Part shown: piece by piece, positions 1 through 36,232 of the stretch
Position numbering within the stretch: the stretch's first letter is position 1
Layout: the number at the start of each line of letters is the position of its first letter
Assembly (NCBI GenBank): GCA_964646505.1
Contig: CAZYEQ010000004.1
Span: forward strand, 1 to 36,232
Direction: 5' to 3'
Source of the DNA: an uncultured Gammaproteobacteria bacterium
GTDB taxonomy: Bacteria; Patescibacteriota; Patescibacteriia; Magasanikbacterales; UBA922
Length of the DNA stretch: 36,232 nt
Translations under genes and position numbers: made by a program
Notes under the pieces: generated by a model
The model's input: the letters and a program-made list of their open reading frames with translations, nothing else
Told to the model about the DNA's origin: nothing
Databases searched by the model: none

Positions 1-2
1 AT

Positions 3-125
3 CGCCTTCTGCGCATGGTCAAGCGGCCGTATACCGTCCCTGGTCAGGTTGGAAACGGGCTCATCATTCCGTTCGAGGCTGGGATCGTGCTCGACTGGGA
101 CATGGAGGGTCTTGTCACGGTGTAG
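3..125 (+). CDS. C-terminal fragment of an unidentified protein entering from the left edge
   Basis: Frame 3 is open from the window edge to TAG at 123-125. It reads ...RLLRMVKRPYTVPGQVGNGLIIPFEAGIVLDWDMEGLVTV*, which has protein-like composition. GC is about 60% by hand count over 1-120, above the rest of the window. No family recognised. Confidence 0.3.
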   Translation, partial: RLLRMVKRPYTVPGQVGNGLIIPFEAGIVLDWDMEGLVTV

Positions 126-207
126 CCGGGAAGTCGTCCAAGAAACGGAGATCGACAGACAAAGGAGGTGATCATAATCATGAATGCTGATCGGTCTCGT
201 AAGAAAC

Positions 208-273
208 AAAAAACGACACCTATCAGCCTTTGTTCTGAAAAAGTATTCAGAGTAAAGGTTGGTGTCGTTTTTT
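208..273. terminator. Long two-tier hairpin, likely a bidirectional intrinsic terminator downstream of clpP
   Basis: AAAAAACGACACC (208-220) pairs with GGTGTCGTTTTTT (261-273). Inner arms 227-239 and 246-258 pair with two G-U wobbles. The A-run and T-run arms give a U-tract on either strand. It lies 10 nt past the clpP stop (284-286, minus strand). Confidence 0.6.
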
Positions 274-283
274 ATTTTCTCCT

Positions 284-877
284 TTATTGTGGTGAAGATA
301 CGATTTTATCAATGAGGCCGTATTTCTTTGCCGCTTCAGCGTCAAGAAAGTTGTCACGGTCTGTGTCTTTTTCAATCGTTTTAATATTTTGTCCGGTGTG
401 ATTGGCTAAAATTGAATTTAATTTTTCTTTCATTTTGAGAATTCGTTCGGCGTGAATTTTGATGTCGCTGGCCTGGCCCTGTGTACCACCCATTACTTGA
501 TGAATCATGACTTCGCTATTGGGAAGTGCAAAGCGTTTTCCTGGCTCACCAGCAGCCAAAAGCACCGATGCCATGCTCGCCGCCATACCTACACAAATGG
601 TTGACACGTCGGATTTAATAAATTGCATGGTGTCGTAAATCGCCATACCAGCGGTGACTGATCCACCCGGAGAGTTGATATAGAGTTTAATATCTTTTTC
701 TTGATCTTGATTATCTAAAAAAAGAAGTTGCGCGATAATCGCGTTCGCCACGCCATCATCAATTTCTGTGCCTAAAAAAATAATGCGATCTTTGAGTAAG
801 CGTGAGTAAATGTCGTAGGCGCGCTCACCCATGTTGGTTTTTTCAATGACAGTTGGAATAAGGTAATTGTTGTTCAT
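284..877 (-). CDS. clpP: ATP-dependent Clp protease proteolytic subunit ClpP (197 aa)
   Basis: Full-length ClpP-like sequence with [18 protein letters not shown], the catalytic-Ser context GMAASMAS, the His context MIHQ, and [22 protein letters not shown] at the C-terminus. Confidence 0.95.
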
Positions 878-929
878 ACAAAAGATTATACATCTAAGCC
901 TATCAGAGCATATTGCTCTTGTAAAGAAA

Positions 930-1934
930 TTATTGGTTTGCGAATTCTGCTACTACTGCGCCATTTCCCCGTATTCCCGCCATAATTTTTTCCCTCACAC
1001 TTTCAATAGTACCTTCGGTAACAAACCCGGCGGCTTTTTTGTGACCTCCACCGCCAAACAGTCCAGCCCAAAGAGATACATCGACGTCATCGTGGGTCGT
1101 GCGAAAACTTGCTTTGACTTTGCCACCCTCAAGTTCGCGCAATACAAGGGACGCTTTCCCATCACCAAGAACGTTTAATAAGTTTGCAATACCCTCGGTA
1201 TCTTTGTCGGTCGCGCCATGCGCAGCGAGATCGTCGAGGGTAATAAAGGTGTGTACAAGGTTTAGTTCATCGTGTTTATCAAGGCGACCAAGCACTGTAC
1301 CCCATAATTTGAGAGCGTGCATGGTTTTATCTTGGAAGAGTGCTTTACGAACCATGTGTATGTCTCCGCCGGCGTGAATGAGTTCTCCCGCAATGACAAG
1401 CGAACGGTCGGTAGTGCCTGCGTTTGTAAAATTATTGGTGTCATACATAAGGCCGGTCAAAAGACAGGTAGCAATGTCGCGTCGAATGACCACGTTATTT
1501 TCTCGCAAAAAGGTATACAACACTTCGCTCGTAGAGCTTGCTTTCGGATAGACTAAGTTTATGTCACCAAAAAATGTGTTCGAAATATGATGGTCGATAT
1601 TTGCCACAAGAGGTTTGTAGGGAAGTGCGTCAATGTGTGTTTGTATGCCAGCGTAGGTGAGGTCGCCAGAATCAAAGACAATGATAAGGTCAAATTTTTC
1701 TTCATGCCATATGGCAGGGTCAGTCACCATGTAGTCGGCATGGGGAAGATAGCGGAGGCGTTCAGAAATAGGGGTCGGGCAAAACGCCATGTGCGGTTTT
1801 TGGAGTTCACGAAGCCATTGCATAAACGCCCCGACCGAGCCCAAAGCATCCCCATCTGGGTGTTGGTGGGGCACAAGGAGGATGTGTTTGGCGCGCATGA
1901 TTTCGTCATGGAGACGCCTTGCTGAATAGTCCAT
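930..1934 (-). CDS. nrnA: DHH/DHHA1-family phosphoesterase, NrnA-like oligoribonuclease/pAp phosphatase (334 aa)
   Basis: Motifs [21 protein letters not shown] and the DHHA1 motif [11 protein letters not shown]. The ORF track extends to 2273, but that extension overlaps smc and its promoter. ATG at 1934 ([23 protein letters not shown]...) gives a canonical N-terminus. Confidence 0.8.
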
Positions 1935-1964
1935 ATATAAAGGGAACTGGCGAATATACGCTAC

Positions 1965-1994
1965 TTGTCGCTTTTTGTCAAGCCATGCTATACT
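1965..1994 (+). promoter_or_regulatory. Putative sigma70-type promoter of smc with extended -10
   Basis: TTGTCG (1965-1970), 18-nt spacer, TGcTATACT (1986-1994). The -10 ends 10 nt before the smc ATG at 2005, implying a near-leaderless mRNA. Confidence 0.45.
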
Positions 1995-2004
1995 TCTTTT
2001 CATT

Positions 2005-5000
2005 ATGTACCTAAAGTCCCTCGACATACAAGGGTTTAAGTCGTTTGCAAACAAAACGACCGTGACCTTTTTGCCGGCTGTTGATGGGCGACATAGTATT
2101 ACCGCTGTCGTTGGGCCAAATGGCTCGGGAAAGTCGAATATTGCCGACGCTATTCGGTGGGTGATGGGCGAGCAACGCATGAAAACCCTCCGCGGCAAAA
2201 AAAGCGATGATATTATTTTTTCTGGGTCAGAAACTCGCGGACAACTGAGCCTGGCGAGTGTGAGTTTAACCATTGATAACGCTGATCACGCGTTGCCTAT
2301 TGAGTACGACGAGCTTGTGATTACGCGTCGTATTTATCGTACGGGTGAAAGTGAGTACCTTATTAATGAGTCGCCTGTGCGTCTTCTTGATGTACAGCTT
2401 CTTTTGGCAAAAGCCCAGTTTGGGCAGGGGTCATATAGTATTGTGGGGCAGGGGATGATTGACCGCATGTTACTCCAAACTCCAGCCGAACGAAAAACAT
2501 TTTTTGATGAAGCATCTGGTATTAAGGAGTTGCAAATTAAGCGTCATCAGGCCGCGCTTAAATTAGCGCGCACGAGCGAAAACATGCATCAGGCCAATTT
2601 GCTTTTGGCTGAAGTAGAGCCACGCTTAAAAACCCTCACGCGACAAATGAAAAAATTGGAGGAACGAAAAATGGTGGAGGAAGAGCTTCGTCGCGCGCAA
2701 GAAACCTATTATTCCACCCTGTGGAAAGAGTACGATGATAAACGCGGTGATTTACATATAGAGGTGACGCGCCTCGACGATATGATTGCTGTGGCCGAGA
2801 AACGGTTGCTTGAGGTGCAGACCGAATTAGCTCGGCTTGCCAATGCTGGTTCACGGCAAGAGGTGTACCGTGCTTTGCAAAAAGAATACGAGGTGGCGTC
2901 TGACACGGTGAACACGTTAGAGCGTGATCGCGCGCAGTTGTCGGGAAAGTTGCAAACCGAATACGCGGAAGCCGGACAGCAAACCGTTGGGTGGCTTGAG
3001 CAAAACATGACAACCGCCAAAGCTGAGGTGGAACGTATCGCGCATGAATTGTCGGCTCTTGAAACCGTAGCGCACGCGGCTGCTGATGAATTGGAAACAC
3101 TGCAGGTCGAACATCGCGCGCTTTTGCTTGAACGCACCGAAGTGTTGTCACATATTGCCAAGGTAGAAGAACGTGCTAGAAACGCGCGCCACGAACAACA
3201 GCTGTTTCAAGCGATTGGACTAAAAGCAGTGCAGGCTATTTTAGAATCTCGCGGTCAGTTTGGAACCGTGTTCGGTGCTGTGGCCCAGCTTGGTACGGCC
3301 GAGCAAACGTTTCAGCTCGCGCTTGATGTGGCGGCTGGCGCGCACCTGTCGTCTTTAGTAGTGGCCGATGAAGAGGTAGCCGAACGTTGCATTTCTTTTT
3401 TGCGTCGTGAAGAACTTGGTACCGCTACGTTTTTACCGCTCACCCGTATTCGTCCGCGAAATGGCGATGTCTCTGAGTATTTGTTACACGCCCAAGGCGT
3501 GCAAGGTCGTGCGATTGATTTGGTGACGTTCGAAAAACGGTTTGAGCCAGTATTTTCATTTGTATTTGGGAATACGATTGTTGTTGATACCATGCCAACC
3601 GCGCGCAGCATTGGTCTTGGGCAAACGCGCATGGTGACCTTAGAGGGTGATTTGTTTGAAATGAATGGAAGCATTAAAGGTGGGTTTCGTCGGCGTCGAC
3701 AGGAGGGGCTTAGTTTTGGTAATCGCTCCATTGCTATAGGTGAAGACGACGGAGTGAGCGAACGTGATGTGTCATCACTGCATCAACGCCGAGCCGACAT
3801 TGACAGGCGTCTTGAAACACTTCAAGTTGAACTACGTGGACGTGAATCATCGCAGGTTGCGGCAGAAACAAAAGTCACGTTTCTCTCGGAACAGAAACAC
3901 AGTGTTGAGCGTGAGCTCGGTCGTTTAGAACAAGAGCGCGCGCTTCTCGCCATGAGTCCAGAAGAATATACGACCGCACTTAAAGCGCTTGAAAAAGAAC
4001 GTGACGAACTTGATGAAACACTTGAAACGGCAAAACAAGCTCAACAAGAAGCGAGTGCTCGTATGGCTTCTTTTAATGAAGAAGAAGAATTGAAGAAGCG
4101 TCAGGTGTTTGCGCTCCAAGACACGATGCAAAAAGAACAAACAGCACTAAATGGGCTCGTTGATAACCGAAATGGTAAAAAAATTGAACTGGCGAAGTGT
4201 GACACGAAATGTGAAGATGTGAGTAATGAAGTGTATCAAGAATTACACGAGTCGGTTGCCGCTATGCGCGCACGCGATATTCCGGTGGTGTCTGCGGCCG
4301 AGCTTGAGCAGGTGCAGGTGGAGATTCAAAAATTGAAGTACAAGCTAACGCTTATCGGTGGCATTGACGAGGATGTGATTCGTGAACACACAGAAACCAA
4401 AGAGCGCTATGACGCGCTTTCCGCGGAGCTTGCTGACCTCACCAAAGCGTTTGGTGATTTGACGAGCATGACCAAAGAGCTCGACGAGGTGATGAAAAAG
4501 CGTCGTGACAAGGCATTTCGTAGAATAAAAAAAGAGTTTTCACGATACTTTGAAGTTTTGTTTGAGGGTGGTAAAGCAGATTTGGTCGAAATATATGGGC
4601 CGGCAGAATCGGAGGCAAAAATTGAAAGTGGGGAAGATGAGTTTGGTCTTGAAGAAGGTGGTGTTCTTGAAAAAGAACCTGAAACGAAAAAAGAAGAGGT
4701 GCTTGTTGGTATTGAAGTGGTCGCGAGTCCGCCTGGAAAAAAGATTAAAGAACTCGCGTCGCTGTCTGGCGGGGAGCGCACCATGACCTCAATTGCTCTT
4801 ATTTGTGCCATTTTAAAAACAAACCCATCGCCATTTGTACTGCTTGATGAGGTGGAGGCGGCGCTTGACGAGGCCAATACGCTTCGTTTTACCGCGATTT
4901 TGAAAGAATTGGCTACCTCGTCGCAATTTATTTTGATCACCCATAACCGCACTACCATGCATGCCACCGATGCCCTGTACGGGGTGACCATGGGCAATGA

Positions 5001-5037
5001 CGGTATAAGTCAGCTCGTGAGTGTGAAATTGGGGTAA
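2005..5037 (+). CDS. smc: Chromosome segregation ATPase SMC (1010 aa)
   Basis: N-terminus MYLKSLDIQGFKSF...GPNGSGKSN (Walker A). Long Glu/Leu/Arg-rich coiled coils. A hinge-like segment GTVFGAVAQLGT...ALDVAAGAHLSSLVV. Signature LSGGERTMTSIAL and Walker B FVLLDEVEAALD. Start taken at 2005, not 1975, because SMC proteins begin M-x-L-K-x-L. Confidence 0.93.
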   Translation: MYLKSLDIQGFKSFANKTTVTFLPAVDGRHSITAVVGPNGSGKSNIADAIRWVMGEQRMKTLRGKKSDDIIFSGSETRGQLSLASVSLTIDNADHALPIEYDELVITRRIYRTGESEYLINESPVRLLDVQLLLAKAQFGQGSYSIVGQGMIDRMLLQTPAERKTFFDEASGIKELQIKRHQAALKLARTSENMHQANLLLAEVEPRLKTLTRQMKKLEERKMVEEELRRAQETYYSTLWKEYDDKRGDLHIEVTRLDDMIAVAEKRLLEVQTELARLANAGSRQEVYRALQKEYEVASDTVNTLERDRAQLSGKLQTEYAEAGQQTVGWLEQNMTTAKAEVERIAHELSALETVAHAAADELETLQVEHRALLLERTEVLSHIAKVEERARNARHEQQLFQAIGLKAVQAILESRGQFGTVFGAVAQLGTAEQTFQLALDVAAGAHLSSLVVADEEVAERCISFLRREELGTATFLPLTRIRPRNGDVSEYLLHAQGVQGRAIDLVTFEKRFEPVFSFVFGNTIVVDTMPTARSIGLGQTRMVTLEGDLFEMNGSIKGGFRRRRQEGLSFGNRSIAIGEDDGVSERDVSSLHQRRADIDRRLETLQVELRGRESSQVAAETKVTFLSEQKHSVERELGRLEQERALLAMSPEEYTTALKALEKERDELDETLETAKQAQQEASARMASFNEEEELKKRQVFALQDTMQKEQTALNGLVDNRNGKKIELAKCDTKCEDVSNEVYQELHESVAAMRARDIPVVSAAELEQVQVEIQKLKYKLTLIGGIDEDVIREHTETKERYDALSAELADLTKAFGDLTSMTKELDEVMKKRRDKAFRRIKKEFSRYFEVLFEGGKADLVEIYGPAESEAKIESGEDEFGLEEGGVLEKEPETKKEEVLVGIEVVASPPGKKIKELASLSGGERTMTSIALICAILKTNPSPFVLLDEVEAALDEANTLRFTAILKELATSSQFILITHNRTTMHATDALYGVTMGNDGISQLVSVKLG

Positions 5038-5086
5038 TGCGCGAAACCCCTATTCGTTTTCAGTCTTTTCTTCTCGTTGGCGGGTC

Positions 5087-5115
5087 TTGACGAGGTATGT
5101 TTTTTGTGCTATACT
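5087..5115 (+). promoter_or_regulatory. Putative promoter of rpsP
   Basis: TTGACG (5087-5092), 17-nt spacer, TGcTATACT (5107-5115). Confidence 0.55.
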
Positions 5116-5172
5116 ACGCACACTCTCACAAATTCCGTCGTTTTATTTATTTGTTAAGTTCATGTACGGTTT

Positions 5173-5502
5173 ATGCTCATGATTCGCTTGCAGCGTGTCG
5201 GAAAAACAAAATCACCATCATACCGTGTGATCGTATCAGACAAACGTCGTGATACGCATGGTCGGTATTTGGAACTCCTTGGTCAATTTTATCCTTTGGT
5301 AAAAGATGAAGAAAAACAGCTTGTGATTGACGCGGAGCGTTTAAAACACTGGCTTGGTCTTGGTGCGCAGGCATCAGTAACGCTTGAAAACAAGCTTGTG
5401 AAAGCAGGTCTCATGAAAGCACCTGAAAAGAAGCGCAAGTCTGTGGCTATTTCACAGCGTCGCCAGGTTAAACTTGACGCAAAAAAGCCAAAAGCTGAGT
5501 AA
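5173..5502 (+). CDS. rpsP: 30S ribosomal protein S16 with basic C-terminal tail
   Basis: M(LM)IRLQRVGKTKSPSYRVIVSDKRRDTHGRYLELLGQFYPL matches the S16 N-terminal consensus. The true start may be ATG at 5179. Confidence 0.9.
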   Translation: MLMIRLQRVGKTKSPSYRVIVSDKRRDTHGRYLELLGQFYPLVKDEEKQLVIDAERLKHWLGLGAQASVTLENKLVKAGLMKAPEKKRKSVAISQRRQVKLDAKKPKAE

Positions 5503-5506
5503 TGCG

Positions 5507-5536
5507 TTGACAGCCCCAAGGGGTGCTTGGTATACT
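5507..5536 (+). promoter_or_regulatory. Putative internal promoter upstream of the KH-domain gene
   Basis: TTGACA (5507-5512), 18-nt spacer, TGgTATACT (5528-5536). Confidence 0.45.
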
Positions 5537-5582
5537 TTTTTCAGTTCTTTTTGAACCTAATTTATTTCTGTAGTGAATTTCT

Positions 5583-5927
5583 ATGGATTCAGATGCACAG
5601 TTTGTTGACTTCGTCATCAAGGCGATTGTGAACAATCCGAATGATGTGAAAACCACACGTACGGTGGATGAACGTGGAGTGTTAATTACGCTCGACGTAA
5701 ATCCAAGCGATATGGGGTATGTGATTGGTCGTCAGGGGCAAACCGCTCGTGCCGTCCGCACCCTTCTTCGCGTGGTGGGCGCGAAAAATAACGCTCGCGT
5801 AAACCTCAAAATCAATGAACCAGCGGGTGGCCGTGGTCCAATGCACCACGATGCGCCAATGGCTCAGGCATCATCAAGTTATAACGATGATATTGATACA
5901 AGCGCGGTTGAAAATTTGAACATCTAA
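5583..5927 (+). CDS. KH-domain RNA-binding protein (YlqC/UPF0109-like) with acidic/Ser-rich tail
   Basis: VDFVIKAIVNNPNDVKT...VIGRQGQTARAVRTLL contains the KH GxxG motif. It occupies the conserved position just after rpsP. Confidence 0.8.
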   Translation: MDSDAQFVDFVIKAIVNNPNDVKTTRTVDERGVLITLDVNPSDMGYVIGRQGQTARAVRTLLRVVGAKNNARVNLKINEPAGGRGPMHHDAPMAQASSSYNDDIDTSAVENLNI

Positions 5928-5938
5928 TTGCTTCAAAG

Positions 5939-5964
5939 AAAAACACCCCGTACGGGGTGTTTTT
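5939..5964 (+). terminator. Intrinsic terminator after the KH-domain gene
   Basis: AAAAACACCCC / GGGGTGTTTTT stem with GTAC loop, followed by a T-run. Confidence 0.7.
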
Positions 5965-5967
5965 GTA

Positions 5968-5996
5968 TTGACAGATCATTTGGGGTGGGGTATACT
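5968..5996 (+). promoter_or_regulatory. Putative promoter of the tRNA-Val/tRNA-Ile unit
   Basis: TTGACA (5968-5973), 17-nt spacer, TATACT (5991-5996), 30 nt upstream of tRNA-Val. Confidence 0.6.
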
Positions 5997-6026
5997 CCTT
6001 TTGCGTTTTATGCGCGAGAAAGAGAA

Positions 6027-6100
6027 GGGTTCGTAGCTCAGTTGGTTAGAGCGCCACATTGACATTGTGGAGGTCAGAAGTTCGACTCTTCTCGGACCCA
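6027..6100 (+). tRNA. tRNA-Val, anticodon GAC
   Basis: Hand-folded cloverleaf. Acceptor GGGTTCG/CGGACCC, D stem GCTC/GAGC, anticodon stem CCACA/TGTGG with loop TTGACAT, T arm AGAAG-TTCGACT-CTTCT, discriminator A. CCA is not encoded. Confidence 0.93.
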
Positions 6101-6106
6101 CCGTAT

Positions 6107-6180
6107 GGGCGTGTAGCTCAGTTGGTTAGAGCGTTACACTGATAATGTAAAGGTCGATGGTTCGACTCCATCCACGCCCA
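6107..6180 (+). tRNA. tRNA-Ile, anticodon GAU
   Basis: Acceptor GGGCGTG/CACGCCC, D stem GCTC/GAGC, anticodon stem TTACA/TGTAA with loop CTGATAA, T arm GATGG-TTCGACT-CCATC, discriminator A. CCA is not encoded. Confidence 0.93.
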
Positions 6181-6184
6181 CAAA
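6167..6184 (+). repeat. Direct repeat copy 1 (TCCATCCACGCCCACAAA), the 3' end of tRNA-Ile plus 4 nt
   Basis: An identical 18-mer recurs at 6353-6370. Confidence 0.9.
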
Positions 6185-6222
6185 TACCAAAGACATCCCA
6201 AATGGGATGTCTTTGGTATTTG
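6181..6222. repeat. Perfect 20-nt inverted repeat (42-nt palindrome) abutting the tRNA-Ile 3' end
   Basis: CAAATACCAAAGACATCCCA (6181-6200), 2-nt gap, TGGGATGTCTTTGGTATTTG (6203-6222). The arms are exact reverse complements. There is no clear U-tract afterwards. Confidence 0.85.
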
Positions 6223-6224
6223 TA

Positions 6225-6366
6225 TATGGGACTGGATAGAGTCGAACAGGGGAGGGTTTGGGAACCGGTAGGTTCCCGCCTTGGCTGGGGGATGGTTGGG
6301 AAGGGGTGGAAACCCTTTCCCAAAGCGAGGCGAAGCCGGTGCGTGTGAGATTTCCATCCACGCCCA
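6225..6366 (+). other. Candidate structured RNA or decayed element closed by a tRNA-top-half-like helix
   Basis: The 5' end TGGGACTGGATAGAG can pair with the 3' end TTCCATCCACGCCCA (12 of 15 positions). The 3' strand is the T-stem plus acceptor strand of tRNA-Ile. Internal hairpins are GGGAACC-GGTA-GGTTCCC (6259-6276) and TTGGGAAGGGG-TGGAAA-CCCTTTCCCAA (6296-6323). The region is G-rich. No convincing coding potential. Confidence 0.3.
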
Positions 6367-6370
6367 CAAA
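6353..6370 (+). repeat. Direct repeat copy 2 (TCCATCCACGCCCACAAA)
   Basis: Identical to 6167-6184. GATGGTT at 6291-6297 also matches tRNA-Ile 6156-6162. The copy therefore looks like a T arm plus acceptor strand with 55 nt replacing CGAC of the T loop. Confidence 0.9.
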
Positions 6371-6371
6371 A

Positions 6372-6405
6372 AAATATGCCTACACGTAGGTATATTTTTG
6401 TTTTT
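6372..6405 (+). terminator. Intrinsic terminator closing the tRNA region
   Basis: AAATATGCCTA / TAGGTATATTT stem (one G-U pair) followed by TTTTTGTTTTT. Confidence 0.7.
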
Positions 6406-6413
6406 GACCATGG

Positions 6414-6442
6414 TTGACAACACGCATTTTTTCCCGTATACT
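6414..6442 (+). promoter_or_regulatory. Putative promoter of lepB-hisS
   Basis: TTGACA (6414-6419), 17-nt spacer, TATACT (6437-6442). Confidence 0.55.
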
Positions 6443-6471
6443 ACATCTACATTTTTCTAAGTTCCTTTTTT

Positions 6472-7140
6472 GTGATTACTGAAAATATCCCTAACAATGA
6501 GTCTGACAATAAAGGGGCGCAGGTCGGGTCACGTTCATTCGTTGCCGCACTCGGTCTTTTTTTTCTAGAAGTGATTAAAATGGTGGTTTTAGCTGGCGTC
6601 ACCATCGCGCTTGTTCGAACATTTTTATTTAAACCCTTTTATGTAAAGGGGAAATCAATGGAGCCAACGTTTCATGAAAATGAATATCTTATCATTGATA
6701 AATTAACATATCGATTGCGTGCTCTTGAGCATGAGCCACAGGTAGAGCGTGGTGAGGTTGTGGTGATCGTATCACCGGTGAATCCAAGTGAACATTATTT
6801 AAAACGAATTATTGGTTTGCCAGGCGAACGCGTGACGATTCGTAATGGTCAGATTATCATTTATAATACTGAACACGCGCAAGGTTTTGTTCTCAATGAA
6901 TCGTACCTGGTTGAGCCGACACCAAATGCCGAAAAAAGTGTCCTTCTTGGCGAAAGTGAGTATTTCGTGATGGGTGATAATAGAGACGAAAGCTTTGATT
7001 CACGTGGATTTGGCCCTATCACTTTCGATGGCATTGTTGGTCGAGCTTGGTTTCGGGGGTGGCCGCTTTCACGCACGGGTATTTTTAAAACACCAACATA
7101 TCCTAATGATACTGACGTTCAACCGTCGGTATCAGAATAG
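6472..7140 (+). CDS. lepB: Signal peptidase I (S26 family, 222 aa)
   Basis: N-terminal TM segment. Catalytic Ser box GKSMEPTF, Lys box YLKRIIGLPGERV, and GDNRDESFDSRGFGPI. GTG start at 6472, the only in-frame start upstream of the TM helix. Confidence 0.9.
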   Translation: MITENIPNNESDNKGAQVGSRSFVAALGLFFLEVIKMVVLAGVTIALVRTFLFKPFYVKGKSMEPTFHENEYLIIDKLTYRLRALEHEPQVERGEVVVIVSPVNPSEHYLKRIIGLPGERVTIRNGQIIIYNTEHAQGFVLNESYLVEPTPNAEKSVLLGESEYFVMGDNRDESFDSRGFGPITFDGIVGRAWFRGWPLSRTGIFKTPTYPNDTDVQPSVSE

Positions 7141-7149
7141 CTATTATTT

Positions 7150-8559
7150 ATGAGTTCGAAAAAAACGAAACCTGCAGTGAAAAAACCGGTAGCTAAAAAA
7201 TCAGCACTTGCACCAAAATCAACGCCTGTCGCAGACAAAGATAAAACACAAGTAAAACAAAACAAAACAATTTCATTGTTGCGTGGGATGAAAGATTTTT
7301 TACCACGTGAAGAACAGTATTGGCTCGCGGTAAATCATGCGGCTGAGTCAGCCTCAAAGGCGTATGGGTACCGTTATATGGCAACTCCTATTTTAGAAGA
7401 TGCGAGTTTGTTTATTCGTGGTGTTGGCAGGGGAACAGATATTGTGGAAAAAGAAATGTATATTTTTGAAGATGCTGAAGGAAAGCGTATTGCGCTTCGT
7501 CCGGAAACAACGGCTTCGGTAGCGCGTGCGTATATTGAACACGGTATGCATGCTGTGCCACAGCCGGTCAAAGTGTGGAACGTGGGACCAATTTTTCGCC
7601 ATGATCGTCCGCAAGCTGGTCGTTATCGTCAATTCCATCAATTGAATGTTGACTCACTCGGTGAACGTGACGCTGTTGTTGATGCCGAGCTTATTGCGCT
7701 CGCGTATAATGTCATGCGTGATTTGGGTATCAATACGCGCGTGAGCGTGAATAGTATTGGTTCAGCCGAAGATCGGGAGCGGTATTTGGTAGAACTCACC
7801 GGGTATTTTCGTACAAAGCGCCATGCGCTTTCAGAAGAATCAAAAAAGCGGTTACTTAAAAATCCACTTCGCATTTTAGATTCAAAAGAACCTGAGGATC
7901 AAGAGGTGGTGGCCGAGGCGCCAAAAATTATCGATTGGCTTTCTGATGAATCGCGTAAATACTTTATGCGTGTGCTTGAGTATTTAGATGAAATGGAAAT
8001 TCCATATTTGCCAGACCCAATGCTGGTGCGCGGGCTTGATTATTACTGTGACACGGTATTTGAGTTTTTTGTTGATGAAGAGGTTCCCGAAAATGGCAAA
8101 CCACTCGCGTTGGGTGGCGGCGGTCGCTATGACGGACTGGTTGAACAACTTGGTGGACGTCCAACGCCCGCCGCGGGGTTTGGGTTGGGTATTGAGCGTA
8201 TTATTACCGCGATGCGCAAACAAAAAGAGGGCCAACTGCCGACCTCTGAGACTGAAGGCTCAGTATCACCACTCTTTTTTGCTCATCTCGGCGAACAGTC
8301 ACGCCGCCGGGCGCTTAAACTGATTGAACAGATGCGCCGTGACGGGGTATTGGTAAACCACGCCCTGGCAAAAGGGTCGCTCAAGGCACAACTTGAGATT
8401 GCAAACCGTCTCAATTCGACCCATGCGATTATTTTAGGTCAAAAAGAGATTCAGGATGGTACGGTGATTATTCGCGATATGGCATCGGGCATTCAGGAGA
8501 TTATTGATGAAAAACAGGTGTCGACTCACGCAAAGAAGATTTTGCAGGGTAAAGCCTAA
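7150..8559 (+). CDS. hisS: Histidine--tRNA ligase with a Lys/Ala/Pro-rich N-terminal extension of about 43 aa (469 aa)
   Basis: LRGMKDFLP, class II motif 2 context RPQAGRYRQFHQ, motif 3 GGGGRYDGL, and a C-terminal anticodon-binding domain. Residues 1-43 (MSSKKTKPAVKKPVAKKSALAPKS...) precede the conserved core. Confidence 0.93.
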   Translation: MSSKKTKPAVKKPVAKKSALAPKSTPVADKDKTQVKQNKTISLLRGMKDFLPREEQYWLAVNHAAESASKAYGYRYMATPILEDASLFIRGVGRGTDIVEKEMYIFEDAEGKRIALRPETTASVARAYIEHGMHAVPQPVKVWNVGPIFRHDRPQAGRYRQFHQLNVDSLGERDAVVDAELIALAYNVMRDLGINTRVSVNSIGSAEDRERYLVELTGYFRTKRHALSEESKKRLLKNPLRILDSKEPEDQEVVAEAPKIIDWLSDESRKYFMRVLEYLDEMEIPYLPDPMLVRGLDYYCDTVFEFFVDEEVPENGKPLALGGGGRYDGLVEQLGGRPTPAAGFGLGIERIITAMRKQKEGQLPTSETEGSVSPLFFAHLGEQSRRRALKLIEQMRRDGVLVNHALAKGSLKAQLEIANRLNSTHAIILGQKEIQDGTVIIRDMASGIQEIIDEKQVSTHAKKILQGKA

Positions 8560-8568
8560 AAAACAAGG

Positions 8569-8597
8569 TTGACGACTCAAAAAAAATCTGGTATAGT
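8569..8597 (+). promoter_or_regulatory. Putative promoter upstream of rpsU
   Basis: TTGACG (8569-8574), 17-nt spacer, TGgTATAGT (8589-8597). Confidence 0.55.
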
Positions 8598-8644
8598 GTA
8601 TTTATCTATTTTTAATGCACCACTGGGAGGTGTAAACGCAAGGT

Positions 8645-8893
8645 ATGTCGGAAATGAAACGAAAGAAAGGGGAGTCATTTGAATCGTTCATGAGAAGGGC
8701 CAAAAGAGGCTGGCAACAATCAGGGAAGATTTTACAGGCAAAAAAAGTGAAATACTTTACTCCGCCAAAAAGCCGTAATGTACGTCGTAAGCAAGCGGTT
8801 GCGTACGCGCAATCACAGGCAAAAGAAGCGTATTTACGCAAAATCGGCAAACTTCCACAGGAAGAAGAGAACGCTTTTCAACCTAAACGGTAA
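8645..8893 (+). CDS. rpsU: 30S ribosomal protein S21 (82 aa)
   Basis: KGESFESFMRRAKR...KKVKYFTPPKSRNVRRKQAV fits the S21 pattern (E-S-F-E-x-x-x-R-R-F-K-R ... Y-x-K-P). Very basic. Followed by a yqeY-like gene, as in many Firmicutes. Confidence 0.7.
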   Translation: MSEMKRKKGESFESFMRRAKRGWQQSGKILQAKKVKYFTPPKSRNVRRKQAVAYAQSQAKEAYLRKIGKLPQEEENAFQPKR

Positions 8894-8896
8894 TCT

Positions 8897-9343
8897 ATGT
8901 CGCTCCGCGACCGTATAAAAGATGCACAAGTTACGGCCATGAAAAGTAAGGATCAAGCACGTCTTGCTCCGCTTCGCATGCTTTGGTCAGCGGTACGAAA
9001 TGCTGATATTGATGCTGGTGAACCATTGTTAGACGAGGCGATTATTCCTATTGTCGCAAAACAAGTAAAACAGCTCAAAGACGCGATGGTGGAGTATGAA
9101 AAAGGTGGTCGAAGTGATTTAAAAGAAACGGCCATGGCTGAGCTGGTAGTGCTTGAAGAATTTTTGCCAAAACAAATGAGCGATGAAGATTTAAAAGCAA
9201 AAATACAAACCGTACTCCAAACCATGGATGAAACAAAAGATGTTGGAAAAGTAATGGGAATGGTCATGAAAGAAGTAAAAGGTGAGGCCGACGGCGCACG
9301 GGTCCGTGCGATGGTCACCTCGCTCCTACCTGGTTCAAACTAA
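8897..9343 (+). CDS. yqeY: GatB/YqeY-domain protein (148 aa)
   Basis: MSLRDRIKDAQVTAMKSKDQARLAPLRMLWSAVRNADID... and the C-terminal KDVGKVMGMVMKEVKGEADGARV are typical of the YqeY family. Confidence 0.8.
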   Translation: MSLRDRIKDAQVTAMKSKDQARLAPLRMLWSAVRNADIDAGEPLLDEAIIPIVAKQVKQLKDAMVEYEKGGRSDLKETAMAELVVLEEFLPKQMSDEDLKAKIQTVLQTMDETKDVGKVMGMVMKEVKGEADGARVRAMVTSLLPGSN

Positions 9344-9365
9344 CTCATAGTGACTCCTTGGTACC

Positions 9366-9805
9366 ATGCTGCTTCCGGGGTTCACACAACTTATTTCAAA
9401 GTATCCTAAGAAAACTGCGTTTTGCCTCGTTGGCGTATTTGTCGCAGTTTTTTTAGTTTGTGCGTATTTTTTTTCAGTACCGCATGTGTTTGCGCAAGGT
9501 GCCACAGGGCAAGATGTGCTTGGGGTAAACGCGCTTGATCAAAACTTACCACTCGCCGGTACCGATATTCGAATTATCATTTTGCGAGTCATCAACATTT
9601 TTTTGAGCCTGCTTGGTATTTTGACGGTTGGCCTTATTTTGTACGCAGGTGCCAAAATTCTTTTTTCTAATGGAGATGAGCAAGCAGTTGCTGAGGGTCG
9701 GCAAATTATTGTGAACGCGGTTATTGGACTTGCAATTATTATGTCGGCGTGGGGAATTACGCGTTTTATCATTAGCCGTCTTGGGGTGGCTACTGGTTTA
9801 CGTGG
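9366..9805 (+). other. N-terminal pilin-like (TrbC/VirB2-type) module of the 694-aa protein
   Basis: See the CDS entry. About half of roughly 100 aligned positions are identical, by eye, to 11471-11887. Confidence 0.6.
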
Positions 9806-11450
9806 TGCTTCGCTCGTTGACCAAAATACTTCAGGAGATTCATTTTTTGCAAGCGGCGCATTGGGGAGAGCAGTACGAGAACATTATCCATTTCGCAACC
9901 AACGTGATGTGCCGCGCAATTCACGTATTGCCGTTACGTTCCGCGAAGCGATTTATCCCGGAAGCATTGCTGATGACCAAAATGGTAACGGTATTTTTGG
10001 TGACTGTGTTGTGCCACAGGGTGAGGAGTTGAACTGGGCACTGCACTGTGATCACCCTACGACTGTTGTACAGGTTACCGCATCAGGAACAGCCCAGACC
10101 ATTGATATGGCGGCGTTACTTACCTACGCAGCTGACGGTTCTGTACGCAGTGTACTGTTTCGCCCAATCGAACTTCTTGGGTCACCTACAGAGCCAGTGA
10201 CGTATCGTGTATCACTCGGTGAAGGTATTCAGGTGGCAAATCGTTCCGCGAGTATTTTTGCCGGAGAACGTGGTCGCAGATATGACTGGACGTTTGAGAC
10301 AAATACACTCCTTGATGTGACACCGCCAACGGTGCTTAGTGTGTATCCAAACCATAACGCGCGTGTAGCCCGTAACACGATTGCGCAAGTACAGTTTAGC
10401 GAGGCCATGGATCCTACAACGGTACAGGGAGGCACGGGATCTTTTTCACATATTATTTTTGGCGCCACAACCCCTGGGGCGGTCATGCCAAGCGGTGAAT
10501 GGCGTGTCACAAATGCATATCAAACGGCCGAGTTTGTACCAAGTGACGTGTGTGGACAAAACAGTTGTGGCGATCAAATGTATTGTTTGCCAAGTGTATG
10601 TGCTGATGAGACGAATCCGGCATGTGTGAATAATCTCACTGTTCTTGTGCGTACCGCTCAAACAGTGCCAGGGAGTGCCACCTTTGAGGCCGTACCATTT
10701 AGCGGTGTTATGGATATGGCGGGAAACGCCCTTGATACCGGGCCAAGTAATTCGCGCAACGCTCGTGGTGCGCTGCCAGGTGATGGTGTGCTCGCAAATC
10801 CGCATCGCCCTGTTGCGCCGAATGAACTTTTACCAGATAATTTTTGGTGGAGTATACGAGTTATACCCGCCATTGATCGGAGTGTTCCTGTTATTCGCGA
10901 AGTGCGTCCACGAATCGATGAAGAAGGGGTGCGTAGTGACGACCCTCTTACTCTTACATTTACCGGCTCCATGTGGCCAAGCACGCTCGGTGATATTGCT
11001 TTAAATGAGTTTCCTGTGGCGAATGGTGCCGACCGTCCCTGGTCATCCCCCATATCCGAGCTTATTACAGGACCAAACGACACGACATTTACTGAGGTGA
11101 CTGTTCGGCATCGTTCTTTTGGTCCGGGTGGCACTCCATTTTATTACTTTACACAGGTGCCAAGCACGGTGCGTTCCGCGAATCAAAATTGTTTTTACCC
11201 CGGTCGTGGCCCGGTCGCAGATACACCTGGTTTACCTACGATTTGTGACTACGAAGAGGATGCAAATGGACAGATTATTCGAAATACGAATTGTGTCTCT
11301 GTATCTCCTCAAACATCGGTAGATCAAGACACTGGGTGTGTTCAAACAACGCTTCGACAAGAAGCGGGACAAGACTTGCGCGTGCAACCAAATATTCCAG
11401 CCTGCATAACGGTTATGCAGCGCGCCACAGTGAGCCCGGTGCAACCGTAA
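9366..11450 (+). CDS. Secreted/membrane-anchored exoprotein (694 aa): signal peptide, TrbC/VirB2-like two-helix head, SbsA-type Ig-like domains, Cys-rich tail
   Basis: Signal peptide ending VFA-QG. Then TDIRIIILRVINIFLSLLGILTVGLILYAGAKILFSNGDEQAVAEGRQIIVNAVIGLAIIMSAWGITRFI, which forms two TM helices around a short loop. Later PPTVLSVYPNHNARVARNTIAQVQFSEAMDPTTV (SbsA_Ig/Big_5-like). Many Cys residues in the C-terminal third. Confidence 0.85.
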   Translation: MLLPGFTQLISKYPKKTAFCLVGVFVAVFLVCAYFFSVPHVFAQGATGQDVLGVNALDQNLPLAGTDIRIIILRVINIFLSLLGILTVGLILYAGAKILFSNGDEQAVAEGRQIIVNAVIGLAIIMSAWGITRFIISRLGVATGLRGASLVDQNTSGDSFFASGALGRAVREHYPFRNQRDVPRNSRIAVTFREAIYPGSIADDQNGNGIFGDCVVPQGEELNWALHCDHPTTVVQVTASGTAQTIDMAALLTYAADGSVRSVLFRPIELLGSPTEPVTYRVSLGEGIQVANRSASIFAGERGRRYDWTFETNTLLDVTPPTVLSVYPNHNARVARNTIAQVQFSEAMDPTTVQGGTGSFSHIIFGATTPGAVMPSGEWRVTNAYQTAEFVPSDVCGQNSCGDQMYCLPSVCADETNPACVNNLTVLVRTAQTVPGSATFEAVPFSGVMDMAGNALDTGPSNSRNARGALPGDGVLANPHRPVAPNELLPDNFWWSIRVIPAIDRSVPVIREVRPRIDEEGVRSDDPLTLTFTGSMWPSTLGDIALNEFPVANGADRPWSSPISELITGPNDTTFTEVTVRHRSFGPGGTPFYYFTQVPSTVRSANQNCFYPGRGPVADTPGLPTICDYEEDANGQIIRNTNCVSVSPQTSVDQDTGCVQTTLRQEAGQDLRVQPNIPACITVMQRATVSPVQP

Positions 11451-11470
11451 TTATCTTTGCGTTTTCTTGT

Positions 11471-11887
11471 ATGTCACGTATCGCCTTATATATCCGCCGT
11501 CATTTGCTCCATTTTATTTTCTTCTTTTTTTTCCTTTTGGTCGGTGGTTTCGTATTTTATGCTCACCCTACGTTCGCGCAAGGAACAAACGATGTACTCG
11601 GTGTAAATAGTTTTGAGGGCGCGAGCAATTTAGCGAGCACAGATATTCGTGTGATTGTTGCCAGAATTATTAATATTTTTCTTGGCCTTTTATCACTTCT
11701 TGCTGTTGGAATTGTGATTTATGGGGGGGTAACGTGGATGACTGCTGGTGGTGATGAAGGAAAAATTGAAGATGCTCGTAAGATTTTAGTGAATGGTGCT
11801 ATTGGTTTGGTCATTGTTTTGTCCGCGTTTGCCATTAGTCGTTTTGTGTTGAATCGTTTACAGGGCGCAACAGGATTGGCCGGAGGT
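11471..11887 (+). other. N-terminal pilin-like module of the giant protein
   Basis: STDIRVIVARIINIFLGLLSLLAVGIVIYGGVTWMTAGGDEGKIEDARKILVNGAIGLVIVLSAFAISRFVLNRL. Paralogous to 9366-9805. Confidence 0.6.
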
Positions 11888-14800
11888 GATCCGCTTGCGA
11901 GTTGCGCTGATTTGGCTCTTGCAAATGACCCTAGGTATGATGAGTTGTGTGGAAGAAATAGCGGAGGCTCTCTTGATTGTTCTGCTAATCCTTCGTGGTG
12001 CTGCGCACGTGATAACTTTATCGTGCAAAGTATGACGCCGCGAACTGATGGTACGAACATGAATAACGCGACTATACGTGTTGTGTTTAGTCGAGGGTTA
12101 CGAACTGGCGCGAATCAGGTTGTAGAAATATGGCGTAATGGTGTAACGACTACAAATGATTTTTCATTTCGATTTGCAGATCCGGCCAATCAAGTTCTTG
12201 AGGGAGTATATACTGGCACCTCAGCATGTGAAGAAACCCCAGGTTGTTTACCTCAGGGTGAGTATCGGGTGCGAGTGAACGACGGCATACGAGATGTGCG
12301 AGGACAAACTCTTCAAGAATCAGTTTCGTGTGGTACGTTTCCACGAGAAGCCACTTTTGGGGTAAATACCCCAGGCGCTATTGATATTTTTCCCCCTGAT
12401 ATTCCAGGTGGAATTATGATCGACGGGGTGCGTGCAGCCGATGCGCCGATTCCTGTAAATCGTGAAGTGGAAATACGTATACCTGTGACCGACAACACGG
12501 GGGCTGGGTATGTGCGTCTCGATGTTGGTCGTGAAGGACAGAGCACGGCAATCACGGCAGTAGGTGGGCCGTCGGTTGTACGGGGTTCTGACGCGGGGGT
12601 CGTTGATCCGTACGTGTATACATATCGGCTCTTTCTTGCTTCAAACACTCGTTTGGGAGAACGGTATGTGATTTCCGCTCGTGCGTATGATATTGATGGA
12701 AATAATGTAGCGGTATCTGCAACATTCGTGACGGTTGCGCCACACTGCGCGAATGGCATTCAAGATGAGGATGAAACCGATGTTGATGCAGGTCCCTCGT
12801 GTCAAAGTGTGGGCGCCTGTGCAGAAAATTGGCAATGTGTATCAGGTCAATGTGTATCAGGCCAATGTCAGGCCACCCCGATCATTACGAGTGTTGATCC
12901 TTGGGACGGAGCCGCGGGTTCGTGGGTTACGGTAAACGGTCGTTTTTTTGGTACAACTCCAGGGCAGGTGCAATTTGGCGTTGACCGTAATAATGATGGG
13001 GTGATTGCGGGAGCGGAGTGGGCTAATGCGAGCCTGGCTGCGTGTAATGGAATTTCTCCTTGGAGCGACTCTACTGTTATTGCGGAAGTACCTGATGATG
13101 CGGTATTACCACAAACGTCACTTTCAGCTATTCGCGTCGTGCGCGCGGATAATACTGCTTTAACGGATACAACCATTGATGCTCGTGGTCCACGTGGTGG
13201 ACCTCGTAATGGGTTATTTTTGAAAAATACCACCGAACGTCCACGTCTTTGTCGTGTTGAAGTGGGCGCTGGTCAAACGGCTGGTTTGCCTCAGACAGAC
13301 GCGCGTGCTATTGGTGAGTCGCTGCAGGGGGGTACACGTGAGCTTCGTTTTGGTCCGGTGGTAGCGAATATTTTAGGAGGCACTGATACACGTATCGATA
13401 CTCGTGTTCCTGAAGGATTGCGTCCGGGTGTCGTATCGGTAGCTGCCACTATTAACGGGGTGGTAAGTAATGCAGTACCGTTTACCATTCTTTCGCCAAA
13501 TTCAAATGATGTCCCCAATATTTCGGGTATTGATCCGGCTGAAACCACCCCGGGTAGCTATGTGACAATTAGTGGCCGAGGCTTTGACGGACGTTTAGGT
13601 GTGGTGTATCTCGCGAATGCTCTTGACCTGGTGTGTACACCGTCAAATCTACCCGCAGGGTGTGTTGAGGCACGTGCCACACTTCCGCCAGCATGTGGAG
13701 ACACATGGACTCCAACACAGGTCGTTTTTCAGGTACCAACAACCATACAGCCTGGACGATGGTTTGTGAATGTGCGAACCGCTCATGGATTATCAAGTCC
13801 ATTAGTAAATACCGCGGCAGTCACTGTTGTAGCTGGAAACCCACGACCAAGTTTGTGTAATATGTCACCAGAGCGTGGTCCAGCTCCACGCACCATTGCT
13901 GATGGTATTACGCTGCGTGGCGCAAATCTTTCTTCAGCAAGTATCGTGTATTTTTGGACCGCTCGCGCGAATGCAGCTGATGTGTCAACATGGCTTACCG
14001 CCCGCGCTCCCGATGTCCGTTTTACGAGTGCATCCGAATTGTTGAGTGTGATTCCTTCGATAGGTGGAGTTACAATGCAAACAGGTCCTATTCGTGTTTC
14101 TTCAAACGGTCAATTATCAAACAGTTTGACGTACACCGTTCTTGACTGTCGCACTATTCCTGACGAAGAAATTCCTGCAGGTCAACGTTGTTGCAGTGAC
14201 GGTTCACTTCTTGCGACTAATCAAGCCTGCCCAGGAGAAAGCCGCGACGCGGGTTATGTGTGGCGGTTTACGAATGGACAAATTTCCCAGCTCCCCGCCG
14301 TTATTGAAGAATGTGATGTCACAGGTGCTTCGAGTGCCATGCCTTCGCCATCACCAAGTGATATTTGGGGGAGAACGCAAACATGTGTCAATGCGGAAAT
14401 TCGCGCGCGATTTACGACTCCTATGGATGAGTCAACACTCGTAAGTCCAAACGTACGTGTGGTGACGTGTGGTGATGGAGTGTCGCCAGACTGCACGGGC
14501 CGAGTTGATGTGACCGACAGTTTCTTGATTCGTTACGAATCTCAAAGTTTGCGTGTGGCACCGCGCTCTGCCGCCACAGCACTTACAGCGAATACATGGT
14601 ATCGTGTTGAGCTTAGCACAAGTATCCGCTCACAAGAATCTCGGACTATTCTTGGTCGACCGCAAACGGTTTCAAACGCACTACAAGCAACTCGCCCATG
14701 TGGCGCGGGCACGGCTTATTGTTTTACGTTTCAAACAGGCACAAGGCGTTGTGAAATCGCGACCGCGCATATCTTACCACCGGAATACACCACAACTATT

Positions 14801-17800
14801 CTTGGAGTTATCCAGGATCCCCGTTTTCCTCGTACGTCCGCTGATCCACTTAATCCGCCCTATCCTTTATTTTACTATATTTGGGGTGCGCCACGAGAGG
14901 CATGTACGGTGATTAATGCCGACGGTTTAGGGTGGGTGTGGAGTGTTCCGCCTGAAGATGCGGGATATGCCAGTGTTATTCCTCGTCGTGATCCTCCACG
15001 GTATACTGATTCGCGCGCTGCTGTGACTGCCTTATCAAATTCTGTTCCAGATACTGCCCAAATTCATGCGACTGTCACTACGCCAAATAACACAACAATT
15101 CAGGCGGAAAGCACTCTAACCGTAGATTTGGGTGACCCACGAGTGGTTGGGTTTTGGCCTAACTGCAGTGAGTCGTGTACCAATGCCAATATCGGAGTTC
15201 AGTTCAATCAGAGCATGCTTCCGTCAACATATGAAGGCGCGCTTCATGTGTATCGGTGTGCAGACCCACTTTGCGCCAATCGAGTTGAAGAAGTACTCAC
15301 GACGGTAGTTGAACAAGACAATCCTTTGCGGTATCAAGTTGGAGCTGCGTCGCCACTTCTCGAGAATACATGGTATTTGGTAACGGTGTCTTCACAAATT
15401 CGAGCGATGACCGCGCTTGGGTCTACAAATCCAGGAAATCCTCTGGAACCGTTTCAGTGGCGTTTTCGAACCAAAGCCACAGCGGGTATTTGTGTGGCTG
15501 CGAGTGTGGTTGTAGAGCCTACATCGTTTACGGCGACAGCTGTTGGCCAGGTGACAAGGTACTTGTCGGTACCGGTGAGTCCAGGAGACCAATGTAGTCC
15601 TCTTGGTCAGGGGTTAAACCCATGGACGTTCGGATGGCAATGGAGCACCGAAGACGTAAACGTGGCTCGCGTGTCAAATTTTTCGAGTTTGGGAAGCCCA
15701 AGGCGTGAATGTACGCCTACGTGTGTTCCACGTGGTTCATCTTTAATTTCCGGAAGGCAATCAGGTGTTTCGGTGTGTGGTAATGGAACAGTGGACGCGG
15801 GAGAAGATTGTGATATTGCAATTTCTTCTGAAGTGCCTGGGGTAAGTTGTTCACTTTTTTGCTTGCGTCCAGGAAATAGTTCTCGCGGTACTGGGCCAAA
15901 CATGTGTGGAAACGGGGTCGTGGATACTGCGCAGGGTGAGGAGTGTGATCCGACAGGTGCAAATGCTGATACTCGTTTTTGTGATGAACGTTGTTTGCTC
16001 ATAGGAAACACTGCCCGAGGTAATGCACAAAACCAATGCGGTAATTCTGCTGTTGAGCCTTTGTTTGGTGAAGAGTGTGAGTCACGGCAAGGTGTAGAAG
16101 AGGATACCTCTTGTACGCAATCATGTGTTCGTGCTGGCAGTACTGTGCTCTCAGCAAGTTGGTGTGAACTTCGGCCAGTTGGAACAGACGCCACAACTTT
16201 ATCTGCATGCGCAACGCGCGCTGTTTCGATGTGTGGCGATGGAGTAATCAATCGTGGAGAAGTGTGTGAAATCGTAACTGGGTCGGGAACTGGCCCTGGT
16301 ACGATACGCCTGTACGGTGTACAGAATCCTGTGGCGGTTCAGGATGTGAGTGTGTGTACCAGTCAGTGTTTACTTGCGCATATTTGTAATGAAACAAATA
16401 TCCCAACTTCAGCGCCCACGTTACGCTGTGCATCTGGCGCTCCTGGGTGTACCTCACAGTGTACATTGCGAGGTGCAGACGTAACATATGAGACGCCATC
16501 ACTTTGTGGCGATGGACAGGATGGAATAGGGGAATACGGCATGTGTGAGTATAGTCCAGCAGATGTTACTGCTCGAGTTCCTGGTGTACGTACACCGATT
16601 GGTCAAAATCCTATACAAGTAGTAACTGCTGTGGGCGCATCGCAAAATATTCCAGCCGATGGACGTCAGGAGACTCGGGTGGCTGCTGATATTGTAGCGA
16701 GTTTGGCGAGTCGACTTGCGTCGCCTGTGCATGGTACAGGGGACTACGCACTGCAATGTGGTTTTGTTGAGTACCCTCCTGGCGCGCAAGTGGCTGATCA
16801 GGCGAACAACTGTCCACAGAATGCCGGAAATAATGATAATCGGTATGGGGTCGGTACAAATTCATGTTGCCAACTTCGTCCGGAGCGTACTTCAAGTTAT
16901 CCAGCGGATGGTACGGGTTTTCAGGGGACTGCTTCAGCATGCCGTAATACGCTTGTTGAGTTTGAAACAACAGGGGAACTTGATGAGGCAACTCTTGAAC
17001 GCAATATAGTTATTGCTCGTGGATATCCGGCTGGTGCTGCTACTGTGCCGTGTCGGAATACGGGCGATGATGTAACAGATGCGGTTCGCGATACGTTGGC
17101 CTACGAAGAAGTACCCCGTGGCATTATTCGAGGTACCATTTTCCGCGTTCGCCATTTTTTTAGAGCCCTCCTTGAAGGGCAGGCGTTTGCTTCGGCATTA
17201 CGACTTGATCAGGTTAATGTGGCTGATTGGTGCGGAGGTTCGACTCGGTTCATTTCTGATACGTCGTATACACGCGATGCTTCAGGTGTGGTACAAAGCA
17301 CTCGTGTGCGTCTGCAACTTCTTGACGCTCTTGAAGCAAATACAACCTATGCCGTGCTTTTGCGCGGAGGTACGACAGGTATAAAAAATGTTCGCGGTGT
17401 GAGTTTGCGCCCTGATACAACCGCCCAAAATGTTGAGGCAAGTTCGTGGGTGTTTGAGACCGGTCGTGATATTTGTCGAGTAAATGAGGTGGTGGTGGAA
17501 CCAAATACCTTTTTGTTTACAAGACCAAATACAACTGCGGAGTTTGTGGCGACAGCGCGCACGGCAGCAGGTCAACAAGTCGTGCCTATCCCAAATATCT
17601 ACAACTGGTCATGGGCTTGGGGGCCGCAAAATAACGCTGTGTTTGCGATACCTGCAAACGGTACCACTATTAACACTGACCACATGGTGATCGGTTCTCG
17701 TACTCTTGGGCAAGGGGAAAGAGTTACAGGATTTGCTCACTTACAGATTACACAAGATGTGCTTGCGACAGCCGGTACACGTTTACCGCAATTCACTGAC

Positions 17801-20800
17801 ACGTTTGATCTCACTGCGCTGTTTTGCGAAAATCCTTGGCCTAGACGCGGTATATATCCGTATGAAGATGCAGTACGTCGTGGCGCAGTTGCAAATAATG
17901 ATGAATTTGACGGTGATTGGACCGGAGGCGCTATTCCACCGATTGCGGTGAATGGAGCAACTTTCTACCCTAATATCCAGTTTGGATACTGCGCTGACGC
18001 GGGACGTTCGAATGATACGAGCGACGATCTTCCATATCTTAGACCAACCGTTTTGGGCGATGTTCGTAATGGGGCAATCGCGCCGTTCGGTGATTCTTTG
18101 CGTCGCATTCTTTTCTTTAATGATAGGAATGACGATGCGATTGGGTATCAAGTGTTCGATAACACCACACGAGTGACCCCTGTTACACCAAGCCCTGCAC
18201 CTACTCCGGCCCCAGCACTTCCTCCATTGCCAGAAACTGTCCCAGATGGACGGGCGCTGCGTTTCTTGGGTGATGCTGCTCAGGCAGGTCATGAATTTCC
18301 AATTGGTGAGCCAATCCCTCTTCTTTGGGCGGGCGGGCAAAATCCTGGTCGCGTACGTATTAGTATTTTGTTATTGAATCCCGCGGGTAATGCCTATGTA
18401 ACAAATGATCAGATTCCCAACTCGCAAGTAAGTTTGTTATCATCGATTGATAACGACGGGTCAGAGTACGTGACACTTCCTCTTGATATTGCGCATCCAA
18501 GTCCAGATAGCCGATATGAATTTTTAATTATCGAAGACGGAACCAGCGCTCAGGGGTTTAGTGCTCGTATTACACTGCGCGACCCTGCACCTTCGGTGCC
18601 TGTGCCACCACCAAGTTGGGTACCTATGGTTACCGCATATCGCACATTGACTGAATGGTATCAGGCGAAGTTTGGGGCAGTACCGTCAACGATGCGTCGT
18701 GTGACGGTACAAGGGTACGAGGCCTTAACTGACGGTAATAGTTACTACATTAGCGGCCTTAATCAGTTTGAGGAACGTGATCGTAATACTCTTGGAAATC
18801 ATGTGTATTTATTTACGATTAACCCCGACGCGCAAGAATCCACCAAACGTGTTTTTACAGCGCTTATTAATTCGCTTCGGTTCAATATCAATATTAGCGA
18901 TGTAGGGCTTTGTTCGGTTGGTGACGGGTCACGAGAAAGTGATATTTTTACACCGGACGCAGCTGGAGTAGCATGTACGGTTGATAGCGACTGCACCACT
19001 TTGGGTGAGGGTCGTATCTGCGCAAACGCACGAACTAAATTACTTCGTGATTGGACACGTCTACAAGATGTAGCGGGGGTTCAAACAGCCGCCTCAATCG
19101 TGTACGCGCGTGACCAGCGTTTCCCACTTCTTTCATCAGGTACGTATATCCCTGGGTACACGAATTCCCGCTGGCCATCGTGGGGGGCAACATTGTCGCA
19201 AGCACTTGGTGCCGCGCTTCCACGAGATCCACTGAATAGCTGGAGTGGGTGTGATGGGGCCGATCCTCAGACATGTTGGAATCCTGACGCGGCGACCGGC
19301 GGCACATTCCAATGTCCGGTAGACGCAAGTATCTATGAGTATACAGTGCGGAGTGATGGTTCAAATTATGAACTCCATGTGCCATTTGAGTATTTTCGTG
19401 GCGAAACAGGTATCGTTGATGCTCTGCTTGATACCGACCGGCTCACGACGAATCGTTTCTGCGTTGGTACTCCCCAAAGTCCGGTTGCCGGGGCGTGTGG
19501 CAATGGCATTTTGAACGCGGGTGAAGAGTGTGATCCACCTGGAACACGCGGGACATCGTTTACCGATGGTAATGGGCAACAGTGTCAACAGGGTCAACTT
19601 GCAAGCACAAGATGCGGTGATACGTGTCGTCTTGAGGTGGGACAGTGTCAACCAACCGGCCGTTGCGGTAATGGTGTGATTGAGGGTAATGAACGCTGTG
19701 ATGATGGTAGCGCGAACGGACAGTATGGACATTGCGCGACAGACTGCAACGGGCTTTCAGGGGCGTACTGTGGTGATGGACAAATAAACACCAACGCGGC
19801 CGGCGCGGCATTGGAGCGTTGTGATAAAGCCGAAGCACAATTCCAAAGTGGTTTTTGTGATAAACAGTCGTGTAAGGACGCACGTTTTGACATTCAACCA
19901 GAGTCCACAAATGGTGTGACCGGAATTATGGCCGGCACTGATTCGGTAAGTGTTCGTGGTAACCGTCTTTGGCTTGTGACCACGATCAGCCAAACACCTT
20001 CGTCCCCAATGCGCAGTCATATTTATTCTGGGGCGGTTGGCCAGCAATACACACGTGTGTTTGATGGTCCGAATTTAAATTTGTATGCTGTTTCTTTCGC
20101 TAATCAAAATGTTGGACTTGCTGCCGGAGGATTGCGCAATGGCCCCAACACTGACGGTGCTGTAGTACGTACTGTGAACGGTGGCGTTGATTGGCAAACA
20201 ATTCAAGTTCGTGGCGCCTCAACTCTTACAAGCGTCGCTATGGTTTCAGATCAGATTGCGTTTGTTCTTGACGATCAGGGTCTTATTTTTCGATCAACCG
20301 ATGGTGGCGCGACGTGGTCGAATTCAATTCAATCTATTGGCATTGCGGGGCGCAAGATTCAGTTTTTTGATGCTCAATTTGGTTGGGCTGTTGGTACAGG
20401 AAGACTTTTTATTACCCGTGACGGCGGAAATACATGGACTCAGGCAAATGTGCCTGGTGGCATTGTTCCGTATGATGTCGTATTTGCCAATCGGTATATT
20501 GGGTATGTCACCTCAGACCAAGGTACATCAATTGCTCGAACCGATGACGGTGGAAATACGTGGGAGGTCTTTGCAACTCCTTCACTTCGGCAGGGATCTT
20601 TGAGTGCTCGAGGAAAGATTGCGATTGTTGACCAGCAAACAGTGGTGTTGTGGGCCGGTGCAACCTACCCAGGAAACGTTATTGGGTATGCCCTTCTAAC
20701 AACAAATAATGGTGGTCAAACATGGTCGGAAATAAGTACCGCAAATAATCAGATTGGTGGCGGCGGCCCCATTGTTCGTGCTGACACTGCTGTCGTGGCT

Positions 20801-22804
20801 ATATTTCGTACGCCAACAAGTAGACTTGTGCTTACACCCGACAACTACTGTGTGTCACAAACACTGTGTACACAAAATACCCAGTGTGAAAATGGAGATG
20901 CGTGTGTCTTAGATGCGCTTCCGACGTACCATGGGCAACAAGGAGGAAGTTGTTCGTTCGATTGTCAGAATGTTGGTGGGTACTGTGGAGATGGTATTGT
21001 GAATGCAATACACGAAGAGTGTGATGATGGAAACACGAATAATGCTGATTCGTGTACCAATTTGTGTTTTCGACGCACAGCTATTACACCTGTAACTCCA
21101 ACAGGAAGTTACTGTGGTGATGGGGTGGTTCAAACACCAAACAGTCAGGGGGTAAACGAGACGTGTGATAATGGTGTAAATAATGGTGTTGTTCCGCAAA
21201 ATACACCCTATGGTCAACGTATTGTGTACTGTTCCGCGCGCTGCACAGAGGAAACAAGAGACCCAGTGGCGTTTTGTGGGAACGGTATTGTTGAGGGGCC
21301 AGAAGTATGTGACGCCGACCCATCGAGTGGCGCGGTTTTTGGACGCGGTGGAGCCCAACTGGCGTGCGCGGGCGGAAATCTTTCTGTGGCAAATAGAGGG
21401 TCGTATCGCTGTGTGGATAATTGCCGTCGAATTGACAGTACATGTACAGTGTGCGGTGTGGTAGAAGTGTGTAGCGCAAATAGGGCTGAGTGTCTATTGA
21501 ATGGAACAGGAAATCAGTGTCAGGATCATTTATGTGCGAATGGTCTAGGGCAACGCGTGGCGTGCAACCAGGGCCAACAGAGTGATTGTCGGTATGTAGG
21601 CACAACGGATGGTGGTATTTGTAATGATGGTATTGATAATGACGGTGACGGCCTTACGGACTGTGCTGACTTTACAGGTGGTGGCGCAAACCCACAGATT
21701 GCGATTTTAAACCCAATCGTATCGAGGTTACGGACTGGTTCTGAGGCGTGGGGTATCGTAAATGATGTGTCCATGGTTCGTGGTGGTCTCGATGCGCCAT
21801 ATCGTGCTGTGGGTCCATTAAATAATCGACAATATATATATGAAGGAGCAATGGGTGGTCGCCTCCTGGCCGCAACAGCAAATTATTCATTCGGGCTTCC
21901 AGCGACTTCAGTTTTTTCAGTTAATTCCAATCAACTTAATACAAGATTAAACATTAATACAAATCCACAGTGTGTAGATGTGTATAGTTTGGATGTTAAT
22001 CACATGGCCATTCCACAAACGTTGTTACAGCCACCAATCAGCCCAAGAGTTGCGGGTCCAGGCAGTTTATTTCCGTATCCTGTTGATGGTCAGGCCGGTA
22101 CTATGAGCTACGAGTATGTGCTCAGTCCCGCGGTACCGCAAAATGTATTCCGTGTCGTGGTGCGTTGGGGTGAAGATGAGGCACAAGCGCAAGCAGAATT
22201 TTTAGGAAATCTCTACCACAATGACTTTCCTCAGAACGGTGGGCGTATTGTGAATTTGGCTATTGCGCAGGCACGTACGGTGCAAGAGAGTGTTAACTAT
22301 GTTTGTGACAACATTGGTGAACAGCAACTCGCTATCGGTGGTGGGCAAACTGCCAATTATTGGTGGAGCATTGATTGTTCGTCAATAGCAAGTACAGATG
22401 CTAGCGCCCCTGCCGAAGTGTATGTGCATCCAAATTTATCGCTATCAAAAACATTTATTCAATCCATGACGATTGATCTGCGTAATGCAAATTCAATTGC
22501 GCCATTCCAGTTCTTTATTGATGATACTACGCGTCCTATGTATGAGTATCGAAATAATCAGAATTTTACAGTCGAGGTGTATGAATATCATAATGGTCAG
22601 AATCCGCTTCGTTCTGTTTACCTACCACGAGTGTTCCGTATCAGTGGCACTGTTGGAACAAGTTCAAATCCAAACGCGCAATACTGGCATGTATTTAATA
22701 TCGTACGGAATCCGGGAAATGGAAGATATGAGATTCGGGCTCTTGGTCCATCGGGCGATGGGAGTCTTGAGACAGACATTGAAGATATTCACAATAACTT
22801 ATAA
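11471..22804 (+). CDS. Giant multidomain surface protein (3,777 aa) with a TrbC/VirB2-like head
   Basis: One uninterrupted ORF. ATG at 11471 (MSRIALYIRRHLL...) lies 20 nt after the upstream stop. The ORF-track start at 11291 overlaps the previous gene. Signal peptide ends TFA-QG, followed by the two-helix head. Then come SbsA-type Ig-like domains, four IPT/TIG-like domains, 11 CGNG/CGDG...ECD cysteine repeats in three clusters, a Pro-rich linker, a five-blade Asp-box region, a CNDGIDNDGDGLTDC motif, and a motif-free C-terminus of about 370 aa. Confidence 0.9.
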   Translation: MSRIALYIRRHLLHFIFFFFFLLVGGFVFYAHPTFAQGTNDVLGVNSFEGASNLASTDIRVIVARIINIFLGLLSLLAVGIVIYGGVTWMTAGGDEGKIEDARKILVNGAIGLVIVLSAFAISRFVLNRLQGATGLAGGDPLASCADLALANDPRYDELCGRNSGGSLDCSANPSWCCARDNFIVQSMTPRTDGTNMNNATIRVVFSRGLRTGANQVVEIWRNGVTTTNDFSFRFADPANQVLEGVYTGTSACEETPGCLPQGEYRVRVNDGIRDVRGQTLQESVSCGTFPREATFGVNTPGAIDIFPPDIPGGIMIDGVRAADAPIPVNREVEIRIPVTDNTGAGYVRLDVGREGQSTAITAVGGPSVVRGSDAGVVDPYVYTYRLFLASNTRLGERYVISARAYDIDGNNVAVSATFVTVAPHCANGIQDEDETDVDAGPSCQSVGACAENWQCVSGQCVSGQCQATPIITSVDPWDGAAGSWVTVNGRFFGTTPGQVQFGVDRNNDGVIAGAEWANASLAACNGISPWSDSTVIAEVPDDAVLPQTSLSAIRVVRADNTALTDTTIDARGPRGGPRNGLFLKNTTERPRLCRVEVGAGQTAGLPQTDARAIGESLQGGTRELRFGPVVANILGGTDTRIDTRVPEGLRPGVVSVAATINGVVSNAVPFTILSPNSNDVPNISGIDPAETTPGSYVTISGRGFDGRLGVVYLANALDLVCTPSNLPAGCVEARATLPPACGDTWTPTQVVFQVPTTIQPGRWFVNVRTAHGLSSPLVNTAAVTVVAGNPRPSLCNMSPERGPAPRTIADGITLRGANLSSASIVYFWTARANAADVSTWLTARAPDVRFTSASELLSVIPSIGGVTMQTGPIRVSSNGQLSNSLTYTVLDCRTIPDEEIPAGQRCCSDGSLLATNQACPGESRDAGYVWRFTNGQISQLPAVIEECDVTGASSAMPSPSPSDIWGRTQTCVNAEIRARFTTPMDESTLVSPNVRVVTCGDGVSPDCTGRVDVTDSFLIRYESQSLRVAPRSAATALTANTWYRVELSTSIRSQESRTILGRPQTVSNALQATRPCGAGTAYCFTFQTGTRRCEIATAHILPPEYTTTILGVIQDPRFPRTSADPLNPPYPLFYYIWGAPREACTVINADGLGWVWSVPPEDAGYASVIPRRDPPRYTDSRAAVTALSNSVPDTAQIHATVTTPNNTTIQAESTLTVDLGDPRVVGFWPNCSESCTNANIGVQFNQSMLPSTYEGALHVYRCADPLCANRVEEVLTTVVEQDNPLRYQVGAASPLLENTWYLVTVSSQIRAMTALGSTNPGNPLEPFQWRFRTKATAGICVAASVVVEPTSFTATAVGQVTRYLSVPVSPGDQCSPLGQGLNPWTFGWQWSTEDVNVARVSNFSSLGSPRRECTPTCVPRGSSLISGRQSGVSVCGNGTVDAGEDCDIAISSEVPGVSCSLFCLRPGNSSRGTGPNMCGNGVVDTAQGEECDPTGANADTRFCDERCLLIGNTARGNAQNQCGNSAVEPLFGEECESRQGVEEDTSCTQSCVRAGSTVLSASWCELRPVGTDATTLSACATRAVSMCGDGVINRGEVCEIVTGSGTGPGTIRLYGVQNPVAVQDVSVCTSQCLLAHICNETNIPTSAPTLRCASGAPGCTSQCTLRGADVTYETPSLCGDGQDGIGEYGMCEYSPADVTARVPGVRTPIGQNPIQVVTAVGASQNIPADGRQETRVAADIVASLASRLASPVHGTGDYALQCGFVEYPPGAQVADQANNCPQNAGNNDNRYGVGTNSCCQLRPERTSSYPADGTGFQGTASACRNTLVEFETTGELDEATLERNIVIARGYPAGAATVPCRNTGDDVTDAVRDTLAYEEVPRGIIRGTIFRVRHFFRALLEGQAFASALRLDQVNVADWCGGSTRFISDTSYTRDASGVVQSTRVRLQLLDALEANTTYAVLLRGGTTGIKNVRGVSLRPDTTAQNVEASSWVFETGRDICRVNEVVVEPNTFLFTRPNTTAEFVATARTAAGQQVVPIPNIYNWSWAWGPQNNAVFAIPANGTTINTDHMVIGSRTLGQGERVTGFAHLQITQDVLATAGTRLPQFTDTFDLTALFCENPWPRRGIYPYEDAVRRGAVANNDEFDGDWTGGAIPPIAVNGATFYPNIQFGYCADAGRSNDTSDDLPYLRPTVLGDVRNGAIAPFGDSLRRILFFNDRNDDAIGYQVFDNTTRVTPVTPSPAPTPAPALPPLPETVPDGRALRFLGDAAQAGHEFPIGEPIPLLWAGGQNPGRVRISILLLNPAGNAYVTNDQIPNSQVSLLSSIDNDGSEYVTLPLDIAHPSPDSRYEFLIIEDGTSAQGFSARITLRDPAPSVPVPPPSWVPMVTAYRTLTEWYQAKFGAVPSTMRRVTVQGYEALTDGNSYYISGLNQFEERDRNTLGNHVYLFTINPDAQESTKRVFTALINSLRFNINISDVGLCSVGDGSRESDIFTPDAAGVACTVDSDCTTLGEGRICANARTKLLRDWTRLQDVAGVQTAASIVYARDQRFPLLSSGTYIPGYTNSRWPSWGATLSQALGAALPRDPLNSWSGCDGADPQTCWNPDAATGGTFQCPVDASIYEYTVRSDGSNYELHVPFEYFRGETGIVDALLDTDRLTTNRFCVGTPQSPVAGACGNGILNAGEECDPPGTRGTSFTDGNGQQCQQGQLASTRCGDTCRLEVGQCQPTGRCGNGVIEGNERCDDGSANGQYGHCATDCNGLSGAYCGDGQINTNAAGAALERCDKAEAQFQSGFCDKQSCKDARFDIQPESTNGVTGIMAGTDSVSVRGNRLWLVTTISQTPSSPMRSHIYSGAVGQQYTRVFDGPNLNLYAVSFANQNVGLAAGGLRNGPNTDGAVVRTVNGGVDWQTIQVRGASTLTSVAMVSDQIAFVLDDQGLIFRSTDGGATWSNSIQSIGIAGRKIQFFDAQFGWAVGTGRLFITRDGGNTWTQANVPGGIVPYDVVFANRYIGYVTSDQGTSIARTDDGGNTWEVFATPSLRQGSLSARGKIAIVDQQTVVLWAGATYPGNVIGYALLTTNNGGQTWSEISTANNQIGGGGPIVRADTAVVAIFRTPTSRLVLTPDNYCVSQTLCTQNTQCENGDACVLDALPTYHGQQGGSCSFDCQNVGGYCGDGIVNAIHEECDDGNTNNADSCTNLCFRRTAITPVTPTGSYCGDGVVQTPNSQGVNETCDNGVNNGVVPQNTPYGQRIVYCSARCTEETRDPVAFCGNGIVEGPEVCDADPSSGAVFGRGGAQLACAGGNLSVANRGSYRCVDNCRRIDSTCTVCGVVEVCSANRAECLLNGTGNQCQDHLCANGLGQRVACNQGQQSDCRYVGTTDGGICNDGIDNDGDGLTDCADFTGGGANPQIAILNPIVSRLRTGSEAWGIVNDVSMVRGGLDAPYRAVGPLNNRQYIYEGAMGGRLLAATANYSFGLPATSVFSVNSNQLNTRLNINTNPQCVDVYSLDVNHMAIPQTLLQPPISPRVAGPGSLFPYPVDGQAGTMSYEYVLSPAVPQNVFRVVVRWGEDEAQAQAEFLGNLYHNDFPQNGGRIVNLAIAQARTVQESVNYVCDNIGEQQLAIGGGQTANYWWSIDCSSIASTDASAPAEVYVHPNLSLSKTFIQSMTIDLRNANSIAPFQFFIDDTTRPMYEYRNNQNFTVEVYEYHNGQNPLRSVYLPRVFRISGTVGTSSNPNAQYWHVFNIVRNPGNGRYEIRALGPSGDGSLETDIEDIHNNL
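12871..14145 (+). repeat. Four tandem IPT/TIG-like Ig-fold domains (protein-level repeats)
   Basis: Repeat starts are ITSVDPWDGAAGSWVTVNGRFFG, LCRVEVGAGQ..., ISGIDPAETTPGSYVTISGRGFDG and LCNMSPERGPAPRTIADGITLRGANL. Each unit ends in a ...SN(A/S)(V/L)(P/T)(F/Y)T(I/V)L-type strand. Confidence 0.6.
15770..16555 (+). repeat. Cysteine-rich repeat cluster 1 (5 units of C-G-(N/D)-(G/S)-x(5-10)-E-C-(D/E))
   Basis: CGNGTVDAGEDCD, CGNGVVDTAQGEECD, CGNSAVEPLFGEECE, CGDGVINRGEVCE, CGDGQDGIGEYGMCE. These resemble the Myxococcus cysteine-rich repeat (DUF4215-type). Confidence 0.65.
19490..19870 (+). repeat. Cysteine-rich repeat cluster 2 (3 units)
   Basis: CGNGILNAGEECD, CGNGVIEGNERCDDGSANGQYGHC, CGDGQINTNAAGAALERCD. 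Confidence 0.65.
20170..20730 (+). repeat. Five BNR/Asp-box-like repeats (probable beta-propeller)
   Basis: TVNGGVDWQT, STDGGATWSN, TRDGGNTWTQ, TDDGGNTWEV and TNNGGQTWSE, spaced roughly 40-60 aa apart. Confidence 0.65.
20980..21330 (+). repeat. Cysteine-rich repeat cluster 3 (3 units)
   Basis: CGDGIVNAIHEECDDGNTNNADSC, CGDGVVQTPNSQGVNETCDNGVNNG, CGNGIVEGPEVCD. Confidence 0.65.
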
Positions 22805-22848
22805 AGAGGAAGTTGGTGAAGGTGGCTTCTTAGTATATAATAGGTCAT

Positions 22849-23256
22849 ATGCAAAAAAGCTGGGTTCGCATTGTGCTTGGAGTGATCACGATAACTCTTA
22901 TCGGTGGGGGACTGTTTTTTATCACGCAACAGCCACAAAAAAAAACGTCAGAAATACTCCCATCGTCTACATCAACTTCGACGGAGGAGCGGCCTAATCC
23001 TGAGCCAATGCCAAATCCAAACCCTTTTCCAGGTGATGATGATAGGGATGGACTCACGAATGCAGAAGAAACGCAGCTGGGTACCAATCCACACAACTTC
23101 GATACTGACAATGATTCACTGTCTGACGTTACTGAAGTACAAGTGATTCACACTGATCCAAAAAAAGCAGATACCGACGGTGATGGGTTTCACGACGGCA
23201 TAGAAGTTCTCCATGGGTATAATCCTTTAGGAAAGGGAACGTTATCTAAACCTTAG
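22849..23256 (+). CDS. Small N-terminally anchored protein with TSP type-3-like calcium-binding repeats (135 aa)
   Basis: TM helix WVRIVLGVITITLIGGGLFFI and a Pro/Asn-rich linker. Then DDDRDGLTNAEE...DTDNDSLSDVTE...DTDGDGFHDGIEVLHGYNPLGKG. Confidence 0.75.
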   Translation: MQKSWVRIVLGVITITLIGGGLFFITQQPQKKTSEILPSSTSTSTEERPNPEPMPNPNPFPGDDDRDGLTNAEETQLGTNPHNFDTDNDSLSDVTEVQVIHTDPKKADTDGDGFHDGIEVLHGYNPLGKGTLSKP

Positions 23257-23267
23257 ATATATTGCGT

Positions 23268-24101
23268 ATGTTCGATAATCAACTTACCGGAACAACAGGA
23301 AAAGGTCAGGCACCCAGCAACTTACCTATGGGTGAGCCCGAAGATATGTTTTCTTCCGTTACTGGTGACGAGGTGGGTGGTTCAGAAGAACAACCTTCGG
23401 CACTCGAGGCGGGGGTTTTGAAACCAAAGTCCCAGCCTATACCAGCACAAGCGGATGCGCACACAGACAATACGGAGCCAGTAGACTCTTCTGATTTTGA
23501 AGTCATGGCAAAAGTGCCACGTGAACAGGTGCGTCGTGTTGTTCCCTCGCCAGCCGCTGCTGCTCCTGCCGCATACCCTGAGTATCGTATTCAAGAGCCA
23601 TCTATCATTAAAAGCGTCTTTTTGGTTATTCTGGTTATTTTGGTTGTTGCGGGTGTTGGTTTCGGCGGGTGGTGGGCATATGGTGCTTATATCGCACCTC
23701 GCCTCGATAATTCAGGCGCAGCACCAATATCTTCCTCCGAAGAGACCAATAATCTCCCTTCGCCTACGGTTTCTCCTTCGTCTGAGCTAACTGAAGATAT
23801 TGATCATGATAGTAATCCGGCCGATGACGCAATTTTATTTGGCTCCGTGCCCGATACAGACGGTGATGGCCTCGATGATCTGAAAGAGAAAGAATTGGGA
23901 ATAGATCCTACCCGCTTCGATACCGATGGTGACGGACTTTCTGATTATGACGAAGTGGTATCGTGGAAAAGTGATCCACAAAATCCTGACACGGACGGTG
24001 ATGGGTATACGGATGAAGAAGAGATTAAAAATGGGTATAGCCCGACAGGTCCAGGTCGTATTTTTGAGCCACCAACACCGTCGCCCGCGATAAGTCCATA
24101 G
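23268..24101 (+). CDS. Bitopic membrane protein with TSP type-3-like repeats (277 aa from ATG 23268; a TTG at 23262 is also possible)
   Basis: Acidic/Pro-rich N-terminal region of about 115 aa. TM helix VFLVILVILVVAGVGFGGWWAYGAY. Then DTDGDGLDDLKE...DTDGDGLSDYDE...DTDGDGYTDEEEIKNGYSPTGPG. Confidence 0.75.
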   Translation: MFDNQLTGTTGKGQAPSNLPMGEPEDMFSSVTGDEVGGSEEQPSALEAGVLKPKSQPIPAQADAHTDNTEPVDSSDFEVMAKVPREQVRRVVPSPAAAAPAAYPEYRIQEPSIIKSVFLVILVILVVAGVGFGGWWAYGAYIAPRLDNSGAAPISSSEETNNLPSPTVSPSSELTEDIDHDSNPADDAILFGSVPDTDGDGLDDLKEKELGIDPTRFDTDGDGLSDYDEVVSWKSDPQNPDTDGDGYTDEEEIKNGYSPTGPGRIFEPPTPSPAISP

Positions 24102-24113
24102 TACATATTTTGT

Positions 24114-25325
24114 ATGGCCTTTAGGTTATTCAAAAAAAATTCAAAAGAAAGACCGCCTGAGGCTCCTGTGTTAGCAAGGGTAACAGTCATTCCTGATTCG
24201 TTTTACGGCGGAGCAAATCCAGTCGTGTATGCACATGAAGCACCGTCACACGCTGACCATTCTTCGGTGGCGCCAAAAATGATTCCTGTGGGTCAGGTAA
24301 CCCCGCCGACTCCGCAAAAACCAGTAGTGTCGCGCCGTGCTGACATGAAAGCGGCTATGGACACCACAGAAGACAAAAAAAACGATCAGGAATCAAAACA
24401 GCGTGAGAGCGACATGCTTGATATTCCTAAAGAAGGCACGTCTCGTCCGGTATTTATGTGGGCTGGAGTTGGCATCACACTCATTGTTTTAGTTGGTATT
24501 TCATATTGGTATGTGACACGTTCACTCCAAACGACCAACCGGCCGCTCTCACCACTACCACCAAGTTTTGAAGCGATACCGCAGCCGCAAATACGTCCGG
24601 TCGAGCCACCACCGGCACAAGTTGTGGCGCAAGTGCCGACTACTTCTATTTCTGAAGTGCCCACCTCTACGCGCCAAACATTACCTACTTTGTCACCGCT
24701 TAGTCTTTTGCCGGACGATGCAGATATTGACAATGACGGGCTTACGGATACCGAAGAAGATGTGCTTCAAACCGACAGTGGCACCTGGGATACAGACGGA
24801 GACGGATATTATGACGGTCAAGAAGTCATGAACCTCTATAATCCAACCGGCTTCGCGCCAGTAAAAATTATTGACTCAGGTCGTGTGCTCGAGTATACGC
24901 AGCCGCTTCATTCGTGGAAGATCTATTACCCAACTCCATGGGATGTTGGCACGGTAGAAGACTCTGTTCCCCATGTTCTGTTTAGCGCGGTAACAGGTGA
25001 TTATATTGAGGTTATTGAGTCAGAAAAACTCCCTGGTGAGACATTTGAATTGTGGTTTGCTCGTGTGTTGCAAAATCAACGGTTCAGCGATCTTCTCAAA
25101 AAAACCAATCGTTTCATGATTCCGTACTATATTCGACAAGATGGGCTAGTTGGGTATGTGGAAGACATGAATCGGGTGTATGTTGTGGCGTATCATCAAG
25201 GATCCGCAAATGTTGTGTTGTATCGTCATATTTTTGATATGATGATGCAAAGTTTTCGCCTTGGGGGGTCGGCTATTTCCACTCCGGATCAACCTCGCAT
25301 ACCAGTCACGCCAAGTGCGACATAA
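24114..25325 (+). CDS. Bitopic membrane protein with TSP type-3-like repeats and a C-terminal globular domain of about 150 aa (403 aa)
   Basis: TM helix VFMWAGVGITLIVLVGISYWYV and a Pro-rich linker. Then DIDNDGLTDTEED...DTDGDGYYDGQEVMNLYNPTGFAP, followed by an unassigned domain (LEYTQPLHSWKIYYPTPWDV...MMQSFRLGG). Confidence 0.75.
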   Translation: MAFRLFKKNSKERPPEAPVLARVTVIPDSFYGGANPVVYAHEAPSHADHSSVAPKMIPVGQVTPPTPQKPVVSRRADMKAAMDTTEDKKNDQESKQRESDMLDIPKEGTSRPVFMWAGVGITLIVLVGISYWYVTRSLQTTNRPLSPLPPSFEAIPQPQIRPVEPPPAQVVAQVPTTSISEVPTSTRQTLPTLSPLSLLPDDADIDNDGLTDTEEDVLQTDSGTWDTDGDGYYDGQEVMNLYNPTGFAPVKIIDSGRVLEYTQPLHSWKIYYPTPWDVGTVEDSVPHVLFSAVTGDYIEVIESEKLPGETFELWFARVLQNQRFSDLLKKTNRFMIPYYIRQDGLVGYVEDMNRVYVVAYHQGSANVVLYRHIFDMMMQSFRLGGSAISTPDQPRIPVTPSAT

Positions 25326-25327
25326 CT

Positions 25328-25762
25328 ATGGGCCACGCGACGATATATCGCACCGTTAAGCATTGCGCATGTTCTGACACGTTTATTGTCAAAGTGGTGG
25401 GTCGTGTCCTCGCTCATCTTGGCCAGACCGAAAGTACTGTGAGTGTGCACGTGATTGGCGATAAGCGCATGACCACTCTTAACCAACGTCATCGTCGTAT
25501 GCGGGGCACGACTGACGTATTATCGTTTCCAACACAAGATGCTCCTGATGGGTTTTTTTCTTCAGATGATCGCGGTGATATTTTTATCTCCTACCCTCAA
25601 ATTGTTCGACAGGCAAAAACGCATCAGATTTCAATAAAAGAAGAGTTCACGCGCATGCTTGTGCATGGAGTGCTTCATGTGTTTGGGTATGACCATGGAA
25701 CCAAAAAAGAACAAGAAAAAATGTACCCCTTGCAAGAGATGCTTGTAAAGAAAAGTATATGA
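25328..25762 (+). CDS. ybeY: rRNA maturation endoribonuclease YbeY (144 aa)
   Basis: Zinc-binding motif HGVLHVFGYDH plus TDVLSFP. The stop overlaps the dgkA start (ATGA). Confidence 0.9.
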   Translation: MGHATIYRTVKHCACSDTFIVKVVGRVLAHLGQTESTVSVHVIGDKRMTTLNQRHRRMRGTTDVLSFPTQDAPDGFFSSDDRGDIFISYPQIVRQAKTHQISIKEEFTRMLVHGVLHVFGYDHGTKKEQEKMYPLQEMLVKKSI

Positions 25763-26130
25763 TGTCGTTTCTTTCTTCCTTTTTTCGAAGTGTATCTCAT
25801 GCCTGTCGAGGTTTTTCTTACGCGTGGCGTGCCGAACAAAATATTCGTATCCACATTGTGGCGGCTGGTGTGATAAGCGTTTTGGGGTATGTGTGTGGTC
25901 TTAATCGCGTAGAGTGGGCTTTGGTGTTTTTTGCGATTGGTTTTGTACTGTTCGCGGAACTCTGCAATAGTGCTCTTGAGGCTCTTATTGACATGGCAAT
26001 TCCACGGGTGTCTCCAGGAGTAAAACATATAAAAGATATGGTGGCGGCTGGTGTGCTCGTGTCGGCTTTCACCGCGTTATGCATCGCTGGAGCAGTGTTT
26101 ACCCCGCATCTTTTTATCTTGTTTAGGTAG
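25759..26130 (+). CDS. dgkA: Prokaryotic diacylglycerol/undecaprenol kinase family protein (123 aa)
   Basis: Three-TM protein with a RSVSHACRGFSYAWRAEQNIRIH amphipathic start, AELCNSALEALID and KDMVAAGVLVSA. The ybeY-dgkA pairing is common in bacteria. Confidence 0.8.
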   Translation: MMSFLSSFFRSVSHACRGFSYAWRAEQNIRIHIVAAGVISVLGYVCGLNRVEWALVFFAIGFVLFAELCNSALEALIDMAIPRVSPGVKHIKDMVAAGVLVSAFTALCIAGAVFTPHLFILFR

Positions 26131-26163
26131 GGTATTGTCGTGTATACTTTACCAATGTAACCT

Positions 26164-27417
26164 ATGCTTTCCTCGCGTCGTCACACTGAACTTATTACCG
26201 GACTCGATATTGGGTCAACAGCGGTACGAGTTGTTGTTGGACAAGGAAATGCTGAAGGAGAAATGAACATTATTGCTGTGGTAGAGGTTCCTTCAAGCGG
26301 TATTGAGCGTGGAGTGATAACGAGTATTGAGGAGGTTGTTTCTACGATAGCCGGCGCTCTTGAGCAGGCCGAACGTTTGGTGGGGGTACCACTTGACGCG
26401 GTGTGGGTAGGCATTACGGGGAACCACATCATGCTTCAGCCAACAAAAGGAGTTGTGGCTGTGGCAAAAGCGGACGGTGAGATTTCGCCTGATGATGTTT
26501 TGCGTGCGCACGAAGCGTCTCGTATGGTTGGTACACCGCTTAATTACGAAGTTGTGGATATTATTCCTCGACGGTATACTGTCGATGGTCAAACAGGCAT
26601 CAAAGATCCGGTCGGAATGACCGGTGTAAAGCTTGAGGTGGAAGCAAACATGCTGTACGCGCTTTCGAGTCATTTGAAAAATATTGAACGAGCGATTTAC
26701 CGAACCGGTTATGACATTCATGATCTTGTCGTTTCGATTTTTGCTACAAGTCATATGGTCACCACCGCTCGACAACGTGATATGGGTGTGGCTGTGGTTG
26801 ATATCGGCGGCGCCACTACCCACGTGGCGGTATATGAGAGTGGGGATATGTTACATTCGGCCACGCTCCCTATGGGGTCGGTGCATGTCACAAGCGACCT
26901 TGCTATTGGATTACGCACGGATATTGAAGTTGCGGAGCGGGTAAAATTGCTCTATGGTCATTGTTTACCCGAAGCGGTAAAAAAGAAGGACATCATTAAT
27001 TTGGCAGATGTCGGAGCCAAACAGACCGAAGAAGTATCTCGCCAATATATTGCTGAAATAGTAAGTGCTCGTATGGCTGAAATTTTAGAGTCGGTTGATC
27101 GAGAACTGGCACGCATTGATCGTTCTGGGCGCCTCCCGGCCGGCGTGGTGTTTGTGGGTGGTGGCTCAAAAATTGAAGGGTTATTAGAACTTGCAAAAGA
27201 TATTCTTCGGTTGCCTGTGACGCTTGGTGCTTCGATTGATATGCCAAGTATTACGCAAAAAATTCATGATATTGCGTTTATTCCCGCAGTTGGGCTTGTG
27301 CGGTGGGGGAATGATACGATTCGTCGTGGTACGAAAAAGCGCGCATCTTCTTTTTCCGGAGTGACAAATAAGGTGGGTCAGCGTGTACGAAAAGTGTTTC
27401 GCTCCCTCATTCCTTAA
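26164..27417 (+). CDS. ftsA: Cell division protein FtsA (417 aa)
   Basis: Actin-fold motifs TGLDIGSTAVRVVVG, VVDIGGATTHVAVY and VFVGGGSKIEGL. C-terminal amphipathic helix KVGQRVRKVFRSLIP. Confidence 0.92.
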   Translation: MLSSRRHTELITGLDIGSTAVRVVVGQGNAEGEMNIIAVVEVPSSGIERGVITSIEEVVSTIAGALEQAERLVGVPLDAVWVGITGNHIMLQPTKGVVAVAKADGEISPDDVLRAHEASRMVGTPLNYEVVDIIPRRYTVDGQTGIKDPVGMTGVKLEVEANMLYALSSHLKNIERAIYRTGYDIHDLVVSIFATSHMVTTARQRDMGVAVVDIGGATTHVAVYESGDMLHSATLPMGSVHVTSDLAIGLRTDIEVAERVKLLYGHCLPEAVKKKDIINLADVGAKQTEEVSRQYIAEIVSARMAEILESVDRELARIDRSGRLPAGVVFVGGGSKIEGLLELAKDILRLPVTLGASIDMPSITQKIHDIAFIPAVGLVRWGNDTIRRGTKKRASSFSGVTNKVGQRVRKVFRSLIP

Positions 27418-27439
27418 CCATGTTTGGCGTCCAAAATGT

Positions 27440-27462
27440 ATCTCCCGCGTGGGAGATTTTTT
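27440..27462 (+). terminator. Intrinsic terminator/attenuator between ftsA and ftsZ
   Basis: ATCTCCC-GCGT-GGGAGAT followed by TTTTTT. Confidence 0.75.
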
Positions 27463-27500
27463 GGTTATGCACACTTTTGAGGTTCTGTCATGATATTTAC

Positions 27501-27530
27501 TTGACACGAGTATCTTGCGCTCGTTACACT
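27501..27530 (+). promoter_or_regulatory. Putative ftsZ promoter
   Basis: TTGACA (27501-27506), 18-nt spacer, TACACT (27525-27530). A 65-nt leader runs to the ATG at 27596. Confidence 0.45.
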
Positions 27531-27595
27531 ATGAGAACAAATTGGCTGAGTAGACATAAATTTGAACACATTTTGTATTCAATACTTCGACCCCT

Positions 27596-28924
27596 ATGCC
27601 TCAAGTAAAACCAGAAATTGAAACATTTGCGAAAATTAAAGTCGTGGGGGTGGGGGGGTCAGGTGGTTCCGCGGTGCATCGCATGGTGACCGAAGGTATT
27701 CGTGGTGTTGAGTTTATGGCACTTAATACTGATGTGCAGGCACTTCACCATAATAGCGCATCGCATAAACTCCATATTGGGAAAACAGTGACGCGTGGCC
27801 TTGGGGCAGGCATGGATCCAGAAATGGGACGTCGGAGCGCGGAGGAAGCTCAAAATGAAATTCGTGACGCGCTCAATGGCACTGACATGGTGTTTATTAC
27901 TTGTGGTTTGGGCGGTGGTACTGGCTCAGGTGCCGCGCCGGTTGTTGCGGCAATTGCCAAAGAGCTTGGAGTACTCACCGTTGCGGTGGTGACAAAGCCA
28001 TTTTCATTTGAAGGCCCACAAAGAAGGACTATCGCGGAACGGGCTCATGAAGAATTGTCACGTCATGTGGATGCGATTATTACGATTCCAAATGACCGTG
28101 TTCTTCAGGTGATCGACAAAAAAACGTCGATGATGGAAGCGTTTAAAGTCGTTGATGATATTTTGCGCCAGGGTGTACAAGGGATTTCAGAAGTGATTAC
28201 CGTGCCGGGGCTCATTAATGTGGACTTTGCGGATGTAAAAACAATCATGTCGAACACCGGTTCAGCACTCATGGGCATTGGTGTCGGTCGTGGGGAAAAC
28301 CGAGCGGTAGACGCGGCCAATATGGCTATTTCAAGTCCGCTTCTTGATTTGGCAATCGACGGCGCACGTGGAATTTTGTTTACGATTACCGCGTCGAGCT
28401 CGCTTACCATGCAAGAAGTGAATGAGGCGGCTAAACTCATTACCAATTCAGCCGATAGCGACGCAAAAGTCATTTTTGGTGTGATGTTTGATGAGACACT
28501 CGGCGAAGATGTGCGTATCACCGTTATTGCGACGGGTTTTGAGTCGCTTGATCGTCGTCCACTTTCGCCACAGGTTTCAAATACGCAAACCGAACACGAT
28601 GATGACCAGTTTGCAACGCGCCCCAAACGTCCTCTGTATGGCAACAATCTTTTTCCGAAAAAAACAATGAAACTATACACGCCCCCCCAGCCAGTTCCTG
28701 TTTCCTCAGTGACACTTCCCACCGAAGAGACGTCGGAGCGCGATGAGGTTACTCCTGTGGCACCACCCTTACGTCGCACCTTTCAAACACGACAAACTAC
28801 TCCGGTGTCGACACAGGAACCAACCCCAAAACCCATACCGGCACCATCACATGATAAAGACAAAAATATCGATCAAAACGACCTCGAGATTCCCGCGTTT
28901 ATTCGTAAAAAAATGGGCATGTAA
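27596..28924 (+). CDS. ftsZ: Cell division GTPase FtsZ (442 aa)
   Basis: IKVVGVGGSGGSAV, the tubulin signature GLGGGTGSGAAP, a long Pro/Thr-rich linker, and the conserved C-terminal peptide DLEIPAFIRKK. Confidence 0.97.
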   Translation: MPQVKPEIETFAKIKVVGVGGSGGSAVHRMVTEGIRGVEFMALNTDVQALHHNSASHKLHIGKTVTRGLGAGMDPEMGRRSAEEAQNEIRDALNGTDMVFITCGLGGGTGSGAAPVVAAIAKELGVLTVAVVTKPFSFEGPQRRTIAERAHEELSRHVDAIITIPNDRVLQVIDKKTSMMEAFKVVDDILRQGVQGISEVITVPGLINVDFADVKTIMSNTGSALMGIGVGRGENRAVDAANMAISSPLLDLAIDGARGILFTITASSSLTMQEVNEAAKLITNSADSDAKVIFGVMFDETLGEDVRITVIATGFESLDRRPLSPQVSNTQTEHDDDQFATRPKRPLYGNNLFPKKTMKLYTPPQPVPVSSVTLPTEETSERDEVTPVAPPLRRTFQTRQTTPVSTQEPTPKPIPAPSHDKDKNIDQNDLEIPAFIRKKMGM

Positions 28925-28931
28925 CGATAAT

Positions 28932-28965
28932 ACACCTTCCTCGCATGGAAGGTGTTTCGTTTTCG
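28932..28965 (+). terminator. Intrinsic terminator after ftsZ
   Basis: ACACCTTCC-TCGCAT-GGAAGGTGT followed by the T-rich tail TTCGTTTTCG. Confidence 0.7.
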
Positions 28966-28971
28966 TGGGTA

Positions 28972-28980
28972 TGGTATACT
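28972..28980 (+). promoter_or_regulatory. Extended -10 element upstream of nrdR
   Basis: TGgTATACT ends 9 nt before the ATG at 28990. No good -35 box. Confidence 0.45.
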
Positions 28981-28989
28981 TCTTGTCGT

Positions 28990-29454
28990 ATGCAATGCCT
29001 TATTTGTCGTTCAAAAGAAACACGAGTTCTTGATACGCGTCTCGCGGGTGATGGATATTCTATCCGTCGTCGCCGTGAATGTGAAAAATGCCATTTCCGT
29101 TTTTCTACGCTTGAAGAAGTGGAATTGCTTGATGTGACGGTTGTGAAGCGTGATGGTCACCGTGAATCGTACTCTCGACCAAAATTGCAGCGAGGAATTA
29201 TGCAATCATTAACGAAACGTCCTTTTACACAGGAGCGCTTTGATACGCTCGTGCACGCGATCGAACGCGATATTCAAAAACACAAACGCCGTGAAGTAAC
29301 GAGTCAGGATATTGGAGAAATCGTCATGAAGCATTTGCGCAAATTTGATACGGTGGCATACATTCGATTTGCGTCAATTTATCGCGCGTTTGAAGATGTT
29401 GATACGTTTCAAAATGAACTGAAATCACTTGGAAAAAAACGCCGCCGCTCTTAA
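28990..29454 (+). CDS. nrdR: Transcriptional repressor NrdR (154 aa)
   Basis: MQCLICRSKETRVLDTR...CEKCHFRFST zinc ribbon followed by an ATP-cone (VVKRDGHRESYSRPKLQRGI...). The ORF-track start at 28945 lies inside the ftsZ terminator and was rejected. Confidence 0.9.
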   Translation: MQCLICRSKETRVLDTRLAGDGYSIRRRRECEKCHFRFSTLEEVELLDVTVVKRDGHRESYSRPKLQRGIMQSLTKRPFTQERFDTLVHAIERDIQKHKRREVTSQDIGEIVMKHLRKFDTVAYIRFASIYRAFEDVDTFQNELKSLGKKRRRS

Positions 29455-29463
29455 TTTCTCTGT

Positions 29464-29781
29464 ATGTCAAATGGTACTAGCGAGCAAAAGCCGTCATCTG
29501 TCACGTTAACACAAGAAACGGCGCGCGACCTCGCGCAAAAAATTGAAGAAAGCATTCTCTGGTCCAAAAAAGTATTTGAAGGTCAGGAAAAAGTAAGAAA
29601 ATATTTGTTTTGGAATACCGTGGGCAATGTTATTCGTTTGGCTATTATTCTCATTCCTATTGTTATTGGTTTTCTGGTATTGCCACCACTTATTCGTAAT
29701 TTTACCGCACTGTTGCAGGGTGGCGCGGGGAACGGAACAGGGAATCCTTTTGGAGAAGTGCTTGACCTTCTTAAACCATAA
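29464..29781 (+). CDS. Hypothetical small membrane protein (105 aa)
   Basis: Intact ORF fitting exactly between nrdR and pyk (9-nt and 8-nt gaps). One clear TM helix, VIRLAIILIPIVIGFLVLPPLI. No family recognised. Confidence 0.5.
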   Translation: MSNGTSEQKPSSVTLTQETARDLAQKIEESILWSKKVFEGQEKVRKYLFWNTVGNVIRLAIILIPIVIGFLVLPPLIRNFTALLQGGAGNGTGNPFGEVLDLLKP

Positions 29782-29789
29782 TTTCGTAT

Positions 29790-31235
29790 ATGGCCACCCG
29801 TGAGAGTCGAACAAAAATTGTTTGCACACTTGGTCCCGCGAGTCACACCGAAGAAACGATTGGTGCTATGATTGATGCCGGTATGAGTGTCGCAAGGCTT
29901 AATTTTTCTCATGGCACACATGAGGATCACGCCGAACTCATTCGCTTGGTACGCTCTGTGGCCGAGGCACGCGCATGCCCTGTTGCTATTATGCAAGATT
30001 TGCAGGGCCCTAAAATACGTCTCGGTGTCCTCCCTCACGAAGGTGTAGAGGTGTCACACGGAGAAACTCTTACCTTTGATACATCTCTTTCACAGTATAC
30101 GAAAGGTGGTCCGCTTCCGGTTGATTTTGCGGATCTCCATCGATTTGTGAAAGCCGGAGAACGTATCTTTGTGAATGATGGGCGCATCGAGTGTCGGGTG
30201 ACGAACGTGCGGGGGACACGCATGGTGACTGAAGTGGTGGTGGGCGGACTCATGTCCTCTCATAAAGGAATTAATGTTCCTGACTCCGCTCTTTTTGTGC
30301 GTGCTCTAACTGACAAAGATAAAGAAGATATTACATTTGGCGTGAAGAATAAGGTTGATTTGGTGGCCGTATCGTTTGTCACCGGCCCAGAAGACGTGAT
30401 CGATGTAAAATACTTACTGAAGCAGGCAGAAAAAGAATTTGAGATGCCCACGACGGATCCTATTCGAGTAGTCGCAAAGATAGAGCGTCATGAAGCGGTT
30501 GAACGTATTGAGGCCATTTTGGGCGTGGCTGACGCGATTATGGTGGCCCGCGGTGATCTTGGTGTTGAGGTGCCGCCTGAGCAGGTCCCGCTTTTACAAA
30601 AAAAACTCATTGAACACGCGCTTCATGCGGGAAAACCAGTGATTGTCGCAACACAAATGCTTGATTCGATGCAAGAAAATCCACGTCCGACTCGCGCTGA
30701 GGTGTCTGATGTGGCGAACGCGGTATTTGATCACACCGATGCAGTCATGCTTTCCAATGAAACCGCCACTGGTCGTTATCCTATTCAAGCAGTGCGCATG
30801 ATGCAACGTATTATACTTGAGGCCGAGTCGTCGCAATATGATAATTTGGTTATTCGAGATTATGGTGAAAAGCGTTCGGTTGATGATGTGGTCAGTAAAA
30901 TGGCTCGACTCGTGGCTGAAGAGATAGAGGCAAAAGGTATTTTGGCCGCTACACTTTCGGGTGATACGGCGCGGCGCATTAGCCGACATCGACCAGAACT
31001 GCCTATATTTGTCACCACTGCTTCAGAACGTGTGTATCGGCAACTCACCCTTTCGTGGGGAGTTGAGCCATTTATGCTTCCTGAATGCAAGTCTATTGAA
31101 GAACTTGTGGAACGCTCACTCGTGTCACTTAAAGAACGCAATAAAGTCGCCATAGGTGACAAAATAATTATTGTCGCGGGTGAACCAGTCGGCGAAGGTC
31201 ATGTGAATTTGCTTGAAGTACGAGAAATTCGCTAG
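29790..31235 (+). CDS. pyk: Pyruvate kinase (481 aa)
   Basis: RTKIVCTLGPAS, ARLNFSHG, QDLQGPKIR, MVARGDLGVE and ATQMLDSM are all canonical PK motifs. Confidence 0.95.
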   Translation: MATRESRTKIVCTLGPASHTEETIGAMIDAGMSVARLNFSHGTHEDHAELIRLVRSVAEARACPVAIMQDLQGPKIRLGVLPHEGVEVSHGETLTFDTSLSQYTKGGPLPVDFADLHRFVKAGERIFVNDGRIECRVTNVRGTRMVTEVVVGGLMSSHKGINVPDSALFVRALTDKDKEDITFGVKNKVDLVAVSFVTGPEDVIDVKYLLKQAEKEFEMPTTDPIRVVAKIERHEAVERIEAILGVADAIMVARGDLGVEVPPEQVPLLQKKLIEHALHAGKPVIVATQMLDSMQENPRPTRAEVSDVANAVFDHTDAVMLSNETATGRYPIQAVRMMQRIILEAESSQYDNLVIRDYGEKRSVDDVVSKMARLVAEEIEAKGILAATLSGDTARRISRHRPELPIFVTTASERVYRQLTLSWGVEPFMLPECKSIEELVERSLVSLKERNKVAIGDKIIIVAGEPVGEGHVNLLEVREIR

Positions 31236-31254
31236 TGGGTTTATCGTGAAAATG

Positions 31255-31263
31255 TGGTATACT
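31255..31263 (+). promoter_or_regulatory. Extended -10 element upstream of ppsA
   Basis: TGgTATACT ends 11 nt before the ATG at 31275. Confidence 0.45.
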
Positions 31264-31274
31264 AGTTCACATCT

Positions 31275-34200
31275 ATGTCATCATCTGTTGAAAAATCAAA
31301 CGCACTTGTGTTGCCTTTTCGTGACATCACCATCGACGACGTACCACTCGTTGGTGGAAAAAACGCCTCACTCGGTGAAATGTACGCAAAGCTCACTGCC
31401 GAAGGCGTGCGTGTTCCGAATGGCTTTGCTGTTACAGCGAATGCGTATTGGTTATTTCTCAAAGAAACAGGGCTTGATAAAAAAATTAAACAAGCTATTA
31501 AAGGACTTGATGTTACGAACGTACGCCAGCTCGCTCGGGTTGGTAAAACCGTGCGTACGCTTATTTTAAAACAAACATTACCAAAAGAGGTTGAGAAAGC
31601 AGTACGTCAGGCATACGCGGCTTTGGCGAAAGAATACAAAGAACCACGCCTTTCGGTCGCCGTTCGTTCTTCTGCAACAGCTGAAGATTTACCCGGCGCC
31701 AGTTTTGCTGGACAACAAGAAACATATCTCAATATTCGTGGAGAAAAAGATCTTCTGCTTGCGGTAAAAAAATGCGTTGCCTCACTGTTTACTGATCGAG
31801 CTTTGTCGTACCGTGAAGCTCAAGGGTTTGATCATTTGCAAGTGGCACTTTCGGTTGGGGTGCAGAAAATGGTGCGTTCTGATATTGGCGCGTCGGGTGT
31901 GATGTTTACGATTGACACTGAATCTGGTTTTCCGGGTGTCGTGCTTATTAACGCGGCCTACGGCCTTGGTGAATATGTAGTAAAAGGCCGTGTTACTCCC
32001 GACCAGTATTATGTGTTTAAAGAAGGGGTGTCTCAGGGAAAAAGTGCCATTATTAGCCGAACGCTTGGCACAAAAGATGCAAAACTTGTGTACGCGAAAG
32101 GTGGCTCAGGGACAAAACAAGCTGCAACTACAAAAACAGAACGAAATAGTTTTGTGCTGAAAGATGCTGATGTTATCGCGCTTGCCAAATGGGGGATGAG
32201 AATTGAAAAGCACTATGGTCGCGCGCAAGATATTGAATGGGCAAAAGATGGAGATTCCGGACAACTCTTTATTGTACAGGCACGTCCGGAAACCGTGAAA
32301 GCAAAATCAGACACGCTCGTCTTGGAATCATATGAACTCAAACAAAAAGGAGAGATTTTACTGCGTGGGGTGTCTGTTGGACAAAAAATTGGTGCCGGTC
32401 ATGTGCGCGTGATTGAGCATCCGTCACAAATGAAATCGTTTCAAAAAGGTGAGGTGCTGGTAACGCGTATTACCGACCCCGACTGGGAGCCCATTATGCG
32501 CATGGCCTCGGCTATTATTACGGAAGAAGGTGGTAAAACGTCGCATGCGGCCATTGTAAGTCGTGAACTTGGCGTGCCGGCGATCGTAGGCGCGCGTGGG
32601 GCGAGAAAAGTGCTTAAAACAAGTCGTCCTATTACCGTGTCGTGTGCTGAGGGTGACGAGGGTATTATATATGCCGGCGTTCTTCCCTATGAGGTGAAAA
32701 AAACCGATGTGAAACCAGGCGTGCAAACGAAAACAAAAATCATGATGAATGTAGGTGATCCTGATAACGCGTTTACGCTTCGACGTTTGCCAAGTGATGG
32801 AGTGGGTCTTGCTCGTGAAGAATTTATTTTCACTAACTTCATTCGCATTCATCCTCTTGCGCTTGTGCACTATGAAAAGTTGCAAGATAAAGAAGCAAAA
32901 AAACAAATTGCCGAAATAACGCGGGGGTATAAAAAGAAAACCGATTATTGCGTTGATAAACTTGCCGAAGGTATTGGTCGTATCGCGGCAGCGTTCTACC
33001 CGAACGACGTGATTATTCGGTTTAGTGATTTTAAAACAAATGAGTACGCGACACTTTTAGGTGGAAAAGAGTTTGAGCCAAAAGAAGAAAACCCTATGAT
33101 TGGGTGGCGTGGCGCAAGCCGCTATTATTCGCCTGAATACAAGCCAGGGTTTGCGCTTGAGTGTGAGGCAATAAAAAAAGTGCGTAATGAGTGGGGACTT
33201 ACCAATGTGATTACCATGGTTCCTTTTTGTTGCACCCCTGAAGAGGGAGAAAAGGTGCTTCAGACCATGGGAGAGTTTGGGTTGAAGCGGGGAGAAAATG
33301 GATTGCAGGTGTATGTGATGTGTGAGATTCCCTCAAACGTTATTTTGGCCGAGGATTTCGCGCGTATTTTTGATGGCTTTAGTATTGGTTCAAACGATTT
33401 AACCCAACTCACTCTTGGGGTCGATCGCGATTCCGCGCTGGTGAGTCATGTGTACAACGAGCGCAACGAAGCGGTGAAAAAATTAATTCGAGAAGTGATT
33501 CGCGTAGCAAAGAAAAACAAAAAGAAAATTGGCATTTGCGGTCAGGCACCGAGCGACTATCCTGAGTTTGCTGAGTTTTTAGTGCGTGAAGGAATTGACA
33601 GTATTTCCCTTAACCCAGACACGATTGTAAAAACACGTGAACGGATAGCGTATGTCGAAAAAACGCTTGGGAAAACCGGGCACAAAACAAATCCAACATT
33701 TTTAGGTGCGGTTGCCATGGTGGGGCTTTTAGCAGCGGCCATGATCGGGCTCGGGGCTGGCTGTGCCGATCCAAACCTAGCAAATGATATGCCACAAGTA
33801 ATAGATGTGTCGCCAGCGATGATTCGCGAAAAAATTGCTGCTAAAGAAGCGAAGCAAGACGAGGTAGACGATGCTACGGGCACGCTTGGTAAAGATCCTG
33901 TACAAGTAAAGGTGTCTACGTTCGCGCAATTTTCATTTTCGCACCCGCGTGGGTGGCAGGTAGAATATTGGCCCGGAGGTATGACCATGCGAGACACAAA
34001 AACAAAACAGTTTGTGAGTGTGTTTAAACAGCTTGTCGCGCACCCCGCCAAAGGCGACGCGGTGACAAAACTGACTGTGGGTGGGTACAACGCCGTGCGG
34101 TACAGCGATACGTCTCCAAAAGATGGCACGCCGTATCATATTGTTGAGATTGATCTTCCTAACATGTTTCTCGAAATTAACGCGACGGCGCCACAACTCG

Positions 34201-34397
34201 ACGCCATTCTTGAAACCATGCAATTCTTGAAAGAAAGTGAAACATCGATTAGTCAGTGGGATATTCGTGAAAAACGCACCTGTGTGCAAATTGCGACATA
34301 TGCCAAACCAAGGAGTGGTGGCACGTGCAAGCTCTATCCTACCCCGTGTGATGTGCCAAGTGGGTACGAGGTGTGTACGTCAAAAGATGCGTCCTAA
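31275..34397 (+). CDS. ppsA: Phosphoenolpyruvate synthase (pyruvate, water dikinase) with an in-frame lipoprotein-like C-terminal extension of about 240 aa (1040 aa)
   Basis: VPLVGGKNASLGEMY, the phosphohistidine loop GGKTSHAAIVSRELGVPAIVG, and GSNDLTQLTLGVDRDS...SISLNPDT. The PpsA core ends near aa 795-800. It is followed by AVAMVGLLAAAMIGLGAGC (hydrophobic helix plus lipobox-like LGAGC) and a Cys-containing tail. Confidence 0.9.
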   Translation: MSSSVEKSNALVLPFRDITIDDVPLVGGKNASLGEMYAKLTAEGVRVPNGFAVTANAYWLFLKETGLDKKIKQAIKGLDVTNVRQLARVGKTVRTLILKQTLPKEVEKAVRQAYAALAKEYKEPRLSVAVRSSATAEDLPGASFAGQQETYLNIRGEKDLLLAVKKCVASLFTDRALSYREAQGFDHLQVALSVGVQKMVRSDIGASGVMFTIDTESGFPGVVLINAAYGLGEYVVKGRVTPDQYYVFKEGVSQGKSAIISRTLGTKDAKLVYAKGGSGTKQAATTKTERNSFVLKDADVIALAKWGMRIEKHYGRAQDIEWAKDGDSGQLFIVQARPETVKAKSDTLVLESYELKQKGEILLRGVSVGQKIGAGHVRVIEHPSQMKSFQKGEVLVTRITDPDWEPIMRMASAIITEEGGKTSHAAIVSRELGVPAIVGARGARKVLKTSRPITVSCAEGDEGIIYAGVLPYEVKKTDVKPGVQTKTKIMMNVGDPDNAFTLRRLPSDGVGLAREEFIFTNFIRIHPLALVHYEKLQDKEAKKQIAEITRGYKKKTDYCVDKLAEGIGRIAAAFYPNDVIIRFSDFKTNEYATLLGGKEFEPKEENPMIGWRGASRYYSPEYKPGFALECEAIKKVRNEWGLTNVITMVPFCCTPEEGEKVLQTMGEFGLKRGENGLQVYVMCEIPSNVILAEDFARIFDGFSIGSNDLTQLTLGVDRDSALVSHVYNERNEAVKKLIREVIRVAKKNKKKIGICGQAPSDYPEFAEFLVREGIDSISLNPDTIVKTRERIAYVEKTLGKTGHKTNPTFLGAVAMVGLLAAAMIGLGAGCADPNLANDMPQVIDVSPAMIREKIAAKEAKQDEVDDATGTLGKDPVQVKVSTFAQFSFSHPRGWQVEYWPGGMTMRDTKTKQFVSVFKQLVAHPAKGDAVTKLTVGGYNAVRYSDTSPKDGTPYHIVEIDLPNMFLEINATAPQLDAILETMQFLKESETSISQWDIREKRTCVQIATYAKPRSGGTCKLYPTPCDVPSGYEVCTSKDAS

Positions 34398-34419
34398 GAT
34401 CCCTTACCGAGGGGTCTTT

Positions 34420-34428
34420 TGGTATACT
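34420..34428 (+). promoter_or_regulatory. Extended -10 element upstream of the GH1 gene
   Basis: TGgTATACT ends 8 nt before the ATG at 34437. It is preceded by a weak hairpin, GATCCC-TTACCGA-GGGGTC-TTTT. Confidence 0.45.
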
Positions 34429-34436
34429 AGTGTCAT

Positions 34437-35651
34437 ATGAATGACGACAATCATACAGACACATTTCCCAAAGGGTTTTACTGGGGTGCCGCGACAAGCG
34501 CGCATCAAATTGAGGGTGGTCTTACAAATGATTGGACTGAGTGGGAAACCTCTTCGCCGCGACAACAAGAATTACGGCAAAAAGGGCTACACCCTGAAGA
34601 TTTTATTTCTGGGCACGCGGCAAACTCGTTTGTTGAGTTTAATGCTGATATTCGATGTTTAGTAGAACTCGGTGTTACCGCTTACCGTTTTTCGGTTGAC
34701 TGGTCACGCATCGAGCCAAAAGAAGGTGAGTTTGATGAAACAGCGCTTCGGTATTACAAGAGTTGCGTACAAAAACTCCGCGCACACGGTATTGAACCAT
34801 TTGTAACACTTTGGCATTGGCCAATACCAATTTGGATGCGTGATAAAGGGGGGTGGAAAACAAAAGAAATCATAAAGTATTTTTCGCGGTTTGTTAAACG
34901 AGTTGTACAAGCACTCGGAGAAGACGTGACCTTTTGGGTGACCCTAAACGAACCCATGGTATATAGCTCAATGGGGTATATCAAAGGGCATTGGCCACCA
35001 CATAAGAAAAATCCTATTGCGTATCTTCGGGTTATTCGTCATTTGGAACAGGCTCATCGCGAAGCTTATTGTGTCATTAAAAAAATATATCCCCAAAGTC
35101 AGGTAGGTATTGCCAAACATAATATTTATTTTGAAGCGTATAAGAATTTTCTGCCTCATCGTATTGCAGCATTCTTTGCCGACTGGTGGTGGAACCAACG
35201 TTTTTTACGCGCGATTCAAGCAGCGTCAGATTTTATCGGGATCAACTATTATTTTCACAGTTTGGTTCGTATTGGTGGAGCGAAACATGTGTATGAACGC
35301 GAGTCTGATTTGGGGTGGGGACTTCACCCAGAAGGAATGTACCATGTGCTCAAAAAGGTGGCGCATTTTGGAAAACCAATCTACATTACGGAAAATGGAT
35401 TGGCTGATAGGGGAGACCAGCATCGCTCGTGGTATATTCGTGAGGTTCTTCAGCATGTTCACCGTGCCATTAAAGACGGAGTCGATGTGCGTGGGTATTT
35501 TCACTGGTCACTCATCGATAATTTTGAATGGGCTGAAGGATTTCATCCGAGGTTTGGACTGTACGAGGTGGATTTCAAAACGTTTGAGCGAAGGCCACGA
35601 TCATCAGCAGAGTTTTACGCGGATATTTGTACGCACAATAGGGTAGAGTAA
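34437..35651 (+). CDS. Glycoside hydrolase family 1 beta-glucosidase/beta-galactosidase (404 aa)
   Basis: FPKGFYWGAATSAHQIEGG, acid/base TLNEP, nucleophile ITENG, and WSLIDNFEWAEGF. Confidence 0.9.
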   Translation: MNDDNHTDTFPKGFYWGAATSAHQIEGGLTNDWTEWETSSPRQQELRQKGLHPEDFISGHAANSFVEFNADIRCLVELGVTAYRFSVDWSRIEPKEGEFDETALRYYKSCVQKLRAHGIEPFVTLWHWPIPIWMRDKGGWKTKEIIKYFSRFVKRVVQALGEDVTFWVTLNEPMVYSSMGYIKGHWPPHKKNPIAYLRVIRHLEQAHREAYCVIKKIYPQSQVGIAKHNIYFEAYKNFLPHRIAAFFADWWWNQRFLRAIQAASDFIGINYYFHSLVRIGGAKHVYERESDLGWGLHPEGMYHVLKKVAHFGKPIYITENGLADRGDQHRSWYIREVLQHVHRAIKDGVDVRGYFHWSLIDNFEWAEGFHPRFGLYEVDFKTFERRPRSSAEFYADICTHNRVE

Positions 35652-35655
35652 ATAT

Positions 35656-35686
35656 AAAAACATTCCCTTCACCAGGGAATGTTTTT
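35656..35686 (+). terminator. Intrinsic terminator after the GH1 gene
   Basis: AAAAACATTCCCT-TCACC-AGGGAATGTTTTT. The 13-bp stem includes the U-tract. Confidence 0.8.
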
Positions 35687-35692
35687 ATAAGT

Positions 35693-35766
35693 CACCTTTG
35701 CAATACTCTATAGGTAGAGTAGTACAAAGGTGGGTGCACGACGACAAGTGAATGTCGTCGTGCACC
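35693..35766. repeat. Two consecutive strong hairpins at the composition boundary
   Basis: First hairpin: CACCTTTG...CAAAGGTG (35693-35732) with the inner stem TACTCTA-TAGG-TAGAGTA. Second hairpin: GGTGCACGACGAC-AAGTGAAT-GTCGTCGTGCACC (35733-35766, 13-bp perfect stem). The second lies about 20 nt downstream of the stop of the minus-strand GC-rich ORF. Confidence 0.6.
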
Positions 35767-35788
35767 GCCCAACAGACTAGTTCGCCAC

Positions 35789-36232
35789 CTAGTGGTGGCG
35801 GATGGCGCGGTCGCGCGCCTGCGCGGCGCGCCGGCGCAAGAGCCTCTCGAGCCGCGTGAGCTTCCGCGGGCTCTGCTGCAACTTCTGCTGCAGCTTCTCC
35901 CACTCGCCCAGCACCGTCTTGTCGCGCATGGCCCACAGGCGCATGCGCTCGATGCGCAGCCGCTTGCAGAGCGGCACGACCCCCAGGCTGCTGGCCCACA
36001 GGTCGTTCTGCTCGAGGACGCGGCGGAGCTGATTCACCATCTCGGTGTTGAGCAGCTCCTTCTTGCCGACCTTCTTCGCGAGGATGCGCTTCCACACCCC
36101 GCCACAGTTCTTCGTGATGGCGGGGTGCTGCAGGTAGCAGCCGATGACCTCGGCCGGCTCGGAGTTGGACACCAGCCGACCCACGTGCTCCACGATCGTG
36201 GCCATCGTGGAGCTCGCCGTCGCGTTCATGCC
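35789..36232 (-). CDS. 3' portion of a GC-rich hypothetical gene, probably continuing beyond the right edge
   Basis: Open minus-strand frame with TAG stop at 35789-35791. Protein-like sequence (...VEHVGRLVSNSEPAEVIGCYLQHPAITKNCGGVWKRILAKKVGKKELLNTEMVNQLRRVLEQNDLW...RLLRRRAAQARDRAIRHH*). GC is roughly two-thirds by eye, with G/C-ending codons. No family recognised. Competing ORFs at 35685-36095 (-) and 35802-36032 (+) look like high-GC shadow frames. Confidence 0.5.
   Translation of the reverse strand, partial: GMNATASSTMATIVEHVGRLVSNSEPAEVIGCYLQHPAITKNCGGVWKRILAKKVGKKELLNTEMVNQLRRVLEQNDLWASSLGVVPLCKRLRIERMRLWAMRDKTVLGEWEKLQQKLQQSPRKLTRLERLLRRRAAQARDRAIRHH

What the first reader, a model, noticed from the sequence alone, without database searches (positions are those of the whole stretch)
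9366..25325. Enzyme-free five-gene surface module: two exoproteins with pilin-like heads, then three membrane-anchored TSP3 calcium-repeat proteins
Five consecutive co-directional genes span 16 kb, or 44% of the window, and encode only predicted envelope or extracellular proteins. There is no recognisable enzyme, transporter or secretion ATPase among them. The first two share a signal peptide ending FA-QG and a TrbC/VirB2-like two-helix head. The next three share a TM anchor, a Pro-rich stalk, DxDxDG repeats and a closing Y-(N/S)-P-x-G motif. The giant protein itself carries a CNDGIDNDGDGLTDC motif of the same calcium-binding type. This suggests a calcium-dependent assembly between the giant protein and the small anchors. 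That arrangement would suit a cell-surface attachment apparatus in an episymbiotic, reduced-genome bacterium. I know of no described system with this composition.
Basis: partly seen in the sequence, partly recalled or inferred. Interest (0 to 1): 0.85.

Follow-up and report, generated by a model that had tools for sequence, protein, structure and literature searches.

The report
Pilin-anchored giant surface protein operon
A 16-kb, five-gene block found in every Magasanikbacteria genome examined encodes two exported proteins (one 3,777 residues long) held by a conjugative-pilin-like helical hairpin, plus three small calcium-repeat membrane proteins; it is most likely a cell-surface fibre or attachment apparatus of these tiny bacteria, but its function is untested.

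Summary
Window 9366-25325 holds five tightly spaced + strand genes. Two (694 and 3,777 aa) are exported proteins whose paralogous N-terminal heads score above Pfam's cut-off for T4SS_pilin (PF18895, VirB2/TrbC-like). Three are bitopic membrane proteins with TSP3 calcium repeats. No enzyme family or fold was detected. The giant ORF is not a misassembly. The order giant-g3-g4-g5-ybeY-dgkA-ftsA-ftsZ recurs in about 70 species-level genomes of Candidatus Magasanikbacteria. The g1-giant pair follows lepB-hisS-yqeY in all five genomes checked. Giant relatives form 565 clusters, with a median length of 3,771 aa among the full-length ones listed.

New details:
- The hairpin is the most conserved part of g1.
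- The giant has a conserved stalk, a variable ligand-type cassette and a conserved tip.
- g5 ends in a PsbP-like domain.
- g4 and g5 carry conserved cytoplasmic motifs.

Best reading: a constitutive surface-fibre or adhesin apparatus anchored by VirB2-type hairpins, in effect "modular VirB2 pilins". I found no paper describing it. The link between the pilin-headed pair and the TSP3 trio rests only on adjacency within one clade. It is a new variant of known kinds. Interest 0.6.

The parts
9366..11450 (+). g1: 694-aa exported protein. Signal peptide aa 1-43 (cleavage FA|QG), VirB2/TrbC-like helical hairpin aa ~65-145, then a rod of Ig-like beta-sandwich domains aa ~166-694 with 14 Cys.
   Evidence: Pfam T4SS_pilin 34.2 bits and Big_5. 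AF2 mean pLDDT 86, with helices 68-99 and 105-143 followed by all-beta domains. Foldseek matches protocadherin EC, LdtMt2 BIg and titin Ig, with no enzyme fold. Family of 236 proteins of ~650-760 aa.
9558..9800 (+). g1 pilin-like hairpin (aa 65-145), the most conserved part of the protein.
   Evidence: Mean pairwise identity is 59.9% in the hairpin against 38-50% in the ectodomain across 70 orthologues. Invariant G95, G103, G121, I124 and I131.
11471..22804 (+). g2: 3,777-aa giant exported protein. Signal peptide (FA|QG after aa 36), VirB2-like hairpin, then Ig-like (Big_5, TIG) domains, Cys-rich repeats (128 Cys), a conserved mid domain, a variable cassette and a conserved tip.
   Evidence: Collinear with orthologues at ~32% identity. 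Family of 565 clusters at E<=1e-30; 115 of the best 150 are >=3,000 aa, and 114 of those 115 carry the N-terminal head.
11633..11875 (+). g2 pilin-like hairpin (aa ~55-135).
   Evidence: PF18895 30.7 bits on the whole protein and 34.4 bits on a segment, aa 59-125. 50% identical to the g1 head.
18644..19783 (+). Giant conserved mid domain (aa 2392-2771). It has no Pfam or PDB relative and many invariant Cys and Trp.
   Evidence: 37% identity to the orthologue from OZ246405.1. Alignment A2. Nothing in the PDB profile search. Only DUF4215 repeats recur in Pfam. Present in 115 of 115 full-length representatives.
20138..20770 (+). BNR/Ycf48-like beta-propeller (aa ~2890-3100), part of the variable cassette (aa ~2800-3500).
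   Evidence: PSII_BNR, Sortilin-Vps10 and BNR hits. PDB Ycf48 at E 1.6e-08. This region does not align with orthologues, which carry VWA, Laminin_G_3, TIG or Fib_succ_major instead.
21620..21664 (+). CNDGIDNDGDGLTDC motif (aa 3384-3398), an acidic double-disulfide-type repeat that is not a conserved feature of the family.
   Evidence: NF033662 at 24.7 bits against a cut-off of 41. Conserved in 1 of 47 loci. Any DxDxDGxxD in 7 of 40 and 12 of 115 orthologues.
22052..22801 (+). Giant conserved C-terminal tip domain (aa 3528-3777), with no Pfam or PDB relative.
   Evidence: 31-34% identity to orthologues. Alignment A3. No PDB or Pfam hit. Present in 99 of 115 full-length representatives and C-terminal in 79.
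22849..23256 (+). g3: 135-aa bitopic membrane protein. Short N-terminus, TM aa ~4-27, Pro-rich stalk, three TSP3 calcium repeats, ends GYNPLGKG.
   Evidence: TSP3_bac 60.4 bits. TM and repeats. Family consensus. Found in 65 loci at median 49% identity.
23268..24101 (+). g4: 277-aa bitopic membrane protein. Cytoplasmic N-terminus with conserved MFDD...P-x-NLP-x-GEPEDIF...SAL-x-AG-x-L-x-PK motifs, one TM, acidic/Pro-rich stalk, three TSP3 repeats, ends GYSPTGPG.
   Evidence: TSP3_bac 51.2 bits. Start and motifs from a 53-sequence alignment. TM aa 108-139.
24114..25325 (+). g5: 403-aa bitopic membrane protein. Cytoplasmic N-terminus with invariant IPDxFYGGxxP motif (aa 26-36), TM helix aa 111-142, Pro-rich stalk, two TSP3 repeats (aa 204-240) and a PsbP/Mog1-like alpha/beta domain (aa ~250-400).
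   Evidence: Family of 211 proteins. Invariant columns. AF2 pLDDT >90 over aa 190-400. Foldseek matches CyanoP 2xb3/2lnj at E ~1e-4 and TM 0.53-0.55.
8645..9343 (+). Upstream housekeeping genes rpsU-like and yqeY, 22 nt from g1. Together with lepB and hisS they form the constant left flank.
   Evidence: A promoter-like site lies at 8569-8597, but it is a pattern match only and sites are not enriched over shuffles.
25328..28924 (+). Constant right flank ybeY-dgkA-ftsA-ftsZ. ybeY starts 2 nt after g5.
   Evidence: A terminator-like hairpin lies at 27440-27457 after ftsA, a pattern match only.

Best explanation
The five genes encode a constitutive cell-surface fibre or attachment apparatus specific to Candidatus Magasanikbacteria.

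Shown:
- g1 and g2 carry Sec-type signal peptides with an FA|QG cleavage site, followed by a VirB2/TrbC-type two-helix hairpin.
- Everything C-terminal of the hairpin is beta-rich and disulfide-rich with no detectable enzyme. In g1 this is a ~530-aa string of Ig-like domains. In the giant it is ~3,600 aa of Ig-like domains and Cys repeats, a conserved mid domain, a species-variable cassette (a BNR propeller here; VWA, Laminin-G, TIG or Fib_succ_major in orthologues) and a conserved tip.
- g3-g5 each have one TM helix, a Pro-rich stalk and TSP3 repeats with invariant acidic residues. g5 adds a PsbP-like domain. g4 and g5 have conserved cytoplasmic motifs.

Inferred:
1. After cleavage by signal peptidase I, the hairpin sits in the membrane with both ends outside, as in VirB2. 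The ectodomains therefore project from the cell.
2. The hairpin is the most constrained part of g1, so it probably makes specific helix-helix contacts. These could be with the partner head, with other pilins or with a T4SS assembly platform.
3. The giant works like a fibrillar adhesin: anchor, long extender, exchangeable ligand-binding cassette, tip.
4. g3-g5 form a calcium-stiffened basal or wall-spanning platform next to the fibres, and the tails of g4 and g5 couple it to a cytoplasmic partner.
5. Expression is constitutive, because the genes are embedded in the rpsU-yqeY...ybeY-dgkA-ftsA housekeeping block.
For: - Domain calls above curated cut-offs.
- Head paralogy at 50% identity, E 9e-28.
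- High-confidence models of g1 and g5, with fold matches to Ig-like strings and PsbP and no enzyme fold.
- The hairpin has 60% mean identity against 38-50% for the ectodomain. g1 and g2 heads are as similar to each other (46%) as orthologues are (49-54%).
- The giant is collinear with orthologues except for aa ~2800-3500. Orthologues carry alternative binding-type domains.
- The architecture head + mid + tip holds in 114, 115 and 99 of 115 full-length representatives.
- Invariant TSP3 acidic residues and cytoplasmic motifs.
- The gene order is kept in about 70 species-level genomes and on the g1 side in 5 of 5 genomes. DNA outside lepB...ftsZ/nrdR differs between genomes.
- Gaps of 2-44 nt between genes.
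- Published context: VirB2-like pilins are widespread and essential in a cultured Patescibacterium (PMC12102498, PMC10633639, PMC12857230). Very large surface proteins with adhesion domains are a recurrent Patescibacteria trait (PMC13059738).
Against: - There are no expression, localisation or binding data.
- Adjacency of the pilin-headed pair and the TSP3 trio is seen only within one clade whose whole neighbourhood is syntenic, so it is one evolutionary observation and not independent support for a functional link.
- No T4SS machinery gene lies within ~9-11 kb in the window or within 10 kb in related loci.
- The head has no detectable sequence relative among solved pilins.
- The module proteins evolve no faster than neighbouring housekeeping genes such as DagK, which is not what one expects of a host-range determinant, apart from the swapped cassette.
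- About 1,500 residues of the giant have no assigned fold, so an enzymatic domain cannot be excluded.
Confidence: 0.5

Rival explanations
1. g1 and g2 are modular minor pilins of a type IV secretion (conjugative-type) pilus. A T4SS encoded elsewhere extracts the hairpins from the membrane and polymerises them, so the Ig-like rod and the giant adhesin are displayed on the pilus or at its tip. This would be analogous to modular type IV pilins such as PilB. In this reading g3-g5 are accessory or unrelated.
For: - Both heads pass Pfam's PF18895 cut-off, and some orthologues also hit TrbC PF04956.
- The hairpin is under stronger constraint than a plain anchor would need.
- Magasanikbacteria genomes that carry the module, GW2011_GWC2_37_14 and GWA2_56_11, are listed as VirB4-positive (Table S1 of PMC12102498; loci L026 and L031).
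- Tandem VirB2-like arrays are known in Patescibacteria.
- From my own knowledge, untested here: in solved F- and T-pilus structures both pilin termini face the pilus exterior, so a C-terminal fusion could be displayed.
Against: - No virB4, virB6 or coupling-protein gene is near the module in any locus examined.
- A ~3,600-aa extension on a helical pilus subunit is sterically extreme.
- No short stand-alone pilin gene occurs in 1.4 Mb of related loci.
- Pilus formation by any Patescibacterial VirB2-like protein is still only proposed (PMC12857230).
Confidence: 0.2
2. The module is a structural envelope layer rather than an adhesin. g1, and perhaps the giant, would form an S-layer-like lattice or wall-spanning scaffold of Ig-like (SbsA-type Big_5) domains. 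The hairpins tether it to the membrane, and the TSP3 proteins organise it with calcium.
For: - Big_5 is the Ig-like domain type found in S-layer proteins (my knowledge). g1 is a compact, well-conserved Ig-like rod.
- Universal, single-copy, housekeeping-embedded conservation at moderate, DagK-like rates fits a core structural role.
- TSP3 repeats occur on a cell-wall enzyme (YkuD) in another Patescibacterium, which points to the wall compartment.
- From my own knowledge: calcium-triggered S-layer assembly is known for SbsB, and cryo-ET of groundwater ultra-small bacteria showed a surface layer.
Against: - A 3,777-aa protein with a species-variable binding-type cassette (BNR, VWA, Laminin-G) is atypical for a lattice subunit.
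- No SLH or other wall-binding domain was found.
- There are no abundance data.
Confidence: 0.15
3. There are two unrelated units that are only neighbours. g1-g2 would be surface proteins. g3-g5 would be wall- or divisome-associated bitopic proteins tied functionally to the downstream ybeY-dgkA-ftsA-ftsZ genes, with cytoplasmic tails that contact FtsA/FtsZ-type proteins.
For: - The whole block lepB...ftsZ is syntenic in the clade, so adjacency alone does not prove coupling.
- g4 and g5 have conserved cytoplasmic linear motifs, and g5 ends 2 nt before ybeY.
- Three bitopic proteins upstream of ftsA-ftsZ loosely recall FtsL/FtsB/FtsQ (my knowledge).
- Weak FtsN hit for g3, E 0.003 against a cut-off far above that score.
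Against: - The g5 motif IPDSFY is not the FtsZ C-terminal peptide of this organism, which reads EIPAFIRKK.
- No coiled coil or POTRA domain is present.
- ybeY and dgkA separate the trio from ftsA.
- The FtsN hit lies in the TM region only.
Confidence: 0.15

Closest known systems
VirB2/TrbC-type T4SS pilins, including the VirB2-like pilin arrays of Patescibacteria (PF18895/PF04956; PMC12102498, PMC10633639)
   Same: Both have a cleavable signal peptide followed by two hydrophobic helices with a short loop. The HMM score is above Pfam's cut-off. Paralogues sit in tandem, and the host phylum is the same.
   Different: Known pilins are small proteins of roughly 70-130 aa (my knowledge) and often lie near virB4. 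Here the hairpin carries ~530-aa and ~3,600-aa ectodomains. The genes sit in a housekeeping block with no T4SS gene within ~10 kb and are always followed by three TSP3 membrane-protein genes.
Modular type IV pilins, e.g. PilB of Streptococcus sanguinis (PMC8179133)
   Same: The design principle is shared: a small pilin 'carrier' module fused to a bulky functional module (vWA, lectin-like) for display.
   Different: The pilin superfamily is different. Type IV pilins have a class III signal peptide, and no G|FTLxE site is present here. The assembly machinery differs, and the extension here is up to about ten times larger.
Fibrillar RTX adhesins of Gram-negative bacteria (LapA, SiiE, MpIBP type)
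   Same: Both are megadalton-scale, with a cell-proximal anchor, a long extender of Ig-like domains and exchangeable ligand-binding domains near the distal end. Calcium is implicated in the system.
   Different: There are no RTX nonapeptides (GGxGxD: none), no T1SS signal or transporter and no outer membrane. Export is by a Sec signal peptide, the anchor is a VirB2-like hairpin, and rigidity probably comes from disulfides (128 Cys) rather than calcium.
Bacterial TSP3-repeat proteins (PF18884; e.g. TSP3-OmpA linkers, Myxococcus CglD/MtsD)
   Same: They share DxDxDGxxDxxE calcium-binding repeats, and g3-g5 give partial hits to CglD and MtsD through these repeats.
   Different: g3-g5 are short N-in bitopic proteins with only 2-3 repeats and no OmpA, VWA or lipoprotein parts. 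Their scores are far below the equivalog cut-offs (17-29 bits against 400-800).
PsbP/CyanoP/Mog1-fold proteins
   Same: The g5 C-terminal domain has this alpha/beta sandwich fold (Foldseek probability 1.0, TM 0.53-0.55). One orthologue is named 'PsbP-related' by NCBI.
   Different: Sequence identity is 12-15%, there is no photosystem context, and the domain is fused to a TM anchor and TSP3 repeats.

Membership tests
T4SS_pilin / TrbC-VirB2 (PF18895, PF04956) | Profile-HMM score at or above the curated gathering threshold | tested here: met
   g1 scores 34.2 bits and g2 30.7 bits against a cut-off of 26.6. TrbC itself is only E 0.14 in the window, but several g1 orthologues carry precomputed PF04956 hits. 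The NCBIfam ICE pilin-like model is below its cut-off (25-27 bits against 40).
T4SS_pilin / TrbC-VirB2 (PF18895, PF04956) | Cleavable N-terminal signal peptide followed by a two-helix hydrophobic hairpin | tested here: met
   FA|QG site and hydropathy. The AF2 model has helices 68-99 and 105-143 with a 5-residue loop.
T4SS_pilin / TrbC-VirB2 (PF18895, PF04956) | Small stand-alone protein (mature pilin of roughly 70-130 aa) | tested here: not met
   The proteins are 694 and 3,777 aa. Orthologues are 650-760 aa and 3,052-5,289 aa.
T4SS_pilin / TrbC-VirB2 (PF18895, PF04956) | Encoded with T4SS machinery (virB4, virB6, etc.) | tested here: not met
   No such gene lies in the window or within 10 kb in related loci. 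VirB4 exists elsewhere in at least two module-bearing genomes.
T4SS_pilin / TrbC-VirB2 (PF18895, PF04956) | Polymerises into an extracellular pilus | not testable with these tools
   This needs cryo-EM/ET or biochemistry.
Bacterial TSP3 repeat proteins (PF18884) | Repeats matching TSP3_bac above threshold, with a conserved DxDxDGxxDxxE calcium-ligand pattern | tested here: met
   g3 scores 60.4 and g4 51.2 bits. g5 scores 24.7 bits, just under the cut-off of 25, but D204, D206, D208, E214, E215, D226, D228, D230 and D234 are invariant in 40 g5 orthologues.
Myxococcus CglD / MtsD equivalogs (NF033765, NF047639) | Full-length equivalog score | tested here: not met
   Scores are 17-29 bits against cut-offs of 400 and 800, and only the TSP3 stretch matches.
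PsbP/Mog1-like fold (g5 C-terminus) | Structural match to PsbP-family structures | tested here: met
   Foldseek matches 2xb3, 2lnj and 9gnw_P at E 1e-4, probability 1.0 and TMt 0.43-0.55 on a model with pLDDT >90. No sequence-family hit.
RTX fibrillar adhesins | RTX GGxGxD repeats and a C-terminal T1SS signal | tested here: not met
   No GGxGxD in any of the five proteins, and no RTX family in Pfam or NCBIfam.
Gram-positive sortase-anchored adhesins | C-terminal LPXTG sorting signal with a TM segment | tested here: not met
   No C-terminal LPxTG was found. The only LPxxG is LPLAG at g1 aa 61, in the head.
Type IV (class III signal peptide) modular pilins | Prepilin peptidase site G|F/M-T-L-x-E at the N-terminus | tested here: not met
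   No such motif in the first 80 residues of any of the five proteins.
S-layer proteins | Wall-anchoring SLH or equivalent domain, and lattice self-assembly | tested here: inconclusive
   No SLH or wall-binding family was found. Big_5 Ig-like domains are present. Self-assembly is not testable here.

The most novel reading that the evidence does not exclude
Magasanikbacteria have turned the conjugative (VirB2-type) pilin hairpin into a carrier for megadalton ectodomains, making these the first 'modular VirB2 pilins'. Together with a dedicated trio of calcium-binding bitopic proteins that reach into the cytoplasm, they would build a previously undescribed, lineage-defining surface organelle. The organelle would be used for contact with host or partner cells and would be co-expressed with the division genes.
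Probability: 0.3. Interest if true: 0.8.

Novelty: new variant of a known kind. Interest (0 to 1): 0.6.

Why it matters
Patescibacteria make up a large share of bacterial diversity, yet how most of them contact other cells is unknown outside the cultured Saccharibacteria. Genomes with this module for which sizes were seen are about 1.1-1.25 Mb. In such a genome this block takes up about 1.3% of the DNA, and it is kept in every examined member of a phylum-rank lineage (NCBI taxonomy), so it is very probably important to the cell. It gives a concrete, conserved set of targets for metaproteomics, cryo-ET and antibody or FISH-based host identification: the hairpin, the conserved tip, the PsbP-like domain and the cytoplasmic motifs. 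If the hairpins do polymerise, the known repertoire of T4SS pilins would extend to cargo-bearing subunits. If they do not, this shows that a pilin fold has been reused as a membrane anchor.

Tried and rejected
1. **Misassembly of the giant ORF: rejected.** Orthologues of 3,052-5,289 aa are collinear from the N-terminus, including one in a 1.23-Mb chromosome.
2. **Calcium bridge through the giant's CNDGIDNDGDGLTDC: rejected as a general mechanism.** The motif is conserved in 1 of 47 loci, and any DxDxDGxxD is present in 7 of 40 and 12 of 115 orthologues.
3. **Hidden enzymes: none found.**
   - Pfam scan on ten overlapping giant segments at E<=1.
   - Per-member Pfam scans of the mid and tip alignments.
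   - PDB profile searches of mid, tip and head.
   - Structure searches of g1 and g5.
4. **Phage or defence origin: rejected.** PHROGs gives one TSP3-type hit for g3 and PADLOC gives none.
5. **RTX, LPXTG, prepilin and lipoprotein signals: absent**.
6. **g5 motif as a mimic of the FtsZ C-terminal peptide: not supported.** IPDSFY differs from EIPAFIRKK.
7. **Pseudopilin resemblance of the mid domain.** A remembered resemblance to the pseudopilin 'LPxDP...YxY...YxLxxxLE' pattern found no support in Pfam or PDB searches.
9. **Promoter and terminator scan.** It gave plausible unit boundaries, but site counts were not above shuffles.
10. **Literature searches.** Searches for PF18895, T4SS_pilin, Magasanikbacteria+pilin, giant proteins+VirB2 and TSP3+CPR found no description of this module.

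Full report
**1. What is there**

The window is a piece of a Patescibacteria (CPR) chromosome. Almost all genes are on the + strand, and GC content is about 43-53% in 1-kb windows.

Between yqeY (8897-9343) and ybeY (25328-25762) lie five co-directional genes:
- g1: 9366-11450, 694 aa.
- g2: 11471-22804, 3,777 aa.
- g3: 22849-23256, 135 aa.
- g4: 23268-24101, 277 aa.
- g5: 24114-25325, 403 aa.

Gaps between them are 20, 44, 11 and 12 nt. g5 ends 2 nt before ybeY.

Two starts were corrected.
- The mechanical giant ORF begins at TTG 11291 inside g1. The ATG at 11471 is the real start, because the closest cluster representative is also 3,777 aa and aligns from residue 7.
- g4 starts at ATG 23268, because 53 orthologues begin MFDD.

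The flanks are ordinary housekeeping genes:
- Upstream: ClpP, a DHH protein, SMC, S16, a KH protein, tRNA-Val, tRNA-Ile, LepB, HisRS, an S21-like protein and YqeY.
- Downstream: YbeY, DagK, FtsA, FtsZ, NrdR, pyruvate kinase, PPDK and a GH1 glycosidase.

No T4SS ATPase, VirB6, coupling protein, transporter or sortase gene is in the window.

**2. Check of the observation**

- g1 and g2 pass Pfam's gathering threshold for T4SS_pilin (34.2 and 30.7 bits against 26.6), and both have Big_5 Ig-like domains.
- The heads are 50% identical over 107 residues (E 9e-28) and share the FA|QG signal-peptidase site.
- A segment-wise scan maps the giant as follows:
  - head at aa 59-125;
  - Big_5 at about 184-284, 967-1062, 1223-1334 and 1930-1997;
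  - TIG at about 680-770;
  - Cys-rich DUF4215/myxo-type repeats;
  - a BNR/Ycf48-like propeller at about 2890-3100;
  - the acidic motif CNDGIDNDGDGLTDC at 3384-3398.
- g3, g4 and g5 each have one TM segment, a Pro-rich stalk, three, three and two DxDxDG repeats, and the closing Y-(N/S)-P-x-G.
- Nothing enzymatic appears in Pfam, NCBIfam, PHROGs or PADLOC.

**3. Conservation**

g5 and g1 each define a family of about 210-240 proteins at 90% clustering. Where named, these are labelled Candidatus Magasanikbacteria.

Gene-context look-ups at 35-48% g5 identity all show the same order: giant (3,660-3,891 aa, T4SS_pilin head) - TSP3 protein (130-159 aa) - TSP3 protein (274-340 aa) - g5 homologue - YbeY - DagK - FtsA - FtsZ.

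A scan of one genome per GTDB species returned 72 loci. Searching their ORFs with the window proteins shows that order in essentially every locus the contig allows.

On the other side, LepB-HisS-(S21)-YqeY-g1-giant is found in all five genomes checked. Sequence beyond LepB and beyond FtsZ/NrdR differs between genomes. Rearrangements have therefore happened around this block but not inside it.

An exhaustive HMMER search with the first 1,200 residues of the giant finds 565 clusters (50% identity) at E<=1e-30. Of the best 150:
- 115 are at least 3,000 aa long (median 3,771, maximum 5,289);
- 114 of those 115 have the N-terminal head;
- 115 of 115 have the mid domain;
- 99 of 115 have the tip domain.

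The giant gene is thus real and lineage-wide.

**4.

(a) **g1 structure.** g1 folds with high confidence (mean pLDDT 86). It has a signal helix, a helical hairpin (68-99 and 105-143), a short linker and an all-beta string of Ig-like domains. The best structural matches are protocadherin EC repeats, the bacterial Ig-like domains of LdtMt2, and titin. No enzyme fold is matched.

(b) **Hairpin conservation.** The hairpin is the most conserved part of g1: 60% mean pairwise identity against 38-50% in the ectodomain. g1 and g2 heads resemble each other (46%) about as much as orthologous heads do (49-54%). A plain membrane anchor would not need that, so the hairpin probably makes specific contacts.

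(c) **Giant architecture.** The giant aligns collinearly with distant orthologues over aa 41-2206, 2392-2771 and 3528-3776. It does not align over about 2800-3500. In that region, or inserted nearby, orthologues carry VWA, Laminin_G_3, TIG or Fib_succ_major instead of the BNR propeller. The conserved mid and tip domains have no Pfam or PDB relatives. Cysteine makes up about 3.5% of residues throughout the family.

(d) **g5 structure.** g5 has a confident PsbP/Mog1-like C-terminal domain. Its cytoplasmic N-terminus carries an invariant IPDxFYGGxxP motif.

(e) **g4 motifs.** g4 has conserved cytoplasmic motifs MFDD...PxNLPxGEPEDIF...SALxAGxLxPK. g3 has no cytoplasmic region.

Any DxDxDGxxD is rare in giants (7 of 40 and 12 of 115).

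**5. Most likely mechanism**

What is shown:
- Sec-type signal peptides.
- A VirB2-like hairpin.
- Beta-rich, disulfide-rich C-terminal regions with no detectable enzyme.
- An anchor-extender-variable cassette-tip layout of the giant.
- Bitopic TSP3 proteins with invariant calcium ligands.

What is inferred:
- The hairpin inserts with both ends outside, as VirB2 does, so the ectodomains project from the cell.
- The giant acts as a fibrillar adhesin whose cassette sets ligand specificity.
- g1 is a shorter companion rod.
- g3-g5 form a calcium-stiffened basal or wall-spanning platform, and the tails of g4 and g5 contact a cytoplasmic partner.
- The unit is constitutively expressed with rpsU...ftsA. 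A promoter-like site lies at 8569-8597 and a terminator-like hairpin at 27440-27457, but these are pattern matches not enriched over shuffles.

I give this about 0.5.

The main open step is whether the hairpins stay in the membrane or are polymerised by a T4SS encoded elsewhere. Two module-bearing genomes are VirB4-positive in Table S1 of PMC12102498. No T4SS gene is nearby in any locus, and no short pilin gene occurs in 1.4 Mb of related loci.

**6. Caveat on coupling**

g1 and g2 are clearly related to each other, and g3, g4 and g5 are related to each other. The link between the two groups rests on adjacency and tight spacing. Because the whole lepB...ftsZ block is syntenic across the clade, this is a single evolutionary observation. 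Only one very divergent locus (L079, where the giant is split into two ORFs) adds to it, and it has the same flanks.

Rival readings therefore keep real weight:
- an S-layer-like envelope scaffold;
- T4SS-pilus modular pilins;
- two unrelated units, with g3-g5 tied to the division genes.

The module proteins evolve at rates similar to DagK and YbeY (median identity to the window 30-49%, against 52-63% for FtsA and FtsZ). That fits a core structural role as well as it fits an adhesin.

**7. Comparison with what is known**

VirB2-like pilins and tandem pilin arrays are described in Patescibacteria, and in one cultured species the array is essential (PMC12102498, PMC12857230, PMC10633639). PF18895 is the dominant domain of freshwater-specific protein clusters. 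Those papers do not mention fusion to large ectodomains, giant proteins or TSP3 partners.

The concept of 'modular pilins' is established for type IV pilins, for example PilB (PMC8179133). The five proteins here lack the class III signal peptide of that family. Very large surface proteins with adhesion domains are a known Patescibacteria theme (PMC13059738). The layout resembles RTX fibrillar adhesins, but no RTX repeats are present.

The finding is therefore a new variant of known kinds rather than a categorically new system. It combines a VirB2-type hairpin used as carrier or anchor for Ig-rod and megaprotein ectodomains with a fixed partnership of three TSP3 bitopic proteins.

**8. Limits**

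- Two of the three homologue searches were lost, so no alignment-based model of any giant segment could be made.
- About 1,500 residues of the giant remain without an assigned fold.
- Complex prediction, whole-genome T4SS inventories and a phylum-wide neighbourhood test could not be run.
- There is no expression or localisation evidence of any kind.

**9. Verdict**

- Observation: confirmed.
- Interpretation: partly supported.
- Novelty: new variant of a known kind.
- Interest: 0.6. The module is a strongly conserved, very costly and undescribed surface system in an uncultured lineage, and it offers clear experimental handles, but its function is still inferred.

Noticed in passing
window 6027-6102 and 6107-6181 (+): tRNA-Val(GAC) and tRNA-Ile(GAU) lie in tandem between the KH-domain gene and lepB.
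   Followed up: no
L080 9914-10669 (Patescibacteria group bacterium STC_49): A 251-aa protein in a Patescibacterium outside this clade fuses three TSP3 repeats to a YkuD L,D-transpeptidase domain. This suggests TSP3 repeats work in the cell-wall compartment in this phylum.
   Followed up: partly
P0090 (g5 homologue, 607 aa): One g5 family member carries cupredoxin domains (PF00127, PF13473), a variant of the family's architecture.
   Followed up: no
L079 76-6465 and 6469-9612: In the most divergent locus (titled Candidatus Paceibacteria DAL-Ass_45_73C1R) the giant is split into two ORFs. The first TSP3 protein there has seven repeats, and the flanks are unchanged.
   Followed up: partly
L009, L010, L012, L017 and many other loci: Many species-representative assemblies titled 'uncultured Gammaproteobacteria' (CAY.../CAZ... 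records and chromosome OZ246405.1) carry the Magasanikbacteria module and its flanks. Their titles look wrong.
   Followed up: no
window 29464-29781 (+); also L001 15313-15609 and L002 15622-15951: A conserved 98-109-aa ORF with no Pfam family sits directly after nrdR.
   Followed up: no
window, the 20 nt upstream of each gene from yqeY to ftsZ: No Shine-Dalgarno-like purine tract is visible before any of these genes.
   Followed up: no
window 1975-2273: The listed SMC ORF (TTG 1975) overlaps the 5' end of the minus-strand DHH/DHHA1 gene (930-2273) by about 300 nt, so the true SMC start is probably further downstream.
   Followed up: no
window 18644-19783 (giant aa 2392-2771): The mid-domain consensus '...LPxDPxNxW...TCWN...YEY...YxLHxPLEYF' reminded me of the globular-domain pattern of pseudopilins (memory only). 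Pfam and PDB profile searches gave no support.
   Followed up: partly
L060 213-9407: One orthologous giant ORF with a head spans only 3,065 codons stop-to-stop, so the 'giant' can be about 20% shorter in some species.
   Followed up: no

Follow-up and report, generated by a model that had tools for sequence, protein, structure and literature searches.

How Patescibacteria (CPR) locate their hosts and stay attached to them is a central question, and we know of almost no candidate molecules for host attachment outside a few Saccharibacteria. A saccharibacterium cannot grow as an epibiont without its T4SS, pilins and adhesins (PMC10633639). Patescibacteria, including the class ABY1, have a T4SS with VirB2-like pilins, and a PrgB-like adhesin was not found in them (PMC12102498). 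In VirB2-type pili the loop is turned toward the lumen and both termini lie together on the other face, and anything added to the C-terminus would therefore be directed outward (PMC11722321). Additions of this kind are described for another class, the modular type IV pilins, which carry many alternative grafts, including VWA and lectin modules (PMC8179133). Very large adhesins are also known, for example the LPXTG Ig-repeat adhesin of Mobiluncus, which has 7,651 aa (PMC6272769, PMC10619420), and the SPEARE proteins of Nanohaloarchaeota and the giant proteins of Omnitrophota are thought to mediate contact with host or prey (PMC6642349, PMC10066038, bioRxiv 10.1101/2023.11.21.568195).

The stretch of 36,232 nucleotides analysed here (the window; all features given below lie on its + strand) encodes a giant protein that has something in common with each of these systems. 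As the original prediction had it, 11471-22804 is a single uninterrupted ORF of 3,777 aa, ending in ...DIHNNL and a stop codon, which the open frame and the ORF translation confirm. The reading frame is open from 11291 to 22804 and its first ATG is at 11471; a chance ORF is excluded, because its probability would be (61/64)^3777, or about e^-181. A search of the gene for direct DNA repeats of at least 30 nt found none, only one 36-bp tandem duplication, and a BLAST of the protein against itself gave no internal self-similarity. An orthologue from an independent assembly (P0010, Logan SRR29476927) also has 3,777 aa and aligns from 7-3777 to 7-3777 at 72% identity, and the gene order at its locus is the same as in the window. 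The pN/pS ratio against P0010 is 0.09-0.42 across all 300-codon windows of the gene, with synonymous sites saturated, and the gene is under purifying selection along its whole length. It is a real gene, conserved among Patescibacteria, and it would take up about 1.3% of a genome of about 0.9 Mb (a size taken from related closed chromosomes).

The N-terminus carries a predicted signal peptide, aa 1-36 (11471..11578), recognized from the sequence and its hydropathy, with a basic n-region (MSRIALYIRRH), a hydrophobic core and then ...HPTFA/QG. A36 and Q37 are invariant or nearly so among the orthologues, and the leader is presumably cleaved after A36. The following aa 37-135 (11579..11875) make up a complete VirB2-type (T4SS_pilin) module by its match to PF18895; its layout is a short outside N-segment, TM1, the polar loop TWMTAGGDEGKIEDARK, TM2 and then ...RLQGATG. 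The PF18895 match covers aa 59-125; its score (cutoff 26.6) is 30.7 bits when the complete giant is searched, and 34.5 to 39 bits for the head or a piece alone. All 23 of the 23 family heads match this profile, 11 of them match TrbC/VirB2 PF04956 (best E 5.8e-5) and two match CagC; the match of the window's own head to PF04956 is weak (E = 0.13). NCBIfam adds a sub-threshold match of the giant to a pilin-like conjugal transfer protein, and a search of PDB sequences with the head profile matched no solved pilin. By its profile matches, the head would belong to the T4SS_pilin (PF18895)/VirB2-TrbC superfamily, and the signal peptide and two-helix VirB2-type head that had been predicted are borne out by hydropathy and PF18895. 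The giant as a whole is not a small subunit of about 70-130 aa when mature, as it has 3,777 aa, some 3,640 of them beyond the complete pilin module.

The only hydrophobic segments of the giant are aa 4-36, 58-92 and 102-130. None occurs after aa 140, where the top 19-residue hydropathy is 1.54. The sequence predicts that the head is N-out/C-out, with the Cys-rich part of about 3,640 aa outside the cell; the polar loop has a net charge of about -1, and so the positive-inside rule alone supports this topology little.

The head is also the best-conserved stretch of about 100 aa across distant orthologues in the conservation map. The loop motif W/Y-M-T-[AS]-G-G-x-E-x-K...A-K-K is common to the head and to small T4SS_pilin proteins, both free-standing and tandem-fused. 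The end of the head, ...L..A-T-G, coincides with the end of the free pilins and is followed by a Gly/Ser-rich linker and then by the first Cys of the ectodomain, a pattern kept in the long family members that were inspected, about 40 of 119 collected. Tandem di- and tetra-pilin chains exist, and in P0154 a leader-like A-H-A/Q-G-L is repeated between modules. In addition, the pilin arrays include small modular pilins with Cys-rich N- or C-terminal additions of about 100 aa, which suggests a continuum of sizes among modular pilins, from small to giant. Two proteins considered as the stand-alone pilins nearest to the head, P0134 and P0151, lie on contigs of about 800 bp with 1-2x coverage; they are probably fragments and so are uninformative on free pilins.

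A Gly-rich linker leads from the head into the ectodomain, which consists of Cys-rich Ig-like, TIG, Cys-repeat and BNR-propeller modules. Right after the linker is a first Ig-like (Big_5-like) domain, aa 184-284 (12020..12322); its Big_5 match is weak (18.1 bits), and the region is kept among orthologues. A small Cys-knot (aa 426-466) precedes an IPT/TIG-like Ig array, aa ~467-900 (12869..14170), in which TIG matches two stretches with 36.6 bits, the best being aa 682-770. Two Big_5 Ig-like domains, aa 967-1062 and 1223-1334 (14369..15472), score 27.5 and 28.8 bits in pieces (75.1 bits for Big_5 in the whole protein), and the modules that join them are conserved and contain Cys. The motif scan then found a first cluster of Cys-rich acidic repeats (CG[ND]G...ExC[DE]), aa ~1434-1700 (15770..16570), which are retained in the consensus of 21-41 orthologues.

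The central part, aa ~1730-2230 (16658..18160), is predicted by AF2 and Foldseek to be a chain of Ig-like beta-sandwiches. It includes a weak Big_5 match at aa 1930-1997, and 22 of the 30 corresponding segments of orthologues have a Big_5 match. The AF2 predictions used an alignment with 20 orthologues, and the model of aa 1690-2680 had a mean pLDDT of 71.9. When the structure prediction and Foldseek search that the original prediction had proposed domain by domain were carried out on this central core, the matches were tandem Ig arrays, namely PTP-delta, complement MG, cadherins, filamin and LigA (E 7.5e-6 to 1e-3).

A family-specific alpha/beta domain follows at aa ~2390-2675 (18638..19495). 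With 89% identity and a pN/pS of 0.09 it is the most constrained block between these close relatives, and its family profile matched nothing in Pfam or among PDB sequences. Some orthologues have whole modules inserted within it. The domain could carry an activity that is not visible from its sequence. A weak T2SSG match in one member and the pattern 'YP.L..G ... DP.N.W' had offered aa ~2520-2650 as a pseudopilin-like globular domain (T2SSG). This candidate was rejected, since hhalign gave a probability of 3% when the family profile (A9) was compared with five GspG sequences, and the alignment was limited to the 26-column 'Y...YP.L..G' motif.

The second Cys-rich repeat cluster, aa 2676-2800 (19496..19870), was again found by motif scan, and beyond it is a BNR/Asp-box beta-propeller, aa ~2896-3095 (20156..20755). 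The propeller matches PSII_BNR (41.1 bits, cutoff 27), Sortilin-Vps10 (32 bits) and Ycf48 in the PDB (E 1.6e-8), and five Asp-boxes (S/T-x-D-x-G-x-x-W) lie between aa 2901 and 3085. The third Cys-rich cluster (DUF4215 / TIGR02232), aa ~3160-3400 (20948..21670), matches TIGR02232 myxo_disulf_rpt with 25.8 bits (cutoff 20.8); DUF4215 is under its cutoff in this protein and strong in five of 13 orthologues (best E 2.3e-27). The three clusters hold 11 of the 12 CG[ND][GS] matches. The giant has 128 Cys, and most of the neighbouring proteins have 0-1.3% Cys (about 3% in the small NrdR and in DAGK), a difference in keeping with a location outside the cell. The giant is also poor in Lys. The C-terminal, membrane-distal domain, aa ~3530-3777 (22058..22804), is predicted to be beta-rich by AF2 (pLDDT >90 over the last ~245 aa); it has a conserved YWHVFN motif and is kept in most orthologues, and its model had no significant neighbour in the PDB or in a viral structure library.

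Searches of PDB sequences with the whole protein and with a profile of the central core returned nothing except the BNR propeller. Profile searches detected no enzyme domain in the giant, and the motif scan found no LPXTG, PEP-CTERM, RTX nonapeptide (GGxGxD) or prepilin G/FTLxE. All of the module types named beforehand (Ig-like, IPT/TIG, Cys-repeat and Asp-box propeller) were recovered by profile searches, and the statement that the C-terminus lacks a sorting signal was correct, as it has neither a motif nor a hydrophobic tail. Judged by these domain types, the ectodomain is an assembly of adhesion-type modules and the giant is a putative adhesin.

The ectodomain does not evolve evenly. The conserved core amounts to about two-thirds of the giant in the conservation map, with pN/pS values of 0.09-0.21 in the core windows and 0.37 over an insert at aa 2099-2391. 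The values in the distal third are 0.30-0.42, and this part evolves 2-3 times faster than the core and swaps modules. Among 13 orthologues, Big_5 is present in 12 and TIG in eight (best E 1.3e-43), and the BNR propeller is lineage-specific and present in only four. Big_7, DUF4215, LamG, FG-GAP, VWA and LVIVD are further modules of these 13 proteins, and a FISUMP-like module is among those swapped in the distal part. Fast evolution together with swapped modules of a ligand-binding type is typical of proteins that face a variable partner.

The search for homologues and the comparison of their domain order, which had been suggested along with the original prediction, revealed a large family whose modules vary as just described. 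At least 115 clusters (50% identity, E <= 1e-30) of such proteins occur in Magasanikbacteria and related Patescibacteria, and species-representative genomes hold 353 relatives. Among the best 150 matches, 94 of the 149 newly listed ones have at least 3,000 aa, and most of the best matches have 3,000-5,000 aa. The size of this family and its fixed gene module were absent from the original prediction. The module is found in Magasanikbacteria, Uhrbacteria, Falkowbacteria and Komeilibacteria, and its order is a pilin-headed partner, the giant and two or three membrane proteins with TSP3 repeats (22849-25325). Scans of its surroundings for promoters and terminators gave nothing above chance.

The partner gene (9366..11450) encodes a paralogue of 694 aa with matches to T4SS_pilin (34.2 bits) and Big_5 (51.6 bits). 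The protein has its own signal peptide, a T4SS_pilin head at aa 71-135, a Big_5 Ig-like domain and a Lys-poor ectodomain; its head is 49.5% identical to that of the giant and the remainder is unrelated. In nearly all of the 80 loci compared, the ORF immediately before the giant is pilin-headed and has 550-1,150 aa. Downstream, TSP3 protein a (135 aa, 22849..23256; TSP3_bac 60.4 bits) is predicted from its sequence to have an N-terminal TM anchor and outside TSP3 repeats of the Ca-binding type, and it comes after the giant in 43 of the 45 loci that extend far enough. Protein b (279 aa, 23262..24101; TSP3_bac 51.2 bits and synteny) would have a cytoplasmic N-part, one TM and outside TSP3 repeats. 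Protein c (403 aa, 24114..25325) is assigned by synteny and a TSP3_bac score of 24.7 bits (cutoff 25); its sequence indicates a cytoplasmic N-part, one TM, one TSP3 repeat and a C-terminal domain.

The flanks in 81 loci are housekeeping genes, with SPase I, HisRS and YqeY upstream and YbeY, DAGK, FtsA and FtsZ downstream, and the locus is chromosomal and vertically inherited. The SPase I gene, three genes before the giant, is conserved. Its product was considered as a TraF-type pilin-processing enzyme and rejected, because it scores as an ordinary LepB (TIGR02227, 141 bits) and the TraF models score far below cutoff. Neither VirB4, VirB6 nor other T4SS genes were found in the 36-kb window or within about 10 kb at related loci. 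The small-pilin arrays are likewise without virB4 within 10 kb, and pilins lie near virB4 in only 1,135 of 1,948 assemblies (PMC12102498). As small-pilin arrays are often far from virB4 themselves, distance from T4SS genes is uninformative.

Our preferred explanation, which we regard as probable though by no means certain, is that the giant is a disulfide-rich fibrillar surface protein of a patescibacterial cell of the Magasanikbacteria type, built as a modular T4SS-type pilin, with a head that is more than a passive anchor. It would be exported by Sec, and signal peptidase I would then remove the 36-aa leader. The VirB2-like module, aa 37-135, is predicted to insert as a hairpin with both ends outside and the polar loop in the cytoplasm, and the Gly-rich linker would lead about 3,640 aa of Ig/TIG, Cys-repeat, alpha/beta, BNR-propeller and distal beta-rich domains to the outside. 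The proximal, conserved two-thirds may serve as a stalk, of the order of 100 nm if extended, and the distal, fast-evolving and module-swapping third may bind a ligand or the host surface, making the giant a plausible host-attachment device.

Because the head has retained what characterises free pilins, it has probably also retained contacts of the pilin type, to the neighbouring head of the partner and possibly to small pilins and components of the T4SS; its conservation, its loop motif and its pilin end point are the reasons for reading the giant as an adhesin displayed by a modular T4SS-type pilin. Such contacts might place the adhesin at the base, or at the tip, of a structure like a pilus, and the two or three TSP3 proteins would, from synteny, be parts of the same apparatus. 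A cargo of about 400 kDa per subunit is hard to fit into a homopolymeric helical pilus, and so the giant would have a minor, tip or base role at most. In its most specific form, the proposal makes both the giant and its partner modular VirB2-type pilins, whose heads either are recognized by the T4SS of Patescibacteria or assemble together with small pilins, so that a pilus of the T4SS type would carry the two ectodomains at its tip or base. This form is offered tentatively, as a possibility that we would not bet on.

The alternative that survives best is that a pilin-derived hairpin was exapted as an N-terminal membrane anchor, and that the giant is a static fibril or adhesin that is fixed in the cytoplasmic membrane and contacts neither pilins nor a T4SS. 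The topology fits, no T4SS genes are near, the housekeeping context is vertically inherited, a cargo of 3,640 aa would be awkward on a polymerising subunit, and with no other sorting signal the head must retain the protein. A simple membrane anchor, however, normally needs hydrophobicity only. The head is instead the most conserved 100 aa of distant orthologues and shares its polar loop motif with free pilins, a second pilin-headed protein adjoins in nearly all of the 80 loci, and the distance from T4SS genes, which is often as great for small-pilin arrays, does not count (PMC12102498). An inert anchor is not expected to keep pilin features, and so a retained pilin-type interaction appears at least as likely as an inert anchor. 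The original prediction had called a hairpin anchor more likely than a pilus subunit; the topology on which it relied holds, but the preference for an anchor is not established, given the conserved head, its loop motif, its pilin end point and the partner. We consider the inert anchor possible and somewhat doubtful.

An envelope or structural role together with the TSP3 proteins, as a Ca-dependent surface layer, a spacer or a division-associated scaffold, seems unlikely to us. The vertically inherited locus is next to ybeY-dagK-ftsA-ftsZ, the conserved core is two-thirds of the protein, and repeats such as TSP3 and the Cys-rich acidic ones bind Ca or have a structural function, all of which would agree with such a role. 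However, the fts adjacency may be mere conserved synteny, and the distal third changes 2-3 times faster and swaps BNR propeller, LamG, VWA, FG-GAP and FISUMP-like modules, as is typical of proteins that face a variable partner.

The C-terminal tails of TrbC and TrhA are removed during cyclisation. A variant of the modular-pilin reading would have the head cut and matured in the same manner, which would make the giant a pilin-cargo polyprotein, cut after ...A-T-G into a small pilin and an ectodomain of about 3,640 aa that is secreted or separately attached. The pilin is complete up to the exact end of the free pilins and a flexible linker follows, tandem di- and tetra-pilins exist with the leader-like site of P0154 between modules, a conserved SPase I gene lies three genes upstream, and signal-peptidase homologues are known to cleave P- and H-pilins at the C-terminus (PMC11722321). 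However, that upstream peptidase is an ordinary LepB by profile score, no leader-like A-x-A/Q site follows the head of the giant and a freed ectodomain would have no other attachment to the cell, and so we find this variant quite improbable. As for an assembly artefact, in which a chimeric join, collapsed repeats or fused genes gave a false giant ORF, the gene is split in two in some relatives, but the lack of repeats in DNA and protein, the collinear full-length orthologue of identical length in an independent assembly, the dozens of complete orthologues of 3,000-5,275 aa and purifying selection in every window effectively refute it.

The module of partner, giant and TSP3 genes occupies nearly 2% of a genome of about 0.9 Mb, and its main product would couple a conjugation-type pilin subunit with a huge adhesin-like stalk and a fast-evolving, module-swapping tip. 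If the modular-pilin reading is true, the T4SS pilus would be an organelle with which these ultra-small bacteria present adhesins and dock to a host, and the giant and its relatives would supply the 'missing adhesin' of the T4SS in Patescibacteria. If the head still contacts the T4SS or small pilins, the relaxase-less patescibacterial T4SS would be linked to host attachment, the 'modular pilin' principle would extend from type IV to VirB2-type pili, and the head, the partner, the TSP3 proteins and the distal domain would be concrete targets for study. Even if the head is merely an anchor, it would be a means, so far undescribed, by which a monoderm-like cell could keep a giant protein on its surface.

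In the literature searched, we found no description of a giant ectodomain with a pilin head, and the known systems each match the giant in part. With the VirB2/TrbC pilins (PF18895) of Patescibacteria it shares a signal peptide, two helices and a short polar loop, and two adjacent pilin-headed genes recall the pilin arrays of these bacteria (PMC12102498). The free small T4SS_pilins have the same loop motif and C-terminal end point as the head. They are about 110-135 aa long, whereas the giant has 3,777 aa, because an ectodomain of about 3,640 aa has been added, and is not next to virB4; its homopolymerisation into a pilus is sterically implausible.

PrgB has an LPXTG anchor, and its gene is part of the T4SS operon. 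PrgB-type adhesins of the Gram-positive MPF-FATA systems are a possible functional analogue of the giant, as each would be a large surface adhesin for a monoderm-type T4SS; no sequence relation between them was detected, and the giant's link to a T4SS is through its head only.

The SPEARE and Omnitrophota giants likewise take up a large share of the genome with one huge surface protein (PMC6642349, PMC10066038, bioRxiv 10.1101/2023.11.21.568195). They belong to other lineages and have other domain sets, which according to these papers include protease, nuclease or cell-wall-degrading domains; no enzyme domain was detected here, and no pilin head is reported for them. The giant adhesins SiiE, LapA/RTX and the LPXTG Ig-repeat proteins (PMC6272769, PMC10619420) share Ig-like rods with distal ligand-binding modules, and these adhesins and the giant are each the largest protein of their proteome. 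Unlike them, the giant has an N-terminal pilin hairpin and neither a T1SS/RTX signal nor LPXTG, and, unlike repeat adhesins, it has 128 Cys and no near-identical repeats.

In conclusion, the same principle of design is found in the modular type IV pilins, for example PilB and PilC of Streptococcus sanguinis, which also consist of a small pilin module, a short linker and a grafted functional (adhesive) module that a filament presents (PMC8179133). The pilin class is different, since the giant has no class III leader or G/FTLxE (IPR012902) and no N_methyl-type Pfam match, and so it resembles these pilins in design but is not one of them. The carrier in PilB-like proteins is a type IV pilin, whereas that of the giant would be a two-helix VirB2-type hairpin, and compared with the largest modular type IV pilin quoted, at 860 aa (PMC8179133), its cargo is 4-6 times larger.

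The giant protein encoded at 11471-22804 of the window (+ strand) is, to judge from its sequence, most likely a modular T4SS-type pilin. Its head consists of a predicted signal peptide (aa 1-36, with a conserved ...F-A|Q site) and a complete T4SS_pilin module (aa 37-135), and a Gly-rich linker (aa 136 to about 145) leads to the ectodomain. The T4SS_pilin (PF18895) match at aa 59-125 scores 30.7 bits with the whole protein and 34.5 bits with the piece (cutoff 26.6), and TrbC/VirB2 (PF04956) is matched by 11 of 23 family heads (best E 5.8e-5). Hydrophobic segments are present only at aa 4-36, 58-92 and 102-130. The topology that would follow after leader removal has the N-terminus outside, TM1 running in, a cytoplasmic loop, TM2 running out and the remainder outside. 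The original prediction was that this hairpin is more likely a membrane anchor than a pilus subunit. The sequence supports the topology; the preference for an anchor is not established, and several observations argue that the head would be more than that.

Among distant orthologues no other part of the protein is as well conserved as the head, and the polar loop of the head (W/Y-M-T-[AS]-G-G-x-E-x-K...A-K-K) recurs in the small pilins and in the tandem di- and tetra-pilin chains of Patescibacteria. Free small pilins stop 0-10 residues past a ...L..A-T-G motif; in the giants the chain runs on from this motif through a Gly/Ser linker into the ectodomain. Since the linker begins where the free pilins end, a giant would be a whole pilin plus linker plus cargo. 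Pilin arrays also include small modular pilins with a Cys-rich domain of about 100 aa at the C- or N-terminal side. For example, locus L087 encodes two small modular T4SS-type pilins (1759-2472 and 2474-3178), one with a Cys-rich domain of ~115 aa after the pilin module and the other with one of ~125 aa that follows the signal peptide and precedes the pilin module. Finally, a protein of 550-1,150 aa with its own pilin head lies directly upstream of the giant in nearly every locus. Here this partner is a 694-aa protein (9366-11450, + strand) that has a Big_5 domain and a head 49.5% identical to that of the giant.

Some patescibacterial pilins (P0118, P0136, P0140, P0145, P0150 and P0154; loci L085-L087) are tandem fusions with two or four T4SS_pilin modules per chain, and they occur in arrays of 5-6 pilin genes. 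The linker between modules of P0154 repeats a leader-like A-H-A|Q-G-L site, a hint of possible polyprotein processing.

That the head is purely a passive membrane anchor is the most serious alternative, and we consider it possible but rather unlikely. No T4SS gene is present near the giant, either in the window or in the conserved flanks of related loci, and a cargo of ~400 kDa per subunit makes a homopolymer implausible, so that the only plausible positions in a pilus would be minor, tip or base. However, the missing neighbors are weak evidence because the small-pilin arrays are also without virB4 within 10 kb; pilins are near virB4 in only 1,135 of 1,948 assemblies (PMC12102498). The conserved head, the loop motif that it has in common with free pilins and the second pilin-headed protein all speak against an anchor and nothing more. 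Solved structures of VirB2-type pili have the loop between the helices facing the lumen, with the two termini side by side on the opposite face (PMC11722321); therefore, a C-terminal graft would face outward.

As a modular pilin, the giant would be inserted by its head via Sec and SPase I and would display its stalk outside the cell. The ectodomain of ~3,640 aa, if made of modules of roughly 100-aa beta-sandwich size, could extend on the order of 100 nm, with the distal variable modules presumably binding a host or environmental surface. The head probably keeps pilin-type contacts with the head of the partner, and perhaps with small pilins or a T4SS. The function proposed here is drawn from the domain types.

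The conserved core of the giant (aa ~150-2200 and 2400-2800) consists of Ig-like/TIG domains and Cys-rich repeats. Profile searches place Big_5 Ig-like domains at aa 967-1062 and 1223-1334 (weaker at 184-284 and 1930-1997), the best IPT/TIG stretch at aa 682-770, Cys-rich acidic repeats (TIGR02232 above cutoff, DUF4215) and a lineage-specific BNR/Asp-box propeller with five Asp-boxes (aa 2901-3085). The CG[ND][GS] motif occurs twelve times, eleven of them within three clusters. Cysteine amounts to 128 residues (3.4%), versus 0-1.3% in most neighboring proteins (~3% in the small NrdR and DAGK), which would fit a disulfide-bonded extracellular protein. With an alignment of 20 orthologues, AlphaFold2 modeled aa 1690-2680 at a mean pLDDT of 71.9, and Foldseek matched this model to tandem Ig arrays (E 7.5e-6 to 1e-3), including receptor Ig domains, complement MG domains, cadherins, desmogleins, filamin and the Leptospira adhesin LigA; no enzyme fold was among the matches of this model.

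A mixed alpha/beta domain at aa ~2390-2675 (window 18638-19495, + strand), for which no Pfam or PDB relative was found, is under the tightest constraint between close relatives (89% identity, pN/pS 0.09) and is also an insertion hot-spot. One orthologue has a full BNR propeller inside it, a second has a FISUMP-like module ('GWHIPT...' signature) and a third has a helical insert of ~90 aa. The distal third, which evolves 2-3 times faster, runs from Cys-repeats through the BNR propeller and further Cys-repeats to a C-terminal beta-rich domain; its last ~245 aa are modeled with pLDDT above 90, and no significant structural neighbor of this domain was found in the PDB or a viral library. Among 13 orthologues the head is present in all 13, Big_5 in 12 and TIG in eight. 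The modules that vary (BNR, Big_7, DUF4215, LamG, FG-GAP, VWA and LVIVD) are all of the binding or adhesion type. An envelope or structural role for the giant seems improbable to us.

Lysine is nearly absent from the partner and the giant (0.6% and 0.4%; the giant has 14, two in the head loop) and arginine is normal (about 6%). The neighbors mostly have 3.5-15% lysine (1.6% in the membrane protein DAGK) and the TSP3 proteins 3-5%. The closest relative (L006) is likewise lysine-poor, L014 is the opposite (8.0% Lys, 1.1% Arg), and other orthologues are either opposite or low in both.

In 43 of the 45 loci that reach at least 2 kb past the giant, two or three TSP3-repeat genes (here 22849-23256, 23262-24101 and 24114-25325, + strand) come next, with a median gap of about 16 nt. 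Their products are predicted single-pass membrane proteins with the TSP3 repeats outside, and they would be part of the same apparatus. The other neighbors in the window are housekeeping genes (ClpP, SMC, S16, signal peptidase I, HisRS, YqeY, YbeY, DAGK, FtsA, FtsZ, NrdR, pyruvate kinase and PEP synthase). Signal peptidase I, HisRS and YqeY are upstream in 63-66 of 81 loci, and YbeY, DAGK and FtsA are downstream. These conserved flanks imply that the locus is chromosomal and vertically inherited and that it belongs to no T4SS cluster or mobile element. The signal peptidase I gene (6472-7140), three genes upstream of the pilin pair, is kept in 66 of the 81 loci. It was considered as a TraF-type pilin-processing enzyme and rejected, as it scores as an ordinary LepB (TIGR02227, 141 bits). 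This also argues against cleavage after the head with release of the ectodomain, as in TrbC/TrhA maturation, which we regard as very unlikely.

Every called gene from SMC onward (1975-35651) is on the + strand and the cumulative GC skew rises monotonically over the whole window, which fits a single leading-strand replichore segment. The PEP synthase homologue (31275-34397) has 1,040 aa, of which the family models span no more than aa 7-798; its C-terminal extension of ~240 residues has no NCBIfam match. A 105-aa ORF between nrdR and pyruvate kinase (29464-29781) has no Pfam or NCBIfam match.

The giant gene is genuine. The uninterrupted 3,777-aa ORF of the original prediction was confirmed (+ strand frame open 11291-22804, first ATG at 11471, C-terminus ...SLETDIEDIHNNL before the stop), profile searches recovered every domain type it had named, and a whole-protein scan agreed that there is no C-terminal sorting signal (no LPXTG, PEP-CTERM, RTX or prepilin motifs and no hydrophobic tail). 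Collapsed repeats had been raised as a concern; the gene region has no direct DNA repeat of at least 30 nt, BLAST detects no self-similarity inside the protein, and the sole tandem repeat of the module (12833-12868, 36 bp, 2.4 copies of a 15-bp unit) encodes the duplicated CVSGQ of ...CQCVSGQCVSGQC... within a small Cys-knot. P0010, an orthologue from an independent assembly (Logan SRR29476927) with identical gene order, is exactly 3,777 aa long, 72% identical and collinear over residues 7-3777; synonymous sites are saturated (pS about 0.74) and pN/pS is 0.09-0.42 across all 300-codon windows. With complete orthologues of 3,000-5,275 aa in dozens of further assemblies as well, an assembly artefact can be dismissed with near certainty.

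One clade (L022, L026, L028 and L031; also L068, L069 and L049) consistently has the giant in two ORFs, a pilin-headed one of ~2,260 aa and one of ~1,100-1,340 aa that continues the conserved core, and L001 (L001/L056) has two long overlapping ORFs in different frames, as if frameshifted. These cases may be real splits, recoding or sequencing errors.

The homologue search suggested with the original prediction indicates that the giant is a feature of a whole family and not a curiosity of a single genome. When one genome per species was scanned, 353 relatives came up, and the best 80 of them are mostly from Candidatus Magasanikbacteria, with some from Uhrbacteria, Falkowbacteria, Komeilibacteria and 'Patescibacteria group'; the closest among the matches listed lies on a 914-kb contig and reaches 67% identity over its best segment. 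Closed chromosomes of relatives measure 0.89-1.19 Mb, and at ~0.9 Mb the giant gene would be about 1.3% of the genome. An exhaustive HMMER search with aa 1-470 matched 21,692 proteins at E <= 1e-3, 3,839 at E <= 1e-10 and 115 at E <= 1e-30; 94 of the 149 newly listed among the best 150 matches have at least 3,000 aa (median 3,538 aa). The records of many TPA metagenome-assembled genomes with this module, which is specific to Patescibacteria, bear the title 'uncultured Gammaproteobacteria bacterium' (L003, L005, L006, L012 and others), evidently a labelling error.

For the apparatus with which a large uncultivated lineage contacts its hosts, the giant is a candidate that is concrete and can be tested, and it may be functionally linked to the enigmatic T4SS of Patescibacteria. 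The literature searched does not describe any VirB2-type pilin with a large ectodomain fused to it. What comes closest is that Patescibacteria carry arrays of VirB2-like pilins and no adhesin of the PrgB type (PMC12102498), and that certain CPR proteins combining a signal peptide with two or more TM helices reach very large sizes (up to 2,228 aa) and are of unknown function (PMC7143001). By profile, the head belongs to the PF18895/VirB2 superfamily, but the giant departs from it in size and in T4SS context. In design principle it is like the modular type IV pilins (PMC8179133), but falls outside that class because it is without a class III leader. It also resembles giant Ig-repeat adhesins, but without their secretion/sorting signals and repetitiveness. 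Its functional parallels are the SPEARE proteins and the Omnitrophota giants, huge surface proteins of other symbionts of ultra-small size. In conclusion, the giant would be a new form of known kinds, namely the VirB2-type pilin, the principle of modular pilins and the giant adhesin.

What the first reader, a model, noticed from the sequence alone, without database searches (positions are those of the whole stretch)
33651..34397. PEP synthase fused in frame to a lipoprotein-type signal peptide and an exported-looking domain
As I recall, canonical PpsA proteins are about 790-800 aa and end shortly after the LNPD motif. Here the ORF continues for about 240 more residues. The extension contains a hydrophobic helix and a lipobox-like LGAGC (Cys codon at 33762-33764). 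It then carries a tail with paired cysteines near its end (CVQIATYAKPRSGGTCKLYPTPCDVPSGYEVC). A cytoplasmic dikinase joined to a lipoprotein precursor is topologically contradictory. An out-of-frame ATG at 33652 reads MSKKRLGKPG...., a typical signal-peptide n-region. It sits beside A-runs (GAAAAAAC at 33657-33664) and stops at the TAG at 33703. A 1-nt indel in this stretch would therefore give a separate, perfectly ordinary lipoprotein gene (MSKKRLGK...LLAAAMIGLGAGC). So this is either an assembly indel that merged two genes, a recent natural fusion, or a frameshift-dependent arrangement.
Basis: partly seen in the sequence, partly recalled or inferred. Interest (0 to 1): 0.6.

Follow-up and report, generated by a model that had tools for sequence, protein, structure and literature searches.

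The report
Membrane-tethered PEP synthase with lipoprotein tail
This is a genuine, long-conserved gene fusion in a group of tiny candidate-phyla bacteria, in which the central-metabolism enzyme PEP synthase runs straight into a lipoprotein-type membrane signal and a cell-surface domain; it is not an assembly error.

Summary
ORF 31275..34397 (1040 aa) is a complete, catalytically intact PEP synthase (aa 1-798). It continues in frame into a basic n-region, one hydrophobic helix, an LGAGC lipobox (Cys830) and a 210-aa tail ending in four cysteines.

The indel and frameshift readings are refuted. Contigs from two other samples, one from another study, match the junction exactly. The continuous ~980-1160-aa frame recurs across two families of the same order, with 789-800-aa canonical PpsA in a third. 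The out-of-frame ATG is a by-product of Tyr-Val codons and is not conserved.

The tail is a PsbP_2-like domain plus a Cys module that recurs in other surface proteins. The genome has Lgt and signal peptidase II, and its ordinary lipoproteins use the same GAGC box.

Best reading: an internal signal-anchor tethers PpsA to the inner face of the membrane and exports the tail. Lipidation and cleavage at Cys830 are likely but not shown.

Some relatives keep only PpsA plus the helix. Others keep the tail while the enzyme has lost its catalytic residues. My literature searches found no description.

The parts
31275..34397 (+). Whole fused ORF, 1040 aa plus stop
   Evidence: The same continuous frame is found in relatives.
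31275..33668 (+). PEP synthase (pyruvate, water dikinase) moiety, aa 1-798. It has PPDK_N, the PEP-utilizers mobile domain and PEP-utilizers_C, the GGKTSHAA motif (aa 419-426) and the GICGQ motif (aa 753-757).
   Evidence: Pfam: 419.2, 87.4 and 212.3 bits; TIGR01418 1162.6 bits against cut-off 739.75; 2ols_A E 7e-266; motif positions. That these two motifs carry the phospho-histidine and the catalytic cysteine is recalled knowledge of the family.
33669..33698 (+). Basic n-region GKTGHKTNPT (aa 799-808), predicted to stay in the cytoplasm
   Evidence: a K/R-rich stretch is kept in the 16 f1-type tails of alignment A1, while the two f4 tails have a different basic stretch; aa 795-808 hold 3 K/R against 1 D/E, while the 40 residues after Cys830 hold 4 K/R against 9 D/E.
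33699..33761 (+). Hydrophobic h-region / transmembrane helix FLGAVAMVGLLAAAMIGLGAG (aa 809-829)
   Evidence: the only hydrophobic peak in the protein; kept in relatives.
33762..33764 (+). Cys830 of the lipobox-like LGAGC, the candidate site for Lgt lipidation and SPase II cleavage
   Evidence: It is invariant in 18 of 18 aligned tails and present in 36 of 39 long representatives. Four ordinary N-terminal lipoproteins of this genome carry the same GAGC box. Lgt and SPase II genes are present.
33765..33911 (+). Acidic linker (aa 831-879) with the conserved SPAxIRE stretch
   Evidence: (alignment).
33912..34235 (+). PsbP_2-like domain (about aa 880-987), with the FxF..YP..W start and the LEING...F end
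   Evidence: hhalign of A1 against stand-alone relatives gives 99.5% probability, E 1e-22. Three of those relatives pass Pfam PF18933 (27.9-33.3 bits, cut-off 27). The Atlas model of relative P0136 matches PsbP_2/PsbP clusters at TM 0.49-0.55. The window's own tail gets no direct Pfam hit.
34254..34376 (+). C-terminal Cys module (aa 994-1034), with four Cys at 1003, 1018, 1025 and 1034
   Evidence: The module recurs singly or in tandem in other secreted or surface proteins (P0030 5 stretches, P0036 6, plus P0049 and P0071). It has no Pfam or NCBIfam family.

Best explanation
The ORF is one real gene, fixed long ago in one order of Patescibacteria (CPR). The closest named relatives are Candidatus Magasanikbacteria MAGs. 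It encodes a complete PEP synthase whose C-terminus continues into a full lipoprotein-type signal (basic n-region, hydrophobic h-region, lipobox GAGC) and a ~210-aa extracytoplasmic module made of a PsbP_2-like domain and a disulfide-type Cys module.

Shown: the sequence is correct, the fusion is conserved, the enzyme part is canonical, and the tail is homologous to membrane-anchored surface proteins.

Inferred: the internal signal acts as an N-in/C-out signal-anchor when it leaves the ribosome. PpsA then sits on the cytoplasmic face of the membrane and the tail is translocated outside.

Inferred, at about even to 60% odds: Lgt then lipidates Cys830 and signal peptidase II cuts before it. That would leave a tail-anchored PpsA (aa 1-829) and a separate surface lipoprotein (aa 830-1040).

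The functions under selection appear to be membrane tethering of PpsA and display of the tail. Some lineages keep only PpsA plus the helix, and others keep the tail while the enzyme part decays.
For: Sequence is correct: contigs from another sample (X2) and another study (X6) cover 33604-34066 with 0 differences and 0 gaps.

Conservation: the tail was found in 21 of 24 other genomes of family f1, and wherever the contig is not cut short it lies inside a 977-1163-aa frame. Five further 1039-1052-aa proteins carry all three PpsA Pfam domains. In the order survey, 108 of 151 genomes have PpsA. The frames are about 980-1095 aa in f1, mostly 957-1028 aa in f4 and 789-800 aa in f8. In a phylum sample, 9 of 401 genomes have the tail at E<=1e-10, and 8 of the 9 are in f1 or f4.

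Enzyme intact: TIGR01418 scores 1162.6 bits against a cut-off of 739.75, and both catalytic motifs are present.

The signal looks genuine. There is a single hydrophobic peak and the charge bias is positive on the inside. The Cys is invariant in 18 of 18 tails and present in 36 of 39 long representatives. The genome's own lipoproteins read LIGAGC, LTGAGC, VIGAGC and LVGAGC. Lgt (PF01790, 122 bits) and SPase II (PF01252, 70 bits) are present.

The tail looks extracytoplasmic: it has four conserved Cys, is homologous to N-terminally anchored PsbP_2 + Cys-module proteins, and its module is shared with large surface proteins that carry PKD and Ig-like domains.

Tethering is selected. Of 7 short f4 forms, 5 keep the n-region and helix but have no exo-domain and no Cys at the helix end.

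The tail is selected on its own. In degenerate forms the tail is 38-40% identical to the window's while the PpsA-like part is only 16-33% identical.
Against: There is no protein-level evidence for insertion, lipidation or cleavage.

The signal lies 800 residues from the N-terminus, and I know of no natural Lgt/Lsp substrate like that; my searches found none.

Three representatives (P0012-P0014) keep the tail but have no Cys at the helix end, so the tail can be anchored without lipidation.

The f4 fusions read GGYTC, GYGC or GYSC, whereas an ordinary f4 lipoprotein reads VGLGC. A Thr at -1 is not a classical lipobox residue (recalled).

Lgt and LspA score below NCBIfam's equivalog cut-offs (74 against 118.9 bits; 40.4 against 73.95 bits), although both pass Pfam.

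The window's own tail has no direct Pfam or NCBIfam hit. PDB sequence hits to PsbP are not significant (E 0.3-1.1). No structure model could be made.
Confidence: 0.85

Rival explanations
1. Uncleaved receptor-like enzyme. The protein stays in one piece as a bitopic membrane protein. The external PsbP-like domain senses or binds something outside, such as a wall, host-surface or solute cue, and controls the cytoplasmic PpsA dimer, or a pseudo-enzyme scaffold in derived lineages. The conserved Cys may or may not be lipidated.
For: The topology matches that of bitopic signalling enzymes. The Atlas model of the tail's stand-alone relative P0136 matches the PsbP_2 part of a cluster of Ser/Thr protein kinases (Pkinase 100%, PsbP 62%; TM 0.54 by query), and the next row is a cluster of FHA-domain proteins at the same TM, where no family is named for the aligned part. 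P0012-P0014 keep the tail with no Cys and so must stay joined. The catalytically dead PpsA-like parts are still kept at full length: 26 of 39 representatives lack His at the phospho-His column. That fits a scaffold or signalling role linked to the tail.
Against: The near-invariant Cys at the exact end of the helix, in the same GAGC context as the genome's true lipoproteins, is best explained by Lgt/Lsp recognition. The short f4 forms lose the Cys together with the exo-domain, which ties the Cys to the tail rather than to signalling. No ligand, partner or conserved neighbour is known; downstream genes differ between genera.
Confidence: 0.35
2. Neutral read-through fusion. An ancestral ppsA and a downstream lipoprotein gene lost the stop between them. 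SPase II still separates the products, so the fusion has no functional meaning beyond co-expression.
For: All parts of an ordinary lipoprotein precursor are kept. One 250-aa stand-alone-looking form, P0010 (MAHEDKYKKTNKKYL…LGAGC), exists on a 1058-nt contig.
Against: No stand-alone homologue was found in 0 of 5 f8 genomes, which have canonical PpsA, using profile A1. That call had no positive control of its own. The helix is kept after the tail is lost in 5 of 7 short forms. Dead PpsA-like parts are kept at 660-790 aligned residues in ~1-Mb genomes. Both observations argue that the joined state itself is used. The context of P0010 could not be seen (one search failed).
Confidence: 0.15
3. Assembly or sequencing indel in the A-run 33657-33664 merged two ordinary genes. 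A variant of this is a frameshift-dependent or internally initiated separate lipoprotein.
For: An out-of-frame ATG at 33652 gives MSKKRLGKPGTKQIQHF next to an A-run.
Against: Contigs from other runs are identical. The frame is continuous in more than 100 genomes of two families. The ATG is not conserved: it occurs in 3 of 12 junctions, is followed directly by a stop in 2 of them, and is absent in the same-genus relative. There is no in-frame start codon between the PpsA end and the helix.
Confidence: 0.01

Closest known systems
Canonical bacterial PEP synthase PpsA (pyruvate, water dikinase; TIGR01418 / NF005057; solved example 2ols_A, 794 aa)
   Same: It has the same three domains in the same order, scores over the equivalog cut-off along the full length, and keeps both the His and the Cys motif.
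   Different: Canonical PpsA is a soluble protein of ~790-800 aa that ends about 10 residues after the last aligned position. That is also true in family f8 of the same order (789-800 aa). Here 242 more residues add a membrane signal and an external module.
Archaeal multimeric PEP synthases with a C-terminal extension (PDB 9dae_A 846 aa, 8a8e_A 817 aa; 24 chains per entry)
   Same: They are PpsA proteins with extra residues after the PEP-binding domain.
   Different: Their extension is short and soluble. That it forms an oligomerisation helix is recalled, not tested here. The extension in the window is a transmembrane helix plus an exported domain.
Bacterial lipoprotein precursors (Lgt / signal peptidase II pathway)
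   Same: The window's signal has a basic n-region, a hydrophobic h-region and a G-A-G-C box identical to those of four N-terminal lipoproteins of the same genome, and the genome has Lgt and SPase II genes.
   Different: The signal begins at residue 799 instead of at the N-terminus. It is the only such case in this genome.
Bitopic enzymes with a cytoplasmic catalytic domain, one helix and an external sensor domain, for example Ser/Thr kinases with external PsbP or PASTA domains
   Same: The topology is N-in catalytic domain, single helix, C-out domain. PsbP-type external domains occur in a kinase cluster.
   Different: The cytoplasmic part here is a central-metabolism dikinase rather than a signalling kinase, and the helix ends in a lipobox.
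PsbP_2 (PF18933) / PsbP family proteins
   Same: The tail is homologous to stand-alone CPR proteins that pass PF18933, by profile-profile comparison. The Atlas gives structure matches for one of them.
   Different: The window's tail itself does not reach any Pfam threshold, and it carries an extra four-Cys module.

Membership tests
PEP synthase (TIGR01418 / NF005057 equivalogs) | Full-length score over the curated cut-off | tested here: met
   1162.6 bits against 739.75, covering aa 11-796 on model positions 1-784. NF005057 scores 1193.2 bits against 598.
PEP synthase (TIGR01418 / NF005057 equivalogs) | Three domains: PPDK_N, PEP-utilizers mobile domain, PEP-utilizers_C | tested here: met
   All three are over the Pfam gathering scores.
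PEP synthase (TIGR01418 / NF005057 equivalogs) | Phospho-histidine motif and catalytic cysteine motif present (the roles of these residues are recalled) | tested here: met
   GGKTSHAA at aa 419-426 and GICGQ at aa 753-757. The same columns are kept in canonical relatives and lost in degenerate ones.
PEP synthase (TIGR01418 / NF005057 equivalogs) | Enzyme activity (pyruvate + ATP + H2O giving PEP + AMP + Pi) | not testable with these tools
Bacterial lipoprotein precursor (Lgt/Lsp substrate) | Basic n-region followed by a hydrophobic h-region | tested here: met
Bacterial lipoprotein precursor (Lgt/Lsp substrate) | Lipobox ending in an invariant Cys, of the kind used by the organism | tested here: met
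   LGAGC, with the Cys in 18 of 18 tails. The genome's own lipoproteins use I/T/V-GAGC.
Bacterial lipoprotein precursor (Lgt/Lsp substrate) | Signal located at the N-terminus of the precursor | tested here: not met
   The signal starts at residue 799 of 1040. For that reason I do not file the whole protein as an ordinary lipoprotein.
Bacterial lipoprotein precursor (Lgt/Lsp substrate) | Lgt and signal peptidase II encoded in the genome | tested here: met
   PF01790 at 122.4 bits and PF01252 at 70 bits, both over the Pfam cut-offs. Both are below the NCBIfam equivalog cut-offs.
Bacterial lipoprotein precursor (Lgt/Lsp substrate) | Diacylglyceryl modification and cleavage before the Cys | not testable with these tools
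   This needs labelling, globomycin treatment or mass spectrometry.
PsbP_2 (PF18933) | Score over Pfam's gathering threshold | tested here: not met
   The window's tail matches 0 families at E<=0.1 and at E<=0.01.
PsbP_2 (PF18933) | Homology to proteins that are members | tested here: met
   hhalign of A1 against A3 gives 99.5%, E 1e-22. P0116, P0131 and P0136 score 27.9-33.3 bits against a cut-off of 27. 7 of 52 members of A2 match at E<=0.01.
PsbP_2 (PF18933) | PsbP-type fold | tested here: inconclusive
   No model of the window's tail could be made. The Atlas model of relative P0136 gives TM 0.49-0.55 to PsbP clusters. PDB sequence hits to 2xb3_A have E 0.3-1.1.

The most novel reading that the evidence does not exclude
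A lipoprotein signal peptide placed 800 residues inside a protein is used by Sec, Lgt and signal peptidase II. One gene would then give two membrane-bound products: a tail-anchored PEP synthase on the inside and a PsbP-like surface lipoprotein on the outside. That would be a natural bacterial 'polyprotein' cut by SPase II. The pairing would be functionally coupled, linking the pyruvate/PEP node to the cell surface of an episymbiotic CPR bacterium. In sister lineages the enzyme half has become a catalytically dead scaffold while the surface half is kept.
Probability: 0.4. Interest if true: 0.8.

Novelty: new variant of a known kind. Interest (0 to 1): 0.62.

Why it matters
PEP synthase is treated as a soluble cytoplasmic enzyme. 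Here a whole order of ultra-small bacteria tethers it to the membrane, usually together with an exported surface module.

If the internal lipobox is used, it widens the accepted rules for Lgt/SPase II substrates. It would also expose a blind spot in annotation, since signal-peptide and lipoprotein predictors look only at N-termini.

The family offers a natural series for asking why a central metabolic enzyme is placed at the membrane in organisms that live attached to hosts. The series runs from canonical enzyme plus tail, through enzyme plus helix only, to dead enzyme plus tail.

In practice, such long PpsA calls in CPR genomes should not be 'corrected' as frameshifts or chimeras.

Tried and rejected
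Assembly indel: rejected.

Conserved +1 start or programmed frameshift: rejected.

Internal in-frame start for a separate lipoprotein: rejected. There is no ATG, GTG or TTG between aa 782 and Met815, which lies inside the helix. The residue before EKT varies among f1 relatives.

Other internal lipoprotein signals in this genome: a scan found none besides this ORF. The other 15 listed hits lie near the start of their open frames or look spurious.

Conserved downstream partner: none. GH1 follows the gene only in the window and in the same-genus relative, 2 of 8 loci looked at.

Stand-alone tail homologue in family f8: 0 of 5 genomes with profile A1. That call had no positive control of its own, so this is weak.

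Direct family assignment of the tail: Pfam and NCBIfam gave nothing, and PDB sequence searches gave only non-significant PsbP hits.

RNA: a metatranscriptome run (X11) holds two contigs identical to 33300-33461 and 33974-34155. Neither bridges the junction, and DNA carry-over cannot be excluded, so I draw no conclusion on transcription. X3 and X11 mostly carry diverged relatives of the PpsA part.

Literature: full-text searches gave 0 papers for 'Magasanikbacteria' + 'phosphoenolpyruvate synthase', 0 for 'internal lipobox' + 'lipoprotein' and 0 for 'Candidate Phyla Radiation' + 'PsbP' + 'lipoprotein'. 'lipobox' + 'polyprotein' + 'signal peptidase II' gave 1 unrelated paper, seen as listing and abstract start only. 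'phosphoenolpyruvate synthase' + 'transmembrane' + 'Patescibacteria' gave 2 papers, listing only. ('PsbP-like', 'lipoprotein', 'Gram-positive', 'extracytoplasmic'; at least 3 of 4 terms) and one search returned listings in which no title or abstract start described such a fusion. I read no paper in full and saw no supplements. 'Not described' therefore rests on these searches only.

dN/dS between the window and the same-genus relative was considered and dropped, because the tail is only 66% identical and synonymous sites would be saturated.


Full report
OBSERVATION. The ORF at 31275..34397 (+) encodes 1040 residues. Residues 1-798 are a complete PEP synthase. Pfam finds PPDK_N, the mobile domain and PEP-utilizers_C. 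TIGR01418 scores 1162.6 bits against a cut-off of 739.75, covering aa 11-796 on model positions 1-784, and NF005057 reaches aa 798. The solved 794-aa PpsA 2ols_A aligns to aa 12-788. GGKTSHAA (aa 419-426) and GICGQ (aa 753-757) are present.

The frame then continues for 242 residues:
- a basic stretch GKTGHKTNPT (aa 799-808);
- the only hydrophobic segment in the protein (aa 809-829; mean hydropathy over 19 residues 2.22, next separate peak 1.18);
- Cys830 in LGAGC (codon 33762-33764);
- an acidic linker;
- a domain that starts FAQFSFSHPRGW;
- a C-terminal stretch with Cys at 1003, 1018, 1025 and 1034.

IS IT AN ARTEFACT? No. Logan contigs of other public runs were laid on 33300-34500. One contig from another sample of the same study (X2, 33612-34066) and one from a different study (X6, 33604-33824) cover the junction with 0 differences and 0 gaps.

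The tail was also searched six-frame in 40 relatives. It was found in 21 of 24 other genomes of the same family (f1) and in none of 16 genomes from the nine other families at E<=0.001. Wherever the contig is not cut short, the tail lies inside an open frame of 977-1163 aa. A protein search gave five more 1039-1052-aa proteins with all three PpsA domains. Two of them are named by their sources as Candidatus Magasanikbacteria PEP synthase.

The out-of-frame ATG is a side effect of Tyr-Val codons (TAT GTN). It occurs at that place in 3 of 12 junctions and is followed directly by a stop in two of those. The same-genus relative reads TTT GTC instead. No in-frame start codon lies between the end of the PpsA domain and the helix. 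The indel, frameshift and internal-start readings are all rejected.

HOW WIDE AND HOW OLD. A search with the PpsA model in 151 genomes of the order found PpsA in 108 at E<=1e-150, and 101 of those were over the family cut-off. The open frames fall into three groups:
- Family f1: about 980-1095 aa. One search also shows frames of 977 and 1163 aa.
- Family f4: mostly 957-1028 aa, but 813-866 aa in 12 genomes.
- Family f8: 789-800 aa, the canonical length.

The f4 tails have a helix ending in GGYTC and a homologous domain, but lack the four-Cys module.

I looked at 7 of the short f4 forms. Five consist of PpsA, a basic stretch, a hydrophobic helix and 8-35 further residues, with no Cys at the end of the helix. 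One runs off its contig inside the helix, and one (G100) has no helix at all.

In an even sample of 401 genomes of the phylum, the tail profile matched 9 genomes at E<=1e-10. Eight of them are in f1 or f4, and the ninth matches only the Cys module in a 112-aa frame. The fusion is therefore old and restricted to this order. It has been trimmed back to 'PpsA plus helix' in some genera.

THE SIGNAL. In an alignment of 18 tails, whose identity to the window's falls as low as 16%, the only invariant columns are the lipobox Cys and one Trp.

A crude scan of the window's genome for N-terminal lipoprotein signals found four convincing lipoproteins with the same box: LIGAGC, LTGAGC, VIGAGC and LVGAGC. 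A solute-binding protein has SGLGC. The PpsA fusion is the only open frame in the genome with such a signal far from its start.

The genome encodes an Lgt (PF01790, 122.4 bits) and a signal peptidase II (PF01252, 70 bits). Both fall below NCBIfam's equivalog cut-offs.

The charge distribution fits N-in/C-out: 3 K/R against 1 D/E before the helix, and 4 against 9 in the 40 residues after the Cys. A helix that follows a large cytoplasmic domain and exports what comes after it is the ordinary arrangement of bitopic membrane proteins (established knowledge). There is no topological contradiction.

THE TAIL. A profile of the 18 tails was run against 1.84 billion representatives. It matched 956 proteins at E<=0.001, 136 at E<=1e-10 and 37 at E<=1e-30. 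The hits fall into three kinds:
1. PpsA or PpsA-like fusions.
2. Small proteins with an N-terminal membrane helix, a domain beginning WxTYxNxxYGFxFKYPxxW, and one copy of the Cys module.
3. Larger secreted or surface proteins that carry the Cys module alone. It is often repeated, for example in 5 stretches in P0030 and 6 in P0036, and sits beside PKD and Ig-like domains in P0049.

Three of the small proteins pass Pfam PsbP_2 (27.9-33.3 bits against a cut-off of 27). Profile-profile comparison of the tails with nine such proteins gives 99.5% probability, E 1e-22, across both the domain and the Cys module.

The ESM Atlas model of one of them (P0136) matches PsbP_2/PsbP clusters at TM 0.49-0.55. 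One of these is a cluster of Ser/Thr kinases that carry a PsbP domain.

The window's own tail reaches no Pfam or NCBIfam threshold. PDB sequence hits to PsbP (2xb3_A) are not significant (E 0.3-1.1). No structure could be predicted because the tool was off. I therefore call the domain PsbP_2-like by homology and leave the fold unconfirmed. The Cys module has no family in the libraries I searched.

AN UNEXPECTED SERIES. I aligned the 39 long PpsA-type representatives. Seven long surface proteins that matched only through the Cys module were left out: P0049, P0065, P0071, P0083, P0103, P0121 and P0130. The counts at the key columns are:
- 36 of 39 keep the Cys at the helix end. P0012-P0014 do not.
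- 13 of 39 have His at the phospho-histidine column.
- 12 of 39 have Cys at the catalytic-cysteine column.
- 9 of 39 have both catalytic residues.

NCBIfam scores for seven of eight such forms tested fall to 260-670 bits, and one (P0012) has no hit at E<=1e-20.

In canonical relatives the enzyme part is 66-72% identical to the window's and the tail 29-37%. In the most degenerate forms the order is reversed, with the enzyme part at 16-33% and the tail at 38-40%.

Two cautions apply. The library holds one protein per 50%-identity cluster, so fast-evolving forms are over-counted. Columns in very diverged regions are also uncertain. Among species genomes the canonical score is the rule, in 101 of 151. 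The window's own protein is canonical.

MECHANISM. Shown: the gene is real, the fusion is conserved, the enzyme part is intact, and the signal has every sequence feature of this organism's lipoprotein signals. The tail is related to membrane-anchored and surface proteins and has conserved cysteines of the kind expected outside the cell.

Inferred: when the helix emerges from the ribosome it is inserted N-in/C-out. PpsA then ends up on the inner face of the membrane and the tail outside.

Inferred with about even to 60% odds: Lgt lipidates Cys830 and signal peptidase II cuts before it. This would give a tail-anchored PpsA and a free lipoprotein. In favour of this step:
- The Cys is almost invariant wherever a tail is present.
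- The Cys is lost together with the tail in the short forms.
- 'PpsA plus helix', which is what cleavage would leave, exists as a natural end state.

Against this step:
- Three forms keep the tail without the Cys.
- The f4 box has a Thr at -1, while an ordinary f4 lipoprotein has VGLGC.
- My searches found no precedent for such an internal substrate.

The main rival is an uncleaved receptor-like enzyme. The kinase-PsbP architecture seen and the retention of dead enzyme parts support it.

What the tether is for is not known. No phosphotransferase-system enzyme I was detected: the PpsA model search, which would also pick up its PEP-utilizer domains, gave one match in this genome. Downstream neighbours are not conserved beyond the genus. 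Upstream lies pyruvate kinase, which catalyses the opposing reaction, and before it ftsA, ftsZ and nrdR.

COMPARISON AND NOVELTY. The enzyme part is a member of the PpsA equivalog family. The whole protein is not an ordinary lipoprotein precursor, because the defining N-terminal position of the signal is not met, but it probably works like one. Known C-terminal extensions of PpsA, in the archaeal 24-chain entries 9dae and 8a8e, are short and soluble. My seven literature searches found no description of a membrane-anchored or lipobox-bearing PpsA. Only listings were seen, so the claim is limited to those searches. I rate it a new variant of a known kind.

VERDICT. This is a real and conserved fusion. 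The artefact and frameshift options are wrong. Interest is moderate to high, because the architecture is unexpected for this enzyme, the internal lipobox can be tested directly, and the canonical / helix-only / dead-enzyme series was not anticipated.

Noticed in passing
window 34254-34376; proteins P0030, P0036, P0049, P0065, P0071: The ~35-40-aa module C.QVITYA.NP.TGEC..FPTPCDVP.GW recurs singly or in tandem (5-6 stretches) in many secreted or surface proteins, beside PKD and Ig-like domains. It matches no Pfam or NCBIfam family; only weak chance-level MbtH hits appear. It looks like an undescribed extracellular repeat.
   Followed up: partly
proteins P0008-P0155; genomes G019, G006, G023: Many fused relatives have a PpsA-like part that has lost the phospho-His and catalytic Cys columns, while the lipobox and the tail are kept. 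In several the tail is better conserved than the enzyme part. G019 has only such a form: its single match scores 718.6 bits, and the motif reads SISGN in place of GICGQ.
   Followed up: partly
relatives, e.g. G011:C1:158-17123, G020:C17:31417-37918, G014:C32: There are tandem arrays of ~450-530-aa open frames, each matching only the PEP-utilizers mobile (phospho-His) domain of PpsA, up to a dozen in a row. Separate ~320-350-aa PPDK_N-only frames also occur. The window's own genome showed only the one PpsA match.
   Followed up: no
window 11291-25325: A giant 3837-aa ORF (11291..22804) is followed by three ORFs with bacterial TSP3 repeats: 22849..23256 and 23262..24101 over the Pfam cut-off, and 24114..25325 just under it (24.7 bits against 25). 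This is probably a surface-protein cluster.
   Followed up: no
window 25328-31235: The gene order is ybeY, diacylglycerol kinase, ftsA, ftsZ, nrdR and pyruvate kinase, directly upstream of the fused ppsA. Pyruvate kinase and PEP synthase, which catalyse opposing reactions, are adjacent and on the same strand.
   Followed up: no
protein P0010 (250 aa, on one 1058-nt contig): This is a stand-alone-looking copy of the signal plus tail, starting MAHEDKYKKTNKKYL and carrying LGAGC. It may be a natural split form or a gene call on a fragment. Its context could not be fetched.
   Followed up: partly
window 35685-36232: At the end of the window, long ORFs overlap in several frames on both strands. GC here is only slightly raised (0.494 for 35001-36000). 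The region was not examined further.
   Followed up: no
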